From a virus, in IMG/VR virus record IMGVR_UViG_3300013132_000021: a stretch of 64,000 bases of DNA. One strand, written 5' to 3'. A program made the position numbers and the translations under genes. The notes below the pieces were generated by a model. That model was not told the DNA's origin, made no database searches, and was given only the letters and a program-made list of their open reading frames with translations. Below, piece by piece: positions 1 to 64,000 of the stretch; positions within the stretch are counted from its first letter, which is position 1, and each line of letters starts with the position of its first letter.

Positions 1-999
1 GAACGTGATTTAGAAGTTGTATTAGGTGAATACATAGATGCAGAATGCGGTATAGACGGCGATGTAACTCAAATTATTTTAAAAGATGGCCGACGTATCC
101 AAGGAGATTGGTTTTTTGATTGCTCTGGATTTTCTAGATTGCTTATTAATAAACTTTTAAAAGTTGAACAAATCGATCTCAGCGAAACTTTTCCGGCAAA
201 CAGTGTTGTAGCATGGTGGTCTGATTCTTCTCCTTCGTTGACCACTAACGCATTCGCTATGCCGCATGGTTGGTCATGGAATATTAATCTAAAACATCGA
301 TCGGGTAATGGATATATTTTTGATCCAGATTGTATCACATTAGATCGAGCCATAGACGAAGCGTCTGTAAGATTTAATAAAAAAATAGAGCCGGTCGCTA
401 ATTTCACGTATACCCCCGGTATATCTAAATTACATTGGAAAAACAATGTGATAGCAGTTGGGCTAAGTTCGGGATTTCTTGAACCATTAGAAGCTAATGG
501 TGTAGCAGTAATAATAGAAGCAATGTATTCCTTATTAGACTACTGGGATCCGGATAAATCAGTAAAAGCGCAACATAATAAAACTGAAAAATTTAATGAT
601 AGAATGTTTACTTTGTATAATGATATCAAAGATTTTCTAGCGTTGCATTATCGAGGAAAACGAAACGACAGCGAATATTGGAAAAAATTAAAAAATCCTC
701 AAACTATTCCAGATTCTTTGAAAGAGAAACTTCAGCGATGGGAAGATTTTTATTATCGAGACGGAGTAGAGCCACAAAGTCTAGGATATTCCGAAGCTGC
801 ATGGTTAATGGTGTTACAAGGGCTTGATTATTTTGATGTAAAAATACTGCAACAACGGCCGTTCGTAAAAATACATGAAACTTCGGGATTAGAAATTATA
901 AATAAGAGTAGAGAATATTATAAACAATTGGTTGATCCATTTTGTACCTTAGACGAATGGATGCTTACTCCCAGTTGCACTACAAACAAGGAGAACTAA
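1..999 (+). CDS. Flavin-dependent tryptophan-halogenase-family protein (5' end outside window)
   Basis: Frame is open from base 1 (ERDLEVVLGE...GDWFFDCSGFSRLL) into track ORF 139..999. Motifs: FFDCSGF, GWSWNIN (WxWxI), GLSSGFLEPLEANG, IKDFLALHY..R.DSEYW. Confidence 0.9.
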   Translation, partial: ERDLEVVLGEYIDAECGIDGDVTQIILKDGRRIQGDWFFDCSGFSRLLINKLLKVEQIDLSETFPANSVVAWWSDSSPSLTTNAFAMPHGWSWNINLKHRSGNGYIFDPDCITLDRAIDEASVRFNKKIEPVANFTYTPGISKLHWKNNVIAVGLSSGFLEPLEANGVAVIIEAMYSLLDYWDPDKSVKAQHNKTEKFNDRMFTLYNDIKDFLALHYRGKRNDSEYWKKLKNPQTIPDSLKEKLQRWEDFYYRDGVEPQSLGYSEAAWLMVLQGLDYFDVKILQQRPFVKIHETSGLEIINKSREYYKQLVDPFCTLDEWMLTPSCTTNKEN

Positions 1000-1000
1000 A

Positions 1001-1177
1001 ATGGCAGAAAATTTGAAAACATATGAGATTTTTTTAAGAGAGTCTACTACTTCCTTAAGAATTGTGAGAGAAACGTGTCAAGCTGTTGGTATAAAAGAAG
1101 CACAAAGGTATTTTGAACAAACTTTTGGTGTTGGACGCACAGTTGCAGGACCAAGTTTAGTTAAAAACCCTAACTAA
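1001..1177 (+). CDS. Small hypothetical protein, 58 aa (MAENLKTYEIFLRE...VAGPSLVKNPN), below the ORF-track cutoff
   Basis: AAGGAG Shine-Dalgarno at 988-993, ATG at 1001 right after the halogenase stop, TAA at 1175-1177. Confidence 0.7.
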   Translation: MAENLKTYEIFLRESTTSLRIVRETCQAVGIKEAQRYFEQTFGVGRTVAGPSLVKNPN

Positions 1178-1806
1178 ATTTTTCCAGAAAGTTTGTGTTC
1201 AGCCATAACTTTCGCAACTTCTTGCTTTACTTCGGGGCCGGTGTAATCGTAGGGCAACCCCAGACTAGGCCTTGTATCCCATTTTAACCATGCAAGATTT
1301 CCGTTAGCTCGTACATACTGTAAAAAACATTGTATTTGTTTTTTACCTGTAAATTCATCTCTCCAGTGCTCTTGTGCATTTCCGTTATAGATTACAAGGT
1401 CTCCTTGATTTAGATGGATTTCGTGAGTAACACCTTGATCTGATTTAATAAACAACGGCCAATCTTGATCATCTTTTCCAATACATACGCTGACACTTAT
1501 TTCACTACTGGATCTATCAAAGTGAGGATCTAATCTACTACCGGTGCGATAAATTCTTGCATAAGAGTATACAGGAAATAATTCTTCGCCGACAGTCTTT
1601 TCTATTACAGGCAAAAGATATACAGATAGTGCTTCAAAACACAAAGGAGCATATCTAGCAAATGAATTAGGTGACATGTCAGCCATAGACACAGTGGGAT
1701 AGATTATTGCACAGCAAGATTCTTGCATTTCATATTGTATGGCGCAGAGTTTGCATATCTCGGTAGGCACTGCGTTTGTCAACAGTTTATAATCAGGCTG
1801 TATCAT
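1174..1806 (-). CDS. Fe(II)/2OG-dependent oxygenase (prolyl-hydroxylase/PKHD-like phage type)
   Basis: YARIY..G..L.PHFDR.S.EIS (HxD), distal EHWR, IQCFLQY. Start moved to the ATG at 1806, which makes an ATGA overlap with the upstream stop. Confidence 0.85.
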   Translation of the reverse strand: MIQPDYKLLTNAVPTEICKLCAIQYEMQESCCAIIYPTVSMADMSPNSFARYAPLCFEALSVYLLPVIEKTVGEELFPVYSYARIYRTGSRLDPHFDRSSSEISVSVCIGKDDQDWPLFIKSDQGVTHEIHLNQGDLVIYNGNAQEHWRDEFTGKKQIQCFLQYVRANGNLAWLKWDTRPSLGLPYDYTGPEVKQEVAKVMAEHKLSGKI

Positions 1807-2360
1807 AGAGGAATGAAAGATAAGTTGTCCCATGGCAGCTGAGTATGTTGAACAACTTTGGTATTGTTGGTTACTAAAATGTCAAATCCTAGAGTAATTC
1901 TCATTCCGTCGTAGGGTCGCTCTGCGACAACTTTATGTTTTCTATAGCCCGGCCCAAAATAAATTTGACCAGGTTTATTATCTATCACATAATTTTCAAA
2001 ATCAGTAAACGTGTTTTTCGGATCAATGGATATGTATCCATGATAATCAAATGCATGGTTATGCCAATCTAATCGATCTAATTCTTGATAAGACATATAA
2101 TTCATCCAAGACTGCAACCATATTTCATTGTCTGCCCCTAACTGTAATTTTATAAATTGCTGTAGTTCTTTAAATATTCCATAGAATACACTTGAAGGAC
2201 CAGCCAAACTAAAAATGTTATATCGATCATATGTCCATGTGGTATCAGCATCGGGATACATTTTTTTAAAAGAATGATAGGCTAGCTGCGTGTGCAATAT
2301 AATATCCTTAATATTTTTTTCAATATATTCAGATTGATATAATGTATAATCTTTCATCAT
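1803..2360 (-). CDS. Putative Fe(II)/2OG oxygenase, HxH type
   Basis: SWMN...WHNH...GYI...KHKV...RITLGFD pattern of the DSBH fold. Confidence 0.7.
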   Translation of the reverse strand: MMKDYTLYQSEYIEKNIKDIILHTQLAYHSFKKMYPDADTTWTYDRYNIFSLAGPSSVFYGIFKELQQFIKLQLGADNEIWLQSWMNYMSYQELDRLDWHNHAFDYHGYISIDPKNTFTDFENYVIDNKPGQIYFGPGYRKHKVVAERPYDGMRITLGFDILVTNNTKVVQHTQLPWDNLSFIPL

Positions 2361-2971
2361 CAGGGGATCACTATATTTTCTAAATTCATGTTTATCACGC
2401 TTCTACATTTATTTTCAATTGGCCAGGACGACGTGTGATAATATTTTCCTTCGAATATTACCACTTTACCCTTTTTTGGTTTGATTTTTTTCTTGATTGT
2501 AAAATTTCCGGCTAGGGTTCTATCAATATCTAATTGTCCGCTGTTATAAGTATCGTTGGTCTCGTTAAAAATCACAGTTTCACCGTCGCTGTCATTAACG
2601 TAATAAATTGCCACCCAGTGTGGTCGCCATGTATCTATATGTGGAAGATGATGTTGCAGAGAAGACCCGGCTGCATTTAATGTTAAGTTGGCTCGCATAC
2701 GTATGAGATTATTTGCAGATATGCACGGCTGGCTAGTAATACTAAGAGCCAATGGATACACCAGTTCGAAGTATGCTGATGGCTTACCTTCTTCTAAAAA
2801 AAGATGATTAAATCCTTGATGATTGTCATTTCGTTTCAAAAAGGGCTGATCCGGGCTAACTAGATTAGGATTATAATACCACGGGAAATTTGATCCTAAC
2901 ATAATTTTTTCTATGTGATTTTGATAATCAATGGGAATTATGTTTTCAATTTCAAATATATTATCATTCAT
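2360..2971 (-). CDS. Fe(II)/2OG oxygenase
   Basis: FPWYY, PHID, AIYYVNDSDGET, PKKGKVVIFEG..YHTS, RSVINMN. Confidence 0.85.
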   Translation of the reverse strand: MNDNIFEIENIIPIDYQNHIEKIMLGSNFPWYYNPNLVSPDQPFLKRNDNHQGFNHLFLEEGKPSAYFELVYPLALSITSQPCISANNLIRMRANLTLNAAGSSLQHHLPHIDTWRPHWVAIYYVNDSDGETVIFNETNDTYNSGQLDIDRTLAGNFTIKKKIKPKKGKVVIFEGKYYHTSSWPIENKCRSVINMNLENIVIP

Positions 2972-3486
2972 GTTGCTATTCCAAAAAACGTAACGGTAAG
3001 TCTGCCTGTTTCAAGATCATTGCCGAACGTATTCGCAGGAGAATGCCACAAAGTTGGATTAAAAATAATCATTCTATTAAAGACATTTTCTACAGTTAGG
3101 GTTTTTATTAACTCGCCGTTAGGATTCTTATTATAAAATAAAGTTCCGGTACCTATAGGAGGATTTTCATTTAGATAAATTATTCCCGCTACGTTATAAA
3201 ATAACTCGTCTTGATGTATATTTTGTAAAAATTTAGACTCCTCTGTATATGCAAATTGTATTTTCAATCTTTGAAAATTATTTTTTCCACTGACATGTTT
3301 AACAATTTTTTCTGCTAACGAATGGAAAATATTCTCGTGTATTTCGTCCAATGGTTTGCTTTTTTTACCAGGATATCCCGATTGATCTTTTGTGTATTCC
3401 TGTTTTAGTGCAAACGATCTCCATAAACCAGGCAATTCTAAAAAATTATCAACAATTTTAAAATGTTGTGCAATATTAGTTAACAT
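2968..3486 (-). CDS. Fe(II)/2OG oxygenase (DUF6445-like)
   Basis: IVDNF, YPGKKS, IHQD, AGIIYL, GTGT, NVFNR.IIF...WHS, RLTVTFF. Confidence 0.8.
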   Translation of the reverse strand: MLTNIAQHFKIVDNFLELPGLWRSFALKQEYTKDQSGYPGKKSKPLDEIHENIFHSLAEKIVKHVSGKNNFQRLKIQFAYTEESKFLQNIHQDELFYNVAGIIYLNENPPIGTGTLFYNKNPNGELIKTLTVENVFNRMIIFNPTLWHSPANTFGNDLETGRLTVTFFGIAT

Positions 3487-4187
3487 TATCTTACCTTGAA
3501 AAAGAATACATTAGTTAATCTAGTATCTTCTTTACCTTTGCCAAAAAAATTGTCTGCACTATGCCAATTTCTGGTATCAAAAATAATACATCTGTTGTAT
3601 ACATTTCCGATCTGTATTGTGGGAGTAAAGTGCGATCTTTGTTCTTGTCTATATTTTGCAAATTTACTTCTTTCTTCTTCTGTAGAATACACATCTTCCA
3701 TAAAAATTTTAGTATATTTTTCTCCATCAAAATCTATATTATCTGCATATAAGGTAGTGCCTGATTCTATTGGAGCAGTTGGGGAAAGGTAAATTAATCC
3801 AGCCACATGTAGTTTAGGATCGTCATCGTGTACCCATCCAGTACCCCAACTTTCGTCAATCAGTTGAAATCCGGTTTGCATATCGTATATTTCCTGGACT
3901 CCGTAATCTTTTATTATCTGAAAAATTTTTCGAATCAAATAATTATATAATTCTATATTTGATTCATGCAATAGCTCGGTACGCACACCTGGCCAAGTTC
4001 CTCTTTCTCCTTTAAAGAACTCTTGTTGTAAGGCCCAGTGTCTTACTAGATCCGGAGATTCGAAAAAGTTATCTATAATGATAGTGGGAAAGTATGGGTG
4101 TAAATGTCTATTCTTTAGATCAAGTCTGCTGATCATAACTCTACTATTATATTCTTCTCTAAGAAATTTTTCTAAAAACTGTTTCAT
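3486..4187 (-). CDS. Fe(II)/2OG oxygenase (DUF6445-like)
   Basis: IIDNFF, WPGVRT, GWVHDD, AGLIYL, SGT, NVYNR...WHSA, RLTNVFF. Confidence 0.82.
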   Translation of the reverse strand: MKQFLEKFLREEYNSRVMISRLDLKNRHLHPYFPTIIIDNFFESPDLVRHWALQQEFFKGERGTWPGVRTELLHESNIELYNYLIRKIFQIIKDYGVQEIYDMQTGFQLIDESWGTGWVHDDDPKLHVAGLIYLSPTAPIESGTTLYADNIDFDGEKYTKIFMEDVYSTEEERSKFAKYRQEQRSHFTPTIQIGNVYNRCIIFDTRNWHSADNFFGKGKEDTRLTNVFFFKVR

Positions 4188-4759
4188 TTTATATCAGCGG
4201 AAAAATTTATAGTGCAAACTATTCTTTTATTAAAAACTTTTGGGCAGGTACTGGCATGATAATGCATACCGTCAAATACAACTACTTTTCCCTTCTTTGG
4301 TTCTGACTTGTGTAGAGGATAATACTTTTCAGCGATTTCGGTTTCTCTAAAAATTACTGTGCTTCCATCGCAATCGTTTAGATAATAAACAGCAGTCCAA
4401 TGAGGAGTTTCCATGTCTCTGTGTACAGTATTATATTGATATGGGCTGCCTGCGTATGCGTATTTTGTGTTGAGTAAAAACCCCAGACGGATTCTGTGAA
4501 CTATTTTTAATTCCATATTGGCTTGTTCTGTAATAGCGTTAACTAATGGAGTAAAGAATTCAGCGTGAGGATTTTGAGATTGACTTGGATGATATACCAC
4601 ATGACCAAAGGCTGGAGTAGATGATGTTTTATCAGTGGCTTTTTCGTAGGTTGTATCTTCCATAAAATGCCACGGGAAGTTTATATCAGTTACTAGATTA
4701 TAGATCTCATTTTGATAGGTTTTATCGACGACATCGAATAACTCCAATGGCTTAAACAC
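4184..4759 (-). CDS. Fe(II)/2OG oxygenase (paralogue of 2360..2971)
   Basis: FPWHF, VHRD, AVYYLNDCDGST, PKKGKVVVFDG.HYHAS, RIVCTINF. Confidence 0.85.
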   Translation of the reverse strand: MFKPLELFDVVDKTYQNEIYNLVTDINFPWHFMEDTTYEKATDKTSSTPAFGHVVYHPSQSQNPHAEFFTPLVNAITEQANMELKIVHRIRLGFLLNTKYAYAGSPYQYNTVHRDMETPHWTAVYYLNDCDGSTVIFRETEIAEKYYPLHKSEPKKGKVVVFDGMHYHASTCPKVFNKRIVCTINFSADIK

Positions 4760-4768
4760 GATTTTCTC

Positions 4769-5425
4769 CTATAAAATAACAATCTTCGATCTAAAAACAG
4801 GTGTACGGCCAGTACTTATATCTTTTACAAAAAAAACTAAGGTGAGACGATCTTCTCCGTCCTGTCCAATAAAGTCTTCGGCAGTGTGTATTAGATTCGA
4901 ATCAAAGGCTATCAATCTATTATATTTAGATGAAATTTTTATGCTGTCTGCAAAACACGAATTATTTCTTATTCTCAGTTCATCGGCTTGTTCTTTAGAA
5001 ATTTTACCTTGGTAAAATTTTATTTTTTCGTCCTGCCTATATTCCATTCCACTATTAGAATCTAATTGTTTTTTTTCTAAAATTGTGGTACCGCTTTTTT
5101 CACAAAAATCTCTATCTAGATAGAGTATACCTGTAATGATAGGTCCCGGATCTGTATGCGCCCACCCCGATCCGTATCGACTGTTTATTTTTTGGAATTT
5201 CGCTTCTACTTTCCATCCTATTTCCCCAATGTCGAAAAATATAGAAAAAAACTTTTTGGTAAAATTTTCAAATATTCCAGGATCTAGTTCATGTAATCCT
5301 TTGCTTCGGATACCCGGCCATCTTCCTTGATCATCAGGATAAAATTCTTGACTTAATGCAAACTTTCGCATCATATCTGGATTTTCTAAAAAATTGTCTA
5401 ATATAATCACTGGTATAGTATGCAT
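4769..5425 (-). CDS. Fe(II)/2OG oxygenase (DUF6445-like)
   Basis: ILDNF, WPGIRS, GWAHTD, GILYL, SGT, YNRLIAFD...HTA, RLTLVFF. Confidence 0.82.
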   Translation of the reverse strand: MHTIPVIILDNFLENPDMMRKFALSQEFYPDDQGRWPGIRSKGLHELDPGIFENFTKKFFSIFFDIGEIGWKVEAKFQKINSRYGSGWAHTDPGPIITGILYLDRDFCEKSGTTILEKKQLDSNSGMEYRQDEKIKFYQGKISKEQADELRIRNNSCFADSIKISSKYNRLIAFDSNLIHTAEDFIGQDGEDRLTLVFFVKDISTGRTPVFRSKIVIL

Positions 5426-5428
5426 GAT

Positions 5429-6163
5429 CTAATTTTTTCTCAATTGATACCAATTTCTATCTGAGCTCTTACTTGGTGGATCGCTAGGATATTTTATCCA
5501 ACAAGGCACGCTAAGACTTATTCTTTTAGCAGTCGGATAGGCTACATGGTAACATCTCGAGGGAATATACAATGCATCGTTGGGCTCTAATTCAACATCT
5601 AGAGCAACTTCTAAATCGTTTTCATCTATGTGTTTGTCATACCGTTGATTATTTAATGTACCGATCTGATACAGGTTAGATATTCTATTATGAAATACTT
5701 TCCATCGTGTTTTTCCTTCTACCTGTATAATAAAATTTACAGGATAGTCGTCGTGTATAGGAAAAGATTTGGCGCCTTCTAACCCGCAATACACATGTAA
5801 TGCAGCATTTATATCAAATATTTTTTCAAAAGTCTGCACTAATTTATTAGTTGTTTCGCTGTAAGATGCATAGTTCATTATCACTAATCCGTGTCCGTGA
5901 TTAACTTTATCAAACAAAAAATTTTTATCTTGAACCTGTCTATCCCATACCCATGTCTTATTTGCCTGTGGGATATCTATTTTCATATTTGAATCTTTAT
6001 CGATTAATTCAAAATTAAAAATCTCAGGACGATTTAAACAACTTTCTATGTCTGCCCACGTTGCTAGAGAACTTGCGTTTGACATAAAATTTTTAAAGAA
6101 ATGAGGAGTATCATTCTTTAATAAATCAGTTTCACTTAGAATTTTTTGCCCAATAAAGTCCAT
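5429..6163 (-). CDS. JmjC/cupin-4 family oxygenase (ribosomal-oxygenase YcfD/ROXA-like catalytic domain)
   Basis: HVY...SFPIHDD...NFIIQVEGKTRWKV...LEPNDALYIPSRCYHVA...RISLS. Confidence 0.85.
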   Translation of the reverse strand: MDFIGQKILSETDLLKNDTPHFFKNFMSNASSLATWADIESCLNRPEIFNFELIDKDSNMKIDIPQANKTWVWDRQVQDKNFLFDKVNHGHGLVIMNYASYSETTNKLVQTFEKIFDINAALHVYCGLEGAKSFPIHDDYPVNFIIQVEGKTRWKVFHNRISNLYQIGTLNNQRYDKHIDENDLEVALDVELEPNDALYIPSRCYHVAYPTAKRISLSVPCWIKYPSDPPSKSSDRNWYQLRKN

Positions 6164-6761
6164 CTATTTTCCTCATAAGTTTTACATTAAATGAAATAGA
6201 AATCCTATCGCTAGTGGTTCCGTTTCGTTCAACTCCGTGCGGTAGATACCCGGGAAACATAATTAATTTTCCCACGGCTGGTTGGAATGACATTGCCGAT
6301 GCACTAATTGGTGTGTAGTGTTTTACTCGAGCCTGCGATGCCACAATATAATCTTGGGAATAGCACTTGTAGAAATTAACTGGACCTTGTCCAGGTTCGG
6401 CTTTCACATAAAATACTCCAGACACAAACGCATTATCGTGTATGTGAACTGAATTTGTGTGATTTTCTCCATTTATGTTTACCCACATATTTGGAATACA
6501 CAACACGCATTCATCTTCGTCGTATCCATAATCACGAACACAATTTTCTGCTTGATTTAATATTTTTTTATAAAGACCTGCTAGTTCCGGATAAATCTCT
6601 GGTTCAAAATCTTGTGATTGCCACCCTCCTTGATTACTAAAATTTCTTCCAACAGGGTCACTTTCATGTAACCTATAACATAATTTTAATATAGGTTCTA
6701 TTTCAATATCGTCAGTATCCTCCCACCAGATAGGAGTGGGGAAATATAATTCATATCTCAT
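6132..6761 (-). CDS. TIGR02466-like putative 2OG oxygenase (HxH)
   Basis: FPTPIW, SNQGGWQS, MWVNIN, HIH, SGVFYV, FPGYLPHGV, RISISFN. Start moved to the ATG at 6761 (ATGA overlap). Confidence 0.85.
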   Translation of the reverse strand: MRYELYFPTPIWWEDTDDIEIEPILKLCYRLHESDPVGRNFSNQGGWQSQDFEPEIYPELAGLYKKILNQAENCVRDYGYDEDECVLCIPNMWVNINGENHTNSVHIHDNAFVSGVFYVKAEPGQGPVNFYKCYSQDYIVASQARVKHYTPISASAMSFQPAVGKLIMFPGYLPHGVERNGTTSDRISISFNVKLMRKIDGLYWAKNSK

Positions 6762-7561
6762 ATTTTGATGAAATCTCGTAAGTTTAAATTGTTGCTTGTT
6801 AGATGCGAAAAAGCAAACGTATGGCTCCACCTAAAATCAACATTTTCCGAAATATACGGAGTATGACACACGTTGGCTTGATACATCGATAATGTTTTTT
6901 CTTTTGTTGGCACACTGCCTAAATATTCGAATCCCCATCTTGCTAAGTCGTCATCGTTGGTGTTGAACCACCCTGAACTTTTTTTAGGTATCTCAGCCAG
7001 CGATCGCCATTCTTCGTGCATTTTATGTTTTGTGTCTATTTGAAAATCGTATATTAAATCGTGCACTTCACCATGGTACTTATAAATTTTTGTACAGCTA
7101 TCCTGAAGGTCATGATCAGTGAACCATAAATTAGCTACCATTCCGTGATCATAATCCATGTGCGGTATTCTCCAGCAGCTGATAGGTTTTATCGATGATT
7201 TATAATATATGTTTCCCCATTCGTGCACCTGTGGATCGAATACCGGAAGTTTAACATTCTCAAGATAAAAATCTCTAATCAATAGGCAAATATCTTTGTG
7301 AACCCATTCTGGCACATGTATGGTATCAAATGGGTTTGGTTGGATAGAGCTAGATAAACTATTGCTTTTCTGGATAGGAAAACAACTTATCACATTTTTA
7401 AATAATTCAAACCCGTCGTCAAAAAACGGATTTTCAACGATCCAATATCCTATGCCGTAATCTAATTCTACAAATTCAAATTTCCAATCTTGAAAAGATT
7501 TAAATTTTATAATCTTATCAAAATTATTTGCATCAGGATAGCATCTTTTAAAATTCATCAT
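6758..7561 (-). CDS. Putative Fe(II)/2OG oxygenase (divergent)
   Basis: IPHMD, VANLW, CT.IY, CHTPY, RWS. Context among oxygenases. Confidence 0.65.
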   Translation of the reverse strand: MMNFKRCYPDANNFDKIIKFKSFQDWKFEFVELDYGIGYWIVENPFFDDGFELFKNVISCFPIQKSNSLSSSIQPNPFDTIHVPEWVHKDICLLIRDFYLENVKLPVFDPQVHEWGNIYYKSSIKPISCWRIPHMDYDHGMVANLWFTDHDLQDSCTKIYKYHGEVHDLIYDFQIDTKHKMHEEWRSLAEIPKKSSGWFNTNDDDLARWGFEYLGSVPTKEKTLSMYQANVCHTPYISENVDFRWSHTFAFSHLTSNNLNLRDFIKI

Positions 7562-8157
7562 TGTATATTAAATGTCATTACATATCTAGATTCTGAACTC
7601 AAATTGGGTTGTACATAATGTTTGAGATATCCAGGAAAAATTAAAACATCATTAGTGGCAACTGAAATTTCTTGATACAGATGTTCTTCAGGAAAAATAG
7701 GCCAAGAAGATTTATGATATTCTAAAGGATCTTTAAAAACTATGTTTCCTGAATTTGGTGGGCAATTTAAATATGCTGATACCACAAAGGTAGTGTTGTT
7801 ATGATTATGTTCTATAGTTTCTCCTGAGAAGTCGTGGCGATTGACCCATGAGTTAGTGATCTTATAATCAGCAGATTGAAAATTTAAATCTTTTGCTAGT
7901 CCGAGTGTGATTATATCTATCCAATCAATAAAATGTTGTAACTCAGACCAGTGGTGTGGTTGTAGATCAGAATCGCAGCTAACAGTTGACCATGCAGATT
8001 TTTTCTCTAATAGACTATTAGTCTTGCTATGTAGAAACAGATCATCTATTTTTGGTTTTAGGGAGTCCCAATTAAAAGAATATTGATACTTCCATATAGT
8101 CGGCCGAAATAACTGTATTTCTCCGTATTGATCTTGATTAGGCAGATGATTCATCAC
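7558..8157 (-). CDS. TIGR02466-like putative 2OG oxygenase (HxH)
   Basis: SWVN, EHNH, SAYL..P.NSG.I.F.DP, IFPGYLKHYV, RYVMTFN. Confidence 0.85.
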   Translation of the reverse strand: MMNHLPNQDQYGEIQLFRPTIWKYQYSFNWDSLKPKIDDLFLHSKTNSLLEKKSAWSTVSCDSDLQPHHWSELQHFIDWIDIITLGLAKDLNFQSADYKITNSWVNRHDFSGETIEHNHNNTTFVVSAYLNCPPNSGNIVFKDPLEYHKSSWPIFPEEHLYQEISVATNDVLIFPGYLKHYVQPNLSSESRYVMTFNIQ

Positions 8158-8377
8158 AGATTTCTACAGCTAGTTTCAAACCCATTAGACATCCCTCCAT
8201 TTTTAATGAATCACTACTTAATTCTTGTCTCTTAGCAAAATCAATAGACGTAATGCCGTATGGGTTTAATTTAACGTTGGCGAAATCAGATTCTAATTGT
8301 TGCAACTCTTTTTGAATTTTTTCCCTTTCTATCTCAAGTGCAACCATTTTATCTAATAGAGTTTGTTTTACTGACAT
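8138..8377 (-). CDS. Small coiled-coil hypothetical protein
   Basis: 79-aa ORF tightly packed in the operon, with a heptad-like helix. Confidence 0.6.
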   Translation of the reverse strand: MSVKQTLLDKMVALEIEREKIQKELQQLESDFANVKLNPYGITSIDFAKRQELSSDSLKMEGCLMGLKLAVEICDESSA

Positions 8378-8380
8378 AAT

Positions 8381-9181
8381 TTATTTCCTTTTGGTGTAAT
8401 TTTTTAAGATCTTAGTTAATCTATTTAATCTTGAAGATAACGAATCAGTCTTCAGAATGGCACAATTAGAGGCATAAACCCAAGCTCTTTCGCGAGTCCA
8501 GTCTGCAGAATCGGCTTCATCAATAGTAACGTCATAGCTTCCCACAGACAGATATTCCCTCTTCATAGGAATAATATGGCATAGAGGTGTTCCGGCTTTT
8601 ACCAAAGTTTCTCCGTGTTTTTTTTTCCAAAACAATTGAATGTTTAAGTTGTATCCATATCTACTATCTAAAATTCCAGTAGCTGAAAAAAATCTATCTT
8701 CGTTGTTATAATGCACCGGCATCATTACAAATACAATATCATCTGATGCCTCAACCCTCCAAGGAGTTTCTATTTTTACGATAGAACTTAATATTTCTGA
8801 AGGATCGTCTAACAAGCACATAGTTTGATTCGGTCCGTGTACCGCCGATACATACCGTGCCACATCGAGCGGATATTCTGGTCCGATTTTGAATCTCCAG
8901 GGTTCCCGCCAGTCATAAGATATACCAGATTCGTGTACTTTGATTATAAAATCAGCAGGAGCCGGTACTATCCACCCAGCCGAGGTGAGTTTAAGAATCC
9001 CCGGACAGTTTTTGGTTGACATCACATTCTGATCTTCTGGCCAAGATCTATATTTTCGACTCAGCTGTTTAGATGGATATATGGGATATAGAGTTGTGAC
9101 TCCTGGCTCCATCGAGTAAAATCGTACCCAGGGTTTTTTCTTCCAAATTTTACCAAATAGTTTTTTACACAGAATGCTCAT
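8381..9181 (-). CDS. Conserved phage hypothetical protein (DUF6065-like / beta-clip-like), commonly found near phage oxygenases
   Basis: KNCPG...GWIVPAP.D, KIETPW, GILD, KAGTPLCHIIP.KRE. Start at the ATG 9181 preceded by GGAG. Confidence 0.55.
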   Translation of the reverse strand: MSILCKKLFGKIWKKKPWVRFYSMEPGVTTLYPIYPSKQLSRKYRSWPEDQNVMSTKNCPGILKLTSAGWIVPAPADFIIKVHESGISYDWREPWRFKIGPEYPLDVARYVSAVHGPNQTMCLLDDPSEILSSIVKIETPWRVEASDDIVFVMMPVHYNNEDRFFSATGILDSRYGYNLNIQLFWKKKHGETLVKAGTPLCHIIPMKREYLSVGSYDVTIDEADSADWTRERAWVYASNCAILKTDSLSSRLNRLTKILKNYTKRK

Positions 9182-10772
9182 CGACTCCGCCATATATATT
9201 TTGTTTTAGAAATTCATAATGGGAAGGGCAACTTTTTACATAATCAATTACATAATCTTTATATTGTTCGTGATTACGTCTTGTAACATTTAATTCTTCG
9301 GTTTTTAAACCAGTCCAATCTTTATAGTACACAAGAGGTTTAAGAGATTCTGGTCGAATACCTTGACCGGCTGCTATGTACATGGCTCCTTGCATATCGG
9401 GAGGGTATACTTGATTAGCTGTTACGTTGCCTATAAGGTTAGCAAATCCACCATGTGTGGCTATAAAATCGTTCATCATATCTGGAGCATATTCGTTAAT
9501 CTGAGTGCACCAACGCCAATATGGGGTATCTGTTCGCATACTAAATGCATAATGCATGGCTACAAAATCTTTGAAGGTTGTTACTTCTCTGTCAACTGCT
9601 AAATTAAATCCGTCTTTTTCGATTCTAGAAACATACCCGTTTCTTCTGTTTAAAATTTCTATCAGCTTTATGATATTTTCGTGTGTGGTGAGTAGTCCAG
9701 TAGATTCTAAAGGTTCGACAAAACCATAACTGAGTCCTATACCTACGACATTTTCTACCCAAGCTCTACGACGTTTGCCGTGTGAGATCTTCACTTGAAA
9801 CATTTCTGCTTGTTCTGCGATTTCTGGACTGTGCTTTACAGCTAAGTGAGTACGAAATTCTTTTTGTGCATCTTCTGGAGTAACAAATCTTGTTGAAAAA
9901 ACATACCCAGTACCAATTCTATTCCATAGTGGGATATTCCAAACCCAACCGTTATCTAGTGCATGACAATCTGTAACGTTGTGCATTTCACGTTCTCTAT
10001 CGATGTATGGAATTCTACATGCCCATGCCATATCATTAGCAAGGCTGTCTTTAAATGAAACAAATTGTGAGCCCATCCAATTTTCTAATAGAATAGATTT
10101 AAATCCTGTACAATCAATCCACAGATCTGATTTAAGAATCTGCCCAGTCTCTGTAAATATCTCTGTGATGTTACCAGATCTGTCTTTTTTATAACTATGA
10201 ATATCGCCCTGTAGATGTTTGACACCATTCGGGATAGCTATGTTATCTCGTAGATAATTTCCAAAAAGTCCTGCATCCATGTGATATGCAGTATCATATT
10301 TGAAATTAAAATTTCGCAAGACGCCTTGTTCATTTTTTGACTGTTTATTGTATTTGGCCAACATGGTATTTCCTGTACAGAAAAATTCTGCAAATGATTC
10401 AGGACCAAATTCTTTAGGAAACATTGCTGCTAGCTCTACCCAAGACTGAATACCGTTGGGCTTGTCTGTGAGATCAAATCCGGGAGCAAACGGATATTCA
10501 AATGATTCTCCTTGTCCCTGTCTAAAATTGGTAAATCTTATTGAATTTTTATAAGTAGCATTACACGCTGCCATCCAGTCTTCGTCTTTCAAATCTAAAA
10601 TATGTAAAAATTTATTGATATGGCCTAGTGTGCTTTCGCCCACCCCAACCGTGCCTATCTTTTGAGATTCGATTAGAGTAATTTCTAAAAAGGGGCATAG
10701 TTTTGATAAGGCAGCAGCGGTCATCCATCCTGAAGATCCTCCGCCGATTATGGTAATTTTTTTTATATGCAT
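9165..10772 (-). CDS. Flavin-dependent tryptophan halogenase family protein (PrnA/RebH-like), full length
   Basis: GGGSSGW FAD motif, VGEST, ATYKNSIRF (catalytic Lys position), AYHMDA, IDCTGF, GWVWNIP, GFVEPLESTG, DTPYW. Confidence 0.93.
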   Translation of the reverse strand: MHIKKITIIGGGSSGWMTAAALSKLCPFLEITLIESQKIGTVGVGESTLGHINKFLHILDLKDEDWMAACNATYKNSIRFTNFRQGQGESFEYPFAPGFDLTDKPNGIQSWVELAAMFPKEFGPESFAEFFCTGNTMLAKYNKQSKNEQGVLRNFNFKYDTAYHMDAGLFGNYLRDNIAIPNGVKHLQGDIHSYKKDRSGNITEIFTETGQILKSDLWIDCTGFKSILLENWMGSQFVSFKDSLANDMAWACRIPYIDREREMHNVTDCHALDNGWVWNIPLWNRIGTGYVFSTRFVTPEDAQKEFRTHLAVKHSPEIAEQAEMFQVKISHGKRRRAWVENVVGIGLSYGFVEPLESTGLLTTHENIIKLIEILNRRNGYVSRIEKDGFNLAVDREVTTFKDFVAMHYAFSMRTDTPYWRWCTQINEYAPDMMNDFIATHGGFANLIGNVTANQVYPPDMQGAMYIAAGQGIRPESLKPLVYYKDWTGLKTEELNVTRRNHEQYKDYVIDYVKSCPSHYEFLKQNIYGGVDEHSV

Positions 10773-10792
10773 ACATTTTTCCTTTGGTGATT

Positions 10793-10798
10793 TATTTA
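10793..10798 (-). promoter_or_regulatory. Late promoter motif TAAATA upstream of the halogenase/oxygenase operon
   Basis: AATAAATAAAT about 20 nt upstream of the 10772 start. Same motif as in front of structural genes. Confidence 0.55.
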
Positions 10799-10917
10799 TT
10801 GATATTAAATCATAGAAATATTATTTTGATATATCGTATATCTGTATCGTTTTTGGATTTCTATACTGCTCGTAGGGATATTTTCCGTTCCATTTACTAC
10901 ATCTCGAAGAGATTATA

Positions 10918-11511
10918 TTATAATTTTTCATTTAGATTAAATGCCAAGCTAATTCTAGGTTCAGTGTTATTATGGGGATATACTCCGTGTCTTAGATTGC
11001 TCCTAAATACAACAAGTTGACCTTCTAAAGGTTGATAGATAGCGGCCGTACAATTTAAATCTGTGTCCTTGTCTACTCGGATAGGTCTCATTTCAAATAT
11101 TGAATTGGGATTTTCAAAAACCAGTCGACCGCTTTTTTCAGGTACAGAAACATAATATATCGCGCTGAAATCAAATCCTGGATGTATGTGCGGTTCTTGG
11201 AAATCTCCCTTTTCATAATAATTCATCCAGCACTGCTGTATCTGATAGTTTTTGATGCTTCCGTAGCTCCTTGAAAAATCATCGACTTCCAGTTCCACCC
11301 AATTAGAAAAATCACACAGTATTGGGGAATCTTTAAGAAGAGGATTCTGGAATCCCTTCTGTATCGATTTGGTCCAAAATGGCCAACCTTCGATCTCGCC
11401 GGACGACGAGTAGTCCTTTTTTGGATATAATTTTAACAATTCTTTTTTTAAAGAATCATGATACGGATAAAAAGAATGGTAGATTCCTATAGGAAACCAA
11501 TAAGTTATCAT
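10918..11511 (-). CDS. TIGR02466-like putative 2OG oxygenase (HxH)
   Basis: WMNYY..GDFQEPHIH, SAIYYV..P..SG.L.F.NP, LRHGV, RISLAFN. Confidence 0.85.
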   Translation of the reverse strand: MITYWFPIGIYHSFYPYHDSLKKELLKLYPKKDYSSSGEIEGWPFWTKSIQKGFQNPLLKDSPILCDFSNWVELEVDDFSRSYGSIKNYQIQQCWMNYYEKGDFQEPHIHPGFDFSAIYYVSVPEKSGRLVFENPNSIFEMRPIRVDKDTDLNCTAAIYQPLEGQLVVFRSNLRHGVYPHNNTEPRISLAFNLNEKL

Positions 11512-11515
11512 CCTG

Positions 11516-11521
11516 TATTTA
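11516..11521 (-). promoter_or_regulatory. Late promoter motif TAAATA, 4 nt before ATG 11511
   Basis: Minus strand reads TTAAATA CAGG ATG, immediately after a terminator. Confidence 0.6.
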
Positions 11522-11528
11522 ATTAGAT

Positions 11529-11559
11529 AAAAAAATGCCCTAAATTTTTAGGGCATTTT
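11529..11559 (-). terminator. Rho-independent terminator ending the fibre operon (possibly bidirectional)
   Basis: Perfect inverted repeat AAAATGCCCTAAA-tt-TTTAGGGCATTTT (11532-11559) followed by a T run on the minus strand. Confidence 0.8.
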
Positions 11560-11583
11560 CCTTACAACCTCGATTCGTTGAAT

Positions 11584-12084
11584 CTAAGCGATGTATCCCT
11601 TCCATCCTGGATATCTTGTCCACGACGGAATTTCAACCGTAGATGGTCTGCATGGTTTATCCTCTGAAGGTTCAGAACTAAGAGCCTGTGCCTGCAAATA
11701 TTCTTCTGTTAACGTAGCCGGGTCTGGATCTGCCGGCGGACGTTCAATCATGGTTTTAACCGTAGCTATGTGATTGAACCACTCTCCGTTGGTGTCTAAA
11801 CTTCCATTTTGTCGAATGTCGTGATAGATTAAATCTAATTGTTCTTCAATCCGTCCATAAGCAACTTTTCTAGCAACTTTTTTATCGGTATAAGGAGCGT
11901 CTCTTTCCACCCATATCATTTGTTGTCGACTGGGACTCCATTCCAATGTCCATTCTCTTTGAATATTATCTGGTGCATCTACCCAAGCGATAGTAGCACC
12001 TGCGCCTTCATAAATTAAAAAATCTTCGCCGGGATCTACAATATCTTGTACATATCCTTGATAGGTCACTATTACTTTTTTCAT
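11584..12084 (-). CDS. Hypothetical protein, probable fibre-associated/assembly protein
   Basis: Last gene of the fibre operon, with AGGA SD. R..AYG.IEEQLD.IYHD...W..HI..VK resembles small phage fibre-associated proteins. Confidence 0.55.
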   Translation of the reverse strand: MKKVIVTYQGYVQDIVDPGEDFLIYEGAGATIAWVDAPDNIQREWTLEWSPSRQQMIWVERDAPYTDKKVARKVAYGRIEEQLDLIYHDIRQNGSLDTNGEWFNHIATVKTMIERPPADPDPATLTEEYLQAQALSSEPSEDKPCRPSTVEIPSWTRYPGWKGYIA

Positions 12085-12099
12085 ATGTTATCCTCAAAT

Positions 12100-12954
12100 T
12101 TATCTAAATTCTTCAACCACCACAATTCCTGGACGTCCATCTGATCCTCGATGTCCACTGAAATATCCACCAGTGCCTCCGGTTCCCGGAGCTGCGTGTC
12201 CTTGATGATTGTGTGTGAAATTTCCACCGTTTGGGTGTCCCGACGGAGCAGCCCCTCCAAAATGTGTAGCGCCGCCCATACCAAAACTATGGTGATGATC
12301 GCCACCCGATCCTTGGTGAAGATTTAGATTACCACCTGATCCCGTTCCACTCACACCGCCGCAGTGTTGTGCTTGTCTATTGGCACCATGTCCACCACCT
12401 GCGCTCATGAATGGACCAAAACTGGTGGTCCCCCCGTCGCCGCCAGCACTTGAGTAATATGTTCCACCACCACCACCACCGATGGTTACGCTAACACTGC
12501 TGGTTCCTGTGACATCGATAATTCTTTCTGAATAGCCACCAGCGCCACCACTTTCACCGTGACCACCTCCACCACCACCACCTGCTACTAATTTAACTCT
12601 GATAAATCTAACTCCGCTGGGTCTATTCCAGGTTGAGCTGCCAGTAAAAACCTGCATGCCGCTGAATCCGATTGATCTATATTCTAAGGCATTATTAGCT
12701 GAATTGGTTATTAGTACAGTATTTGCTGCACCGATTGTGGTTAGGCCGGTGCCGCCTTGAGGTACACCAACAGAACCTGTGGTAATTGCAGATGTTAGAT
12801 TAACTGAACCTGTGGTCAACTTTGCAGATGTTACAGCATCATTGGCTATATCTGAAGTTGGAAGTGTTCTACTAGCAATATTGCTATTTGTTAGTGCATT
12901 GTTAACAATAGAATTCTGTGTTAAATTTTTCAAAGTTTGATAATTAAACGGCAT
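12100..12954 (-). CDS. Gly/His-rich fibre-tip/adhesin-like protein, paralogue A
   Basis: N-terminal AVTSAKL-type shaft repeats and GGTG motif. C-terminal glycine-rich domain (FTGSSTW.RP.GV...GGGGG...GG.TSFG...G.PG.V.V.E). Confidence 0.7.
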   Translation of the reverse strand: MPFNYQTLKNLTQNSIVNNALTNSNIASRTLPTSDIANDAVTSAKLTTGSVNLTSAITTGSVGVPQGGTGLTTIGAANTVLITNSANNALEYRSIGFSGMQVFTGSSTWNRPSGVRFIRVKLVAGGGGGGGHGESGGAGGYSERIIDVTGTSSVSVTIGGGGGGTYYSSAGGDGGTTSFGPFMSAGGGHGANRQAQHCGGVSGTGSGGNLNLHQGSGGDHHHSFGMGGATHFGGAAPSGHPNGGNFTHNHQGHAAPGTGGTGGYFSGHRGSDGRPGIVVVEEFR

Positions 12955-12970
12955 CTTGTTATCCTATTTG

Positions 12971-13828
12971 TTAATAATATTCATAGACTACTACTATACC
13001 CGGTCTACCATCAGCACCTCTATGTCCACTGAAATAACCGCTGGTACCACCTGTACCTGGAGCAGAATGTCCTTGATGATTATGTGCGAAATTACCACCG
13101 TTTGGGTGTCCTGCTGGACCTGCTCCGCCAAAATATGTTGATCCTCCCATACCGGTGGATCGCTGTTCGTGACCACCACCTGATCCTTGGTGAAGATTTA
13201 TATCACCGCCTGAGCCTCCTCCACTTAGGCCACCGTTGTGTTGGTTGTGTCTATTGGCACCATGTCCGCCACCTGCGCTCAGGAATGGACCAAAACTGGT
13301 AGCCCCCCCGTTGCCGCCAGCACTTGAGTAATATGTTCCACCACCACCACCACCGACGGTTATGCTAACACTGCTGGTTCCTGTGACATCGATAATTCTT
13401 TCTGAGTAGCCTCCGGCCGCACCACTTTCCCCGTGTCCGCTGCCACCTCCACCACCTGCTACTAATATAACATGTATGAATCTTACTCCTGATGGGCGAC
13501 TCCAGGTTGAGCTGCCGGTAAAAACCTGCATACTCCTGATACCGCATTCTCTGAATGTATAGGCATTGTTTGCGTCATTAACACCTAGGATTCGATTTGC
13601 ACCTGCAAAGCCTGTTAGACCGGTTCCTCCAGACCCAGCTGGAATTGAGCCTGTTACCTTTGCACCTGTTAAATTTACTGATGCATTGGCTAGTTCGCTA
13701 GCTGTAATTGTAGAGTTAGCTAAATTTGTACTGGTAACTGCATCGTTAGCAAAATCTGCACCCGTAAGAGTGTTTGCTACAAAAGAACTAGAATTTAAAT
13801 TCCTTAAAGATTGATAGTTAAAAGGCAT
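12971..13828 (-). CDS. Gly/His-rich fibre-tip/adhesin-like protein, paralogue B
   Basis: Same MPFNYQ start and architecture as A. Confidence 0.7.
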   Translation of the reverse strand: MPFNYQSLRNLNSSSFVANTLTGADFANDAVTSTNLANSTITASELANASVNLTGAKVTGSIPAGSGGTGLTGFAGANRILGVNDANNAYTFRECGIRSMQVFTGSSTWSRPSGVRFIHVILVAGGGGGSGHGESGAAGGYSERIIDVTGTSSVSITVGGGGGGTYYSSAGGNGGATSFGPFLSAGGGHGANRHNQHNGGLSGGGSGGDINLHQGSGGGHEQRSTGMGGSTYFGGAGPAGHPNGGNFAHNHQGHSAPGTGGTSGYFSGHRGADGRPGIVVVYEYY

Positions 13829-13837
13829 CGATTTCTC

Positions 13838-14689
13838 TTAATAAAAGTTAGTTACAATAATTATGCCAGGTCGCCCGTCAGTTCCTCTATAACTGTGGAA
13901 ATGAGCTCCGCCGCCACCTGCTCCAAGAGCAGAATGTCCGTTATGATTGTGACCAAATTGTCCACCGTTGGGATAATTGCTAGCAGTTCCGCCACCAAAG
14001 AAACTTTCCGCCACAGACGATGAATCTCTGGCATGATGACTGTAGCCACCGCCTGTATGAATATTAAGATTACCACCCGATCCCGCTCCACTCACACCGC
14101 CGCAGTGTTGTGCTTGTCTATTGGCACCATGTCCACCGCCGGCACTTATGTATGGACCGAAACTAGAAGAGTTTCCGTTACCTGCTGCTCCAGAATAATA
14201 TGTTCCACCACCACCACCACCGATGGTTACGCCCACACTTGAAATTCCTGTAACATCTAAAAATCTTTCAGCATAGCCACCTGCTGCTCCGCCCTCTCCG
14301 TGTCCGCTGCCACCACCACCTGCGCCATTTACCTGAACTTTTATATATTTTACTCCGGCTGGGCGAGTCCAGGTTGAGCTGCCGGTATACACATTTATAC
14401 TGGCTATTCCGTGAGGTTGTTGACTTAAATTTGTTCCGTCACTTTGAAGAGCTCTTCCTGCTCCAGAAAAACCAGCTACTCCTAGGCCGCCACGCGATGC
14501 AGGTAATGTTCCTGTTACTGTTGCGCTACTTAAATTTACAGCACCTGTGCCTAATTTAGCTTCAGTTACACTGGCTAATACTAGTCTATCACCGGCAACG
14601 GTGGTGTTTTGTAATTTACCTGCCGTAATAGTACCATCAGTAACTGATTGTGAAGTATATTGTTTTAGTGTTTGATAGTTGAATGGCAT
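13838..14689 (-). CDS. Gly/His-rich fibre-tip/adhesin-like protein, paralogue C
   Basis: Same MPFNYQ start and architecture as A and B. Confidence 0.7.
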   Translation of the reverse strand: MPFNYQTLKQYTSQSVTDGTITAGKLQNTTVAGDRLVLASVTEAKLGTGAVNLSSATVTGTLPASRGGLGVAGFSGAGRALQSDGTNLSQQPHGIASINVYTGSSTWTRPAGVKYIKVQVNGAGGGGSGHGEGGAAGGYAERFLDVTGISSVGVTIGGGGGGTYYSGAAGNGNSSSFGPYISAGGGHGANRQAQHCGGVSGAGSGGNLNIHTGGGYSHHARDSSSVAESFFGGGTASNYPNGGQFGHNHNGHSALGAGGGGAHFHSYRGTDGRPGIIIVTNFY

Positions 14690-14695
14690 AATATT

Positions 14696-15166
14696 TTATA
14701 TAGAATCTAACAACCAGCCTCTAGTAGCATCATAATATGTCATAGACAGTGCTGCACCTTGTGTGCTGATAGTCATAGTATCATTGGTTCGCATAATAGG
14801 GGCACCGTTGGGTACCACTGAACAATTATTGGTTTGAAATGTACCGTGGGTGTCATAGATTTTAATGACATCTCCTTGTCTTGGACTAGCCGGTAGAGTT
14901 AAATTTACTGCTGCTGACGTGGTGTTGACCCAGTAGGCATGATTTGATCCCATGGTTTGGCTACTAGCTACTGCTAGATTTGGCAATGCCCCTACCACAA
15001 ACCAATAACTGCCGTTCCAAATTTCTAGTTGATTAACGTCAGTGTTGAAATATTGAAAACCTTTTTGGTCTCCAGCCAGTGTTGGTCGTTGAGCTGTGCT
15101 ACCGGTACCTACTAAAATAAACTCTTCGGTTATAGGTTGGATTCCGACTCTTGTGTGACGTCCCAT
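14696..15166 (-). CDS. Small fibre-associated virion protein
   Basis: G.TAQRP...G..YFNT...LEIWNG..W motif shared with genes 29494, 30681 and 31778, then an LTLPASP..GD beta domain. Confidence 0.55.
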   Translation of the reverse strand: MGRHTRVGIQPITEEFILVGTGSTAQRPTLAGDQKGFQYFNTDVNQLEIWNGSYWFVVGALPNLAVASSQTMGSNHAYWVNTTSAAVNLTLPASPRQGDVIKIYDTHGTFQTNNCSVVPNGAPIMRTNDTMTISTQGAALSMTYYDATRGWLLDSI

Positions 15167-15178
15167 AATATTTTCCTT

Positions 15179-15499
15179 TTACGCAGTAGTGGTTTCGATA
15201 CCATAGACCATAGCAGTTACGTTAGCAGCACTAGAACGTGCCACTATTAGTTTTCCTGTATCTAATACTAGTCCGGTTCTTTCTAAAACACCACTTGGTC
15301 CTATCTGAACATCATATTCTACGAATTCCGCATTGCCCGGAGTAGCTGTTGTAGCTACTGCTAATCTTGCTGTCACGTTGACCGCATTTCTATTGCAGAT
15401 GCTTACTGTGACTACTGCAAATGTACTAGCAGGCACTGTGTAAAGCGTGGTATTGGTGGCAGCAGATAAATCCGCTGCTCCTAGTCTTCCTGTTGCCAT
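15179..15499 (-). CDS. Small beta-rich virion structural protein
   Basis: TLYTVP...VSICNR...LVL..G pattern, similar to 29157..29489 and 32500..32901. Confidence 0.5.
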   Translation of the reverse strand: MATGRLGAADLSAATNTTLYTVPASTFAVVTVSICNRNAVNVTARLAVATTATPGNAEFVEYDVQIGPSGVLERTGLVLDTGKLIVARSSAANVTAMVYGIETTTA

Positions 15500-15521
15500 A
15501 ATTTATTCTCCATGTTTATAT

Positions 15522-18500
15522 TTATGTTAAAAAGTAATTGAATGCTAAAGGAAGGCCAATAACCCCGCCTCTAAAATCAAAAGTAGCATTCATCTTGATC
15601 GCACCGCCTGTGGTTGTCGTGATTATGTTTGAGCTGATAAACACCGATCCTGCAGTCACTGAGTTTACGTTCAAGCTAGCGCCACCACCACCAATTTGGC
15701 TAGCAATATAGGCTTTGATAGCTCTCTGTGTAGGTACGATATTATCCGAATCCGCAGTAAAGAATGGATCTGTTGAGAATTCAGTAATTGTTGCTGATCC
15801 GCCACCTAGTGTTACGTTGCCTAGATTAAGTTCTTGCAGCCCTGAAATGTTAAACGCATCAGCATTTAATGTTGCTATACCAGTTGACTGTTCGATGTTG
15901 AACAGATCACCAACTCTAAAGTTACCGTCTTGGTCTGTGGCTGTGAAGAACACACGACCGCCATTTTCTTCAAAGGTTTCATTAGCCGGAATAGGATCTG
16001 ATAATGGGGCATTTGGATAATTTGTTTCTACAAAATTACCGGTACCGATATCTAAGAAATCATGACCAGTTAAACGACATTGACTGTAACGCAGTCTTGT
16101 GGTAACTGTGACTGCATCATCTGGTGCTTCACCTATGGTTAATGTAGGACTGATTTGTAAAAATGCTGTGTAAGCACCATCGTTCACTCCTAGGAATGTA
16201 ATCACATTTACTAATTTGAATGTTCTGTCTGGTAAATGTCCAAACACCACATTTGATCCCGGAGTAGGTTGTTCAGATAGCTGTCTTACAGCCACAAATG
16301 ATCCTGGTTGATAAGTGTCGGCGTAACCGTCGCCGATATCTACTTCACCGTTACTAGTTACATACTGTGATCCTCGATTAGTAAACGACGGATTTGCTAG
16401 CACACCTGATCCCGTTCTTACAGTCACTGGAGCTTCAAACGTGTTGTTCGGATCTGTGAATGTAACTGTAGGAACTGTGTCATATCCTGATCCTGGTTCT
16501 TCAATATTGACCTGGAATAACTTATTGGCTGCTACTAGTGCGCGGGCTCTAGTAGTTGCTCCTGTTCTGATGTATGTCGCTACAGTACCTGAGCTACCGC
16601 CAACGCCAACAAACAAGCCATAACGATCTCTGTTACCAAACGTGATAGATGAGAATCCGTTAGCTGCTGTGCTAGTAGCTCTCACAGTCCATGTCACACC
16701 GTCTGGAGAAGTTGCTGCTGCTGTGGTTGTACTCACAGCAAGGAACACTCCTTGACCGTATGTGACTTTGGTCCACGATGCTGTTGCAGGTAGTGTGCTG
16801 GCTGTCCATGTAATACCGTCTAAACTATAAGCTGCAATCGTACCGCTGGTGTTTGATACAGCAACAAATCTATTGTTACCGTAGGCAATGCTGTTCCAGT
16901 TTGATGAGCTAGGCAATGCACCTGCAGTCCATGTGCCCGTGACTCCCGATGTAGTAGCATAATTTGTCACTGCGGTGCCGCTCTTAATAGCCACAAATCT
17001 GTTTTTACCGTATGCAATAGCTGTGAAGCCGGTGGTAGTTAACGTACCTGTTTGATCCCAGTTTTCACCATCATTGCTGATCCTCACTGTGGTGACATCG
17101 CTGCTGATAGCTACGAATTTCTGTGCGTTAAATCCACCAAATGCTACATCCACCCATGTAGCAGATGTGACCATGTTGGCTGCTGTCCATGTTATACCAT
17201 CTTCGCTGTACGCTCCTGTGGTGTTAGCTGTGGTTCCAGCAACTGCTACGAATTTACTGACTTTGCCCACTGTGGATCCGTCATCGAACAAGCCAGCGGT
17301 CATAGCTGACCAGTTTGCAGCACTGGGCATCAAGCTGGGTCTTGTAGTCCATGAAACGCCATCTTCAGATGTTGCTCCCACTGTAGATCCGCTACGCAGA
17401 GCCACATATCTACCACCTATGCCGTAGCCTGCATGATCAAAGTTTAAGATAGCTCCGGTGGCGGCATTGACCGCTGTGATAGTTATCACTAGGTTGTTGG
17501 TTGTGCTTAATCCACCGAGGCTGGTTCCTAGTATGGTTATGGTCTGTAATCTCACATATCCTGTGCCAGCTGTCTGTAAGGAAGGTGTGTATTTCCATCC
17601 GTTACGTATCACGGTAAAGTTTGCTCCAACACCAGCACCGCTGTAGGTACCCGTTACTGATGTGTATACTGCTGCGGTCTCACCATATTTTACTGCTGAC
17701 CAGGTGCCCGAAGTTGGCAGTGCCGCTGCTGTGGATGTGTAACCTGGTGCAGAGAATGTTACTCTTGGTTCGATAATATATGTACTTGATGCATCAGGTG
17801 CAATAATAGCAGTGCCTGCAACTAAATGATTAAAGCCTGCTGTACCGTCCGATTCTTTGACCACACCAGCGACTTTTGTACCTGAATTGTATGTGGTAAT
17901 AATACCAAACTGTCCGACGCCTGCACCACCAGTAAGCACAATCTTCATACCAATATAAGCAGTGCTGGACTCACTGTCTGTGGCAGCAATAGTTACAGAA
18001 GTTGATGAACCACCTTGGCAGGTGTTTGAATTAGTGATATATCCAAATCCACCAAAATTGCCTTCAGCTTCTTCGGCGTTGGTGCTGTCTTCGACTAGGT
18101 CTAGCATTCTTACTTCGTATACAGCATCGTCACGGAATTCATCCGGCTGCACCGATCCTCCAGTGCCTCCACCTGTAATCGTATATGTTACTTCAGTGTA
18201 ATCTATACCGGCATTGGTAAACTCATATTGTAACAGTCCTGATCCGTCAGTGATAATACGATCGATCACTGCTTCGAATTGCAATCTGTTATCTACAACC
18301 GCTGTGCCAGGTGTTTCGTTGGAGTCAAAGCCTTCTGCAACCGCACCAAAATCTCCGTAGGAGCAGTTACCATTGGTACCACGGATTCTACCGCCGTTTT
18401 CTGCTAGATAACCAATGTGTGCGTAGTAAGAGAACACAGACACTAATTCAGCACGACCATTATTAGTAATCCAAGCACCTATACCGTCTGAGATAACCTG

Positions 18501-21500
18501 TGTAAAATCGTTGGAAACAATAGAATCATTGCCACCATTGTGTAATGAACCATCGATCTTTTGACCCACGGCTGCTGTGCCCAGTGTGGTCACACCCTGT
18601 ACATATGGAGAACGATTAATGATCCATGCGCGATAGTCTTCTGGACCCCAACCTGGATCCAATGAACAATATGCCCCGGCTGAAACTCTTGAAGTACCAA
18701 ATTCATTTGGTGCTAACAAGTCGCCAGTAAGTCCTTGTAGAGTTTGATCTCTAACACCAGTACCATCACGTAGATAGTACATGTCCTCTTCTAGGCTTCC
18801 TATCACGCTGTTAGCATAATATCTAGCAGCGTATCTTGATTTGTAGTTGCCTGGATATTTCAAATCATATTTTAGTGCGTCAATATATGTACCAACATCT
18901 CGTAGACACAGTGCGCTGTTATAGAATAAGCTCACTGTCATAGATCCTGAAGCATTAATTGGAAAATCTATTGCTGTATTTGAATTTCTAGTGGTAGCAA
19001 TCTTAAAAGTAGTTGCGCTTACAACGTTCTGTATGTAATATGTGGTGGTAGTATTAATACTGTATCCAAAAACTGTACCTGAAAATCTAATTGCTGCATT
19101 GCGCTGCATCCAAGCAGTGCTAGAACATGTAAGTACATCAGTGGCTGCTGTTACATTAGTCACTGTGGTTGTATATGTTGAGTCTATATAGGCATCGATC
19201 TCTGCAACAATATAATCTCTATTTCTTTCTAGTTGCAACACTGCGTAATCGACCATTCTATTACCTGAGGCACAACGACTACCTTCATTGGTAGCGCCAT
19301 AAAGAATATCATCTAACAGAGTCATCAGTGTTTCAATACGAGCCTGCGCAGTAGCATTACCGCCTACGTTGGCTTTAGCTAGTCCTTTGACGTAAGTAAA
19401 TGCTGCTCGAGTGGCTGCTTTCTGTCCTAGACTATACACATCCGATGAGCTGGCTCTTAGATAGGCCAATGCAGCGTTTCTAGTTTGACCGTTGGCGTTG
19501 AACATGAAGTCATAGCCCACTGCGTCTAGAATAATTTTAGCATCGCGCTCGCATTTAGCAGAGTTATAGACCAATGTGGGGAAATTAGCAGCTATATAGG
19601 CGGTCATTGCTGTGACGATAGTACCGACCTGCGCACTCAGTGTAGTAAATGCAGTAATCAGTGCTGTGGTAGAAGTCACTGCGTTGGTGGCAATCGGACG
19701 ATCCTCATAGCTCATCACCAAGGTCAATCCAGCGCCGTTGGTAAATCCTGTAGCTGCTGCACCTGCATAACTTGTCGACACTCTGAAATTCGTACCGGTT
19801 AGACCTGAAGCGATCACATAATAGCGTGTGCCTACAGTTAAACCATTTTGAGTTTCGATAGGAACCACTAAATCGCCAGCCTCAAGCGTGTGTCCAGCAG
19901 TGACAAAGGTGTCTGTGCCAGTTATCGAAGTCACTGTGACTATAGGAGGAGTTGCTGCGGTAGAGTCACCTGCCAACAGGTTAGTGATGTTGTCAATGTT
20001 AGCGCCGATGAATGCGCTGGCTGCAGCACCACCTGTGAGATTAGTTGCGTCAGTGAATTGTGTGGCAGCATTACCTGTAGATTTGGTCACTGTGGTGTTG
20101 GCAGCAATTTCTTGCATCACAGCTTTTAATCTACCATAAGCGGCCACAGTAGCGGTGACTTCTGATGCGTCGATTTCCAGTCCAGTAGCGCCGTCAAAAT
20201 AGGCCAATCCTGCATTCAGTGTCTGGGTAAATCCGCCATAGGTCAAGTCATAGACCATTGCATCGACGATGAATCCAGTGTCTCTTTTGCATATGGTTTT
20301 AGAATATTTCACGGAAGGATAGTTTACAGTAATAAATGCAATGATTTCAGCTTTGATAAATTCTTTGTTTTCTTTTATCAGTGTTCTTGCGGAACCGTAG
20401 CCTGTGAGATATGCACTGTTGTATCCTGTAGGATCTGTGTTGGCAACCATGTGAGTGGTGCTGATTCGGTAATCGATCTGATGCTGTATGACTCTGACCA
20501 GCTGTGTTATGTCTGCCTGTTCATCTGTGCTGGCATACGGAAATGCTAAACTCTGTGTAGCAGTGTTTCCTGAGCTTTCTGTGACGTTAGAGCCAGCGAT
20601 AATTTCACTGACCACCGTTTCTAGTCTTGACAGCGCACCCATAGAATAGTATGAATCTGATAGGTTGGTTATACTGCCTGCTGGTCCGGCATTTGTAGAT
20701 CTTAATTCGTCTCCTATCACGCAGGTCTGTTCTGGAACGATAATTGGCAGAGTTTCTCTGTACTGTCCAGTGGCGATACTGATAAGATTGTTAGGACTTC
20801 TACGAGCAGGCACACTGGCTACTGCTGCTGCTATCTGTGCAGTAGTTGTAGCTGCTGCACGAGCAGCGATAGCATCTGTAATCACTTCAACTAATTCAGC
20901 TGCCGTGGTATAAGCTCCTGATTCTGCCGTAAGTTCTGCATTGAAGTACTGCGCTACTGTAGCAGTTGAATTATCACCGTTCAGAGTCTGATAGTTCACT
21001 GCTGGGGCTGTCTGTGCTAGTACATCCTCGACCACAGTGACCATATAGTTATAGGCCGCTATGGATTCGTCTGATTCTGCAGCTAGACCAGGATATGCTT
21101 CTGTTTCTTCTTCGCTGAGTCCGCCTATGAGAGAATTCGCCGCTCCTCTGATTTTGACGTTGCCGCCATGTCTAAGATCATAGATCAATGCGTCAACTAC
21201 AAATCCCACATCTCTTTCGCACTTGAAATCGTCGTAGACAAATGCCGATGTAAACGGTGCGATGTTGTTGGTGATCTGATTCTGTATGAACTCTGTGGTT
21301 TCACGTTGTATAAACACACGATTCAGTTCAAGTAGATATGTGGCATCGGGATTTCTTGGACCGCGTTCTACCTGTTCACAGGCATATCTAATAGTCTTCC
21401 ATGGCTTATCCCAGGTTCTACCATGTACGGGTGCAGGAAGATCTGTACCGTGTGGTGCTACAAAATAACTGTGTTCGACTTCGCCTAGTGTGGCCCATTC

Positions 21501-23060
21501 TGGATCTACGCCGTTTGAACGTAGGATCTGGCCTTCACGTCCAATAGGTAATCTTGCGGGGCCTGATCCGCTGTAGTAAACTAAGTCTCCTCTAACTGAT
21601 AAAATATCAGTTTCTGAACCAACGTTTAATAGACTCCAATAGGTACCTGTGGAGTCTTGATCAGGGCGGCTGTTGGCCTGACCGCCGCCTGCTGCGCCTA
21701 CTGTAGATCCATCGTCACCTTCTGATCTATGTGCCAGCAAACAGATGTAAGCGTTTGCTCCAAATCTAACTGCATCGCCCTGTAGATAATCCACATCATC
21801 TGTCCAGGCGCCTTGCCAACTAATACCAGAACTTAATCTAGTCCAGTATGAACCATTTGGTGGTTCTGCTGACACTGTTGCAGTCATCGAACCCGCAGCA
21901 TCAGCTGTAATATTAAATGTTGAGCCACCAGATGTAGTTGAAATTGTTATGTTACCTGCGGCCACAGTCCTAACAAAATATCTAGCAGTGGTAAACACGT
22001 TGCCAAATGTTGTGCCGGTGAATCTCACTGTCATACCTACTGCGATACCTGTTGTAGAAGCTATAGTGAAGGTGTCTGTGCTAGCGGTAACTGCTGTAAC
22101 TGTGACAGCTGTGGATGGTGAGTCAGCTGTGGCAAGATAGGTATATCCGCCTAGTCTAACAACTTCACCAATCTTATATGATGTTGCGTTCGTCCAGTCT
22201 GATTGAAATTTTAATCCTTCGGTGAATAAATCCCAATCTGCTGTTGTGATTGAGGGATTCGCTGCTGCAGATGCAGCGGTATGCACAGTTTTGGCTATGT
22301 ATTGATTACCACCGTAGCCAACTATATCTCCGGGTTGATACAGTGTGGCAGAATTCCATGTGCTTTCAAATTCTGCACCTTCTGCGAACTGTGCCCAACG
22401 CCCTGCGGTACTGTCTGTCAAGAACGCAGCATCAGCAGTGTGCTGTGTGACGCAGATCCAAAGGCCTGCACCATATTTCACAACATCATTGAGTTTGTAT
22501 CTAGTGGCAGTGGTCCATGTGCTTTTGTATTCTATTCCCTGATTGAAACTGTCCCATTTGGCTTGATCAGCTTCTAGTCCCGATGTGGCTGTGGCTGCAG
22601 ATGTATGATATGTATTACATACATAGGTGTAACCACCATAACTAACTAGATCATTTACCTTGTATCTTGTGCTGACTGACCAAGAATTTTTCCAATCAAA
22701 TCCTTCAGCATACAAGGTCCATTTTGCTTGATCGGCTTCCAGTCCTGATGCAACTGTGGCCGCAGATGTGTGACTGTCATTACAGATGTATAACAATCCA
22801 CCATATTTAACCACGTCGTTGAGCTTATAGAATGTAGAAATTGCCCAGTCTCCCTTCCAATCCTGTCCGTCGCTCATCTGGTTCCATTTGGTAGGACTGT
22901 ATTCTAGATCTGTGTTGAAATCTGCTGCAGAGGTATGCCCTACAGCACAGATATATGTGCGGCCACCATATCTTATTACATCATCTATATAATAAGTAGT
23001 CGAGGCTGCCCATGCGCTTTTCCATACAAATCTAATTCTACCTAGTTTAAATTCTGCCAT
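15522..23060 (-). CDS. Giant tail fibre / receptor-binding virion protein (2512 aa)
   Basis: N-terminal W...T.Y..NDVV.YGG..Y.C...H carbohydrate-binding-like repeats, KC.RD...DA..YDL repeats, beta-helix-like RSPYVQ/SNDFTQ region, S.DG.TW (BNR) propeller repeats, C-terminal GHDFLDIGTG/TDQDGNFRVG. Confidence 0.8.
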   Translation of the reverse strand: MAEFKLGRIRFVWKSAWAASTTYYIDDVIRYGGRTYICAVGHTSAADFNTDLEYSPTKWNQMSDGQDWKGDWAISTFYKLNDVVKYGGLLYICNDSHTSAATVASGLEADQAKWTLYAEGFDWKNSWSVSTRYKVNDLVSYGGYTYVCNTYHTSAATATSGLEADQAKWDSFNQGIEYKSTWTTATRYKLNDVVKYGAGLWICVTQHTADAAFLTDSTAGRWAQFAEGAEFESTWNSATLYQPGDIVGYGGNQYIAKTVHTAASAAANPSITTADWDLFTEGLKFQSDWTNATSYKIGEVVRLGGYTYLATADSPSTAVTVTAVTASTDTFTIASTTGIAVGMTVRFTGTTFGNVFTTARYFVRTVAAGNITISTTSGGSTFNITADAAGSMTATVSAEPPNGSYWTRLSSGISWQGAWTDDVDYLQGDAVRFGANAYICLLAHRSEGDDGSTVGAAGGGQANSRPDQDSTGTYWSLLNVGSETDILSVRGDLVYYSGSGPARLPIGREGQILRSNGVDPEWATLGEVEHSYFVAPHGTDLPAPVHGRTWDKPWKTIRYACEQVERGPRNPDATYLLELNRVFIQRETTEFIQNQITNNIAPFTSAFVYDDFKCERDVGFVVDALIYDLRHGGNVKIRGAANSLIGGLSEEETEAYPGLAAESDESIAAYNYMVTVVEDVLAQTAPAVNYQTLNGDNSTATVAQYFNAELTAESGAYTTAAELVEVITDAIAARAAATTTAQIAAAVASVPARRSPNNLISIATGQYRETLPIIVPEQTCVIGDELRSTNAGPAGSITNLSDSYYSMGALSRLETVVSEIIAGSNVTESSGNTATQSLAFPYASTDEQADITQLVRVIQHQIDYRISTTHMVANTDPTGYNSAYLTGYGSARTLIKENKEFIKAEIIAFITVNYPSVKYSKTICKRDTGFIVDAMVYDLTYGGFTQTLNAGLAYFDGATGLEIDASEVTATVAAYGRLKAVMQEIAANTTVTKSTGNAATQFTDATNLTGGAAASAFIGANIDNITNLLAGDSTAATPPIVTVTSITGTDTFVTAGHTLEAGDLVVPIETQNGLTVGTRYYVIASGLTGTNFRVSTSYAGAAATGFTNGAGLTLVMSYEDRPIATNAVTSTTALITAFTTLSAQVGTIVTAMTAYIAANFPTLVYNSAKCERDAKIILDAVGYDFMFNANGQTRNAALAYLRASSSDVYSLGQKAATRAAFTYVKGLAKANVGGNATAQARIETLMTLLDDILYGATNEGSRCASGNRMVDYAVLQLERNRDYIVAEIDAYIDSTYTTTVTNVTAATDVLTCSSTAWMQRNAAIRFSGTVFGYSINTTTTYYIQNVVSATTFKIATTRNSNTAIDFPINASGSMTVSLFYNSALCLRDVGTYIDALKYDLKYPGNYKSRYAARYYANSVIGSLEEDMYYLRDGTGVRDQTLQGLTGDLLAPNEFGTSRVSAGAYCSLDPGWGPEDYRAWIINRSPYVQGVTTLGTAAVGQKIDGSLHNGGNDSIVSNDFTQVISDGIGAWITNNGRAELVSVFSYYAHIGYLAENGGRIRGTNGNCSYGDFGAVAEGFDSNETPGTAVVDNRLQFEAVIDRIITDGSGLLQYEFTNAGIDYTEVTYTITGGGTGGSVQPDEFRDDAVYEVRMLDLVEDSTNAEEAEGNFGGFGYITNSNTCQGGSSTSVTIAATDSESSTAYIGMKIVLTGGAGVGQFGIITTYNSGTKVAGVVKESDGTAGFNHLVAGTAIIAPDASSTYIIEPRVTFSAPGYTSTAAALPTSGTWSAVKYGETAAVYTSVTGTYSGAGVGANFTVIRNGWKYTPSLQTAGTGYVRLQTITILGTSLGGLSTTNNLVITITAVNAATGAILNFDHAGYGIGGRYVALRSGSTVGATSEDGVSWTTRPSLMPSAANWSAMTAGLFDDGSTVGKVSKFVAVAGTTANTTGAYSEDGITWTAANMVTSATWVDVAFGGFNAQKFVAISSDVTTVRISNDGENWDQTGTLTTTGFTAIAYGKNRFVAIKSGTAVTNYATTSGVTGTWTAGALPSSSNWNSIAYGNNRFVAVSNTSGTIAAYSLDGITWTASTLPATASWTKVTYGQGVFLAVSTTTAAATSPDGVTWTVRATSTAANGFSSITFGNRDRYGLFVGVGGSSGTVATYIRTGATTRARALVAANKLFQVNIEEPGSGYDTVPTVTFTDPNNTFEAPVTVRTGSGVLANPSFTNRGSQYVTSNGEVDIGDGYADTYQPGSFVAVRQLSEQPTPGSNVVFGHLPDRTFKLVNVITFLGVNDGAYTAFLQISPTLTIGEAPDDAVTVTTRLRYSQCRLTGHDFLDIGTGNFVETNYPNAPLSDPIPANETFEENGGRVFFTATDQDGNFRVGDLFNIEQSTGIATLNADAFNISGLQELNLGNVTLGGGSATITEFSTDPFFTADSDNIVPTQRAIKAYIASQIGGGGASLNVNSVTAGSVFISSNIITTTTGGAIKMNATFDFRGGVIGLPLAFNYFLT

Positions 23061-23102
23061 TTTCTACTCCGTATCCTTTATTTATTAATATAAAATTAAT
23101 TG

Positions 23103-26100
23103 TTAAAACGATCTATAAAACATAGTCTGTGCCAACATACTACCGCTAATACCGCTATTTGGTCTATCAAATTCTGCTCTTATAGGCACTATGATTCTAA
23201 GTCCAGCGGTGTTATTAAATCTATCAGGGCCCACTAGGATAGTACCAGCTATGAAACTGCCAACTGCGATCTCAGATCCACCGATACTCAGTCTGCTGGC
23301 CAAATAGCTTTTTATGGCTCGTTGCGTTGGTACGATATTATTGGAATCTGCGATGAATAGTGGGTCAGTTGAAAATTCACGAACCACGGCCCCAGTGCCG
23401 CCTACTCTAATACCGCCTAATCTTAGTTCTGACAATCCGCCAAGATCAAAAAAGTCTGCTGAAATCGTCACAATACCTGTGGCCTGCTCTACAGCAAATA
23501 ATTCACCTGCACGGAAGTTACCACTTTGATCTGTGGATGTGTAAAACACTCTACCACGATTTAATTCAACAATTTCGTTTTCCGGAGCGGGAGTATAGAA
23601 TCCGCTATACAATTCTGGATAATTGGTTTCTTCAAAGTTACCTGTGCCTATGTCTAAAAAATCATGCCCAGTGATGCGACATTGGCTGAACTCCGTCCTT
23701 ATAGTGATAGGTGTAAGATGCTGTAAGTTATCTCTGACCTTGATTTCGGGGCTTACTCGTATTCTAGCAGCTAATCCTCTATCAGTAGCGCCTAGTGGCT
23801 CAATGGTTACTAAAGTATAAAAATCTGGCAAACTACCAATAGTTAAACTAGCTCCCGGTCCGGGATAAGCATCTAAATCATTCATAACAAAGAATTTTCC
23901 TGAGGGAGTAACATCTGCATATCCGTTACCGTCAATAGTAACTGTGGTACTGGTTGTTCTATAACCTAGACCTCTATTCAACCAACTAGGCTGTGCTATA
24001 ACACCGTCACCTGTTCTAGATTCTATCACAGCATCTGAACTGTTGTTAGGATCAACCAGTGTGCAGGTAGGACCTTCTGTATAACCAGAACCCGGATCCC
24101 ACATCTTGATGCTTCTGATAATACCACTGCTCAAAGTTACACGACCTAATGCTCTTGCTCCTGTTTGTATTTTGTTGAATATGTCAGTGTTGTCTATGGC
24201 TATCCACATAGGAGTTCTTTTACCTGTGGTAGAGTCTCTGGCATCTACATAAGGATTTCCAAATGCCACTGATACCCATTCTTTAGAAGATGCTAGTGTG
24301 CGCGATGTCCATACAATACCGTCGAATGATGTGGCTGCGTAGTTGGTTGGTACAGCTGCTGGATCACCTCCAACATCTCTACCACCGGTATCACCTACAG
24401 CAAAGAACACACCTTGTGCATATCGAATCTTTTTCCAATTATGCGCGGTGGATCCATCCTGTGAAGGCATTGTGGCTGGCAACCAAGAAATGCCATCAAA
24501 GCTGTATCCTACGTCACCTGTGCTGGATATCGCTACGAATCTATCGTTACCGTAGGCAATGCTGACCCAGTCTTTGGCAGAAGAATCTGCAATCACGTCT
24601 AATATGTGTCCGCTCCAGGTCCATGTGTTCAAGGTAGAATTATATTCGCCTACCATTACACTATTTCCACTGTTTGCCAAAACCACGTAGGTATTTTTTC
24701 CGTAGGCAACATCCACCCATTCGTTCAGTGTGGAATCACCAAACCCCGGTAATACAGTTGTGATCCAGCTAGTTCCATTTAAGCTGTAGGCCGCCGAATT
24801 TGAATCTGTAGCTATTGCAAAGAACAGGCCGCCACCATAGATGCATGAATTCCAAGATCTTGATGCTGGCATTGCTCTTGTGGTCCATGTGATTCCATCA
24901 AAAGAACTTGCCGCTACTGAACTGCCTGTGCGTATGGCCACAAATATATGATTTCCCACTGTGGGATATGTTACTCTGCCTGCTGCTAGACATTTCCAGT
25001 CGCCTGCAGTTGGCATGTTAAAATCAGTCCAGGTAGTTCCATCCTCACTGTACAGCGCAGCAGAACCACCGGTTGATACAACAACAAATCTACCACTGGC
25101 TGCTTCGTTGTCTTCACCTGTGCCGTAGGTTTTTTGTTCTGCTGCAAGTATAGAGTTGGTACTGTCGTCGCTGACATCTGTTACTAATATTATTAGATCG
25201 TTAATTGGTGTTGCTCCGCCAAGTTGATCGCCGTCTATAGTTAATAATTGGCCTGCTTCGTATCCAGCCCCACCGTTATTGATAGTAAGAGTGTAGTCTC
25301 TGCCTTGTTTTACAACATTGAATGTAGCTAATGCCGCTGGAACATCTATAGTTGTACCGGTACCTGCTTCGTTGACTGGTACGTTAGTATATGTTTCTGT
25401 GGTTTCGCCATAAACTATTTCTGACCAAGTGGTGTTCACTGGTAAAATAACCTGTGTAGCAGAATATGCCGGTGCAGAAAAAATCACTCTAGGTTCTATT
25501 CTGTATGTGGTATTGGTCAACAAAGGCACTGTTGGTAATTTTCCAGGTACAACATGATCCCATCCTGGTTGATCGTCAGATTCTCTAGTCACAGATACTA
25601 CTTTTGTAATATTATCGTAGGCAGTGATATAGCCATACTGTCCTGTGCCAGCACCGCTAGTGATCACTATTCTCATACCAAGATATTGTGCGATCGAGTT
25701 AGCGTCATTGCTGGCTATGGTTATAGTGGTAGCTGTTCCTGATTGTGCATTGTTCTGCACTAACACAAATCCACCGCCACCGATGGCCTGTGCTATTTGT
25801 GCAGTACCAGCATTAGCATCTAATATTCTAGCTTCGAATACAGCATCGTCACGAAAATCTTCAAATACCACTGCGGCATCGATACCGGCACCTGCAAATA
25901 TTGCAGTAGCTGAACTGTAGTCATTACCACAGTTGCCCCATTCTAAGATTTGTATCTCATCAACAAAGTCTCCAGCAAATGCTGCTACTACGTTGGCTTC
26001 TTGTGCCCTGGTGTAGACTGCGGCCGTAGCTGGTGTTTCTGTCGCATCGACCCCATCAGAGATAGCACCATAGGTGCCGTAAGAGCAGTTGCCGTTAGTA

Positions 26101-28769
26101 GCACGTATGATTCCGCCATCTTCCGCCAGATAACCAATATGGCAGTAGTAGGTAAACACAGACACAAGTTCTGCTCGACCGTTGTTCAATACCCAAGCCC
26201 CTATACCATCGCTGAGAACCTGCGTGAAATCGTTTGAGACTATAGATTTGTTGCCACCGTTATGCAGAGCACCGTCTATCTTCTGTCCTATACATCCCGT
26301 GCCTATAGTAGTCACACCTTGTATGTACGGTGAACGTGTGGTGATCCATGTACGATTATCAGCTGGTCCCCATCCTGGATCTAGAGATACATACGCACCT
26401 CCTACAGGTTTTTGATACAAATCAAAAGCCGCAGGCGGATTCAGAGTCGATTCAAGACCTTTCAGAGTGCAATTTCTAATACCTGTGGCGTCTCGAACAT
26501 AAAACATGTCTTCGTCTTCGGTACATCCAAGCACAGCATTTCTATAATATCTTGCCGCAAATAATGATTTATAATTACCAACATATACTATGTCGTATTT
26601 CCATGCATCTATATATCTATCAACATCTCTTCTGCACAAATCGCTGTCAAAATCATATGCAGGATATGTTAGTTGCATGAATGCCACAGCTTCTTCTTTT
26701 AAGAAGTCTCTATTTTGCTCTAATGCTGTGGCTACGTTAACAACAGATGCTGTGGTTGTAGCGGTGTTTGTTCCCACCAGTGTTGGATTTGATCCAGTAC
26801 TGTTTATATAGAAATTTATGTATGATACTATGTTAGTTATTAATAATTGTGTTCGTGTTATAGTATCAGCATCTACTGTGAGAGGAGTAATCACAGTGTT
26901 GAAACTAGCAAATATTTCATCTCCGGGTACAAATTGCTCATTACCGTCTATATCAAATAACGGCGGATTTTGAGATATCTGTTCAAATTGTGGGGTAGGA
27001 AATGAAACTCCTACCTGTGTTGATAAAAACGGTGCTACTGGATCTTCTGGATTTCCTGACGTTTTAGTAAATGTTGTTCCATTAATCAACGCTGGAAGAA
27101 TACTAGAAATTCTGTTTAATACTGCGATAGTATATGTGCTATCTAGTGCCAGTGATGGTATTGGTCCGCTAGCTTTGATAGTTGTGGTTCTTAGTTCTGC
27201 TCCGAGTACTACTGTTCGTGCCGGAACAATAATAGGTATAATTTCTTCATATTCGCCAGCAGCAACTCTGATAGTGGTAGTTCCTGTAAACCCGTCGTCC
27301 ATTTGCTCGCAGGCATATCTAACTGTTCTCCAAGGAAGGAACTGACTGGTTCCACGTTCTGGGTCTGTGACGTCGTCTACACCATCTAAGCTGACATATC
27401 GTACTCTGACAATATCTCCCCAATAAGCATAATCGACGCTGCCTTCACTGTTTATAGTAAGTAATTGGTCTGATTCGCCTACTGGTACACGAGTTGGTCC
27501 AAATGTACTACCGTCATTTTGCAGTGTTCGACTAAGATCATAAGTTAATAGGTCACCTCTAGCACTCATACCAACGTCTTGACCTGCCTGCAAAACTAAA
27601 TCCCAGTAGAAAAATCCTTCGCCGTTGTCTCCAGGAAAATTCTGATCTGTGGCAAGGTGTTCAAAATTACAGGTATACAAGTTGCCACGATAAATGACGA
27701 GATCGTTTACACTGTAGGTGAAATCTTGCGTCCAGGATCCCCGCAAATTTTGTGCTACCGACACCAGTTCCCAATTGCCTGCATCTAGATAATCGATGCT
27801 GCTACCGTCATTGGTAGTATTTGCAGTGGCAATATATAAATTTCCCCCTCGGCGAACAAGGTCTCCAATTTTATAATTAGCAGAAGCTGACCATGTACCT
27901 GCAAAGTTTATAGCTTTGCTCAATATATTCCATTGTGTGGTATCATCTGCGGCAGGATTACGTTGATAATTATTTGTATTTGCAGTATATAGATATCCAC
28001 CATGACGAACTACGTCACCGATGGCATAATATACTGAATTGCTCCACTCTTGATGGAAGTTTAATCCTAGAAATTCTGTAACAAAATTATTGTTGTCAAT
28101 GTTACCGCTAGCCACATGTCCCACGGTGCACCGTAGTATGCTGCCACCATATTTGACTAAATCGTTGATTCTGTATCTTGTAGCTGCGGCCCAGGCACCG
28201 ACATACTGTATTCCTTCATAGACTTCTTGCCATAATTCTCCGGTACTATCATCTTGTGTATCGTTATTTCCAATTTCTAAACCCAATGCAGTACTAGATG
28301 ATGTATGTCCCACGATACAACGATATACAGTGCCGTTGTATCTTACAACATCACCTATACCGTATCTGGTATTTGGCAACCAGGCTGTACGCCAATTGTC
28401 TGCGCTGAGATACACAGTCCAATTTGAAATGCTTGCATCAAAAGTTGGTTGTGATGTGTGACTAGTTACACATAGATAAATTACTCCGCCATACAAGGCG
28501 ATATCGCCTGGATTATATAAAGTAGACTGTGCCCATCCGCTTCTCCAAGCATAGCCATCGGTCATCTTTAACCACGCTGGTGTTGGTTGAGAATCCCCCT
28601 CATTTGCAAAAAATGCTTGATCGGCAGCAAATGAAGAAGCTGTGTGTTGTCGTTGGCAGATCCATGTGCTGCCACCATATCTAATTACATCGTCACGATT
28701 GTACGCCGTGTTGGTAGACCACGCATTGTGCCATGTGTATCTAATCCTGCTTATCTTAAATTCTGCCAT
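23103..28769 (-). CDS. Giant tail fibre / receptor-binding virion protein (1888 aa), paralogue of 15522..23060
   Basis: Same MAEFK..RIR start, same repeat types and same conserved C-terminal blocks. Confidence 0.8.
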   Translation of the reverse strand: MAEFKISRIRYTWHNAWSTNTAYNRDDVIRYGGSTWICQRQHTASSFAADQAFFANEGDSQPTPAWLKMTDGYAWRSGWAQSTLYNPGDIALYGGVIYLCVTSHTSQPTFDASISNWTVYLSADNWRTAWLPNTRYGIGDVVRYNGTVYRCIVGHTSSSTALGLEIGNNDTQDDSTGELWQEVYEGIQYVGAWAAATRYRINDLVKYGGSILRCTVGHVASGNIDNNNFVTEFLGLNFHQEWSNSVYYAIGDVVRHGGYLYTANTNNYQRNPAADDTTQWNILSKAINFAGTWSASANYKIGDLVRRGGNLYIATANTTNDGSSIDYLDAGNWELVSVAQNLRGSWTQDFTYSVNDLVIYRGNLYTCNFEHLATDQNFPGDNGEGFFYWDLVLQAGQDVGMSARGDLLTYDLSRTLQNDGSTFGPTRVPVGESDQLLTINSEGSVDYAYWGDIVRVRYVSLDGVDDVTDPERGTSQFLPWRTVRYACEQMDDGFTGTTTIRVAAGEYEEIIPIIVPARTVVLGAELRTTTIKASGPIPSLALDSTYTIAVLNRISSILPALINGTTFTKTSGNPEDPVAPFLSTQVGVSFPTPQFEQISQNPPLFDIDGNEQFVPGDEIFASFNTVITPLTVDADTITRTQLLITNIVSYINFYINSTGSNPTLVGTNTATTTASVVNVATALEQNRDFLKEEAVAFMQLTYPAYDFDSDLCRRDVDRYIDAWKYDIVYVGNYKSLFAARYYRNAVLGCTEDEDMFYVRDATGIRNCTLKGLESTLNPPAAFDLYQKPVGGAYVSLDPGWGPADNRTWITTRSPYIQGVTTIGTGCIGQKIDGALHNGGNKSIVSNDFTQVLSDGIGAWVLNNGRAELVSVFTYYCHIGYLAEDGGIIRATNGNCSYGTYGAISDGVDATETPATAAVYTRAQEANVVAAFAGDFVDEIQILEWGNCGNDYSSATAIFAGAGIDAAVVFEDFRDDAVFEARILDANAGTAQIAQAIGGGGFVLVQNNAQSGTATTITIASNDANSIAQYLGMRIVITSGAGTGQYGYITAYDNITKVVSVTRESDDQPGWDHVVPGKLPTVPLLTNTTYRIEPRVIFSAPAYSATQVILPVNTTWSEIVYGETTETYTNVPVNEAGTGTTIDVPAALATFNVVKQGRDYTLTINNGGAGYEAGQLLTIDGDQLGGATPINDLIILVTDVSDDSTNSILAAEQKTYGTGEDNEAASGRFVVVSTGGSAALYSEDGTTWTDFNMPTAGDWKCLAAGRVTYPTVGNHIFVAIRTGSSVAASSFDGITWTTRAMPASRSWNSCIYGGGLFFAIATDSNSAAYSLNGTSWITTVLPGFGDSTLNEWVDVAYGKNTYVVLANSGNSVMVGEYNSTLNTWTWSGHILDVIADSSAKDWVSIAYGNDRFVAISSTGDVGYSFDGISWLPATMPSQDGSTAHNWKKIRYAQGVFFAVGDTGGRDVGGDPAAVPTNYAATSFDGIVWTSRTLASSKEWVSVAFGNPYVDARDSTTGKRTPMWIAIDNTDIFNKIQTGARALGRVTLSSGIIRSIKMWDPGSGYTEGPTCTLVDPNNSSDAVIESRTGDGVIAQPSWLNRGLGYRTTSTTVTIDGNGYADVTPSGKFFVMNDLDAYPGPGASLTIGSLPDFYTLVTIEPLGATDRGLAARIRVSPEIKVRDNLQHLTPITIRTEFSQCRITGHDFLDIGTGNFEETNYPELYSGFYTPAPENEIVELNRGRVFYTSTDQSGNFRAGELFAVEQATGIVTISADFFDLGGLSELRLGGIRVGGTGAVVREFSTDPLFIADSNNIVPTQRAIKSYLASRLSIGGSEIAVGSFIAGTILVGPDRFNNTAGLRIIVPIRAEFDRPNSGISGSMLAQTMFYRSF

Positions 28770-28781
28770 AATTTATTCCGT

Positions 28782-29147
28782 TTAACTTGAATGTCCTGTG
28801 GGATATGTATAACCTTGATTTATACGTTGTGTTAATCTACCTTCACTGTCTATGTAGTAAAGCATGTTTCGATTATCCCAACGATACTGCGTCCATACTA
28901 GATTATCATATTCTACTTCATGATCCGCTGCTATGCCTTCGAAATAATCAACTCCGGGTTCAAAATCTTCAAAGGTTTCTGCAGGATCGCCAGGGAGATT
29001 TAGTTCGATAGAGTCTTTGTCCTTGAGCTGATCGCTGCGTAGCAAAAATAATTCACCGTCTTGATTCCTACGCAGAGCATACCAATATCGAGGTGAATCT
29101 CCTAGTGCTTCATCTGGACTTGTACCGAAATAATATGTGCTTGGCAT
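28782..29147 (-). CDS. Hypothetical virion-associated protein
   Basis: Tightly packed in the structural operon, with AAGGA SD. Confidence 0.55.
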   Translation of the reverse strand: MPSTYYFGTSPDEALGDSPRYWYALRRNQDGELFLLRSDQLKDKDSIELNLPGDPAETFEDFEPGVDYFEGIAADHEVEYDNLVWTQYRWDNRNMLYYIDSEGRLTQRINQGYTYPTGHSS

Positions 29148-29156
29148 GATCGATCC

Positions 29157-29489
29157 TTATGATATCTCAACGTAACTTACTGTAGCGTCAACACTGTCTG
29201 CAGTGTCACTGACCATCCGCAGTTCTGTTTCTGCAGGCAGTATTAATTTTTCACCTTGTGTGATCACTTTCACTGATGTGTTTGGAGGAATAGAAAGACC
29301 TTTTACATAGTAGGTCGCTGTGGTATCTACACCCACTACCTGTATGTCTACCACCACAGTGTCGTATTCTGTGACATTGGCTAGGTTACAGCCTATAACT
29401 GTGGCTCGAACTCCTGCACCAATCTCTACCACATCTATGGGACTAGTGCCTATTTGTGTTACCAGAGCGTGTTTGAATACTGTTGGCAT
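29157..29489 (-). CDS. Small beta-rich virion structural protein
   Basis: T.IGCNLAN...IPPN.S...GEKLIL, similar to 15179..15499. Confidence 0.5.
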   Translation of the reverse strand: MPTVFKHALVTQIGTSPIDVVEIGAGVRATVIGCNLANVTEYDTVVVDIQVVGVDTTATYYVKGLSIPPNTSVKVITQGEKLILPAETELRMVSDTADSVDATVSYVEIS

Positions 29490-29493
29490 ATGT

Positions 29494-30546
29494 TTATCCT
29501 AGTGTCAATGCTAATTGTGCTGCAATGTCGTTGGCTTCTGCGATAGAAACGGCTCCCGATGCACCTGCGGGACTTGCCCAGTCTGCGCCGTCCCATATCT
29601 CTAAGGCAGCAGAATCTGAATTAAATCTTGTCATACCTAACACAGCGTAAGCAGTTGGTCTATTAGCATCTACACCTACCGGAGGCACAAATCCGTTAGT
29701 GCCCTGTATTTTAAAATAACCAATGCCTGTCTGTGCTATCTGAGACACAGCTCCGGAGACTATGTTGGTGATCACATTGTCTACTATACGGAAATTTCCT
29801 AATCTCACACCACCTGTGCCGTTGCCGTCGATGTATAGATCTTGTCCTGTGTTAGTGGTAATTTCGTTATCGCGGAACATTAAATTGCCCACGTCTAATG
29901 CAGGCACGTTGATGGCATCTGTGTAGAGATTATAGGCGTAGACAGCTCTCCAACGATACGTGGCAGAACCTAGATCATAGGTATTGTCAGTTTCAGGTAC
30001 TAGATCACTTTTTATACTGGCATTAATTACTATCTGATCAGTTAGTGCATCACCAATCTGTATGTTACCGCCAATGACCACATTTCCTGTGGCGTTGATG
30101 TCACCTGTAACAGCTAGATTACCTGTAATGTTAGTGTTGGCAATAATGTTTACTGTGCCTGCCCCGTTGGGATCCAGTTCTATAGAGCTGTTGCTCACAG
30201 TGGTTGATATGGTGTTGCCCTGTAATTGCAGATCATCTATCTGCAGTCTTGCGTGATAAACAGTGGCTTCACCTGCGGCCGCTGCAAAGTTTATAGTTGA
30301 TGAATCACTGGTTATGGTATTACCAGTAAAGTGTAGATCGCCTACATTTAATTGTGTGTCTACTGTGAGGTTAGTTGAGCGAATATGACCGTTGACATCG
30401 AGGTCTGTAGTTGGCGCTGCTGTTTTTATCCCGATTCGAGAGTTAACAACATCCAGATAGAGTAAGTCTGTCTCGAAAGCCAAATTCTCGCCTGCACGAA
30501 GCAAGTTGGATTTCAAGAGCTGACCGGAAATACGACCAATAGCCAT
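29494..30546 (-). CDS. Fibre-shaft-like virion protein
   Basis: GRISG.LL..NLLR.G.NLAFETDLLYLDV.N.RIG, beta-strand repeats, C-terminal RP...G.TRFN...EIWDG..W. Confidence 0.6.
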   Translation of the reverse strand: MAIGRISGQLLKSNLLRAGENLAFETDLLYLDVVNSRIGIKTAAPTTDLDVNGHIRSTNLTVDTQLNVGDLHFTGNTITSDSSTINFAAAAGEATVYHARLQIDDLQLQGNTISTTVSNSSIELDPNGAGTVNIIANTNITGNLAVTGDINATGNVVIGGNIQIGDALTDQIVINASIKSDLVPETDNTYDLGSATYRWRAVYAYNLYTDAINVPALDVGNLMFRDNEITTNTGQDLYIDGNGTGGVRLGNFRIVDNVITNIVSGAVSQIAQTGIGYFKIQGTNGFVPPVGVDANRPTAYAVLGMTRFNSDSAALEIWDGADWASPAGASGAVSIAEANDIAAQLALTLG

Positions 30547-30680
30547 TAGCTCTCCAAAATAACCCGGTGTTTCACCGTTAACCAGATTTTCAGCTCACGC
30601 TCTTTGTCGGTTTACCACAGTCGAATCCTGCGATAGTTTGGTCAACTACAGCAATTAAAAGTATTTAGCCGTTTTGGAAA

Positions 30681-31775
30681 TTAACCCAGCATTAGGGTAT
30701 AGACGTGGCCGAGATCTTCCATGATTTCTACCGTAACCTCGATACCGCCACCTGTGCTCACAGCCCATACGGTGCCATCGTAACATTCGAGATATCCCTC
30801 ATCTGTGTTCCAGCGAGTTTCACCTACTTCGGGGCTTGCTCGACGTTGAGAGTTGTCTCCCGCCGGAATCACCATACCGTTGGTGCCTGCGAACCGATAG
30901 TAACCTATGCCTGTGCCTACCACAGTGAGTGCAGTGTTACTGAGGTTAGTGATGTCATTGATCTGCCACTGAATATTTTCGATATCTGTGATACCGGTAT
31001 TCGGACTCAGTAGTATATCTTCATTTGATTGGATAGCGGATATTTTATTGATATTTCCGTCTAGAGTCATTTGATTACTGACTGTCACAGTTTGTGTCAC
31101 CAGTCCGCTTCCTGGCCATGCTCCGGTGGTTATGTATTGCCATTGGGGTGAATGTAATTCGGCCCAACGGCGTGGACTTGAATCTCCTGCATCTGCGCCT
31201 AGAGCGTATGTGACATCATCGCCTGGAATTATGCTCTGTGTAAAATCTGTGTTTACTGTTACTGTGTCTATGGTTTGATCGCCTAGAGTCAGTGTGCCAA
31301 GTCCGATAAGATCGCCCGACATTGTGATATTGCCTGTGACTGCGAGGTTGCCAGTGATGTCTGTGTTAGCTCTCAGCTCTACTGTGCCTGAGCCGTTGGG
31401 GTCTAGAACTATGTTTGAATTTGATATGCTAGATATCTGATTACCATCGAATACTAGATTATTTGTGATAACTCTGTCATGGAATATTTCTCCGCCGCCA
31501 TTGATATAAACATCTATGCCGCCTACGCTGGTAGAAAAAGTGTTGGGAACATTGATACGAAGATTACCCAGTGCAGCCTGAGTAGTCACAGTTAATTCGT
31601 TGGTGCGTGTGTTGCTGTTTACATCTATATCATAGATAGGAGTAGAATCCCTAACACCTATCCTATTATTGGTAACATCTAGATAAAGTAGATCAGTTTC
31701 AAATGCGAGATTGACTCCCGCACGTAACAGGTTGTCTGTGAGTACCTGTCCACCAATGCGCCCCAGTTGACTCAT
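30681..31775 (-). CDS. Fibre-shaft-like virion protein, paralogue of 29494..30546
   Basis: Shares NLLRAG.NLAFETDLLYLDV, LDPNG.GTV and the C-terminal motif. Confidence 0.6.
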   Translation of the reverse strand: MSQLGRIGGQVLTDNLLRAGVNLAFETDLLYLDVTNNRIGVRDSTPIYDIDVNSNTRTNELTVTTQAALGNLRINVPNTFSTSVGGIDVYINGGGEIFHDRVITNNLVFDGNQISSISNSNIVLDPNGSGTVELRANTDITGNLAVTGNITMSGDLIGLGTLTLGDQTIDTVTVNTDFTQSIIPGDDVTYALGADAGDSSPRRWAELHSPQWQYITTGAWPGSGLVTQTVTVSNQMTLDGNINKISAIQSNEDILLSPNTGITDIENIQWQINDITNLSNTALTVVGTGIGYYRFAGTNGMVIPAGDNSQRRASPEVGETRWNTDEGYLECYDGTVWAVSTGGGIEVTVEIMEDLGHVYTLMLG

Positions 31776-31777
31776 GA

Positions 31778-32503
31778 TTAGTTGGCGTATCCGTAGTATA
31801 CAGTTATGTAAACTGGATTACCGCCTCCTCCTGATGCTGGCACAGCTGATGTGAAAGTGATATAGTATCCCGCTTCTCGTACCTTACCTGTGCCTAGACC
31901 TGTGCCGCCGGATTTGGTAAACACCGTGCCCACAGTGTTGGCAGCCGCGCCAATCAATGTGAAGTCAGTGCTGCCTGCTGCGGTTATTACGTAACTGGTT
32001 CCGTTGTTGGCTGCTGTCAGTGCTGTAGCATTGATTTCAGCTCCTGTGCCTGAACTGGTAGGATTTTGATTAATGGTGAAGTTAGTGGTAGAAATCTGCA
32101 TGACATTTTCTACCAGCACTATAACATTGTCTGCGCTGGCAGCATAGCTGGCAGCAAATGATGTATTCAAAGGACCGAAGATGGTAGAAGCACCGTCTCC
32201 GGGACCCAGAGTCTGTTTGGTGATGGCTGCGGCCAGTGCGCTGGCTACTGTTACCCATGCTCCACCTACATAAGCTTCAATGCTGTTAGTGGAAGTGTTG
32301 TATCTTATAGTACCGTTAGCGTCTGTGGGCTGACGAACACTGGTCAGCTGTGGACGCTGCGCTGTGGTTCCTTTGGGCAGCATGATACCACCTTTGGCGT
32401 TTACCACGATCCTATTACCTGGTCCTACTCCATCGGGATAGTATATCAATGCGCGATCATTGATACTGAATTTCGAAATACCTTTGGTCTTTAAGAACTT
32501 CAT
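31778..32503 (-). CDS. Fibre-associated virion protein
   Basis: LPKGTTAQRP...GTIRYNT...E.Y..G.W motif. Start moved to ATG 32503 (MKFLK, ATGA overlap). Confidence 0.55.
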   Translation of the reverse strand: MKFLKTKGISKFSINDRALIYYPDGVGPGNRIVVNAKGGIMLPKGTTAQRPQLTSVRQPTDANGTIRYNTSTNSIEAYVGGAWVTVASALAAAITKQTLGPGDGASTIFGPLNTSFAASYAASADNVIVLVENVMQISTTNFTINQNPTSSGTGAEINATALTAANNGTSYVITAAGSTDFTLIGAAANTVGTVFTKSGGTGLGTGKVREAGYYITFTSAVPASGGGGNPVYITVYYGYAN

Positions 32504-32901
32504 ACTGCTAATGCACTCACGGTTACACTTAATCTCGCCGCGGCAGACGTGCCAACCCACAACTCATCTCCACTGTCGAACACTAGTCTTTCTTCTGAGA
32601 AAAACACAGTTTCTCCAGCCGGTACTGTGAGATTGCTGACGATTAAATTGCCGCTGCCTGCGGTCTTGCCGCTGCGTACCACATAGATGTTCACAGTGAC
32701 TGCATTGGTTGTTTCATCAGCTGTACTTGGGGCAGCTGTGTTACACAGTGCTATGGTTGTGACTGCATTTTGTCTGCCTGTGACACCTCCGGCAATAGGA
32801 CCACCTGTGGTTGAACTGGTGAATACTTTGACTGGCACAGTCACACTGGTAGAATCTACCAATAAAATTGTGTTTTCTGGGTTTTCATAATTTCTTATCA
32901 T
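32500..32901 (-). CDS. Small beta-rich virion structural protein
   Basis: TTIALCN...LTVPAGET...E.LV...GD, same family as 15179 and 29157. Confidence 0.5.
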   Translation of the reverse strand: MIRNYENPENTILLVDSTSVTVPVKVFTSSTTGGPIAGGVTGRQNAVTTIALCNTAAPSTADETTNAVTVNIYVVRSGKTAGSGNLIVSNLTVPAGETVFFSEERLVFDSGDELWVGTSAAARLSVTVSALAV

Positions 32902-32910
32902 AGATGTCTC

Positions 32911-33963
32911 TTAAAATAACATGCTAAAAACCAATGCGCGGTTTTTGCTGATTAATTCTCCGTTCTGTTTAGCAGCTTCTGCTGAATCATTGACAAAATA
33001 TATGCCCGATGTGCCTATACCAGGAGTATCACCGTAGAGCAGTATGTTGTCTGAGACATAGGTGGGAACCGCTCCTGTCTTTTCTAGCTGTATGGCATAG
33101 TTGGTCTGTAATTTACCTGTGCCCTGTGTTCTTACGTAGATATTGAGGTTAGTAATGCCGTTCTTGGTGGTAATTTCGTTGCTGTCTGGGCCTCCGCCGA
33201 TCTCAAGATCTGAAATTTCTAAACGATTATTGTAGAACTGTCCTACTAATGCATTATCAACGATAACAGAAACAGCACTTTCCCCGCTGGTTGAATATCC
33301 AGTTACTGTGTTGAAATATTGCAAAGAGCCTGCAGTTGCGGCGAGATTAGGAGTGATTTCTTTGTCTGTGATTATGACTCTGGTGTCTTGGCTCTGTGGT
33401 GCTACGATCTGGAATGTGGGATTGTTTAGAATCGCATCATCTACGTATTTTTTGTTAGGCAAATCATCATCGTGAGTGACCTGAGTTTCATAAGTGGTTG
33501 TGCCAAATACCTTGACTACTCCTGTGCCTGTGCCTATAAGAGTGAGGTCACCGTCGTCTGTGGTTGGATTGGTATAGATCCTGCGCAGTCTAAGATTACT
33601 TTCATCATAGTTGAAAGGACCCGGTGCAGAGTTATTCGCAAGCAACCAAGTAGAGTTTGTTTCTTCAAACAAAAAACTTGCGGCAGGAGCAGCACTGGAG
33701 TCACCTAGGAATCCTCGATCAATTTCAATTCCTGAATAGATCAGTGTTACTCCCTCGCCAGTTTCACCGTCATTCAATGTGATGATGTTGTCTGAAACAT
33801 TAAGATTCTCAGCAGCCACCGTTAAGGTTTCACCTTCAACTACGAGATCTCCAGTGACCCTCACTGACCCGCCAGCGGCAGCAGGACCAGTGTCAAGAAC
33901 AATCTTGGCACCGTCTGCTGTTTTTATACTATAGTCACCGTTGACTCTGAGAAACTGTCCCAT
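32911..33963 (-). CDS. Fibre-related virion protein
   Basis: V.GDLVVEG....V.DNIITLN...SGIEIDRG and NKKYVD motifs typical of phage fibre shafts. Confidence 0.55.
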   Translation of the reverse strand: MGQFLRVNGDYSIKTADGAKIVLDTGPAAAGGSVRVTGDLVVEGETLTVAAENLNVSDNIITLNDGETGEGVTLIYSGIEIDRGFLGDSSAAPAASFLFEETNSTWLLANNSAPGPFNYDESNLRLRRIYTNPTTDDGDLTLIGTGTGVVKVFGTTTYETQVTHDDDLPNKKYVDDAILNNPTFQIVAPQSQDTRVIITDKEITPNLAATAGSLQYFNTVTGYSTSGESAVSVIVDNALVGQFYNNRLEISDLEIGGGPDSNEITTKNGITNLNIYVRTQGTGKLQTNYAIQLEKTGAVPTYVSDNILLYGDTPGIGTSGIYFVNDSAEAAKQNGELISKNRALVFSMLF

Positions 33964-33977
33964 TAGATTACCTGTTA

Positions 33978-34379
33978 TTACATTGCGGTTAAGTGGATAT
34001 AATCGCTGGTAGAATCATTAACAAGGAACCACTTGTAACGAACACCGTTAAAATCAGTGGCCACACGTTTGGTGATTTTTGCAATCGCTCTTTCAGTTTG
34101 CCCATTGCCGTCTAAATAACCAAGGATACGCATTTCTCCATTAGCAGCTGGTACTGCCGATTGTAATTTGCATACTGCTGTTGCTGCTGCTTGATTAGCT
34201 ACAACGAAAGCTTTTGCTCCCCGTTGCTTAACGATATAGGCATAATTTGTTGCATTGTTGTATGTTGCTTCTGTATAAGCAGCACCCCCAAAATATGCTT
34301 CAATTTGAATTCCTGTGTTGCTAGACGGTGTACCGATAACATCAACACCATTTACATCTTTTCTTAGTGGACGTCCCAT
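33978..34379 (-). CDS. Hypothetical virion protein (possible head decoration)
   Basis: Strong AAGGAG SD, its own late promoter, located downstream of the major capsid gene. Confidence 0.5.
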   Translation of the reverse strand: MGRPLRKDVNGVDVIGTPSSNTGIQIEAYFGGAAYTEATYNNATNYAYIVKQRGAKAFVVANQAAATAVCKLQSAVPAANGEMRILGYLDGNGQTERAIAKITKRVATDFNGVRYKWFLVNDSTSDYIHLTAM

Positions 34380-34449
34380 TTGTTTTCTCCTTTAGGTTGA
34401 CGTTCTAGGTCTACGCGGTGGGTACCGCATAATTACTTAGATACTTTAT

Positions 34450-34719
34450 TTATCCGCGGCTCAGCAGACTCATCAGTTCCATTTTTTCCACTGTGGCAAC
34501 GATCCTGTTAATCTCATCCAGTTCTCGCTGTGCTTTTTCCAAATAGCTGCGACTGTGCGTTTGTCTGTAGCGTATACCAGCGTTGCTGAACTCTACTATG
34601 TGCTGTTCTACCATACGTTCAATTCGTTGAACATCGTGAGCAAACATAGGGAATCGCATGCGCCATTGATTGATGTGTCTGCGCAGTTGGGGGAAATCTC
34701 GATCACTGGTTACCTGCAT
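34450..34719 (-). CDS. Hypothetical helical protein (MQVTSDRDF...)
   Basis: The track ORF start at 34773 crosses the capsid terminator. The likely start is ATG 34719, 5 nt after TAAATA (34725-34730). Confidence 0.55.
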   Translation of the reverse strand: MQVTSDRDFPQLRRHINQWRMRFPMFAHDVQRIERMVEQHIVEFSNAGIRYRQTHSRSYLEKAQRELDEINRIVATVEKMELMSLLSRG

Positions 34720-34734
34720 CAAGGTATTTAAGCC

Positions 34735-34762
34735 AAACAAAAAGGCTCCGAAGAGCCTTTTT
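34735..34762 (-). terminator. Rho-independent terminator after the major capsid gene, with C(UUCG)G tetraloop
   Basis: Minus strand AAAAAGGCTC-TTCG-GAGCCTTTTTGTTT. UUCG-capped terminators are typical of T4-like phages. Confidence 0.9.
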
Positions 34763-34786
34763 GAAGTTTGCAAAACGTTCTGCGTA

Positions 34787-35956
34787 TTAAGCGAAACGTA
34801 GGTTAGCGGATGTTACAGCAACAGTCGCTAGGTAATCAGCTGCGTTACCTAGAGAAGAAGCTGTGTTTGTCAACTCAACATAACCATAACGTGTCATGAA
34901 TGACACGACTGGTTCGAAAGTTGATGGATCCAACACAACACCACTGCTCATCAATGGAATGTATGGGCAATAGAATGCTGCTGCGTCTGACTCAGAACCG
35001 CCCTTGTAACCAACAAGAACGTTGTCGTTCTCTGCGTATGTGTTCACATACACTTTCATTGCTGAATTCAATGTACCAACAAACTTGGTGTTTGTAGGTG
35101 CTTCGAATGTACCTTCTGTTGTACGAGCAAATGCGCTGGTAGTAGCAGATTGTAGCAGTGTCAATGTAGTTGGGGATACAACTGCCCAGTTACCTGCACC
35201 ACGACGTGTACGCTGAGCGATCAAGTTAGCAGCACGGTTGATTTGAACTGCCAATGCGGCATGCTCGTCACCAACGAATGTAGCTGTGCCTGAAACAGCA
35301 GCTTGGTCATAGGTCAATACAGTAGAGCTCAATGTAGCCAAGCTACGTAGAACTTCTTGATCGATCTCAGCTGTGATCTCTTGTGCAAGAGCAGCCATGA
35401 TTTCTGCTTCGATGTCAATGCCTTGTTGGGCTTGTGCATCTTGTGCAGCTTCAAACGTCCAGCGAGCTGACAATTTACGTGTCTTAGCTTCGACTGTTTG
35501 TTTCAAGATCTGGATGCTTAGTTTGTTACCAGCAACACCTTCTAATGCAGCAGTGCTAGCTGGTTTACCGGTAGTAGCACCGGAATAACCTTCAGCGATC
35601 TTGAATGGGCTCAGTGCTTCTTCACCAGCTGTGGTTGCGCCGCCTGTAGAACCTGCGAAGGTGTCAGAGTAGCGAACTCTTAGAGTATGGATCTGTCCAA
35701 CTGGGCCAGTTAGTGGCTGTACACCAACTAGTTCATTAGCGATGACCGTAGGCATCACACGTCTGATCACTGGAAGGATCACACGATTTAGGGTTGCAAC
35801 GTTACCGGCGGATGTAGCACCAGCAGTAGCACTCTCTGACAAATACTTGCGGGTATTTTCTAGAGTTGTTGCCATTACTGAACGCTTGTTACCTTGAAGA
35901 CCTTCTAACAGTGCCTCTTTGGTTTCCGACCAGCGTGACTCGAGTAATTGTGACAT
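34787..35956 (-). CDS. gp23: Major capsid protein (T4 gp23-like)
   Basis: LPVIRRVMP..IA.E.VGVQP.TGP.GQI, VEAKTRKLSARWT.EAAQD, EIDQE, AAFYCPYIPL, FMTRYG. Confidence 0.97.
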   Translation of the reverse strand: MSQLLESRWSETKEALLEGLQGNKRSVMATTLENTRKYLSESATAGATSAGNVATLNRVILPVIRRVMPTVIANELVGVQPLTGPVGQIHTLRVRYSDTFAGSTGGATTAGEEALSPFKIAEGYSGATTGKPASTAALEGVAGNKLSIQILKQTVEAKTRKLSARWTFEAAQDAQAQQGIDIEAEIMAALAQEITAEIDQEVLRSLATLSSTVLTYDQAAVSGTATFVGDEHAALAVQINRAANLIAQRTRRGAGNWAVVSPTTLTLLQSATTSAFARTTEGTFEAPTNTKFVGTLNSAMKVYVNTYAENDNVLVGYKGGSESDAAAFYCPYIPLMSSGVVLDPSTFEPVVSFMTRYGYVELTNTASSLGNAADYLATVAVTSANLRFA

Positions 35957-35967
35957 TATAGTTCTCC

Positions 35968-37059
35968 TTAAACTTTTAGTCCCGCAAGCCTGCGGATGTC
36001 AAATATTTCAGCAGTTTTTTCTTCACTGCTGTGTTGTGCCTGTGCTTTGTCGCCTGTAATTTCTTTGCCTTCATGTAGTACTTTCTTCGCCGGGGTAGCA
36101 CCGTTCATCACTGAACTGATATACTTGTCGAAAGCTGTACGTAGCTTTTCTGTCTGTACTGATTCTAGTAGACTGCTCATTACTTCACGCTTGTCACCGG
36201 TCAACGGGCCTAGCAATTCGCTCATAACTTCCTTGCGTTGGCTGCTTTCTTTGATGATGCGTAGTTCACGTTCTTTGTTTTCTACTAGTGATTGTGTATC
36301 TGCAACAACTTTAGCTGCTTCTTCTAATTCTGCTTCTTTGACCGCAACTACTTTTAATAGTTTAGCTGTCTCAGATTTTTCATTAAGATGACTGGCAGCG
36401 TATTCGCTGGCGAAGCTTTCAAAAATCCTGCGACCAAAGTCATTTCTACGAGCAGCTTCGATGTCTTCACGTAGCTGAGTCATTTCAGAACGCAGTCCTT
36501 TTGCGACTGTTTCTTCGATGATTTTAGCGGAACGTGCTACGAAATCTTTCTTGATCTGTTCAAACTTGGCCTTGCTTTCACGAACCAATTTTACTTTGGT
36601 TTCGGCCAAATCTTTCTTGTCAGTGTGGAATTCTGCGATTTCTTTCGCTAGTGCATCCACGATAAAAGATTCTAATTTTTCAACATTACCAGCTACTGCT
36701 TTGCGATCTTCGTGTAGTTCTGCAAGTTCTTTCTTGAGATTCTGAAGCACGAATGATTCCATTGCTTTGGCATCGTCCTTCATTTTCTTGTGATACTTGG
36801 CACGAGCTTCAATCAGGCCCTGACGGTCTTCTGCAAGCTCGCCTAGTTCTGCTTGTAGGCGATCTGTTAGCATAGCTTCAACAGCTTCTACCATAGCGCC
36901 TTTGTCGTGTTCGTATTTCTGTGCAAATTCTTCACGTAGTGTAGCAGTGACTTCATCACGGTTTTCTTGAATTCTGCTATTCCAAGCGGATTCAATTTCC
37001 GATTTGATTTCCTCGGAAATCACATTGTTTTCGAACAACTGTTTTACGATATCTAACAT
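35968..37059 (-). CDS. Prohead scaffolding/core protein (gp22-like)
   Basis: Long charged coiled coil between the protease and capsid genes, matching T4 21-22-23 synteny. Confidence 0.8.
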   Translation of the reverse strand: MLDIVKQLFENNVISEEIKSEIESAWNSRIQENRDEVTATLREEFAQKYEHDKGAMVEAVEAMLTDRLQAELGELAEDRQGLIEARAKYHKKMKDDAKAMESFVLQNLKKELAELHEDRKAVAGNVEKLESFIVDALAKEIAEFHTDKKDLAETKVKLVRESKAKFEQIKKDFVARSAKIIEETVAKGLRSEMTQLREDIEAARRNDFGRRIFESFASEYAASHLNEKSETAKLLKVVAVKEAELEEAAKVVADTQSLVENKERELRIIKESSQRKEVMSELLGPLTGDKREVMSSLLESVQTEKLRTAFDKYISSVMNGATPAKKVLHEGKEITGDKAQAQHSSEEKTAEIFDIRRLAGLKV

Positions 37060-37072
37060 GTGATTCTCCTTG

Positions 37073-37705
37073 TTATTTGAGACCTGAAATTATGCGTTTC
37101 AGACTCTCTGCTAGGTATTTTTGTGCCTTAGGATCGCCTTGGACTTGTTGTGCTATTTGATAGGCCTGATAACCGCCTGTGTTATTCATTAGGTGTTCAT
37201 ACACTGGTGTAGGATAAGCGCCAGGTGCGCTGGGTTGAGCCACTACATCTACTGTGATGATCTCAAATCCTTGTACTTTACCTTCGCCGTCAACTTCTCC
37301 ACTACCTCTGGAACTGACGCCTAGTTTCACTCCCGACTCCAGCATGGTCTGAATCAACTGACCCATGGGAGTTGGAAGTATTTTTAGTTTTCCGTAGCCG
37401 TTAGGACCATCCATCCACATCTTGGTAATCATATGACTAACACGATCTAGATTGATTTTCAAATCCTGTGGGTGATCAACTTCTCCCAGCACAGAGTAAC
37501 CACCAGCGATCTGCTCGTTGAGCGTTTTGACAGCCTTGCCAATTTCTTGAGAAGAATAAACACGTTGGTTTGCATTGCGGATGTCTCCTTGAATGCAAAT
37601 ACCGTTTAAATGCAGCGACTTTTTACCGTCGCTGCCTTCTTCGCTCTCCAAGACAATCTTAGCCTGATCGTAACTCAAATGTTCTGCTAGCGTAAGTTTC
37701 TTCAC
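37073..37705 (-). CDS. gp21: Prohead protease (T4 gp21-like)
   Basis: GICIQ....NAN.RVY, GEVDHP, VSH.I, GVSSRGSG (catalytic Ser), DVVAQPSAP.A. Confidence 0.96.
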   Translation of the reverse strand: MKKLTLAEHLSYDQAKIVLESEEGSDGKKSLHLNGICIQGDIRNANQRVYSSQEIGKAVKTLNEQIAGGYSVLGEVDHPQDLKINLDRVSHMITKMWMDGPNGYGKLKILPTPMGQLIQTMLESGVKLGVSSRGSGEVDGEGKVQGFEIITVDVVAQPSAPGAYPTPVYEHLMNNTGGYQAYQIAQQVQGDPKAQKYLAESLKRIISGLK

Positions 37706-37717
37706 CGTCTGATCCTA

Positions 37718-38524
37718 TTATCTACGACCACGGAAAAGGCTCTGCTTGTTGTCAGCGGATTCTTTAGAACCAGCTTTCTCAGCACCATGTCCGGGTTCTT
37801 TCTTAGAGAAAGCACTACCAGCTTTACCGCCTGGGACATTGATGTTACCAGCATTTTCTTCTTTTGGGGTCGGTGCAGCTAGGCCACCTTTGGTGCCTTC
37901 GCTTTTGCTTTCACCACCAGCTAGGATATTGGCTGCGGTTCCGCCCATGTCATTCTTACCTGCTACGATGGATTTGGTGTTAGCGCCGTTGTCACCACCT
38001 TTTGGTGTAGTAACTTTCTCAACGTATTCACGAACTGTTTCAAGATCAAAATCATCTTTCATCTTGTCGTCCATGCCGCCCATGTCATCGCCACCCGTGT
38101 CATCGCCACCTTTGAGTTCATCAAATTTGGCCTGTAGTTCATCAACGATGCTGTCTAGATCCTGGAATAGTTCTTCTTCGGACTTTTCTTCCATGTCGTC
38201 GTCACCCACTTCTAGATCACCTTCTAGGTCATCTGTAGGGTCACCACCCACCATATCTGGATCTTCGTCATCAGCTTCTATAGCAATGTCTTCAAATTCT
38301 TCGTCGACTTTTTCGTCTTCTGCATCATCATCTTTTGCAGCTTCTTCTACATCCTCGTCATCTTCATCTTTTTCTTCTTCTTCAGCGATTTCGCTGTCGA
38401 TCAAAGATTCGTAGATTTCACGGGATTGCTGTACCACGTACTCGTGAAATAATTCTTCAGCTTTCGCTTGATCGTCGTTTACAAGATGCTCAAGCATCTG
38501 TTGCAACAGTTTTTTGTCTGCCAT
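37718..38524 (-). CDS. Highly acidic prohead core/internal protein
   Basis: Asp/Glu-rich, lies between portal and protease, with AAGGAG SD and a late promoter at 38560-38565. Confidence 0.6.
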   Translation of the reverse strand: MADKKLLQQMLEHLVNDDQAKAEELFHEYVVQQSREIYESLIDSEIAEEEEKDEDDEDVEEAAKDDDAEDEKVDEEFEDIAIEADDEDPDMVGGDPTDDLEGDLEVGDDDMEEKSEEELFQDLDSIVDELQAKFDELKGGDDTGGDDMGGMDDKMKDDFDLETVREYVEKVTTPKGGDNGANTKSIVAGKNDMGGTAANILAGGESKSEGTKGGLAAPTPKEENAGNINVPGGKAGSAFSKKEPGHGAEKAGSKESADNKQSLFRGRR

Positions 38525-38587
38525 GTTATGTTCTCCTTTGTATGGTCAAGGCTGTAAGTTATTTAACACTAAGATTACAAACCAGGG

Positions 38588-39235
38588 TTAAATGGTAGTT
38601 TTTTGATTGATTTGATCGGAATATATAGTGCCCGGGAACGTTCTGTCAAAATCCGCAAAGGTGATGTGGCTGAGGTTTGACAGTGTTGGGCCTAGTTTAT
38701 CTGGTATGAAAGCACCGGGATCTGCCACTCTGAAGAATTTCACGTGCCTAAATTCTTTGATGGTTTTTTCAGTTTGGCTCAGCCAATTGCCAAAATAAGT
38801 GGCAGAATCTGAGCTTTTTTTATAGTTGTGAGTGTTGGCATACACATTGTTGAATTTGCCATTGTCGCCTTGATAGTCAAAGCCAAATATGTAGATATCT
38901 TTGTGACCCTGCGTGGCAGCGAACCATAGAGCAGTGGGTCCTGAGCTCCAACCTTTGTGGGGGGAAAAGAAGTTGATGTTGTGTTTGGTGCTGATACCTT
39001 TGTTGGGATTTGTCCAAACCTGATGCTTTTTGTGATAGCCTGCACCTATGATTTCGTTCACCATTTTCACATCCACAGCTATCAAATAGTGCGGAGCATA
39101 CTCTCTGTATTGCGCATTGCAGCCATAGACTATGCCGAGATCCATTACACTGAGATGATTTAGTTTCAGTCTGCTGGTGCCGTTGCCTATGACGAATGCC
39201 GGATTATTCTGCAGGTGCTTCTGCTGGGGTTGCAT
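38588..39235 (-). CDS. Rossmann-like nucleotide-sugar-transferase-like protein (DUF115/MptE/sialyltransferase-like)
   Basis: AFVIGNGTSR...YGCNA.YR...P.YL.AVD...SSGPTA...IYIFGFD. Exact start uncertain. Confidence 0.5.
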   Translation of the reverse strand: MQPQQKHLQNNPAFVIGNGTSRLKLNHLSVMDLGIVYGCNAQYREYAPHYLIAVDVKMVNEIIGAGYHKKHQVWTNPNKGISTKHNINFFSPHKGWSSGPTALWFAATQGHKDIYIFGFDYQGDNGKFNNVYANTHNYKKSSDSATYFGNWLSQTEKTIKEFRHVKFFRVADPGAFIPDKLGPTLSNLSHITFADFDRTFPGTIYSDQINQKTTI

Positions 39236-39446
39236 ACATTTGCCTAATAAATCCCAGTTCAGACTCTGATTCTACTTGGTGTGCTTCTGCCTGCAGTCTC
39301 AGTTGATTGATCTGCCGTAGGGTCAAACGTATTTTTCTAGTGTCACTTTTCTTCACAACTGATGAATCTCTGCCGGCATCGTATCTACGATCATTGGCAA
39401 AGTCGTTGTTTTTTTCGTTAAAATAAAAAAATTCGTTTAGAAGCAT
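39204..39446 (-). CDS. Small conserved head-module protein (MLLNEFF...)
   Basis: Likely start is ATG 39446, 4 nt after TAAATA (39451-39456). DTRK.RLTL.QIN.LR motif. Confidence 0.6.
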   Translation of the reverse strand: MLLNEFFYFNEKNNDFANDRRYDAGRDSSVVKKSDTRKIRLTLRQINQLRLQAEAHQVESESELGFIRQMYATPAEAPAE

Positions 39447-39456
39447 AATGTATTTA

Positions 39457-41163
39457 TTATTGAACTGGTGCTTCTGCTGGTGCTGCTTCTGCACCTTCTG
39501 CGCCTGCTTCTGCAGCAGCTGCCATATCTACAGGTGCTTCTGCGGTCTGTGCTGCTGCGTCTGCGGCCATTCCGCCAGCTGTGACACCTACATTTCTCAA
39601 CTGACTCTGTGCATCAAGATCTGGTTTTAATGTCGTTCCGTTTTCTTCTCTCCATAGCATTTCGTTTTCTTTGATTTCTTCTTCTGATAAACCTAGGAAC
39701 CGTTTCATGGCAAATCTTTTGCTGAGATGTGGGATTGCAATCACTTGACTAAATGTAGCAGCGCGAGCAGTATCAAGTTCTGATTGGCGATAAGCAGCAA
39801 AGTTCTGTGGTGAATTGAATTTTAATTCAAATAAACCATTGTCTATGTTGATGCCTTGTGCGTTTAGCCACAGTTTAAATTCTAGATCAAACGTTTCTAC
39901 GATCATTGATTGTAGGCGTTTACAGTATTCATTGAATCTAAGTTCTTGAATGTAAGCAGTACCAACTTTGCCGTCTGATATAGTGTTTGATTGTTCATCA
40001 ATTGCAGTGGGCAAATAACTGCTAGGTATTCTTAGAGCACGGAATAGCTTGTTTGTAAAATAACGCAGGTCTGTGATTTCGCCTAGATTAGTACCTCCCG
40101 GTAGTGTTTCAACTTTTGATCCACGACCTTCTGCAGTCTGTGGGAAGAAGTAATCTTCATTCACGCTTAATGGATTATATGAAGCGTCTATGACGTTGGC
40201 GCCACCGCCTGTTGATGAAGGAATACGGCGCTGTTGGATTTCGTTTTTCACACGCTCAACAAAGCTCATGGCCATGTGTGCCGGCATGTTGCCCACGTCC
40301 ACATAAAAAATACGTCTTTCTGGAGCACGTTGTATACGATAGATAATGATAGCATCTTCCAGCAATTCTTTCTGCTTATAGACTTTGAACACTGATTCTA
40401 GTATTGAATTGCCGAAAGGATAATTGTTGTCCAGTCCTTCGCTCATACTAATGTGTACCACATGTTTGGCATCTATGGTAACTTCATTGGTCTGGTTGCT
40501 GAATCTCGTGCCAGGAGGTTGAGCTGCTGCGCCAACCATGCCTCGGCCAAAGCCACCACCTGTGGTATACGAACTAGTGCCGCTGGGTGCTGTGTTTGTG
40601 GTACCATGTGGAGTCACAGCCACCATATCCTTGAAGTTGAAGTTGATGTCTCTGATCACATACTGCTCAGGTATTTTGCCTTCGCTTTCGTTGACTATGA
40701 TCTTAGTGACTTTGGCAGCATCAACAAACAACCACTTTTTGGTTTCTGGATCTCTCACAAAGAAGCAGTCACCATATTTTAGAGCGTTGCGGAAAATACG
40801 GAATATACGAGTTTCAAACTGTTGTTGTTTGCTCCATTTCTGCAGACTATCTTTCAACAACTTGACTTCAGTGGCAGTAGGGTTACCTTTGAAAAATGTA
40901 TTAAACGGTGTGCGATTTTCTTTTTCTTTTTGTGTGCAGAATTCAGTGAGTATGTCCAAGGCAGCATTGACTTCTGAGTCCATGTCCATGGTATCATACT
41001 GCATGTAGCGTTCTACTCGATTGGGAGCACCGGCGTAGACATCTGGTAGGAAGCTGGAGTAATTGGCACGAGCCGGACCAGGGCGGCCGCGGCCGCTGAT
41101 CGGACTCATAGAGCCGCCCGAATTGTCAATTTTCACAGGGGTAAAGTGTCTTTTCCAGCTCAT
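39457..41163 (-). CDS. gp20: Portal vertex protein (T4 gp20-like)
   Basis: M..DSEV.AALD, LLEDAIIIYRIQRAPERRIFYVDVGNMP, EDYFFP...GRGSKVETLPGG.NLG.I.D..YF, ELRF. Confidence 0.97.
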   Translation of the reverse strand: MSWKRHFTPVKIDNSGGSMSPISGRGRPGPARANYSSFLPDVYAGAPNRVERYMQYDTMDMDSEVNAALDILTEFCTQKEKENRTPFNTFFKGNPTATEVKLLKDSLQKWSKQQQFETRIFRIFRNALKYGDCFFVRDPETKKWLFVDAAKVTKIIVNESEGKIPEQYVIRDINFNFKDMVAVTPHGTTNTAPSGTSSYTTGGGFGRGMVGAAAQPPGTRFSNQTNEVTIDAKHVVHISMSEGLDNNYPFGNSILESVFKVYKQKELLEDAIIIYRIQRAPERRIFYVDVGNMPAHMAMSFVERVKNEIQQRRIPSSTGGGANVIDASYNPLSVNEDYFFPQTAEGRGSKVETLPGGTNLGEITDLRYFTNKLFRALRIPSSYLPTAIDEQSNTISDGKVGTAYIQELRFNEYCKRLQSMIVETFDLEFKLWLNAQGINIDNGLFELKFNSPQNFAAYRQSELDTARAATFSQVIAIPHLSKRFAMKRFLGLSEEEIKENEMLWREENGTTLKPDLDAQSQLRNVGVTAGGMAADAAAQTAEAPVDMAAAAEAGAEGAEAAPAEAPVQ

Positions 41164-44042
41164 GCTTTATATAAATTTCCGTTTAGGCTCTTAGCAGCTT
41201 CGTAGGTAGCATAGGTGTTAGTAGTAGTTTTGGCTGTTAAATCTAATAATTTTACCATATGTGTATTTAACTGCGCCATTAGGGATTCTAAAGATTCTGG
41301 TTTTTTCGCACCATCTTCTTTCTTTTTGGCTTCATCTTCATCAGCTTTTTTCTTGGCCGCTGCATCATCTTCCGCTTTCTTTTTGGCAGCTGCTTCATCG
41401 GCTGTTTTCTTTGCTGCATCGGCTTCTATTGTTTTTCTTGTAGCGTCTGCACTACTAGATGCAGCAGGCGGAGCAGTGCCGCTGCGTCTTGTAGCGTCTG
41501 CACTGCTAGGTGCAGCAGGCGGAACATTGCCGCTGCGTTGTTTAGCCAATGCTTCAGCTTCACTCAAAGCTTTTAGTTTGGATTCAGCAGCTTCAATTTT
41601 TTCAGCAGCAGCTTTCTTTTCTGCACCAGTTTTGGCTGCTGCTAGTTCTTTGTCTGCTGCTTCTTTCTCTTTGGTAATTTCTCCTTTCTTGATGCCTATT
41701 TCAACTGCTCCACCTTGTTTATCGCTGAACTGTTTTAGAAGTTCTTCTGGGCCGGCCGAGTAGTCTAAGAGTTTTTCCTGGGCCTTTACTGCAGCCTCTT
41801 TGGCTTCGGCTTCGCGTTTGGCTGCCGAAGTCAATTGATTGTGTGAAACTTTTTTCTCTTGAAATCTCTTAGCATCTTCTTTTGCCAACTTCTTTTGATT
41901 TTCGACATTTTCTTTACTTTGTTTTTTATTATCTTCTCGAGCTTTTCTTTCTTTATCTCTATCTTCTTGTAGTTTTTTCCTTTCTTCTTGACGTGCTTTA
42001 TATTCCTCTTCTTTGATTCCGGCTAGGCCTCTGGTAAGTTTGCCTATGGCAAATAGAATATCATCAAATAAGCTGTCAAAAAATGTACCCACGTCCTGTA
42101 GTATGTCCATAAACGACGAAAACCCGTCTATGATATTTTTGGTAGCTGACCAAGCTAGTTTGAATGCTCCTACCAATAGATGAATCACCGGTGTGAAAAT
42201 AAAATCAAAAACTTTAATTAATGCTCCAACTGCTATACCTAGATATTGAAAAACCTCTCCAGCAAATGCTCCTGCTTCGATGAGAATATCTCCAAATCCA
42301 CTAGCACTGTCTGATACTCCAAATATGTTTGTTACCAGTTCTTTAAACGGTTGTATAACTGCTTGTATACCGTTCCAAAGTCCGTCAAACGCTATGATAG
42401 CTCCTCGCATACCAGCAGCTAGTATCGGAAATACCGCATTCAACACATCGTCTAGGAATTGCGCAGTGCCTGCTAGACCATCAGCACCAAATTTTTCTCC
42501 TAGATAATCCAGTGCAGGTTGCAGCAGTATGCCTATACCATTGGCCACTTTCATTACCACAGATGCGACAATGTTAAATGCAGGAACTAGATACTGATTG
42601 GCCAGTCCTACCAGTCCTTGGAATGCCTGTATCAATACATCTAAGATACCACTGTTGGCCAACAACATCTTAAAGTTATTGCTTACTTCTGCAATAGCCT
42701 GCTGAAACTCTGACATTTTTTTGTTCATTTTATCAGTTTCAGCAGCAGCTTTTTTCTGTTCTTCAGTGCTTTGTATAAGTGCGTTAGCATTAATCTGCTG
42801 AGTAGCAGCAAGTCTATTCACTGTCCCGGAAAGTTCTGCACTAGCAGCGCCTGCACTTTTTATGCTCTGTAGTTGTTTGCCGCCTTCCTGCTTCATGAGA
42901 TTGTTTAAGGCATTGCGTTCTTCTAGAGTAACTGCTTCACCACGCTGCATTTTTTGATTCATTCTCTGCAGCATGGCTGCGCTCTGAGGCATCATGGCCA
43001 TGAGCTTTTGATTTTCTTCTGTTGTTGCTGTGCCAGTGGCCATGATGTCTTTGGCAAAATCTTGTAGACCATCTGGAAGTCCTGTTGTGACCGCGAGAAA
43101 ACTTTTCCTCACCCCTTCACCTAGTCCGGACATAGATGCTTGGAACTGTGCATCTTTGGCCATAGCTGCCATCTGATCTTCTACCTGCTGACGACTTTTG
43201 CCTGTGGCTTTGGCCAGCAGATCCAGTTCTTTCATATAGCTTCTAGCACCTTGTGCTAGTTCTGCATTGGATTTTTTGCCTTGCTGACCTTGCAGTTTCA
43301 TCAAATTACCATAACTGGCCAATCCTTGATTTATTTCTGCTGTAGAAAATCCCAAAGCGTACAAGTCACTACCAGTAGCTCTTAACTGTTTAGAAACTCT
43401 AGCAAAATTGGCAGCACCGCCTTCTGTGGTAGTTCCAAATGCTCCCATAGCCTGACTATTTGATTTAATCAATGATCCGAACTCTGCCATGGTCATTCCA
43501 GCTTCAGAAGAGGCAGCTGCAAATTTACTGATGCTTCCTCCAAATGTTGCGCCTGACTGTGATACAGATTGATATGATTTAACCACATCATCAGCCGCTG
43601 CTGCCACAGCACCAAACACCGGACCAATCAATGGAATGTTTTTAAATATACCAGCTACACCACTAGCACTGCCATCTAGCTGTGATAAAGCCTGTACTGC
43701 ACCTGTAACAGCTTCGCCCATTCCAATCGTAGCGGCCGTGGCTTTCATTGCGCCACCAGCAAATTTACCTACAACTCCGGTGGCAAATCCTGCAACTATT
43801 CCTAGTTTGTTAAATGCTTTCCCTACAACAGCTCCAGCTAGTCCTAACGGGCCCATCCCTCCACCACCTGCTCCCCCTCCACCACCTGCTCCCCCTCCAC
43901 CACCTGCTCCCCTTCCACCACCTGCTCCTCCGCCACCGCCACCACGCATAGCGGCCAGCAGTTCTCTCAGCGTGGCTTCAGAAGCTGCTCCTTGAGCTTC
44001 TACGTTGCCGACTCCGGGGATGTTAATGAATACACCTGCCAT
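41160..44042 (-). CDS. Tape-measure-like tail protein
   Basis: 960 aa, long helical Ala/Gly-rich segments with amphipathic repeats and a charged coiled C-terminus, adjacent to a chaperone-like gene. Confidence 0.65.
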   Translation of the reverse strand: MAGVFINIPGVGNVEAQGAASEATLRELLAAMRGGGGGGAGGGRGAGGGGGAGGGGGAGGGGMGPLGLAGAVVGKAFNKLGIVAGFATGVVGKFAGGAMKATAATIGMGEAVTGAVQALSQLDGSASGVAGIFKNIPLIGPVFGAVAAAADDVVKSYQSVSQSGATFGGSISKFAAASSEAGMTMAEFGSLIKSNSQAMGAFGTTTEGGAANFARVSKQLRATGSDLYALGFSTAEINQGLASYGNLMKLQGQQGKKSNAELAQGARSYMKELDLLAKATGKSRQQVEDQMAAMAKDAQFQASMSGLGEGVRKSFLAVTTGLPDGLQDFAKDIMATGTATTEENQKLMAMMPQSAAMLQRMNQKMQRGEAVTLEERNALNNLMKQEGGKQLQSIKSAGAASAELSGTVNRLAATQQINANALIQSTEEQKKAAAETDKMNKKMSEFQQAIAEVSNNFKMLLANSGILDVLIQAFQGLVGLANQYLVPAFNIVASVVMKVANGIGILLQPALDYLGEKFGADGLAGTAQFLDDVLNAVFPILAAGMRGAIIAFDGLWNGIQAVIQPFKELVTNIFGVSDSASGFGDILIEAGAFAGEVFQYLGIAVGALIKVFDFIFTPVIHLLVGAFKLAWSATKNIIDGFSSFMDILQDVGTFFDSLFDDILFAIGKLTRGLAGIKEEEYKARQEERKKLQEDRDKERKAREDNKKQSKENVENQKKLAKEDAKRFQEKKVSHNQLTSAAKREAEAKEAAVKAQEKLLDYSAGPEELLKQFSDKQGGAVEIGIKKGEITKEKEAADKELAAAKTGAEKKAAAEKIEAAESKLKALSEAEALAKQRSGNVPPAAPSSADATRRSGTAPPAASSSADATRKTIEADAAKKTADEAAAKKKAEDDAAAKKKADEDEAKKKEDGAKKPESLESLMAQLNTHMVKLLDLTAKTTTNTYATYEAAKSLNGNLYKA
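41436..41538. repeat. 51-bp tandem duplication inside the tape-measure-like gene
   Basis: TCTTGTAGCGTCTGCACT(A/G)CTAG(A/G)TGCAGCAGGCGGA... repeated at 41436 and 41487, encoding RSG..PPAA.SSADATR twice. Confidence 0.9.
43861..43928. repeat. 18-bp tandem repeat (CCACCACCTGCTCCCCCT x ~3.8) encoding GGAGGG linker
   Basis: Units visible at 43861, 43879, 43897 and 43915. Confidence 0.9.
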
Positions 44043-44071
44043 GACTTATTTTTTTCCTGGTAAAATGCGCA

Positions 44072-44100
44072 TATAAATACTTGTGAGCATTATATATTTA
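44072..44100. promoter_or_regulatory. Pair of oppositely oriented late promoters
   Basis: TATAAATA (exact T4 late consensus) at 44072-44079 on plus and TAAATA at 44095-44100 on minus, between divergent genes. Confidence 0.7.
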
Positions 44101-44111
44101 CCGGAGATAAA

Positions 44112-44963
44112 ATGAACCAAAATCAACCTAAAAAGAATCCTTTAGCCAGCTTTTACAGGCAGCCAAAGATCTATGTGCAACTACCGTCCAAAGGAGAATT
44201 TTATCCTCCAGGAAGTCTAGATGTCAGCGAAAATGGTCAATATCCAGTGTATGCCATGACTGCCAAAGATGAACTTTTGTTCAAAACTCCCGATGCCTTG
44301 CTCAACGGTACCAGCACAGTTGAATTGATTAAAAGTTGTATTCCTGCAATTATAAATCCTTGGGTAATGCCAAATTTAGATCTAGACTTTGCACTGATAG
44401 CTATTCGCATAGCTACGTACGGTAACAAAATGGAAGTTGGCACTAACTGTCCTCACTGCAATGCTGAAAACAGCTACGACATGGATCTCACTGCATGGTT
44501 TGATGTTTTTAACAATTTCACCTATGAAAAAGAGATTGCTATTGATCCGTTAACTGTGCATGTTAGACCTTATACCTATAAAGAAGTTACTAAAACTGCG
44601 CTAAAGTCCATGGAACAACAGCGTATCTTTCAAGTTATCAATGATGATGCTCTCAGCGATGAACAGAAACTAGAAAAGTTTGGTGCTAGTTTTTTGAAGC
44701 TCACAGAACTTACTGTTGATATCATCGCAGATTGTATTACTGCTATAGATACGCCCGACGGATCTGTATCAGACAAGGGTATGATCAAAGATTTTATCGC
44801 TAATTGTTCCAAAGATATTTTTCAACGCATACAGAATCATGTGGTACAGATGAAAGAACGTATTGAATTCAAGGCACAAAATGTAACCTGTGGAGAATGT
44901 AACGAACAGTTTAATCTGCCAGTTACTATGGATCAATCAAATTTTTTCGCCGTAAAATCTTAA
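44112..44963 (+). CDS. Baseplate hub / tail assembly chaperone (T4 gp26-like)
   Basis: LPS.G..Y, MTAKDEL, D.D..LIAIRIATYG, CPHC and CGEC pairs, C-terminal NFF. Confidence 0.7.
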   Translation: MNQNQPKKNPLASFYRQPKIYVQLPSKGEFYPPGSLDVSENGQYPVYAMTAKDELLFKTPDALLNGTSTVELIKSCIPAIINPWVMPNLDLDFALIAIRIATYGNKMEVGTNCPHCNAENSYDMDLTAWFDVFNNFTYEKEIAIDPLTVHVRPYTYKEVTKTALKSMEQQRIFQVINDDALSDEQKLEKFGASFLKLTELTVDIIADCITAIDTPDGSVSDKGMIKDFIANCSKDIFQRIQNHVVQMKERIEFKAQNVTCGECNEQFNLPVTMDQSNFFAVKS

Positions 44964-45175
44964 CTCTGTCCTTGCCAGAGATTTTACGAGAAAGTGAATT
45001 ACTAGACAAAGAAGGCAAGGCACTGAAAAAAGACTGCATGAAATTGTGTTGGTATATGCGAGGACTCAGTTATACTGAAGTCATGCACATGAGTTGGGAA
45101 GAACGAGAAATTATTGGAGAGATTGTTGCAGAAAATCTCGAGACAACCAAAAAATCAGGATTGCCGTTTTTCTAG
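44939..45175 (+). CDS. Small chaperone domain (gp51/P2 gpE'-like), probably expressed by -1 frameshift from the upstream gene
   Basis: The -1 frame is open from slippery A AAT TTT TTC (44939-44948) to the stop at 45175. Only a TTG start near the 5' end and no obvious SD. Contains GLSY.E...MSWEER. Confidence 0.55.
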   Translation, partial: KFFRRKILTLSLPEILRESELLDKEGKALKKDCMKLCWYMRGLSYTEVMHMSWEEREIIGEIVAENLETTKKSGLPFF

Positions 45176-45624
45176 AGTGAGTTTCTGTATATCTTTAGAC
45201 TGCGTAGGTCTGTAAATTCTAGTGTAGAGCCGCGCTGTATTTTATCTAAGGTCATTTGTAATTGCGAATCATCAACTTGATTTCGCAGTTTCATAATATG
45301 CTGTAGGTCTTCTCGTGATGCAGATTCACCTTTAATAACCTTATCTAGTATTAGTTTAGTTTTTTCAATATTCAAAATGCTGTTGGTTGCAGTTTTTTTA
45401 GGAGCAGGTGATGCTGATTGATCAGTCTTAGATTTTTTATCAGGCTGTTTATATGGAACACCCGCAAGAGTTTTTCCTAGTTTGATAGTTTTATCAACTG
45501 CTGATACAGCAGAATCGGGAACTTCTTTGGCTAAGTGTCCCGCCAGTGATAAGGGATTACGACCCAAATTCCGATATTTTTCAAAATCACCTTCTGCCTC
45601 AATGACTATTTCAGGAATTTTCAT
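45172..45624 (-). CDS. Hypothetical protein, probable internal head protein
   Basis: N-terminus MKIPEIVIE. Late operon. Confidence 0.5.
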   Translation of the reverse strand: MKIPEIVIEAEGDFEKYRNLGRNPLSLAGHLAKEVPDSAVSAVDKTIKLGKTLAGVPYKQPDKKSKTDQSASPAPKKTATNSILNIEKTKLILDKVIKGESASREDLQHIMKLRNQVDDSQLQMTLDKIQRGSTLEFTDLRSLKIYRNSL

Positions 45625-46664
45625 TTTACAAACACGCTGGCAGTACCATTATTAAGTGCAGATTCAAACATCCTGCGCTTGTGTACTTCCAGCTTCTGCG
45701 CAAATATTTCATTTAGACTCTTACCGTGATGCACTAGGCTAGCAGTGACTGCGGCTGGTTGTTTGGCCGCTGCTCTAGCTGCTCGTTTTTTCACTGCTCC
45801 GGGTGTCTGACTGAGTTGACCTGCTACCTTGCCGCCACCTTGCGCTCTGCCTGCGGGCTTGGCCAACTGTTGGGCCACATTGGCAAATGCACCCTGTCCT
45901 GCGGGCGCCGGAGTTGTTGGTGCCGCGTCTGCTGCAGGCGCTGCTGCAGGTTCAGCAAGATTCGGATTGCCAGGTTTAGCTGTATTTGAGGCACTAACTG
46001 GTGCATTGGCCATTGTATTTGGAGGTTTTCCACCTGCTAACTGCTGTGCCATCTGTCCAAAAGCTGCTGCGCCTGCTGCAGGTTTAGCTGCTGGTTTCGC
46101 TGGTGACTGTTGAATGCTTTTCTGTAGGAGATTTAGTATGCGTGTCTTACCTTGTTTATCGAGTTTATTAATGTTGGCTTTGACCTGTGCGTATACAGTT
46201 TCTCCAGCTTTGGTTGCGGTTTGTTTGTCTGTGACAGCGTCTGTTTTAGCTAGAGCTGTTGCGGCTTGTCCTGTCTGAGGTTTAGCGGCCGCTGTGCCTT
46301 TAGGTCCTTGTGCATTAATATCTTGTGCGGTTGGTGGAGGCTCTGCTGCCGCTGCTGGTGCTGCTGCCGCTGCCGCTGCTGGTGCTGCTGCCGTTGCTCC
46401 GCCTGCTGGTGCTGCTGCCGCAGTGTATCCAGGAGCTCCTGCGTTGGGGTCTGGGTCATCTCCTACAATAGCTTTACCAGTTTGGAATCCTTTTTTCAAT
46501 GCTCGACCAGCACCGACTACTCCGCCTGCTACAGCTCCGACACCTTTGGCAACGCCTCCTACGGCTTTGCCTATGCCACGACCTACAGCTCCTAGGGCTG
46601 ATCCAATAGGACCTTCATCAAGTTGCGCTAACTGCGATTCGGTAAGTATTTCTGTTATTCTCAT
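45621..46664 (-). CDS. Ala/Pro/Gly-rich probable internal head/ejection protein
   Basis: N-terminus MRITEILTE...LDEGP, glycine-zipper segment, low-complexity linker. Confidence 0.5.
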   Translation of the reverse strand: MRITEILTESQLAQLDEGPIGSALGAVGRGIGKAVGGVAKGVGAVAGGVVGAGRALKKGFQTGKAIVGDDPDPNAGAPGYTAAAAPAGGATAAAPAAAAAAAPAAAAEPPPTAQDINAQGPKGTAAAKPQTGQAATALAKTDAVTDKQTATKAGETVYAQVKANINKLDKQGKTRILNLLQKSIQQSPAKPAAKPAAGAAAFGQMAQQLAGGKPPNTMANAPVSASNTAKPGNPNLAEPAAAPAADAAPTTPAPAGQGAFANVAQQLAKPAGRAQGGGKVAGQLSQTPGAVKKRAARAAAKQPAAVTASLVHHGKSLNEIFAQKLEVHKRRMFESALNNGTASVFVK

Positions 46665-46665
46665 T

Positions 46666-48153
46666 TTATGCTGTTCCTAGTTGTTGCTGCAGATATTTCA
46701 TGATTTCTTTTTTCTGTTTAGTATTTAACTGATCTATCAGTTTATCTAAATCTGCGTCACTCATCGCTGCCGTATCAGCAGCGCCTGTGGGCAGTTTCAT
46801 GTCTGTGTAAACTTTGTCTATGGTTCCAGCATCGATACCGCCATAGTTGAGTAAAAATTTCTTTAGTTCTTCTGAATCTGTAGGCGAACCTTCCAGTTTC
46901 CATGCAGCCATTAACTTGGCAGATGTTACTCGTTCAGTGGCCTGCTTGCCAGCCCATTCAGCACCCTTAGCAACTGCACCAGCAACTTTGCCCGCAGCAC
47001 CTTTGACCTTGTCTAGAAATCCTGCTTCTGTGAGCACACGATCAAACAGCATATAGACCTGACCTTCGCTGAGTGGACGGGTCTGCGTATAATAACTTTC
47101 TTTCTGATCTTTGCCAACATTTTTAGCATCACCTGCAGCGGCCACAGCACCTTGGCTCAGAGCCTGTCCAGCCTGTGCCATGCCTTTGATCCATTGCATT
47201 AGTCCGTCGTTGGCCAGTTGATCGGATCTGGCATTTGCCATGATGTCTTTGATAGCTGATTTGTAGTCAGCGGATCTTATTTCCTGTGCGATCTTTGCCA
47301 ATGTGTCATAGCCACCAGATTGACCATCTCTGATCATACGCATGGCTTCTTCTATGGCTGCTTTCTCTTGAGGAAATACCACTACATTAAATCCCTGTGT
47401 GGTCTGTTTCCATTCCATGCCAGGACCGGACAATGTTTTGGTTGCACCCCAAGATACCTGTTCTAGTCCCGACTCTTCAGGACCAAATGGTATGGCATCT
47501 GCTCGCATGCCGGCCACAAACTTGCCTAATACTTCAAAGGCCTTGCCTGATAGATAGCCCAATGCCGCTGTCTTGATGCCTTTGCCTACGGCAGTGCTTA
47601 GTTTTTCACCTTTGATCAATTCTGCAGAACCACGCAGAACCTGACCAGCTATGGCACCACCTACAGGACCACCTGCCAGAGAAGCCAAGGCAGTTAACAC
47701 ACCAATGATAGCTGCACTCTTACCAGGATTTTCTTTCATCCATGTGCCTAGACCTGTTAGCTGCTGATCTAGTGCAGGAAACTTTTCTCCAACCTTGGCT
47801 TTGAGCTGCTCGAACTTTTGATCAGCCATCTTAACAGGAGCTGTATCCTGTACCCATTTGCCCACGTTGTTGATGATTTCGTTGGCCTGTTTAGCTACAT
47901 CAACACCTTTGCCTGCTAGGGTTCTGCTGCTGCCACTTTCTATGTTAGATTTTTCAATCTGTTGGAATATGCCTTTGATCTGATCTGCACTAAGGCTAGC
48001 TTCGATCAAAGGCAAAAATTCATTATAGATACCTTGTACTATTTTAGACTGTTCCGGACTGAGTCCTTCACAGCTTTCTTTTAATATTGATCTACTGTTT
48101 TGGAGATGTTGTTCCAGTAATAGTATAGGATCTGATAGTGTTGTTAAACGCAT
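46666..48153 (-). CDS. Helical protein with a glycine-zipper hydrophobic hairpin, probable internal/ejection protein
   Basis: AAIIGVLTALASLAGGPVGGAIAG segment, several L-x-E sites, late promoter TAAATA at 48178-48183. Confidence 0.5.
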   Translation of the reverse strand: MRLTTLSDPILLLEQHLQNSRSILKESCEGLSPEQSKIVQGIYNEFLPLIEASLSADQIKGIFQQIEKSNIESGSSRTLAGKGVDVAKQANEIINNVGKWVQDTAPVKMADQKFEQLKAKVGEKFPALDQQLTGLGTWMKENPGKSAAIIGVLTALASLAGGPVGGAIAGQVLRGSAELIKGEKLSTAVGKGIKTAALGYLSGKAFEVLGKFVAGMRADAIPFGPEESGLEQVSWGATKTLSGPGMEWKQTTQGFNVVVFPQEKAAIEEAMRMIRDGQSGGYDTLAKIAQEIRSADYKSAIKDIMANARSDQLANDGLMQWIKGMAQAGQALSQGAVAAAGDAKNVGKDQKESYYTQTRPLSEGQVYMLFDRVLTEAGFLDKVKGAAGKVAGAVAKGAEWAGKQATERVTSAKLMAAWKLEGSPTDSEELKKFLLNYGGIDAGTIDKVYTDMKLPTGAADTAAMSDADLDKLIDQLNTKQKKEIMKYLQQQLGTA

Positions 48154-48189
48154 TTAGTCATCTCAATGATTTATAGTTATTTATTTGTA

Positions 48190-48655
48190 TAAAGAGCTAA
48201 AGCTCTTTTGCGATTTCGCTTACGCTCATCGCTTTTCTTTCTTTTTAATTTTTGCTAGATGCAAAAATTTTTTGCGCGAAGCGCAAAGTTAGCATTATCC
48301 AGATTGTTCAGCCACACTTCGCCCGTTGCCGGGCGATGATAGTACATTATCCGAGTTGACAAGCACACAATAGCGTTATGGCATTACAGAGGCGGTCATC
48401 CGGTACCTCGAGCCACGTCTTCATATGACGGCGGTTTACTAAAATACGCTAACACTTTAGTAAACGTAGGGTTTTTCTCCCTTCCTTTTACCCTTACAAT
48501 ACTTTTCAAACAACTAAATCGCAGGTTTTAAGCGATCCTCATCCATAAATGGGTAGTAGTTGAGTACCACTGCGGCATGGAATTCCGTCCCTGCGACCAC
48601 GATTGACCAGGTTTAGAGCGCACGAATTTAGGCCTGCGCTAGCCAAAAACCGCTG
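48190..48655 (-). ncRNA. Candidate structured non-coding RNA (or ssDNA origin-like element), unassigned family
   Basis: Largest ORF-free gap in the window, with at least 9 hairpins, GNRA tetraloops on the minus strand and two imperfect ~25-nt direct repeats. Confidence 0.55.
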
Positions 48656-49090
48656 TTATTTTGCCTTTTTATGTTCTTCGATACGCTGTCTAAGCGTGTT
48701 TGAGCCGCCAACTCTGACGTTTATAATGCCATTATAATAGTCATCTGACTCTAAAACTCTGCGTTCAAACTGCTCTCTAGCCTCTAGATATGACATCTCT
48801 GCCTTAGATTTACAAAGATAAAGTATTTCTCTCGTGAAATTATTCGGACCTAATGCTTGGACATCTGCTTGTAACCTATCAGATGAACCCCAATATTCGC
48901 GCCAATCGCTTTCTACTGTGCTTCTGCGTTTAAGTCGTTTGCCTTTGAGTGGTGGTTTGGTGCGTTTGAACTGTGCAAGTTTCTTGCCTATGTACTTCTG
49001 CCCGGTCTGTAGATTGGTGATGAGATAAACAAAGCCAATATAGCCTTCTGGTATTTCGTCTACTAGTTGATTTTGATACGTCCACAGCAC
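48656..49090 (-). CDS. Stand-alone GIY-YIG-family nuclease domain protein (144 aa)
   Basis: GFVYLITN...KYIGKK, YWGSS, F.REIL, conserved E (YLEA.EQ), YYN. No C-terminal DNA-binding extension. Confidence 0.8.
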   Translation of the reverse strand: MLWTYQNQLVDEIPEGYIGFVYLITNLQTGQKYIGKKLAQFKRTKPPLKGKRLKRRSTVESDWREYWGSSDRLQADVQALGPNNFTREILYLCKSKAEMSYLEAREQFERRVLESDDYYNGIINVRVGGSNTLRQRIEEHKKAK

Positions 49091-49321
49091 TCACTTAGTT
49101 ATGTTGAGCGGTTTGCCTCTCATGCCTTTTCTGGCTTTTCGCCGTTCTTCTCTTTTTTCTTGTATTTCTTTTCGTCTTGTACTTGCCTCATTGCGTATTT
49201 CTGATAGCCAATATCGTGCCTTAATGCCTGCTTCGTCTGAATGTTTATATTCAAACCGTTCTTGCCACTTAAAGTATTCTTGGAACGCTTTAATCATGCG
49301 ATCATGACTGTCTGTGCTCAT
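49091..49321 (-). CDS. Small basic helical hypothetical protein
   Basis: Coupled between gp46 and the GIY-YIG gene. AG.KAR..L.EI....RRKEIQ. Confidence 0.6.
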   Translation of the reverse strand: MSTDSHDRMIKAFQEYFKWQERFEYKHSDEAGIKARYWLSEIRNEASTRRKEIQEKREERRKARKGMRGKPLNITK

Positions 49322-51096
49322 GATACTATTTCGATATCTGTTGAATAACTAGTGAACCCTCCCTCTTTGATCACTTTCAACACATGATTCACACGACTGG
49401 TTAGATCATCTCTGTGCGAAATTAAGAATACATTCTTGTCACGCTCGCGGGTCATCTTTTTCAACACAGCGATACTGGATTCTACTCCTGAAGCATCCAT
49501 GCCTGAATCCACTAATTCGTCAATGAATAACAGATTGATGCCGTGATAGAGATTCTCCCATACATCACGGAAAGCCCAACTCAGAGAAAGTATCAATCTA
49601 TTGCGTTCCCCGCGGCTCAGATTGTCAAAATCTAGATCCTGGCCCAGTTGGGTGATGATCACAGTGAGATCATTTTGGAATTCCACGGTGTGTGGTAGTC
49701 CGATCTTGTCCAGATAGTAGGTAAGGCGTTGATTGAGGAATGCGAGATTCTGATCAATGATGCGTTTGCGTACAAAACTATCTTTGTTTGTGAGCAATTT
49801 GTACAGAAACTCCTGATGGTCTTTGACACGCACTAGTTCGTTCATGTAGTTCCAATCGATCTCTTGTACCGCAGTGGCTTTGAGCTCGATGATCTGTTCA
49901 TCATAGGGATTTTCATCTGCGGCCTTAATCTCGAGATCTTTTTCTAAACTGGTTAATGTGTTCTTGTGATTTAACGCCTCTTCCAAGGTATCATACTGCA
50001 CTGTTGGACAATCGCCTAGTGCACCAAGATCTACTAGTGCTGATTCATAGGCAGAGATGTTCGCAGTCTGTAGATCATATTCTGCACAGGCAGCGGCATG
50101 ATCTTTGCGTTTTGCAGCCATAACTTCGTCGTGCTTGGCATCATGAAATTCTTGACCACAGGCATGACAGAGATGCCGTTCTAGAGTAGCGATTTCTGCT
50201 GCTAATCGATCACGCAGTTTTTCTTCTCTGCTTTGATCTAGCCTAGCACGATTCAATTGAGCAGTGACTTCGTTGATGTCTTTGCGCAGTTGATTATACA
50301 CAGCCAGAGCCTTGTGTGCAGCCACTTCTTGTTCGATGTCGATGTGACTTAGATGATCGATGCTCTTGAGAATATTTTCGAGATTTTTTTCCTTGGCTTC
50401 TTCCCACATGTTCTGCTTACGCTCTAGGGCAGTGATGCTCTGCTGTATGCGCTCGTTGCTGGCTTTAACAGTTTCTACACGAGTAGTTTCAGTGCTGATA
50501 CTGTCTTTGGTCAGCTTGATCTGTTCCTTGAGAGCATCTGCTTTTTCACTTAACAATGTGATACCTAACAACTGTTCGATGATAGCACGTTGTTCTGCTG
50601 CCTTCTGCGCCAAGAACGGTTCTGTGTAGGTGTTTAGAGCCACTAGATGCTTGAACATGTCGTGGCTCATGCAGAATCGTTCTTCGATGCTTTTCTGTGT
50701 TTCTCTGCTGTCACCTTGCGATTCGTCTAGATCTGTGAGCTGCTGTTCTTCACCATTGACACTGAATTTCAGTATGTTGGGTTTGCGACCCCGTTCGATG
50801 TGATATTCAACACCGTCTACATCAAAGGTCACAGTGACCAGCATGCCCTTGCCGTTGATCTTATTGATTAGATTATCACGTTTGATATTGGTCAAGGCCT
50901 GTCCGTAGATGCCGTAGCTGAGACCATTGATGATAGTGGTTTTGCCTGTGCCATTTCTTGCACCAGAGTCGTCACCTCCTAGATCTAAGTTTTCACCTAA
51001 GACCAGTGTGAGCTGTCCGCGATCAAAGTCGATGGCTTGAGTCTGTGCGCCCACACTCATGAAGTTACGCACAGTTAGATTCTTGATTTTAATCAT
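49318..51096 (-). CDS. gp46: Recombination endonuclease ATPase subunit (T4 gp46 / Rad50 / SbcC)
   Basis: RNFMS.G, Walker A RNGTGKTT, coiled coil with CHAC zinc hook, signature LSRGE, Walker B LFIDE, ISH. Confidence 0.95.
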   Translation of the reverse strand: MIKIKNLTVRNFMSVGAQTQAIDFDRGQLTLVLGENLDLGGDDSGARNGTGKTTIINGLSYGIYGQALTNIKRDNLINKINGKGMLVTVTFDVDGVEYHIERGRKPNILKFSVNGEEQQLTDLDESQGDSRETQKSIEERFCMSHDMFKHLVALNTYTEPFLAQKAAEQRAIIEQLLGITLLSEKADALKEQIKLTKDSISTETTRVETVKASNERIQQSITALERKQNMWEEAKEKNLENILKSIDHLSHIDIEQEVAAHKALAVYNQLRKDINEVTAQLNRARLDQSREEKLRDRLAAEIATLERHLCHACGQEFHDAKHDEVMAAKRKDHAAACAEYDLQTANISAYESALVDLGALGDCPTVQYDTLEEALNHKNTLTSLEKDLEIKAADENPYDEQIIELKATAVQEIDWNYMNELVRVKDHQEFLYKLLTNKDSFVRKRIIDQNLAFLNQRLTYYLDKIGLPHTVEFQNDLTVIITQLGQDLDFDNLSRGERNRLILSLSWAFRDVWENLYHGINLLFIDELVDSGMDASGVESSIAVLKKMTRERDKNVFLISHRDDLTSRVNHVLKVIKEGGFTSYSTDIEIVS

Positions 51097-52103
51097 AGGT
51101 CGTTGTATATCTCCAACAGCAGGCTCTTGTCAAAGGTATCGCTGTCAATGGCATTGATCTGATTCATCACTATGGTATCTACACTTTCAAAATTGATGTC
51201 GATTGGTGCAGAAGTAGCGTCTACTTCTACCTTTTCAGGTATCAGCATCAGTTCTCTGAGATCATATTCAGGCATGAACTTTTCTTTGATAAAGTTAGCT
51301 TCTTCGAATGTGATAGGTAAATCAATGGTCACGCGACAGTGCATCTTAGGCCGCAGCAGTTTTTCTGGGGTGTCGATGATCTGACTCAGCTTGAACAATC
51401 TGTAGGTAGGCTGATCGGGCCAGGTCTTATACACAGGAGCCTTGCCCCACTCGAGGATCATCATTCCTCGCTCATCATCTCCGGCGTCCGCATAGTTGTG
51501 CGGAAAAGCATTGCCTATGTAAGTGATATTGCGTCCAGTCTGCCGTTTATGGAAGTGCCCGGAGAACACACATTCCTGATTCTGGAAGTGTGTGCTCTGT
51601 AATTGTCCGTGATCGGGCATCTGCACCATGGCGTTCATGTAGAAGCTGGGCAATTCTAAGTGACCGAATATGTAACGGCTCTTGATCTTAGGCACAGCCT
51701 GCCATTCATCCCCTACCAGCCAAGGCATGATAGTGACATCGCCGTCTGTGAATGTATCTTTGATAGGAACGATGTTAGGAAACAGGCGCATAAACTCTAT
51801 GGAGTTGATCTCACGCTTGTCTTTGTAGAACAGATCGTGATTGCCTAAGATGAAATACACGGTGTCGAAACTCTTGCTCAAGCGTTCTAAGTTTGACACG
51901 GTGTAGTTCATCGTGGAGACATCTGTGGTCGAACGATTGTTATGCCAATCACCTAAAAACACACAACTTTCACAATTTTCTTTTTTTGCCTCTTCGCAGA
52001 ACCACTTGACGAATTCTTCGCAATCGGTATTATGGGTTCGGCTACCACTCTTGAGACCAAAATGTATGTCTGTGAAACAGGCTACCTTTTTGAATAGATT
52101 CAT
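51093..52103 (-). CDS. gp47: Recombination endonuclease nuclease subunit (T4 gp47 / Mre11 / SbcD)
   Basis: DIHFG, LGDW, GNHD, GHLE, SGHFH metallophosphoesterase motifs. Confidence 0.95.
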   Translation of the reverse strand: MNLFKKVACFTDIHFGLKSGSRTHNTDCEEFVKWFCEEAKKENCESCVFLGDWHNNRSTTDVSTMNYTVSNLERLSKSFDTVYFILGNHDLFYKDKREINSIEFMRLFPNIVPIKDTFTDGDVTIMPWLVGDEWQAVPKIKSRYIFGHLELPSFYMNAMVQMPDHGQLQSTHFQNQECVFSGHFHKRQTGRNITYIGNAFPHNYADAGDDERGMMILEWGKAPVYKTWPDQPTYRLFKLSQIIDTPEKLLRPKMHCRVTIDLPITFEEANFIKEKFMPEYDLRELMLIPEKVEVDATSAPIDINFESVDTIVMNQINAIDSDTFDKSLLLEIYNDL

Positions 52104-52134
52104 AGATATATTGTACGACCTTTGCGATTAGAGA

Positions 52135-52977
52135 TCAATCCCAATCGCCGCCGTCTGAGACTGGCCCGGAGGATATCACAGGGCCGCTGCCGCTGTTCTG
52201 TCTGGTCCATGAAGGATTCATGCCGTTCATTTCAAGAATGTCGTCTCGAATGTTTTGGTTGCGTTTTTCAATGTTGATGATTCGCACGAATGAATTAGTA
52301 ACAGCAGCGGTATAATAAGCGAAAGGATTATCGGATTTGGATTCATCGAACTGTAGTCCTATCTGAGTGAGTTGTAAGATGGCCTGCCCACGCATTTCGT
52401 CATTGTAGGTATAGCCTCGAACGTTGCCTCTGGTAGCATAGCGTTCACAGAGCTTGATAAACATGCGAGCGAGATCGTTGGTCATCTGACCGTGATCCTT
52501 AGAGAATTCACCGTGCTCGAGATCACCTTTCCAGTGGCTCTTGCCAACACAACTGATATTACCTTTGTCATCGAACTTCCAATGTTGGAATGGAGGAAAA
52601 TTAACTTTGTCATGACTGTCCGCGGTGTTCTTCAACGTCTTTTTGCGACCCGGAGCCAACGGTATATGTTCAAAGGTCATCACACGGAATATGAGATCTT
52701 CCTTGCGCATCTTTTTGTAATCTACTTCAAATTCTTTAGCAGGTAGTTTTTTACCTCCGGTTATTACCGCTGCTTCGTGTGCCTGTTTGCTGAGTCTAGC
52801 TGCACAATTTCTTTTAGCCTCTGCTATGGTTCTTATGTTGATTTTAGCTAGATTAGGTACTATGAGATCATAGAATCCATATTCTGGTTTGAGGTAGCTG
52901 CAATAGGTATTTTTACTAAGGTGTATTTCTTTCAGTAGGTCTTTGTTGGTCAAATACTTGATCTTGGGCACTGTCAT
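52135..52977 (-). CDS. gp55: Late-transcription sigma factor (T4 gp55-like)
   Basis: YLTNKDL at the N-terminus, L..M...L.ERYA.R.N.RGYTY.DEM...A, F...KS.NPFAYYT...NSF.R.I..EK. gp55-47-46 synteny. Confidence 0.85.
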   Translation of the reverse strand: MTVPKIKYLTNKDLLKEIHLSKNTYCSYLKPEYGFYDLIVPNLAKINIRTIAEAKRNCAARLSKQAHEAAVITGGKKLPAKEFEVDYKKMRKEDLIFRVMTFEHIPLAPGRKKTLKNTADSHDKVNFPPFQHWKFDDKGNISCVGKSHWKGDLEHGEFSKDHGQMTNDLARMFIKLCERYATRGNVRGYTYNDEMRGQAILQLTQIGLQFDESKSDNPFAYYTAAVTNSFVRIINIEKRNQNIRDDILEMNGMNPSWTRQNSGSGPVISSGPVSDGGDWD

Positions 52978-53027
52978 TGATTATATGTCTCCGTGGTTAG
53001 TAATATAATAGCATATTTTCCTAATAA

Positions 53028-53033
53028 TAAATA
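53028..53033 (+). promoter_or_regulatory. Late promoter motif TAAATA for the baseplate operon
   Basis: ATAAATA 26 nt before ATG 53060, with AAGGA SD in between. Another copy at 59119-59124 precedes gp6. Confidence 0.65.
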
Positions 53034-53059
53034 GTCTATAACAAGGAAATCTGTTCAAA

Positions 53060-54340
53060 ATGGCGAGAAAAACCTATCCTGAAACCCCTGCAGAAGAAGC
53101 CGCAAGAATAAATGCTGCCAGCGGTGATCCCGAGGGCATCACTGCAGAGCAAGTGGCCAACAACCGCAAGCTAAATGAATCATTGACCGCATCATTTGGA
53201 TTTGGCAACAGTTCTAGTGGTCCCCCGGTTAACCCTTTCGCAAGTCTAGTAGCAGGGGTTTCTTCTAGAATACAACAAACCCAGGAAGCTGACGCGGCCC
53301 AATTACCTGGAAATTTTGCACAGGCCAAAGCTGAATTAGACGACAAGATTTCTAAAGCATCTGGAGAGATAGGATCGGGCCTTAACGGATTTACCGGTAA
53401 TGTAAAACAAGGAATCTCCCAGTTGCAGGCATCTTTAGGTGCCTCGGGTGCTGAAACAGGGCTTGGAGGATTCGCTGATGCTGCTAAAAGTAAATTTAGT
53501 GGTGCAATAGGTTCATTGCAATCAGTGGCAGGCTCAACCAGTAACATTGCGGCAGATATCTCCGGTACTATAAACAAATTAACAGGCGGCAGCCTTGCTG
53601 GGGGTCTGCTGAAAGCTGCAGGACAAATTAGTGCAGCTGCCGGTATGCTTAACAATATACTTAGCTTAAAGAGAGGAGCCAATCTTCCAAAGGGAGCGGA
53701 TGTGTTTAGTAAAAACGGAGAACCAATAAAATTAAATGTTTCTTCGAAAAATGATTGGCGTGTAAGAATAGATTGTCAATGGAATATTTTTGATAGTCCT
53801 ATATTTGAAAGATTGAAACTCACAGGCGGAGTGGTATGGCCATACCTACCTAGTATCACAGTGGCCACCAAGGCGGAGTATACACCAATTAATACAACAC
53901 ACAATAACTACACCAACTATGCCTATAAAGGCAGCATGGTAGATGACATACAGATCTCTGGAGAGTTTTCGTGCGAAACAGCCAGCGATGCGGCATATTG
54001 GATAGCTGCTACTACCTTTTTCAAAACAGCAACTAAAATGTTTTTCGGTCAAGGAGAACTAGCTGGTAATCCTCCGATTATTTGTATCCTCAAAGGCTAT
54101 GGAGCCAGTGTGTTTAACAATACACCAGTGATTATAAAAAGTTTTTCAGTAGACCTCAAGGATGATGTTAATTATGTTAAATGTGAGGAATTTGGATCTA
54201 CTACATGGGTACCGGTCCTCAGCACAATTTCAGTGACAGTATCGCCAGTATATACCAGAGCTAGAATGCGTAAATTCAGTCTCCAAGATTATTCACGTGG
54301 TAGTCTTGCAGGAGAAAAAGGTCGAGTAGGATATATCTAA
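53060..54340 (+). CDS. Baseplate/tail-tube initiator-like protein (gp48/gp54-like C-terminal domain)
   Basis: GVVWPYLP.I...A.Y, I.ISG.F, G.PP....L.GYG...F...PV.I.SF...L...V.Y, after a low-complexity N-terminus. Confidence 0.55.
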   Translation: MARKTYPETPAEEAARINAASGDPEGITAEQVANNRKLNESLTASFGFGNSSSGPPVNPFASLVAGVSSRIQQTQEADAAQLPGNFAQAKAELDDKISKASGEIGSGLNGFTGNVKQGISQLQASLGASGAETGLGGFADAAKSKFSGAIGSLQSVAGSTSNIAADISGTINKLTGGSLAGGLLKAAGQISAAAGMLNNILSLKRGANLPKGADVFSKNGEPIKLNVSSKNDWRVRIDCQWNIFDSPIFERLKLTGGVVWPYLPSITVATKAEYTPINTTHNNYTNYAYKGSMVDDIQISGEFSCETASDAAYWIAATTFFKTATKMFFGQGELAGNPPIICILKGYGASVFNNTPVIIKSFSVDLKDDVNYVKCEEFGSTTWVPVLSTISVTVSPVYTRARMRKFSLQDYSRGSLAGEKGRVGYI

Positions 54341-54639
54341 TGGCAAAATATTCTAAAGCAAGTCCGTGGGCCAACACTCAACAAAATAATTTTTATCTGG
54401 AACTGTTAGATATTCGTCCGGTGCCTTCTGAAGCAGACGATGTTAGATATGTGATTGAAAATCAATATCGTAACAGACCGGATTTATTAGCCTATGATCT
54501 TTATGGAGATCCTAAATTATGGTGGGTATTTGTGCAAAGAAATATGTCAGTGATAAAAGATCCTATCTATGATTTCAGACCAGGCACAGCCATATATCTG
54601 CCTAAGAAAAGTAATCTATCAAAGTTTCTAGGAGTGTGA
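54340..54639 (+). CDS. Baseplate wedge subunit (gp53-like, LysM-like)
   Basis: RPDLLAYDLYGDPKLWWV...N...DP..D...G..I.LP. Confidence 0.8.
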   Translation: MAKYSKASPWANTQQNNFYLELLDIRPVPSEADDVRYVIENQYRNRPDLLAYDLYGDPKLWWVFVQRNMSVIKDPIYDFRPGTAIYLPKKSNLSKFLGV

Positions 54640-54640
54640 T

Positions 54641-57058
54641 ATGGCTTTAAGAGAACTAGGAAGAATTTTAGAAATTAAAAAACCAGACGGAACTTCTGTA
54701 ATCCCGTTTGATACTGCTGCTGGCTTTAATATAAATTCAGTGTTTCGCTCCACAGAAAATTTGATTGCGAGAGCAACCAATCCTATTCAGGACGGTAAAA
54801 GCAGTATAGCAGCCGATCCAAAAAAATTATCTTCAGCTGCAACAAAAAATTTACCATCTTTAACTCCTAATCCTATGGAAGAGTTTGCCACCAGCACCAT
54901 ATTATGGACGCTGGCCGCATTGACTCCTCAGCAGTTTAATGATCCAGCATCATATAGAAATAGTACCAGTGAACTGAAAAATATTGTGTTTAGTTCCGGT
55001 GGAAGATTTGATGACCAACGTGTGAACACTGCATTCGGAGCTCCGGAATATTTTATTAATAATTTTGTTATGAACAGCATTATCGGAGCCAATGAAAAAA
55101 CTGGAAACAGTAATGCCATAAAATTTAGTTTTGAAATTATAGAACCTCAATCTATGGGACTGTTGTTACAGAGCATGCAGAATGCTGCAATAAAGGCTGG
55201 ATATCTCAGTTACCTTGACAACTGTCCGTATGTTCTAAGAATGGATATCAAAGGGTTCGACGAACTGGGAGTACCTATAAGTTCAATCAGACCAAAATTC
55301 TTTGTGATGAAGTTGGTTTCTATGAAATTTACAGTTACTGAAGCGGGTTCTAACTATAAAGTAGAAGGCATTCCATATAATCATCAGGCATTTTCAGATG
55401 CTATTAATACAACCTATAACGATTTAAAAATAGCCGGAGATATTAAAGGACAAGGTGTAGTAGCTGAAGTTTTACAGACCAGTCCAGACGGGTTGACAGC
55501 GGTATTAAATCGTAACGAACAAAAATTAAAAGAAACAGAGCGTATTGCTTATCCTGATAGATATGTTATACAATTTCCTCAAACCAGTAGCACTTGGTAT
55601 TCTTCTGCAGGAAAAAAAGAAAAGAGAAATTCAGCTACAGTAGATCCTGTCGAAGAAGAAAACGAGGGAGACATTGAGTTGTTTGATTCTGGAGTTAGTG
55701 TAGAAGCAGATGTGTCAAACTTGCCGATTAATGAAATAGGAAGGTCTAGTCTCGGCTTCGATCAATTGAGAGGCGGCGCCAATATTTTTAAACGAGCTGG
55801 AGACAGTATAGATGAAAAAACAGGACTAGTGAAAAGAGATGGGATGACTATAGATCCTAAGCAACGAGCTTTTCAATTTGGGCAGGGACAGTCACTGACT
55901 TCTATTATTAATCAGATAGTGTTGAGTTCTAAATATGCATTTAATGCCATTAACGAAAAAACTACTCCAGAAGGATATATCAAATGGTTTAAACTAGATG
56001 CACAGATAGAACTTTTAGAATATGATCCGTTAATAGGAGATTACGCTAAAAAAATTACTTATAGAGTAGTGCCCTACTTTATACATCAATCTATATTTGC
56101 TAATCCTAGTTCTGCACCTGTGGGATATCATGAATTAATGAAATCGGTAGTGAAAGAATATCAATATATCTACACCGGTCAAAATGTTGATGTAACGCGA
56201 TTCGATATAGAAATTAACAATTTATTTTACACAGGGGCTAATCCCTCGGCGGAAAAGAGCGGATCAAAAACTGCTAATCAAGACCAGAAACCAGCGGAAA
56301 GAACCAATGCAAACACAGGCACAGGGCAGGGTAGTGCGCTATCTTCACAGGCAGCACAATTAGGTAGAGCTAGACCTAAACGAGATCCTAAATTGTTAAA
56401 GGGTTACAAGGGCGGTAATTCAGATAAGACAGTAGAACAGAACATAGCAGAAACTTTTCAACAGGCCTTTCTCAGCGGTAACAGTGCCGATTTAGTTACC
56501 GTAAATCTCGAAATACTCGGAGATCCTTACTGGCTTGTAGACAGCGGAATAGCTAATTATTTTTCAGACGCTCCATCACCTAACAGCCAAATTACCAACG
56601 ACGGAACCATGAACTATGAAAGTGGCAATGTTTACATCTATCTAACATTTCGAACTCCCACCGATATTAATGAAACAACTGGATTGTATGATTTTTCACA
56701 GGCCGGTAAAGAAAGTCCGTTCGGCGGCATATACCGAGTCGTGATGTGTGAAAACACTTTTTCTGATGGACAATGGAAACAAAAACTCAAATGTATTAGG
56801 ATGCCAGGCCCCCAAGGACCAGAAGTAACTGATGAAGACCGGTCGGGCACAGTAACTCCTACCGATGCTGGGGCTATTGACATTAAAGAACAGGAAGCTC
56901 CAAGTACTAGCCCTATAGATGATGGGGACCCCACTACACAACTAGCTTCTAACACCAGTTCAACATCAACAGAAAGCACAGTATCGACTAGAACAACTTC
57001 TAATCAAGCACCGACTAGAACAGGTTTTAGATATTATAGAGATTTAGGACAAGGATAA
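54641..57058 (+). CDS. Baseplate hub protein (gp27/gpD-like)
   Basis: Between the gp53-like and gp5-like genes. L.I.GDPYWL and G.Y.V....N.F..G.W.Q.L near the C-terminus. Confidence 0.6.
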   Translation: MALRELGRILEIKKPDGTSVIPFDTAAGFNINSVFRSTENLIARATNPIQDGKSSIAADPKKLSSAATKNLPSLTPNPMEEFATSTILWTLAALTPQQFNDPASYRNSTSELKNIVFSSGGRFDDQRVNTAFGAPEYFINNFVMNSIIGANEKTGNSNAIKFSFEIIEPQSMGLLLQSMQNAAIKAGYLSYLDNCPYVLRMDIKGFDELGVPISSIRPKFFVMKLVSMKFTVTEAGSNYKVEGIPYNHQAFSDAINTTYNDLKIAGDIKGQGVVAEVLQTSPDGLTAVLNRNEQKLKETERIAYPDRYVIQFPQTSSTWYSSAGKKEKRNSATVDPVEEENEGDIELFDSGVSVEADVSNLPINEIGRSSLGFDQLRGGANIFKRAGDSIDEKTGLVKRDGMTIDPKQRAFQFGQGQSLTSIINQIVLSSKYAFNAINEKTTPEGYIKWFKLDAQIELLEYDPLIGDYAKKITYRVVPYFIHQSIFANPSSAPVGYHELMKSVVKEYQYIYTGQNVDVTRFDIEINNLFYTGANPSAEKSGSKTANQDQKPAERTNANTGTGQGSALSSQAAQLGRARPKRDPKLLKGYKGGNSDKTVEQNIAETFQQAFLSGNSADLVTVNLEILGDPYWLVDSGIANYFSDAPSPNSQITNDGTMNYESGNVYIYLTFRTPTDINETTGLYDFSQAGKESPFGGIYRVVMCENTFSDGQWKQKLKCIRMPGPQGPEVTDEDRSGTVTPTDAGAIDIKEQEAPSTSPIDDGDPTTQLASNTSSTSTESTVSTRTTSNQAPTRTGFRYYRDLGQG

Positions 57059-57061
57059 CAC

Positions 57062-58660
57062 ATGGCAGAATTAGGTCGTCCCTCAGCTGAAGGAGAAGGA
57101 AAGTCAGGAGGTCTCACCCAAGGTATATATCTTGCAAGGGTGATCAGTCATCTTGATCCAACTTTCATGGGATCGTTGGAAGTGACATTACTTAAAGATC
57201 AAGGTAATGACCCTGGAGATGACAGTCAATTACATATAGTAAAATATGCTCCTCCCTTCTTTGGTTACACAGGGTTTGAATATATGGGCAAGAATGATGG
57301 TACTAGTTCTACCATCGATGGATTCAATGACACACAGAAGAGCTACGGCATGTGGTTCGTGCCTCCAGATGTCGGTGTTAACGTGTTAGTGCTTTTTGTG
57401 GATGGCGATCCTGGACAGGGCTATTGGTTTGCGTGTGTTCCTGGCCGTTATATTAATAACATGGTTCCGGCTATTGCAGGATCTAAAATAAATGCATTAG
57501 ATGCAGAAGATAAAGCTAGGTACGGTAACACTAAACAGCCATTACCTGTAGCAGAAATAAACAAACGTATCAACGGTGAGAAGCAAGAAATAGATCCAGA
57601 AAAAATTCCTAGAGTTGTACATCCTATTGCCGATAGATTTTTAGAGCAAGGGTTACTAGAAGATGATGTTCGTGGAACAAGTTCGTCATCACCTAGAAGA
57701 GAACTACCGGGTATGGTGTTTGGTATCTCAACTCCTGGTCCAGTAGATCGCAGAACTAATGCTAAAAAAGCAGTGATAGGAAAAAAAGACAGCAAGTCTG
57801 CACCACTACCTATCAGCAGATTAGGTGGCACACAGCTAGTCATGGACGACGGCGACGATCGTTATCACAGAGAAAAAACAGCCGCAGAAGGACCTGTGAA
57901 ATATGTTGACCTTTTAGATCCAGAAGTTCAGCGTAGAATTTCACAGGGAGAAGCCACAGTTCCTTACAATGAATATTTCAGAGTCAGAACTAGAACTGGT
58001 CATCAGATACTGCTGCACAATTCAGAAGATCTAATCTACATAGGCAATGCTAGAGGCACTGCCTGGATTGAAATGACCAGCAATGGTAAGATAGATATCT
58101 ATGCACAAGACAGTGTCAGCATACACACAGCTACTGATCTTAACATACGTGCCGACAGAGACATCAATTTTGAAGCTGGCCGCAACATGAATTTTAGAAC
58201 AGAATCAGGCAAATGGCATGCAGAAATTGCCACCGACATGGAGTTCCTGATCAACAACGATGCCAAGCTCACCGTGGGGGCTAACTGTGATATTCTAGTA
58301 GGAGCCAAACTAAAGATATCAGCCAACAACGACATGGATATTGCTACCAACACAGAACTTAAGGTGTCGGCTACTGGTGATATTAGTGTAGGGTCTGCGT
58401 CAGAGTTAAAGATGAACGGCACAAAAATTAATCTCAATGGACCTAACAATTCGGAAACTGCCGAGGTAGCAGACTTTGTAAGACCTTATGATCTCAGAGA
58501 TAACGTAGCAACCAGCACCACCGCAGGCTGGGACAAGAGATATCAATCAGGAATAGTTCAGAGTTTTATGAAAAGAATTCCTATGCACGAACCCTGGCCT
58601 TTGCATGAACATCTGGCTCCTGCGCAACTAACTCCTGATAACACAGATAGGGACGCATAA
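57062..58660 (+). CDS. Baseplate central spike (gp5/VgrG-like; OB-fold plus beta-helix, no lysozyme domain seen)
   Basis: SYGMWFVPPD.G..VLV.F..GD...GYW, RTRTGHQI.L...E, beta-helix repeats, I.LN, C-terminal HEPW..H. Confidence 0.8.
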   Translation: MAELGRPSAEGEGKSGGLTQGIYLARVISHLDPTFMGSLEVTLLKDQGNDPGDDSQLHIVKYAPPFFGYTGFEYMGKNDGTSSTIDGFNDTQKSYGMWFVPPDVGVNVLVLFVDGDPGQGYWFACVPGRYINNMVPAIAGSKINALDAEDKARYGNTKQPLPVAEINKRINGEKQEIDPEKIPRVVHPIADRFLEQGLLEDDVRGTSSSSPRRELPGMVFGISTPGPVDRRTNAKKAVIGKKDSKSAPLPISRLGGTQLVMDDGDDRYHREKTAAEGPVKYVDLLDPEVQRRISQGEATVPYNEYFRVRTRTGHQILLHNSEDLIYIGNARGTAWIEMTSNGKIDIYAQDSVSIHTATDLNIRADRDINFEAGRNMNFRTESGKWHAEIATDMEFLINNDAKLTVGANCDILVGAKLKISANNDMDIATNTELKVSATGDISVGSASELKMNGTKINLNGPNNSETAEVADFVRPYDLRDNVATSTTAGWDKRYQSGIVQSFMKRIPMHEPWPLHEHLAPAQLTPDNTDRDA

Positions 58661-58661
58661 T

Positions 58662-59102
58662 ATGGCAAATAAACTTTATAATCAAAAAACAGTAGCTAAT
58701 AATACCGCTGTTACAACAGAAAAAAATCTGGGAGTTTTTTTGTACAAGGGATTTAGTAGTCAACAGAGTTCAAAAAATTACAAACTCTATGATATTGATT
58801 TAGTCAAGCAGGATTTGATTAATCATTTCTATATCCGTAAAGGAGAAAAATTAGAAAATCCAGATTTTGGCACAGTGATATGGGATATGCTTTTTGAAAA
58901 TTTCACAGAAGATGTCAAGCAGATTATCGCCAAAGATGTTGAAGCCATAATAAATTACGATCCAAGGATCTCAGTGAACACTGTGACTATAGACAGCACG
59001 GATCAAGGAATTCGCATACAGGCTGACATAGTGTACATTCCTTTCAACGTCAATGAACGCATGTCTTTTGATTTTGATAAAACTAATAATATCATAATAT
59101 GA
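58662..59102 (+). CDS. gp25: Baseplate wedge subunit (gp25-like)
   Basis: D..LVKQDL.N...RKGEK..NPDFG..IWD.LFE...I..YDPR. Confidence 0.9.
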   Translation: MANKLYNQKTVANNTAVTTEKNLGVFLYKGFSSQQSSKNYKLYDIDLVKQDLINHFYIRKGEKLENPDFGTVIWDMLFENFTEDVKQIIAKDVEAIINYDPRISVNTVTIDSTDQGIRIQADIVYIPFNVNERMSFDFDKTNNIII

Positions 59103-59142
59103 CCACTTTATTTTATAATAAATATTGGCATAGGGACTCGAA

Positions 59143-62100
59143 ATGACCACTACAAGTAGACAAAATAATCTAATTCTAAACCAAGACTGGACTAGAATCT
59201 ATCAGACATTTAGAAACGCTGATTTCAAAAGTTATGACTTCGAAAATCTACGCAGGGTTATAATCACTTATCTGCGAGAAAATTATCCAGAAGATTTCAA
59301 CGACTATATTGAGTCATCTGAATATCTAGCACTAATTGATGCCGTGGCATTTTTAGGCCAGAGTCTAGCATTTCGCATTGATTTGGCCAGCAGAGAGAAT
59401 TTTATCGAACTAGCTGAGACCAAAGAAAGCGTGTTGCGAATTGCTCGAATGCTTAGTTATAACGCCAAGAGAAACGTTGCTGCTAAAGGACTGTTAAAAT
59501 TTACTTCGGTGACTACTACAGAAGATATTGTAGACAGTAACGGACGTAATCTCGCACAACAGATAGTCAGCTGGAATGATCCAACAAACACCAATTGGCT
59601 TGAGCAATTTATTTTAGTTTTAAATTCAGCAATGGCCGACAACACAGAATTTGGTCGCAGCCAGGGTTCAGCGACCATACAAGGTATACCTACAGAACAA
59701 TATAGATTTAGAACTACCAGCACAGATGTGCCAATCTATTCTTTCAGCAAGACTGTAGCTGCTAGAGGCATGCTGTTTGAATTAGTTTCCACCGCATTTA
59801 AGAACAGTGAAAATATCTATGAAGAACCTCCGGTGCCTGGCAATCAATTAGGATTTGTATATAGAAATGATGGCACAGGACCTGCTAGTCCCAACACCGG
59901 ATTTTTCCTGATGTTCAAACAGGGCACACTAGCCCTAGCTGATTTTGGTATAGGGGTGCCAACTCCTAACGAAAAAATCGCTATCGATACAGCCGACATT
60001 AACAACGATGATGTGTGGTTATTTTCATTAAACAGTGCAGGAGCACAATTAGAGGAGTGGACTAAAGTTAGTACGCTGGTAGGTAACAATATTGCCTATA
60101 ATAGCGTAGAACAAAACATTAGAAACATATATGCGGTTAATACTAAAGAAAATGATACCGTTGATCTAGTTTTTGCTGACGGAGTATATGGTAATCTACC
60201 ACAAGGTTCTTTCAGAGTGTTTTATAGAACTAGTAACGGATTATCTTACACCATCAGTCCCAACGAACTTAGAGGAATTAATATTAGTATTAGTTATTTT
60301 AATAAATCAGGAGTAGAGCATACCTTAACAGTAGGACTGGCTCTTCAGTCTACAGTAGCGAACTCAGCTGCAACTGAAAGTATAGATTCGGTGAGAACCA
60401 ATGCTCCTGCAGTTTATTACACGCAGAATCGTATGATTACTGCCGAAGATTATAATCTTGCACCGTTAAGTAGCAGCCAAAATATAGTCAAGATTAAATC
60501 CATTAACAGAACATCTAGCGGTATTAGTAGAAATTTTGATATCATTGATGCATCTGGAAAATATTCAAGTATCAATGTGTTTTGTGATGATGGATATATC
60601 TATAAACAAGAAAGTGAAGAAACTCTTGGATTTAGATTCAACAATAGAGTCGATGTAATTAATTTTCTTCGGCAAAATGTAGAACCAAAATTTACAGACG
60701 CAGATGTTTATAATTTTTATTTTACAAAATTTGATCGTATTCTTTTCACAGATAATAACACGGTATGGCAAAGCATTACTTCTACAACCCCTACCGGCTA
60801 TTTCAAGAATGTGGTGGATAACTCACTGTTAAAAGTAGGTACGTATTCTACTTCTAGTTTGAAATATCTGCTCAGCGGAGCATTAATTAAATTTACAGCA
60901 CCTGCCGGACTAGCATTTAAAAAAGGTACATTAGTAGCTATCAATGCTCAAGATCCAGAGCAACGTGATAGGCTTTGGACTAAAGTAGTGTCTGTGGTAG
61001 GCGACGGAACTAATGCTGGTAGAGGTGTGCTGACCAACGGACTAGGGGCGGTAACATTTAGTGACGCTGTGCCTACAGGTGCAGTGGCAAATCGCATTGT
61101 GCCTCGATTTATTAATGATTTAGATGCTGCGTTAGAAACAGAAATAGTTAATCAATGCTCTCAGAATTTAAATTTTGGATTGAGATATGAATCGGTTTCG
61201 TCGACCTGGAAGATTGTTACCGCTACTAATATTAACTTAATCAGCGATTTTAGTCTAGGAAAATCAGGAGACGTAACTAACACAAATGCAGATAGTTCAT
61301 GGTTAGTAGCCTTTGTTAAAGAAGCCGATAGATATGTAGTTAGAATAAGACGACTTAGTTATGTTTTTGGCAGCGTTATGCAGAATCGTTTTTATTTTGA
61401 TACCAACGAAAAACGTTATAATGACCAATTAGGTGCTGTGGTAAAAGATCAGGTCAAGGTACTTGGGATCAATACCGACAGCGGGTTTATCACAGAATTA
61501 CGGCAAGACGTGCCCTTTGAAATCAGCGACACTATTAAATTTGATGATGGATATGAAAGCACTACGGAAATAAAATTAAGTTTTCAAGACAGTGACGACG
61601 ACGGAGTTATAGATAATCCGGATTCATTTGAACAGATAGTTGGCGCAGACACAGCGTTAAATTATTTGTTTTTTAAGGAAACCGTAGATCAATACGGCAC
61701 AACTGATTATCAGTTAGTGGATAACTCAGATAATCTAATATTAATTCGAGAAAAAGAATCGGTGATTGATTTCACTGATGCAACAACTTATCCCGACGGG
61801 CAATTGATCTATTTTTATACCATCGACGAAGATGTTGTTAAAACAGTGAACCGAAGCACAAATACATTTGATCTTGATAGATCATACAGAGCTAACATTG
61901 GTCGAAGGAATCTAAAATTTCAGTATATCCATAATGCCAGTGTGGATCGCAGAATAGATCCTAGCTCTAGCAATATCATTGACGTGTTTTTATTGACTAG
62001 ATCTTATGATGAATCATATAGAATATATCTTGCAGGCGGTACCGATACCGCACCAGAACCTCCCAGCACAGACAGTTTAAGAACAACGTTTGGAGCTAAC

Positions 62101-62550
62101 CTATCTGCGATTAAATCTATCAGTGACGAAATCATTTATCATACAGTAAAATACAAGGTGTTGTTTGGTTCAAAAGCAGATCCTAAATTACAAGCCATAT
62201 TTAAAGTGGTTAAAAATCCTGGACAATCTATTAATGATAACGATCTTAAAGTTCGAGTTATCTCAGCAATAAACACATTCTTCGACATTAGCAATTGGGA
62301 TTTCGGTGATAGATTTTATATGGGTGAACTTACTACCTACATACTAAATTCTACAGCACCCGATATCAGTAACATAGTTATATGTCCAAAACAAAGTGGT
62401 CAATCATTCGGAAGCCTGTTTGAGATACAGAGCAGATCGGATGAAATCCTAATCAGTGGAGCCACCGTCACAGATGTTGAGATAGTCACAGCTATCACAG
62501 CAGCTGAAGTTGGTTCTGCTATAACCAGTGTGGTATCTACTACCTATTAA
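59143..62550 (+). CDS. gp6: Baseplate wedge subunit (gp6-like)
   Basis: DF..LR...I.YL...DFND..E.S....LID..A, ENF...A...SV..IA..L.Y, F.DG.YG..P, ESI..VR.NAP..Y.TQNR.ITAEDY. Confidence 0.9.
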   Translation: MTTTSRQNNLILNQDWTRIYQTFRNADFKSYDFENLRRVIITYLRENYPEDFNDYIESSEYLALIDAVAFLGQSLAFRIDLASRENFIELAETKESVLRIARMLSYNAKRNVAAKGLLKFTSVTTTEDIVDSNGRNLAQQIVSWNDPTNTNWLEQFILVLNSAMADNTEFGRSQGSATIQGIPTEQYRFRTTSTDVPIYSFSKTVAARGMLFELVSTAFKNSENIYEEPPVPGNQLGFVYRNDGTGPASPNTGFFLMFKQGTLALADFGIGVPTPNEKIAIDTADINNDDVWLFSLNSAGAQLEEWTKVSTLVGNNIAYNSVEQNIRNIYAVNTKENDTVDLVFADGVYGNLPQGSFRVFYRTSNGLSYTISPNELRGINISISYFNKSGVEHTLTVGLALQSTVANSAATESIDSVRTNAPAVYYTQNRMITAEDYNLAPLSSSQNIVKIKSINRTSSGISRNFDIIDASGKYSSINVFCDDGYIYKQESEETLGFRFNNRVDVINFLRQNVEPKFTDADVYNFYFTKFDRILFTDNNTVWQSITSTTPTGYFKNVVDNSLLKVGTYSTSSLKYLLSGALIKFTAPAGLAFKKGTLVAINAQDPEQRDRLWTKVVSVVGDGTNAGRGVLTNGLGAVTFSDAVPTGAVANRIVPRFINDLDAALETEIVNQCSQNLNFGLRYESVSSTWKIVTATNINLISDFSLGKSGDVTNTNADSSWLVAFVKEADRYVVRIRRLSYVFGSVMQNRFYFDTNEKRYNDQLGAVVKDQVKVLGINTDSGFITELRQDVPFEISDTIKFDDGYESTTEIKLSFQDSDDDGVIDNPDSFEQIVGADTALNYLFFKETVDQYGTTDYQLVDNSDNLILIREKESVIDFTDATTYPDGQLIYFYTIDEDVVKTVNRSTNTFDLDRSYRANIGRRNLKFQYIHNASVDRRIDPSSSNIIDVFLLTRSYDESYRIYLAGGTDTAPEPPSTDSLRTTFGANLSAIKSISDEIIYHTVKYKVLFGSKADPKLQAIFKVVKNPGQSINDNDLKVRVISAINTFFDISNWDFGDRFYMGELTTYILNSTAPDISNIVICPKQSGQSFGSLFEIQSRSDEILISGATVTDVEIVTAITAAEVGSAITSVVSTTY

Positions 62551-62551
62551 C

Positions 62552-64000
62552 ATGTCAGATAAATTTTTCCCTTTCAGTAAACTACCTATAAGAAAATCAG
62601 TAGAACTTCTACCGAAAGTTTTTCAGACAGAAGCTAACGATAAATTTCTTGCAGGCGTAGTAGATCCTTTAGTACAACCAGGATTATTGGATAAAATTAC
62701 AGGATATGTTGGTCGAAGGTTTGGCAAAACTTATAATGGTAACGATCTATATCTAGATACAGATGCTACATTAAGAAGTGCTTATCAGTTAGAACCCGGA
62801 GTGATATATCGAAATCAGGATAAGATTGAAAATTTCTATGATTACATTGATTTTAAAAATCAATTAAAATTCTTTGGTAACACAGATGAACGTGACGACA
62901 AACTTACTAGCCAGGAGCACTATGCCTGGAATCCGCCTATTGCCTGGGACAAGTTCATCAATTATCGCGAATATTATTGGGTGCCCAGCGGTCCGCCTAG
63001 TGTCTCAATATATGGACAAAGCGCCACAGTCAACAGTACATATAAAGTAGTATTGAGTACAACTGCAAACAGTTTTGTGTTTACTCCAGATGCCTATACC
63101 AATAATCCTACTCTAACATTATATCGAGGACAGACATATAAATTTAAAGTTAATGCTCCTGGTGAAGGATTTAGTATTCGTACGAATTATGATACAGGAA
63201 GTTTGATATTCAAACCTAATCATCCATATCTTGCAGGCAATCTAGCAGTATATGATTCTAAACTATATAGAGCACGCCGAGACATAAATCCCGCAGACGG
63301 TAGTTCTATCACATTAGATAGTGAAGATTGGGAATATCTCGAACCAGCCGCATCCGGTTCCGCCTTAGAATACAAAAAAGGTGTAATCAACAACGGCACT
63401 GAAAATGGCACAGTGACTTTTACTGTTCCGTACGATGCTCCTGATACATTATATTATCAGGGATTAATTACTCCTGATACCTTTGGTAGATTTGTTATAG
63501 CTGATATTGAATCTAATACATATCTCAATGTAGATAAAGACATGGTTGGCAAGAGTGAATATACTAGCAGTACTGGCATTACACTAAGCAATGGAATGGT
63601 TGTCAAATTTCAAGGTACCGTTATCCCAGAAAAATATAGTCAGGAAACATGGGTGGTTGAAGGAGTTGGAAAAGCTATAACATTGACAAAATTCTCTGAC
63701 CTTATAGTTCCAGTATTAACAGCCACAGTACCTGAAGTATTATTTGATAACGCAGGCTTTGACACAGAACCCTTTGATGATGCCACCGCATATCCTACCT
63801 TTAAAGATTACATCACTATAGCTAGAGACAGTATTGATTCTAATCCTTGGTCAAGGTATAATCGTTGGTTCCATAGAAGTGTATTAGAAACAGCTTATAC
63901 TCTGCGAGGCGAAGATTTTCCTGCAGAAGAATCTACTAGAGCTAAACGACCTATTATAGAATTTTCAGCTAATCTGCAGTTATTCAATCACGGATCGGCA
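62552..64000 (+). CDS. Large baseplate wedge/structural protein (gp7-like), truncated by the window end
   Basis: ATG 62552 (MSDKFFPFSKLPIRKSVELLPKVFQT...KFL) directly after gp6. Absent from the ORF track, consistent with no stop before 64000. Confidence 0.7.
   Translation, partial: MSDKFFPFSKLPIRKSVELLPKVFQTEANDKFLAGVVDPLVQPGLLDKITGYVGRRFGKTYNGNDLYLDTDATLRSAYQLEPGVIYRNQDKIENFYDYIDFKNQLKFFGNTDERDDKLTSQEHYAWNPPIAWDKFINYREYYWVPSGPPSVSIYGQSATVNSTYKVVLSTTANSFVFTPDAYTNNPTLTLYRGQTYKFKVNAPGEGFSIRTNYDTGSLIFKPNHPYLAGNLAVYDSKLYRARRDINPADGSSITLDSEDWEYLEPAASGSALEYKKGVINNGTENGTVTFTVPYDAPDTLYYQGLITPDTFGRFVIADIESNTYLNVDKDMVGKSEYTSSTGITLSNGMVVKFQGTVIPEKYSQETWVVEGVGKAITLTKFSDLIVPVLTATVPEVLFDNAGFDTEPFDDATAYPTFKDYITIARDSIDSNPWSRYNRWFHRSVLETAYTLRGEDFPAEESTRAKRPIIEFSANLQLFNHGSA

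Follow-up and report, generated by a model that had tools for sequence, protein, structure and literature searches.

A cyanophage halogenase and oxygenase cluster co-inherited with fibre-tip genes, with virion proteins as candidate substrates

In a 64,000-nucleotide stretch of DNA from an uncultured T4-like cyanophage (IMG/VR record IMGVR_UViG_3300013132_000021; hereafter the window), a cluster of halogenase and Fe(II)/2-oxoglutarate (2OG) oxygenase genes lies beside the tail-fibre genes, and comparison with other phages showed that the whole block is co-inherited with the genes of the fibre tip. Positions 1 to 14,689 encode 12 predicted Fe(II)/2OG oxygenases, which fall into six groups by sequence, one complete VirX1-type halogenase and the C-terminal part of a second, one protein with a predicted dUTPase fold and one small helical protein. 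Upstream of the enzymes come three fibre paralogues rich in Gly and His and a gp40-like protein rich in Trp; the whole island, which extends beyond the window, holds 16 oxygenases and 4 halogenases. Gene by gene, the array is colinear and orthologous with gp38-gp54 of Syn9, the window copy being larger, and likewise with a region of S-CREM1, and the same gene order was found in 42 IMG/VR loci. We are nearly certain that this array is an enlarged version of the halogenase/dioxygenase cluster that cyanomyoviruses such as Syn9 carry. It is thus no novelty: Iyer et al. 2010 (PMC2938197) already described the Syn9 cluster and read it as secondary-metabolite synthesis; a preliminary description of the present DNA gave the gene content of an enzyme cassette beside fibre genes correctly but missed this known cluster. 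What is newly supported here is the link of the enzyme cluster to the fibre, which gives a testable, unproven guess at the substrates of these viral enzymes.

The fibre module is headed by a giant tail-fibre protein of 2512 amino acids (aa; 15522..23060, minus strand; PHROG tail fiber protein, E 3e-180), with the T4-type late-promoter motif ATAAATA (23079-23085) 18 nt before its start. Two small fibre-associated genes follow on the same strand, encoding 106 aa (15179-15499, with ATAAATA before it at 15519-15525) and 156 aa (14696-15166), both with PHROG tail/tail-fibre matches and both kept in all relatives. Next on this strand are the Gly/His-rich fibre-tip paralogues C (283 aa, 13838..14689; PF21722, E 3e-10, and alignment), B (285 aa, 12971..13828; PF21722, E 4e-15) and A (284 aa, 12100..12954; PF21722; phrog_863, E 4e-55), which share an MPFNYQ start and 53-69% mutual identity and whose C-domains are 28-31% Gly and 6-7% His. 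The model of paralogue B matched the solved fibre of cyanophage Pam3 (7YPX, E 5e-7) as well as the tail tip of Bxb1 and the Gly-rich domain of ALK, indicating that the Gly-rich proteins are real fibre domains, as had been proposed. The last gene of the unit encodes the gp40-like protein (166 aa with 7 Trp; 11584..12084, minus strand), and between it and the enzymes lies an intrinsic terminator (11529..11562, minus strand), a hairpin followed by a U-run (-18.5 kcal/mol, z -5.5), as stable as which none of 200 shuffles folded. The enzyme genes had been placed directly against the fibre paralogues; the gp40-like gene and this strong terminator in fact intervene.

Downstream of the terminator, an ATAAATA (AATAAATA; 10793..10799, minus strand) stands 20 nt before the ATG of the halogenase Hal4. 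In this genome 19 of the 28 copies of the motif occur at most 100 nt upstream of a same-strand gene (1.65 expected, P 2e-17), and most of the genes so preceded code for structural components, among them baseplate and fibre; a nucleotide-sugar epimerase gene elsewhere in the genome carries it as well. Nearly all IMG/VR relatives have TAAATA 27-50 nt upstream of the halogenase despite divergent flanks. Syn9 and S-CREM1 differ in that the motif is not directly before the Hal4 orthologue and ATAAATA precedes gp40 instead, while in S-WAM1, P-RSM6, S-SZBM1 and P-TIM40 it precedes a Gly-rich gene; in each of these six cultured phages the halogenase comes shortly afterwards within that string of genes. 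Of the two TAAATA copies put forward earlier as promoters, that at 10793-10798 is credible at this spacing, and that at 11516-11521 was rejected because it lies only 4 nt from an ATG and reads TTAAATA. The motif and its conservation across relatives suggest that late expression of the enzyme operon, as previously supposed, is quite likely. Behind this ATAAATA lie the VirX1-type halogenase, the Cys-containing protein of dUTPase-like fold, the small helical protein and 11 oxygenases, whereas the twelfth oxygenase (Oxy5_a) is inserted just upstream of the motif. Genes of the cassette are tightly packed on the minus strand from 1174 to 10772, with overlaps of 1-73 nt or gaps of at most 9 nt.

Both halogenase-family genes of the preliminary description were recovered with PF04820. 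Hal4 (535 aa; 9165..10772, minus strand; E 9e-110) is a complete flavin-dependent halogenase and a VirX1 orthologue (PDB 6QGM, E 4e-197), and Hal3 is represented by the C-terminal 332 of its 517 aa (1..999, plus strand; E 3e-58), as it starts beyond the window, in a convergent sub-cluster made up of two oxygenases, Hal1, Hal2 and, as the final gene, Hal3. GxGxxG, the catalytic Lys, WxW and EPLE are kept in both Hal3 and Hal4. The start of a gp43-like gene (270 aa; 8381..9193, minus strand) overlaps the halogenase stop by 29 nt; its product, with 1602 clusters of relatives and an invariant Cys (C63), is probably a dUTPase-like beta-barrel, judging from a model (pLDDT 64) for which Foldseek returned dUTPases (E 3.5e-4), and it was described likewise before (PMC2938197). 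The sole Pfam family matched by gp43-like proteins, weakly, is DUF6065. The small helical gp44-like protein (79 aa; 8138..8377, minus strand) has the invariant motif KLNPYG.T.IDF.

In all 12 oxygenases the HxD or HxH pair, the distal His and an Arg are conserved across orthologues; the count first reported, with at least four subfamilies, was right, and Pfam, hhalign and motifs resolved six groups. All are encoded on the minus strand. Three ORFs belong to 2OG-FeII_Oxy_5 (PF13759): Oxy5_a (197 aa; 10918..11511; E 3e-24), a lineage-specific insertion that only the five closest relatives share, Oxy5_b (199 aa; 7558..8157; E 1e-11) and Oxy5_c (232 aa; 6132..6830; E 2e-22), whose profile matches the uncharacterised structures 3BVC and 2RG4. 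Two were assigned to 2OG-FeII_Oxy_3 (PF13640), namely Oxy3_a (191 aa; 4184..4759; E 1e-6; H113-x-D115, H168, R179) and Oxy3_b (203 aa; 2360..2971), the latter by a weak match below cut-off and an hhalign match to Oxy3_a at 100%. Three are DUF6445 proteins (PF20043): DUF6445_a (218 aa; 4769..5425; H90-x-D92, H180, R193), DUF6445_b (233 aa; 3486..4187; E 4e-14, with the triad) and DUF6445_c (172 aa; 2968..3486; E 1e-14). The single JmjC_2/Cupin_8 member is a JmjC oxygenase of Syn9 gp49 type (244 aa; 5429..6163; PF08007, E 1e-13) that consists of the JmjC domain only; its profile matched NO66 (5e-9) and also YxbC, YcfD and MINA in the PDB, and by sequence it is a protein-hydroxylase-type enzyme of the NO66/MINA/YcfD clade. 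Oxy2 (219 aa, Syn9 gp54 type; 1174..1833; H104-x-D106, H156) has a weak AlkB-like match below cut-off (PF13532, 2OG-FeII_Oxy_2, E 2e-4). The two Pfam-negative ORFs are both oxygenase-like: p267 (267 aa, Syn9 gp46 type; 6758..7561; phrog_1644), with invariant H134-x-D136, H233 and R244-x-S246 (RIPHxDY, a later His and RWS), and p185 (185 aa, Syn9 gp47 type; 1803..2360; phrog_2696), with HxH, a distal His and Arg and an hhalign match to Oxy5_b at 90%.

Co-occurrence and synteny, which the preliminary description had proposed as a check, bore out the linkage in several genera and as a natural presence/absence polymorphism. Every relative with enough DNA kept the order Gly-rich, gp40-like, halogenase, oxygenases; among cultured phages just 11 have the gp40-like gene, in each case with a VirX1-type halogenase gene immediately after it, and in every phage record with a match to the Gly-rich proteins a halogenase was 0.6-4 kb away. 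An oxygenase gene is even interleaved among the fibre genes of P-RSM6. Among S-RIM44 isolates, which are 94-95% identical in the flanks, the block was wholly present (three Gly-rich genes, gp40-like, two halogenases, gp43-like and oxygenases) or wholly absent; the isolates lacking it have another type of fibre and of tip protein and only one oxygenase, an Oxy_5 enzyme. Structural genes lie on both sides of the island in S-RIM44 as in the window genome. The claim that such arrays are tied to fibres held for the block but not for every homologue: Syn30, S-P4, S-E7 and Sf-CH1b carry isolated JmjC homologues in their replication modules, and the more distantly related halogenases of S-B64 and S-MbCM6 have replication or photosynthesis genes as neighbours. 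In S-B64 a Gly-rich fibre gene is about 86 kb from the halogenase, and no array is annotated beside it. Gly-rich fibre domains are also widespread in phages, including the non-cyanophages Goslar and FoX6 and mycobacteriophages.

Our leading hypothesis, not a finding, is that virion or fibre proteins are the substrates, and we give it somewhat less than an even chance. The enzymes would be produced in the host cytoplasm during the late phase, when virion proteins are synthesised too, and would hydroxylate and halogenate a bulky substrate with FADH2, halide, O2, Fe(II) and 2-oxoglutarate supplied by the host. No flavin reductase, adenylation domain or condensation domain was found in 130 kb of DNA, which would leave the host as the source of FADH2. 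The likeliest substrates would be the co-inherited fibre-tip proteins, that is, their His/Tyr/Asn-rich glycine domains, and perhaps also the Trp-rich gp40-like protein; modification might change tip stability, metal binding or receptor specificity. The clade of the JmjC oxygenase, the fibre nature of the Gly-rich proteins, the active site of VirX1, reportedly large and open with a natural substrate that is not known (PMC8407142), and the lack of any NRPS-type domain in the 130 kb, in line with the earlier remark that no scaffold-building enzyme is visible, count in favour of virion tailoring. The label 'RiPP-like' does not fit, because we identified neither a leader/core precursor or recognition element nor a protease or exporter. 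Counting against virion tailoring are the terminator and separate promoter that in this lineage set the enzymes apart from the fibre unit, the lone JmjC and halogenase homologues, the distance in S-B64 and the commonness of Gly-rich domains. Sixteen different oxygenases are also many for a few small proteins, and the block could be co-inherited because of a recombination hot spot, without its genes sharing a function. For Syn9, the table of Sullivan et al. 2010 does not mark gp36-gp40 as virion proteins, and in bacteria the same enzymes (halogenase, JmjC and gp52-type) are combined with TonB receptors but no fibres (PMC2938197).

These bacterial clusters, which also include SapC (PMC2938197), fit the reading that Iyer et al. 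2010 (PMC2938197) published for the Syn9 cluster, under which halogenases and oxygenases would act successively on an amino acid in free form, for instance tryptophan, or on a short host-derived peptide, and yield a halogenated, polyhydroxylated metabolite, for example siderophore-like or antibiotic, during infection. We consider this unlikely, though six unrelated oxygenase groups are what one would expect of successive different steps, the four oxygenases of cephamycin synthesis are a precedent (PMC2938197), VirX1 halogenates many small aromatics in vitro (PMC8407142) and DUF6065 also occurs in Caulobacter, itself with halogenase-family genes. However, no scaffold-building or export gene was found in the island or the 130 kb, a metabolite made from a late promoter would have little time to act in a lytic infection, and the constant attachment to the fibre tip and the joint swapping are left unexplained.

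It is improbable that the enzymes instead modify host macromolecules late in infection, either proteins such as ribosomal ones (cf. NO66, MINA53, YcfD), which would tune translation, or envelope and receptor precursors, masking receptors and sparing progeny loss on debris. Receptor masking would explain co-variation with a receptor-binding fibre, the nearest relatives of the JmjC oxygenase are ribosomal-protein hydroxylases and the epimerase gene has a late-promoter motif. Moreover, since JmjC and halogenase homologues occur alone in replication modules of cyanophages without the fibre cassette, at least these need no Gly-rich proteins. Yet the phage JmjC protein, at only 244 aa, has neither the dimerisation domain nor the winged-helix domain that ribosomal oxygenases possess, the island contains no gene for membrane, secretion or glycan-handling functions, and late timing leaves little time for surface remodelling.

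More doubtful still is a fibre-adjacent hot spot that gathers unrelated genes with no common substrate, serving AlkB-type DNA/RNA repair, nucleotide chemistry with the dUTPase-fold protein or 2-oxoglutarate draw-down (nitrogen status): 2OG oxygenases are scattered in cyanomyovirus genomes, with DNA repair and 2OG/NtcA roles proposed (PMC3037559), the members include an AlkB-like oxygenase and a protein of predicted dUTPase fold, oxygenase number varies from 3 to 16 between relatives, and G+C is lower in the enzyme island (0.33-0.37) than in the fibre genes (0.44-0.46), but order and orthology of most members are kept across genera over long divergence (30-60% identity), genes overlap as in a translationally coupled operon, the catalytic residues are all kept, and the genes for the halogenase, the gp40-like protein, the Gly-rich proteins and the JmjC enzyme are found together as one set.

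The window corresponds to the reverse strand of an IMG/VR virus fragment of 129,780 bp and 36% completeness (CheckV), and its minus strand carries every gene concerned here, the sole exception being a partial halogenase at 1-999 (+). Read in transcriptional order, a tail fibre gene (2512 aa, 23060-15522) is followed by two small fibre-associated proteins, three Gly/His-rich paralogues of the PF21722 family (283-285 aa, 14689-12100; 53-69% identical, with C-domains of 28-31% Gly and 6-7% His), and a Trp-rich protein of 166 aa resembling Syn9 gp40 (12084-11584). A strong terminator hairpin (11562-11529; -18.5 kcal/mol, z -5.5), which a generic scan missed because its U-run pairs into the stem and which was confirmed by folding, then precedes an Oxy_5 oxygenase (11511-10918), the motif AATAAATA (10800-10793) and a tightly overlapping operon (10772 to 1174) that consists of a flavin halogenase gene, genes for proteins of 270 and 79 aa, and eleven oxygenase ORFs. 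Past the window start there are two more halogenases and four more oxygenases, so that the whole island holds 16 oxygenases and 4 halogenases with structural genes around it; it ends at a 678-aa baseplate/fibre-connector gene with its own ATAAATA, followed by a tail-sheath stabiliser and a sheath gene. The G+C content is 33-37% in the enzyme island versus 42-48% in the fibre and neighbouring structural genes (window 1-12000 versus 12001-52000), and the step falls at the terminator/promoter boundary.

Judged by gene content and order, this feature belongs, as an enlarged version, to a cluster that has been known since 2010, when Iyer, Abhiman, de Souza and Aravind (PMC2938197) described the gp38-gp54 neighbourhood of cyanophage Syn9, in which ten dioxygenases from five or more families stand in tandem, the MINA/NO66-type gp49 among them. 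We found the components of a Syn9-type cluster here: a multi-family 2OG array, a MINA/NO66-type JmjC protein, halogenases, a Cys protein of predicted dUTPase fold adjacent to the halogenase, and colinearity, the last taken from the tblastn layout of L002 and 42 IMG/VR loci. The Syn9/Syn10 cluster matched gene by gene (Gly-rich proteins, gp40, halogenase(s), gp43, gp44, and oxygenases with the JmjC protein gp49) at identities of 31-63%, and the annotated regions of Syn9 and S-CREM1 have the order of the window, from fibres, Gly-rich genes, gp40, halogenase(s), gp43 and gp44 to about ten oxygenases. The copy described here is larger, though, with 12 oxygenases and 2 halogenases in the window and 16 and 4 in the whole island, compared with 10 and 2 in Syn9; there are three Gly-rich paralogues rather than two, and an additional convergent sub-cluster. 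A terminator and a separate late promoter stand ahead of the halogenase here, whereas the Syn9 promoter is ahead of gp40, and the island lies on a fragment of an uncultured phage with relatives on contigs of up to 381 kb.

The preliminary description had counted 12 oxygenases of at least four subfamilies and two halogenase-family genes. The oxygenase count and estimate were correct, and Pfam together with hhalign profile comparison divided the 12 ORFs into six groups. Pfam named ten of them (three Oxy_5, two Oxy_3, three DUF6445, one JmjC_2 and a weak Oxy_2). The two Pfam-negative ORFs were assigned as oxygenases by an invariant H-x-D, distal His and R-x-S in p267 (6758-7561), and by a profile match to the Oxy_5 group in p185. 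Orthologue comparison showed that all 12 keep the residue pair that binds metal, together with a distal His and an Arg, and a double-stranded beta-helix fold is predicted for them from the Pfam and profile matches. The motif is HxD...H in p267, the JmjC protein, the three DUF6445 members, both Oxy_3 members and the Oxy_2 member, but HxH...H, rather than the usual HxD/E...H, in the four Oxy_5-type members (10918-11511, 7558-8157, 6132-6830 and, for p185, 1803-2360). In all classical members the 2-oxoacid-binding basic residue is a conserved Arg 10-14 residues past the distal His. Profile searches of the PDB matched the Oxy_5 group only to 3BVC and 2RG4, both uncharacterised structural-genomics proteins, and returned nothing useful for the Oxy_3 group, p267 or DUF6445. 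The best solved-structure profile matches of the JmjC protein (5429-6163) were NO66 (5e-9), YxbC, YcfD and MINA. It is 51% identical to Syn9 gp49 and shares with the His and Arg protein hydroxylases NO66, MINA53 and YcfD the triad H137-x-D139/H206. Unlike them, it is a JmjC domain alone, of 244 aa, in which the profile match spans the core (residues 89-214); it lacks the dimerisation domain and winged helix that complete the three-domain build of ribosomal oxygenases (ROX).

Both halogenases of the window keep GxGxxG, the catalytic Lys, two Trp and EPLE, although the one at 1-999 is only a partial gene and lacks the strict WxWxIP pattern. The halogenase at 9165-10772 (Hal4) aligned full-length with VirX1 of cyanophage Syn10 (PDB 6QGM; E 4e-197), of which it is an orthologue, was about 53% identical to the Syn9/Syn10 gene, and has GGGSSG, the catalytic Lys K75, WVWNIP and EPLES intact. 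It is a predicted flavin-dependent tryptophan-type halogenase. Between Hal4 and the other three halogenases of the island, identity is just 24-28%, and two of the three deviate from WxWxIP.

We modelled Gly-rich paralogue B, the middle of the three, and obtained a confident core (pLDDT 80-95) with a poorly modelled N-terminus and residues 223-269. Foldseek matched residues ~80-220 of this model to polyglycine-II domains (range 5e-7 to 9e-4), namely those of the cyanophage Pam3 fibre (7YPX/7YFW; E 5e-7), the Bxb1 tail tip (9D93; 9e-5) and ALK/LTK. Predicted viral structures that it matched were gp38 and gp39 of Syn9 and over 250 phage proteins labelled 'glycine-rich domain'. These matches of a predicted fold identify the Gly-rich proteins as putative fibre domains; identity to the solved domains is 15-27%, and the conserved His clusters are specific to the Syn9-type group, as is the link to tailoring enzymes.

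Of the 166 residues of the gp40-like protein, 7 are Trp (4.2%), with six at conserved positions, and a conserved PAWxRYPGWKGY motif forms its C-terminal end; its Trp richness is worth noting because its gene always precedes an enzyme of the tryptophan-halogenase family. We considered it as a flavin reductase and rejected this assignment, as it has no Pfam match, PF01613 was not found in the genome, and Atlas led weakly to tail-assembly chaperones. The structure model of the gp43-like protein (8381-9193) was of moderate quality (pLDDT 64) and retrieved dUTPases in Foldseek (E 3.5e-4), and its Cys63 was invariant in 18 distant relatives. Weak tblastn relatives occurred in haloarchaeal myoviruses (HRTV, HF1, HCTV), and a large protein library contained 1602 clusters of relatives, so that the protein belongs to a broad uncharacterised family. 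A search of prokaryote genomes for related loci, with a single distant member as query, found none.

ATAAATA is the core of the T4-type late promoter. The 130-kb genome has 28 copies, 19 of which lie within 100 nt upstream of a same-strand gene compared with 1.65 expected (P 2e-17), and 13 copies are placed 15-35 nt upstream of genes. Ten genes preceded by the motif were scanned; five had hits to tail or baseplate families, one to a virion structural protein, two to gp32 and a nucleotide-sugar epimerase, and two were without a match. One copy lies 20 nt before the start of Hal4, and in nearly all IMG/VR relatives, whose flanks have diverged, TAAATA stands 27-50 nt ahead of the halogenase. Taken together, the enrichment at gene starts, the copy before the halogenase and its conservation in relatives give good support to predicted late expression of the cluster, as the preliminary description had proposed. 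Of the two TAAATA motifs cited there, the copy at 10793 is credible, whereas that at 11516-11521 lies 4 nt from an ATG and was rejected as a promoter. In cultured phages the motif stands before gp40 (Syn9, S-CREM1) or before a Gly-rich gene (S-WAM1, P-RSM6, S-SZBM1, P-TIM40), and in all six the gp40-like gene and halogenase come soon after in the same gene string. In these phages, halogenase and fibre genes apparently belong to one late transcript. The nucleotide-sugar epimerase gene (L047:6470-7441; genome C1:108469-109440), with ATAAATA 22 nt upstream, is a hint that another part of the genome may encode glycan chemistry with late expression. A search of the convergent sub-cluster for a late motif found none. 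An exact TATAAATA site, one of only two in the window, lies at 897-904 (+) within the 3' end of the partial halogenase and 96 nt upstream of a 58-aa ORF (1001-1177, +) in the gap where the two enzyme sub-clusters converge.

We evaluated linkage between the enzymes and the fibre tip by co-occurrence and synteny, with results on both sides. The full gene order was kept in all 42 IMG/VR loci encoding Gly-rich proteins that begin MPFNYQ, wherever the DNA was long enough, but much of this conservation is owed to shared ancestry, since these relatives are 55-90% identical. Among cultured phages, the gp40-like gene was found in only eleven, always directly 5' of a VirX1-type halogenase, and the halogenase lay 0.6-4 kb from the Gly-rich match in every record with such a match. 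The module occurred in several genera with 3 to 12 oxygenases, and in P-RSM6 one oxygenase is interspersed with the fibre genes. S-RIM44 provides the most telling case, since isolates of this one named phage species are of two types. Those of ~197.5 kb have three Gly-rich genes, the gp40-like gene, two halogenases, the gp43-like gene and six oxygenases, with a giant fibre gene on one side of the set and the neck gene gp13 on the other, while isolates of ~193 kb lack the entire set and have a fibre gene 65-78% identical, a different 294-aa tip protein, a weak gp40-like ORF and one Oxy_5 oxygenase. Because flanking DNA is 94-95% identical between the two types, this joint presence and absence shows that fibre, accessory proteins and enzymes were swapped as a single block. 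In Np_42_0711 and Sn_08_0709, the alternatives are an 11-kb Gly-rich and enzyme block and a 2.2-kb block with the other tip protein and one oxygenase. Set against this linkage, homologues of single enzymes occur away from fibre genes: JmjC homologues stand alone in the replication modules of Syn30, S-P4, S-E7 and Sf-CH1b, and S-B64 and S-MbCM6 have halogenases of up to 40% identity next to SbcCD or psbA, with a Gly-rich fibre gene of S-B64 86 kb from its halogenase.

The late motif, the structural-gene setting and the co-inheritance with a particular fibre-tip set would be explained together if the enzymes modify virion or fibre proteins, and for this reason we tentatively prefer this reading as the best account of the three, while rating it somewhat short of probable. 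Its more specific form, in which the phage would hydroxylate and halogenate its own fibre-tip proteins (the His/Tyr-rich polyglycine domains and the Trp-rich gp40-like protein) late in infection and carry enzymes and tip as one swappable host-range cassette, we hold more hesitantly. The halogenation might then be iodination or bromination, by analogy with VirX1, which prefers I over Br over Cl (PMC8407142). Oxygenases beside presumed Gly-rich or fibre-like substrates have a parallel in bacterial hydroxylase/sulfotransferase operons with tail-collar or collagen-like Gly-rich proteins, which PMC2938197 proposed as oxygenase substrates; however, those operons have beta-hydroxylase, PhyH and sulfotransferase families, have no halogenases and are not virion systems, and the enzyme-substrate pairing there is also a proposal only. 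The same paper did not tie the phage array to the adjoining fibre genes and proposed instead that the Syn9 cluster makes halogenated secondary metabolites. A small-molecule product is a rather unlikely explanation of the present island. Points that count against tailoring are the lone JmjC and halogenase homologues and the distant Gly-rich fibre gene of S-B64, the terminator between the fibre and enzyme units in this genome, the occurrence of the Gly-rich domain widely in phages, non-cyanophages included, and the table of Sullivan et al. 2010, in which Syn9 gp36-gp40 (including gp38 and gp39) carry no virion or structural flag. Bacteria also pair the same enzyme combination with TonB receptors (PMC2938197), which again weighs against virion tailoring. 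Action on host macromolecules, which would fit the resemblance of the JmjC protein to protein hydroxylases, we consider improbable, and an unrelated mix of functions is the least probable of these explanations. A 2OG oxygenase has been detected in a virion preparation of another cyanomyovirus (PMC12801897). This demonstrates that late in infection these enzymes can be plentiful, and says nothing on virion modification.

In marine and freshwater cyanomyoviruses, few unexplained genes are as conspicuous as tandem 2OG oxygenases and PrnA/VirX1-type halogenases, and VirX1 is in use as a biocatalyst. The motif, the structural setting and the joint gain and loss with the fibre tip make the substrate question open to direct experiment in cultured phages, among them Syn9, Syn10, S-CREM1, P-TIM40 and both types of S-RIM44 isolate. 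Tailoring of the fibre tip by hydroxylation and halogenation, if true, would mark the first case of a virion protein halogenated by an enzyme and would give VirX1 its natural substrate, and modified virion proteins would represent a new kind of virion maturation and an extra layer of host-range variation in abundant ocean viruses. Unmodified virion proteins would strengthen the secondary-metabolite reading of 2010.

The label 'RiPP-like', first attached to the proposed tailoring, is a poor one. No Pfam family of a RiPP recognition element, leader protease or exporter was found among 22 ORFs, no short precursor with a leader and variable core lies beside the enzymes, and the candidate substrates are full-size structural proteins. 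The sole small ORF of the operon, the gp44-like gene (8138-8377, 79 aa), was rejected as a precursor, since its product is most conserved in the centre and is predicted to be helical.

Megablast of window positions 1-15000 against the phage collection, with the window's own record excluded, gave no match, and homologues of the Gly-rich domain among the 120 matches listed were close relatives only. Near-identical Gly-rich proteins are carried on contigs of 240-381 kb, which include the record 'uncultured Caudovirales phage UFOVP181'. Given these contig sizes and the CheckV completeness of the 130-kb fragment, the host lineage of the island may be a jumbo phage instead of an ordinary 170-200 kb cyanomyovirus.

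What the first reader, a model, noticed from the sequence alone, without database searches (positions are those of the whole stretch)
48190..49090. Stand-alone GIY-YIG nuclease followed by a ~470-nt densely structured non-coding element: candidate nuclease-RNA system
Seen: the only ~500-bp ORF-free gap in a gene-dense window starts right at the GIY-YIG stop codon. Read on the gene's (minus) strand it is packed with stems: AGCGCA/TGCGCT (48617-48640), ATCGC/GCGAT (48518-48536), AGGG/CCCT (48468-48482), a 10-bp GTTTACTAAA/TTTAGTAAAC stem (48434-48465), CGTC/GACG (48416-48430), TCGCCCG-GCAA-CGGGCGA (48319-48336, GNRA loop), and GCGAT..GC-GTAA-GC..ATCGC (GNRA loop). Established: homing GIY-YIG enzymes such as I-TevI and Seg proteins carry extra DNA-binding domains, which this 144-aa protein lacks. 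Compact nucleases with adjacent structured RNAs exist (IscB/HEARO-omegaRNA, TnpB reRNA). Inference: this may be a ribonucleoprotein of a catalytic-only GIY-YIG domain and a cis-encoded RNA that supplies specificity or scaffolding, co-transcribed with gp55-47-46. I could not match it by eye to tRNA, tmRNA, RNase P, a group I intron or a known ribozyme.
Basis: partly seen in the sequence, partly recalled or inferred. Interest (0 to 1): 0.85.

Follow-up and report, generated by a model that had tools for sequence, protein, structure and literature searches.

The report
Known phage RNA beside mobile nuclease
The gene-free stretch behind the small nuclease gene encodes a real, about 455-base, knotted non-coding RNA. 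Its first third is the catalogued but unexplained Polynucleobacter-1 motif. The evidence points to the nuclease being a separately mobile neighbour of this RNA, not its partner.

Summary
Window 48154-48655 is the longest ORF-free stretch, and on the minus strand it encodes a conserved RNA of about 455 nt (48644-48191).

- **Identity.** The 5' 137 nt match Rfam RF01718, Polynucleobacter-1, at 99.9 bits against a cut-off of 37. The remainder has two pseudoknots, two 7-nt "twin boxes" that change in step, a GA-loop hairpin and a terminator-like hairpin.
- **Structure.** 81 pairs in 18 helices are 94% paired across 42 relatives, and 55 pairs show compensatory changes.
- **Prior knowledge.** Weinberg et al. 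(2010) already linked this RNA to an upstream gene family. I show that family is this GIY-YIG fold.
- **The ribonucleoprotein idea is not supported.**
  - The RNA occurs without any such nuclease in Polynucleobacter chromosomes.
  - It occurs behind a PD-(D/E)XK nuclease in the same slot in related phages.
  - Distant GIY-YIG homologues lack the RNA.
- **The nuclease looks mobile.** Its synonymous divergence is 0.3-1.6, while flanking gp46 and gp47 are saturated. It recombines independently of the RNA.

This scan has noted the same RNA in at least 69 other genomes.

The parts
48656..49090 (-). 144-aa stand-alone GIY-YIG nuclease gene with a GTG start directly after the TGA stop of the upstream ORF
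   Evidence: Pfam PF19835 E 3e-36. PHROG 447 E 2e-39. GIY, YIG, Arg-Glu, Glu and Asn positions are invariant in 18 homologues. The AF2 model's top four of 48,161 chains are all GIY-YIG nucleases, led by I-TevI at Z 6.8.
49091..49321 (-). 76-aa conserved basic ORF between gp46 and the nuclease slot, with no family match
   Evidence: Present at 38-92% identity in most related loci. It is also kept in L237, where the nuclease is a PD-(D/E)XK. No Pfam or PHROG hit.
48191..48644 (-). The whole non-coding RNA (extended Polynucleobacter-1 RNA), about 455 nt. Conservation starts as early as 48654.
   Evidence: blastn finds the whole gap (query positions 2 to about 490) directly after the nuclease stop in most of the 80 related loci with enough downstream sequence, at 68-87% nt identity. 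The structure model is 94% paired against 78% for shuffles and 32-44% for slid partners. 55 of 81 pairs show compensatory change. Many G-U pairs fix the minus strand as the transcribed strand.
48508..48644 (-). 5' domain, the Rfam RF01718 Polynucleobacter-1 motif. Helices P1-P6 form a junction closed by CAACU/AGUUG (48562-48558 with 48515-48511).
   Evidence: cmscan 99.9 bits, cut-off 37, E 8e-22, model positions 1-141. It is the only copy in the 129.8-kb record.
48434..48465 (-). Hairpin Hb (10 bp). Its loop, 48451-48446, forms pseudoknot PK1 with 48376-48371.
   Evidence: All 10 pairs have changes on both sides. PK1 pairs switch G-C 25 / A-U 16 and U-A 25 / G-C 16.
48378..48429 (-). Knotted core. 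PK2 is 48429-48426 with 48398-48395. Helix Hd is 48416-48412 with 48382-48378. Helix He is 48409-48405 with 48393-48389 and contains the invariant GGUACCGGnnnACCGCC.
   Evidence: Covariation in PK2, Hd and He. The invariant core served as the pattern that retrieved 90 further RNA copies.
48346..48358 (-). Twin unit 1: CAA-CUC-GGAUAAU, with box 1 at 48352-48346, followed by hairpin Hf (48336-48319, GCAA loop)
   Evidence: Box 1 equals box 2 in 77 of 86 copies, with 12 box types. In 106 distinct sequences each box column's best partner is its twin (G/G 70 and A/A 36; G/G 85 and C/C 20).
48294..48306 (-). Twin unit 2: CAA-UCU-GGAUAAU, with box 2 at 48300-48294, followed by hairpin Hg (48287-48271, UUCG loop)
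   Evidence: Same as unit 1. On a tree of the flanking genes box 1 changed at least 11 times and box 2 at least 10 times, yet they are identical in 59 of 62 loci.
48210..48232 (-). Hairpin GCGAU-GA-GC-GUAA-GC-GAA-AUCGC with tandem G-A internal loop, preceded by a purine-rich linker at 48246-48232
   Evidence: Conserved in phage and Polynucleobacter copies. The two counted pairs covary. Calling it k-turn-like is my inference.
48191..48208 (-). Terminator-like hairpin AAAGAGC-UUUA-GCUCUUU that ends the element
   Evidence: 6 of 7 pairs have compensatory changes. The same feature ends the Polynucleobacter copies. The simple scan did not call it a terminator because the T run is short.
48168..48184 (-). 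ATAAATAA / CTATAAATC, resembling the T4 late promoter TATAAATA, in front of the next gene (ATG at 48153)
   Evidence: aATAAATAa is conserved in the alignment just after the terminator hairpin. The promoter identity rests on established T4 knowledge and was not tested.

Best explanation
The gap encodes an autonomous, trans-acting structured RNA of mobile elements, an extended form of the Polynucleobacter-1 RNA.

**In this phage.** It is made as the 3'-terminal part of the gp47-gp46-orf76-nuclease transcription unit and ends at its own terminator-like hairpin. Its layout, 5' to 3', is:
- a junction domain (RF01718);
- a double-pseudoknot core;
- two tandem units that each display the same 7-nt box next to a stable hairpin;
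- a GA-loop hairpin.

**Likely mode of action (inferred).** The RNA presents the same short, fast-evolving code twice to an external reader.

**The nuclease.** The GIY-YIG gene is not the RNA's partner. It is a separately mobile, homing-type nuclease gene. It sits in a swappable nuclease slot at the 5' edge of the conserved RNA gene, at the border between the conserved gp47-gp46 module and a variable region. It sometimes carries the RNA's 5' domain along by co-conversion.

**Shown:** the RNA, its family, its structure, its independence from the nuclease, and the mosaic history. **Inferred:** trans action, the kind of reader, and homing.
For: **RNA and family.** RF01718 at 99.9 bits. Whole-gap conservation in 80 loci. 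18 helices including 2 pseudoknots, with covariation 0.463 against 0.180 for shuffles (0 of 500 reach it) and at most 0.083 for slid partners.

**Independence from the nuclease.**
- 17 of 151 Polynucleobacter species genomes carry the RNA.
- There it is flanked by DUF6641 and a 188-198-aa tyrosine recombinase rather than a GIY-YIG.
- Four such genomes have no homologue, while the phage control rings at E 4e-97.

**Slot swapping.** Of 90 further phage RNA copies:
- 76 have GIY-YIG upstream;
- 5 have a PDDEXK_15 nuclease in the same place. One is L237, with gp47-gp46-orf76 intact and the RNA starting about 20 nt after the stop;
- one follows an amidoligase-like gene.

**Nuclease without RNA.**

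**Different histories.** GIY-YIG dS is 0.32-1.55 with dN/dS near 0.1. gp46 and gp47 dS are saturated in all 12 comparisons. Nucleotide identity peaks on the nuclease gene at 77-91%, against 59-71% for gp46. The peak ends at the gene's stop codon in L002, L036 and L007, but runs into the RNA 5' domain in L006, L009 and L012.

**Twin boxes.** Identical despite 10 or more changes.

**Precedent.** T4 SegB, a GIY-YIG homing enzyme, lies inside the tRNA gene cluster (PMC2330249). Nuclease genes lie at boundaries of exchange between phages (PMC10055350).
Against: - No allele with an empty nuclease slot was found in the gp46 context. Every testable copy had GIY-YIG or PDDEXK. This is unusual for a purely selfish homing gene and leaves room for a useful nuclease function.
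- The recurrent adjacency of the RNA to DNA-cutting or DNA-joining enzymes of three folds could also mean functional coupling.
- Low dS could partly reflect constraint on the nucleotide sequence rather than recent transfer.
- No cleavage site, transcript end or reader of the boxes is known.
- The only RNA data are contigs of relatives, and DNA carry-over is not excluded.
Confidence: 0.7

Rival explanations
1. One reading: the catalytic-only GIY-YIG protein and the cis-encoded RNA form a dedicated ribonucleoprotein. The RNA supplies DNA-target specificity or a scaffold.
For: - Tight adjacency, with the RNA starting about 10 nt after the stop, in 70-76 of 90 independent RNA copies and in all 80 loci found through the protein.
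- The protein has no DNA-binding domain beyond the catalytic fold.
- It carries a basic insertion, KRTKPPLKGKRLKRR.
- The twin boxes are short variable segments in a constant scaffold.
Against: - The RNA occurs without the protein and the protein without the RNA.
- L010, L013, L026 and L033 keep the nuclease while losing or replacing large parts of the RNA.
- The nuclease and the RNA recombine independently.
- No sequence complementary to the boxes is enriched in the loci, inside the RNA or in the 129.8-kb record.
Confidence: 0.06
2. The RNA gene, or the orf76-RNA junction, is the homing target. The nucleases cut alleles that lack them or carry another nuclease, close to the RNA's 5' edge. Repair then copies the nuclease gene together with part of the RNA. 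This is a sharper form of the best explanation.
For: - Two unrelated nuclease folds occupy exactly the same site between orf76 and the RNA.
- The high-identity tract sometimes extends into the RNA 5' domain (88-96% in L006, L009 and L012), as co-conversion would give.
- The RNA has long invariant stretches that suit a recognition site.
- T4 SegB cleaves within the tRNA gene region next to which it is encoded (PMC2330249).
Against: No cleavage site is known and no empty-site allele was found. The target could equally lie in gp46 or orf76.
Confidence: 0.3
3. The element is a cis-acting 3' UTR. It would stabilise or process the upstream mRNA, or insulate the upstream unit from the late genes downstream. 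On this view it has no trans function.
For: - It lies at the 3' end of the unit and ends in a terminator-like hairpin directly before a late-promoter-like motif.
- Contigs from RNA libraries bridge gene and RNA.
Against: - The Polynucleobacter copies stand alone in a roughly 1-kb intergenic region with no upstream gene on their strand.
- About 455 nt with two pseudoknots and step-changing twin boxes is far more than stability or termination needs.
- The RNA follows unrelated genes in other phages.
Confidence: 0.1
4. The element acts as DNA, for example as a replication origin, a packaging signal or a set of protein-binding repeats. The twin boxes would be iteron-like sites.
For: The two direct repeats change by identity, as binding sites for one protein would. 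The element is shared by phages and chromosomal islands.
Against: - 55 pairs show compensatory changes and many pairs are G-U, which would be C-A on the other strand.
- The constant CUC versus UCU difference lies between the two co-varying patches, which argues against simple repeat homogenisation.
Confidence: 0.03

Closest known systems
Polynucleobacter-1 RNA motif (Rfam RF01718; Weinberg et al. 2010, PMC2864571)
   Same: The 5' 137 nt match the whole model at 99.9 bits. The 2010 supplement already says that most examples lie downstream of genes of family GOS11034, possibly related to PSSM2_218, and that a 3' half is not always detected. Its raw alignment shows the same 3' extension.
   Different: - Rfam models only 141 positions. 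The pseudoknot core, twin boxes, GA-loop hairpin and terminator are not in the model.
- In 2010 no example was found in a purified phage, and the upstream gene was not named. Here it is shown to be a GIY-YIG nuclease: PSSM2_218 matches at E 1e-22.
- The carriers here are T4-like phage contigs.
- Function is unknown in both.
T4 SegB and other free-standing GIY-YIG homing endonucleases (PMC2330249; review PMC2988022)
   Same: A small GIY-YIG gene sits in an intergenic slot of a T4-like phage, directly beside structured RNA genes. There are signs of horizontal movement with flanking DNA.
   Different: - Seg proteins carry a C-terminal DNA-binding part. This protein is 144 aa, with the catalytic fold covering residues 3-123.
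- No cleavage or homing was tested.
- No empty-site allele was seen.
IscB-omegaRNA (HEARO) and TnpB-reRNA, the OMEGA RNA-guided nucleases
   Same: A compact nuclease gene lies next to a large structured RNA with short variable segments.
   Different: - The nuclease fold is GIY-YIG, not RuvC or HNH.
- The RNA and the nuclease each occur without the other.
- The variable segments are two identical 7-mers inside the RNA, not one terminal guide.
- No matching target was found.
Large ornate non-coding RNAs of phages and bacteria (GOLLD, HEARO and others in PMC2864571)
   Same: Several hundred nucleotides, many helices and pseudoknots, carried by phages and mobile islands, function unknown at discovery.
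   Different: No sequence or model match to any of them at E up to 10. The twin co-varying boxes are, to my knowledge, not described for them.
T4 endonuclease II (DenA, PDB 2wsh) and the I-TevI catalytic domain (1ln0)
   Same: Same fold. I-TevI gives Z 6.8, rmsd 2.9 Å, 77 residues aligned. EndoII gives Z 4.0. EndoII is likewise a stand-alone catalytic domain. Cyanophage homologues of the window protein lie after nrdA-nrdB. T4 denA lies in the same position, which I state from my own knowledge.
   Different: No detectable sequence match to any solved chain. A role in host-DNA breakdown was not tested.

Membership tests
Polynucleobacter-1 RNA (Rfam RF01718) | Covariance-model score at or above the curated gathering score of 37 bits over the full model | tested here: met
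   99.9 bits, E 8e-22, model positions 1-141, window 48508-48644 minus strand
Polynucleobacter-1 RNA (Rfam RF01718) | The model's helices are kept by compensatory changes in relatives | tested here: met
   Helices P1-P6 are 82-100% paired, with changes on both sides in 18 of their 27 counted pairs
Polynucleobacter-1 RNA (Rfam RF01718) | Position downstream of a GOS11034 / PSSM2_218-like gene, as described in 2010 | tested here: met
   The upstream gene matches PSSM2_218 of P-SSM2 at E 1.2e-22 and 49% identity
GIY-YIG nuclease superfamily (Pfam SegE_GIY-YIG PF19835) | Profile score above the curated cut-off | tested here: met
   124.8 bits against 25, E 3e-36, residues 3-123
GIY-YIG nuclease superfamily (Pfam SegE_GIY-YIG PF19835) | GIY and YIG motifs plus conserved Arg, Glu and Asn | tested here: met
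   G19, Y22, Y33-I34-G35, R87-E88, E103 and N120 are invariant in 18 homologues. Assigning them to catalytic roles is by analogy with I-TevI.
GIY-YIG nuclease superfamily (Pfam SegE_GIY-YIG PF19835) | GIY-YIG fold | tested here: met
   AF2 model pLDDT 74.5. The best four of 48,161 chains are I-TevI (Z 6.8), PD-T4-3 (Z 6.0), the UvrC N-terminal domain (Z 4.7) and T4 EndoII (Z 4.0). Foldseek alone was weak.
Free-standing homing endonuclease (Seg/Mob type) | Gene less diverged than its flanks, with mosaic breakpoints at its borders | tested here: met
   dS 0.32-1.55 against saturated flanks. Identity peaks on the gene.
Free-standing homing endonuclease (Seg/Mob type) | Sporadic presence, with empty-site alleles in relatives | tested here: inconclusive
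   Replaced by PDDEXK_15 in 5 loci, but no empty slot in the gp46 context among 90 copies
Free-standing homing endonuclease (Seg/Mob type) | Separate DNA-binding domain, as in I-TevI and Seg proteins | tested here: not met
   144 aa. The catalytic profile covers residues 3-123, and only one C-terminal helix follows.
Free-standing homing endonuclease (Seg/Mob type) | Site-specific cleavage of the nuclease-less allele and preferential inheritance | not testable with these tools
   Needs enzyme assays and co-infection crosses
RNA-guided nuclease of the OMEGA kind (IscB-omegaRNA, TnpB-reRNA) | Nuclease and RNA always occur together | tested here: not met
   RNA without nuclease. Nuclease without RNA.
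RNA-guided nuclease of the OMEGA kind (IscB-omegaRNA, TnpB-reRNA) | Variable guide segment that matches a DNA target | tested here: inconclusive
   The twin 7-mers vary, but no complementary site is enriched in the loci, the RNA or the 129.8-kb record. Targets in other genomes were not searched.
Group I or group II intron | Match to the intron covariance models and a split host gene | tested here: not met
   No intron family at E up to 10 in 47500-49800. The upstream ORF ends at its own stop and the next gene has its own start.

The most novel reading that the evidence does not exclude
The twin-box RNA is a programmable address module. It works with whichever minimal DNA enzyme is encoded beside it: GIY-YIG or PD-(D/E)XK nucleases in phages, or a catalytic-domain-only tyrosine recombinase in Polynucleobacter islands. 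The two identical 7-nt boxes would read the two half-sites of a dyad-symmetric DNA target.
Probability: 0.04. Interest if true: 0.95.

Novelty: new member of a known kind. Interest (0 to 1): 0.45.

Why it matters
Large, multiply knotted non-coding RNAs are rare. This one is common: hundreds of contigs of uncultured freshwater T4-like phages carry it, as do about one in nine sampled Polynucleobacter species. It has had no known function since 2010.

This analysis does four things:
- It places the catalogued 141-nt motif inside an RNA of about 455 nt.
- It names the long-noted neighbouring gene as a GIY-YIG nuclease.
- It shows that this nuclease is a mobile neighbour rather than a partner, which removes a tempting but wrong RNA-guided-nuclease reading.
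- It leaves a sharp, testable puzzle: what reads the same fast-changing 7-letter box twice.

It also gives a clear natural example of two unrelated nuclease folds alternating in one slot at a recombination boundary beside a conserved RNA gene.

Tried and rejected
- **Other RNA classes.** ARAGORN found no tRNA or tmRNA in the window. The only other Rfam row in the region is cow-rumen-2 at 21.7 bits against a 66-bit cut-off, which is chance. No intron, RNase P, 6S or riboswitch family appears at E up to 10.
- **Solved-structure search by sequence.** Nothing meaningful for the nuclease. Foldseek against PDB had no match at E 0.001 or better.
- **Simple promoter and terminator scan.** No more hits than in shuffles. 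Its single terminator-like call is hairpin Hg.
- **A partner for the twin boxes.**
  - Exact reverse complements in the loci: 0.33 per locus against 0.35 for other box types.
  - 5-mers inside the RNA: 0.49 against 0.63.
  - Mutual information over 106 sequences gives only the twin column. One isolated column (405) has no neighbouring pairs.
  - In the 129.8-kb record, GGATAAT occurs 9 times against 8.1 expected, and ATTATCC 12 against 11.5.
- **Candidate local pairings.** Box with downstream U-rich stretch, unit 1 with unit 2, and an anticodon-loop mimic were examined by eye and. They were dropped for lack of covariation.
- **A shared protein partner.** The phage record has no DUF6641 or tyrosine recombinase, so no partner is shared with the island.
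- **RNA-library contigs.** They give no cover over 48100-48321 and only relatives at 85-99% identity, so they show neither the 3' end nor the level of the RNA.
- **Loci without the RNA.** L087, L090 and Melnitz show none with Rfam or nhmmer profiles. L087 does have a 600-nt ORF-free stretch that I did not resolve.
- **The first PF19835 family search in the Polynucleobacter genomes.** It had no positive control. I replaced it with a protein search that rings in the phage record.
Full report
**Setting.** The window is the minus strand of a 129.8-kb IMG/VR virus record, estimated 36% complete. On the minus strand around the finding lie, in order:
- a late sigma factor of the gp55 type (52135-52977);
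- a Mre11-like gp47 (51093-52103);
- a Rad50-like gp46 (49318-51096);
- a 76-aa ORF (49091-49321);
- the 144-aa GIY-YIG gene (48656-49090);
- the gap (48154-48655);
- a 495-aa ORF with no family match.

The nearest cultured relatives of the nuclease gene are Methylophilales phages of the Melnitz group, and the match covers that gene only.

**Observation.** The gap is the longest ORF-free stretch of the window at 502 nt. The next longest is 323 nt. Its minus strand folds far better than shuffles (z = -4.6). The seventh, CGTC/GACG, is only compatible with pairing. Covariation supports a pseudoknot in its place.

**What the RNA is.** Rfam gives one strong hit: Polynucleobacter-1 (RF01718) at 48508-48644, minus strand, 99.9 bits against a cut-off of 37, over the full model. 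The family was described by Weinberg et al. (2010) with no known function. Their supplement records two things. Most examples lie downstream of genes of family GOS11034, possibly related to PSSM2_218 of cyanophage P-SSM2. A 3' half "is not always detected". Their raw alignment contains the same 3' extension I see here. I tested the gene link directly. PSSM2_218, annotated "NAD synthetase", matches the window's GIY-YIG protein at E 1.2e-22. So the nuclease-RNA adjacency was reported in 2010 without the fold being named.

**Extent and structure.**
- The protein has more than 593 relatives in IMG/VR. The best 80 loci all show gp47-gp46-(orf76)-GIY-YIG.
- Wherever enough downstream sequence is present, a non-coding stretch follows. 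In most of these loci it matches the whole gap, positions 2 to about 490, at 68-87% nt identity. Four loci (L010, L013, L026, L033) keep only part of it.
- I aligned 42 sequences (A1). The model combines the Rfam helices, RNAalifold and mutual information. It has 81 pairs in 18 helices.
- 94.0% of cells are paired, against 78.4% for shuffles (0 of 500 reach it) and 32-44% when partners are slid.
- 55 pairs have changes on both sides. The covariation score is 0.463, against 0.180 for shuffles and at most 0.083 for slid partners.
- The parts, 5' to 3', are: the RF01718 junction domain; hairpins Ha and Hb; PK1 (the loop of Hb with 48376-48371); PK2 (48429-48426 with 48398-48395) crossing helices Hd and He around the invariant GGUACCGGnnnACCGCC; the two twin units with hairpins Hf and Hg; a purine-rich linker; a GA-loop hairpin; and a terminator-like hairpin.
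- A conserved ATAAATA motif, resembling the T4 late promoter, follows. That promoter identity is established T4 knowledge and was not tested here.
- Frequent G-U pairs fix the minus strand as the RNA strand.

**Twin boxes.** Two direct units, NNA-CUC-box and NNA-UCU-box, lie at 48358-48346 and 48306-48294 in the window. They carry the same 7-mer, here GGAUAAU.
- I saw the identity covariation, before consulting earlier notes.
- The boxes are identical in 77 of 86 phage and bacterial copies, with 12 box types.
- On a tree of the flanking genes the boxes changed at least 10-11 times, yet are identical in 59 of 62 loci.
- The fixed CUC/UCU difference lies between two co-varying patches, so simple repeat homogenisation is unlikely. 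This points to selection for a common reader.
- I found no complementary partner inside the RNA, in the loci or in the record.

**Is the nuclease the partner? RNA without GIY-YIG.**
- RF01718 occurs in 17 of 151 sampled Polynucleobacter species genomes and in 2 of 151 genomes sampled across the family.
- About 20 chromosomal copies have one architecture. A DUF6641 gene lies on the opposite strand, 120-180 nt upstream. The RNA follows. A 188-198-aa catalytic-domain-only tyrosine recombinase starts 0.8-1.5 kb further on the same strand.
- Four such genomes have no homologue of the window protein, while the phage record rings at E 4e-97.
- I scanned IMG/VR with the invariant core and found 90 more RNA copies. 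Their upstream neighbours were:
  - GIY-YIG directly upstream in 70;
  - GIY-YIG further upstream behind an inserted gene in 6;
  - too little upstream sequence to tell in 5;
  - no GIY-YIG in 9.
- Of those 9, five have a PDDEXK_15 nuclease (PF24608, E 1e-26 to 6e-30) in the same slot. In L237 the synteny gp47-gp46-orf76 is intact and the RNA starts about 20 nt after the PDDEXK stop. In L147 an RNase H gene lies between the two. In L135 the PDDEXK gene follows the RNA. In L213 the RNA follows an amidoligase-like gene.

**Is the nuclease the partner? GIY-YIG without RNA.**
- Homologues in Melnitz (63% identity), S-SRM01, S-RSM4, Moby and P-SSM2 have no such RNA.
- L010, L013, L026 and L033 keep the nuclease but have lost or replaced the 5' two-thirds of the RNA. 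They keep the twin-box half.

**Different histories.**
- In 12 comparisons with the window, dS of gp46 and gp47 is saturated. It is undefined or about 3. dS of the GIY-YIG gene is 0.32-1.55, with dN/dS about 0.1.
- Nucleotide identity peaks on the nuclease gene at 77-91%. gp46 shows 59-71% and orf76 48-84%.
- In L002, L036 and L007 the peak ends at the stop codon, with the RNA 5' domain at 62-68%. In L006, L009 and L012 it runs into the RNA 5' domain at 88-96%.
- This is the pattern of a nuclease gene that moves between diverged genomes and sometimes drags flanking DNA with it. It fits free-standing homing enzymes such as T4 SegB, which lies in the tRNA gene cluster (PMC2330249), and nuclease genes at exchange boundaries (PMC10055350).
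- Downstream of the RNA the genes are highly variable, so the slot sits at a module border.

**The protein.**
- It has the GIY, YIG, Arg-Glu, Glu and Asn positions, invariant in 18 homologues.
- Its AF2 model (pLDDT 74.5) is closest to I-TevI's catalytic domain at Z 6.8. The 5hmC-specific GIY-YIG enzyme PD-T4-3, the UvrC N-terminal domain and T4 EndoII follow.
So does T4 EndoII, which I state from my own knowledge. Lack of such a domain therefore does not by itself call for an RNA.

**Expression.** Only assembled contigs from freshwater and river RNA libraries were available, and they come from relatives. Several bridge the nuclease 3' end and the RNA 5' domain: X7 at 48527-48777, X3 at 48605-48742 and X4 at 48587-48677. 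One lies inside the RNA, X1 at 48357-48492. This is compatible with co-transcription. DNA carry-over is not excluded.

**Verdict.** The RNA is real, and its 5' third belongs to a known family. The remainder is uncatalogued but was visible in 2010. The nuclease is most likely a mobile neighbour in a swappable slot. How the RNA works is open. I favour a trans-acting RNA that shows one short code twice to an external reader. An RNA-addressed DNA enzyme stays a long shot, at about 4%.

This scan has reported the same RNA at least 111 times in at least 69 genomes, with the same reading of the RNA.

Noticed in passing
window 34377-34453 (-): Match to Rfam freshwater-2 RNA (RF02980), 52.4 bits against a gathering score of 49.9. 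It coincides with a 70-nt ORF-free gap.
   Followed up: no
window 49091-49321 (-): A 76-aa lysine/arginine/glutamate-rich ORF with no family match. Its TGA stop abuts the GTG start of the nuclease gene. It is conserved in the clade and kept when the nuclease is swapped for a PD-(D/E)XK.
   Followed up: partly
window 46666-48153 (-) and related loci: The gene after the RNA (495 aa, no family) is 27-66% identical, or absent, in relatives whose gp46 is 58-99% identical. A hypervariable region begins right after the RNA.
   Followed up: partly
L094, L098-L122 (Polynucleobacter chromosomes): A conserved triad of DUF6641 (opposite strand), the RNA, and a 188-198-aa tyrosine recombinase holding only the catalytic domain. 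It is present in 17 of 151 species. One genome has two triads 18 kb apart.
   Followed up: partly
L013:3643-4047 and L033:3592-4001: An alternative sequence of about 400 nt, 79% alike between the two contigs, replaces the RF01718 domain and the pseudoknot core in front of the twin-box half. This suggests a modular RNA. L013 also has a 92-aa ORF there.
   Followed up: partly
L213 (IMGVR_UViG contig), 3911-4304 and 8395-8551: A phage contig carries a permuted alpha-type tmRNA and a tRNA. It also has the Polynucleobacter-1 RNA behind an amidoligase-like gene, with no gp46/gp47 context.
   Followed up: no
L087:3427-4021: A 600-nt ORF-free stretch behind a 72%-identical GIY-YIG gene on a marine MAG contig. 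It has no match to the RNA profiles and may be a diverged or different RNA.
   Followed up: no
window 62551-62873: The second longest stretch without ORFs of 50 aa or more (323 nt) in the window. Not examined.
   Followed up: no
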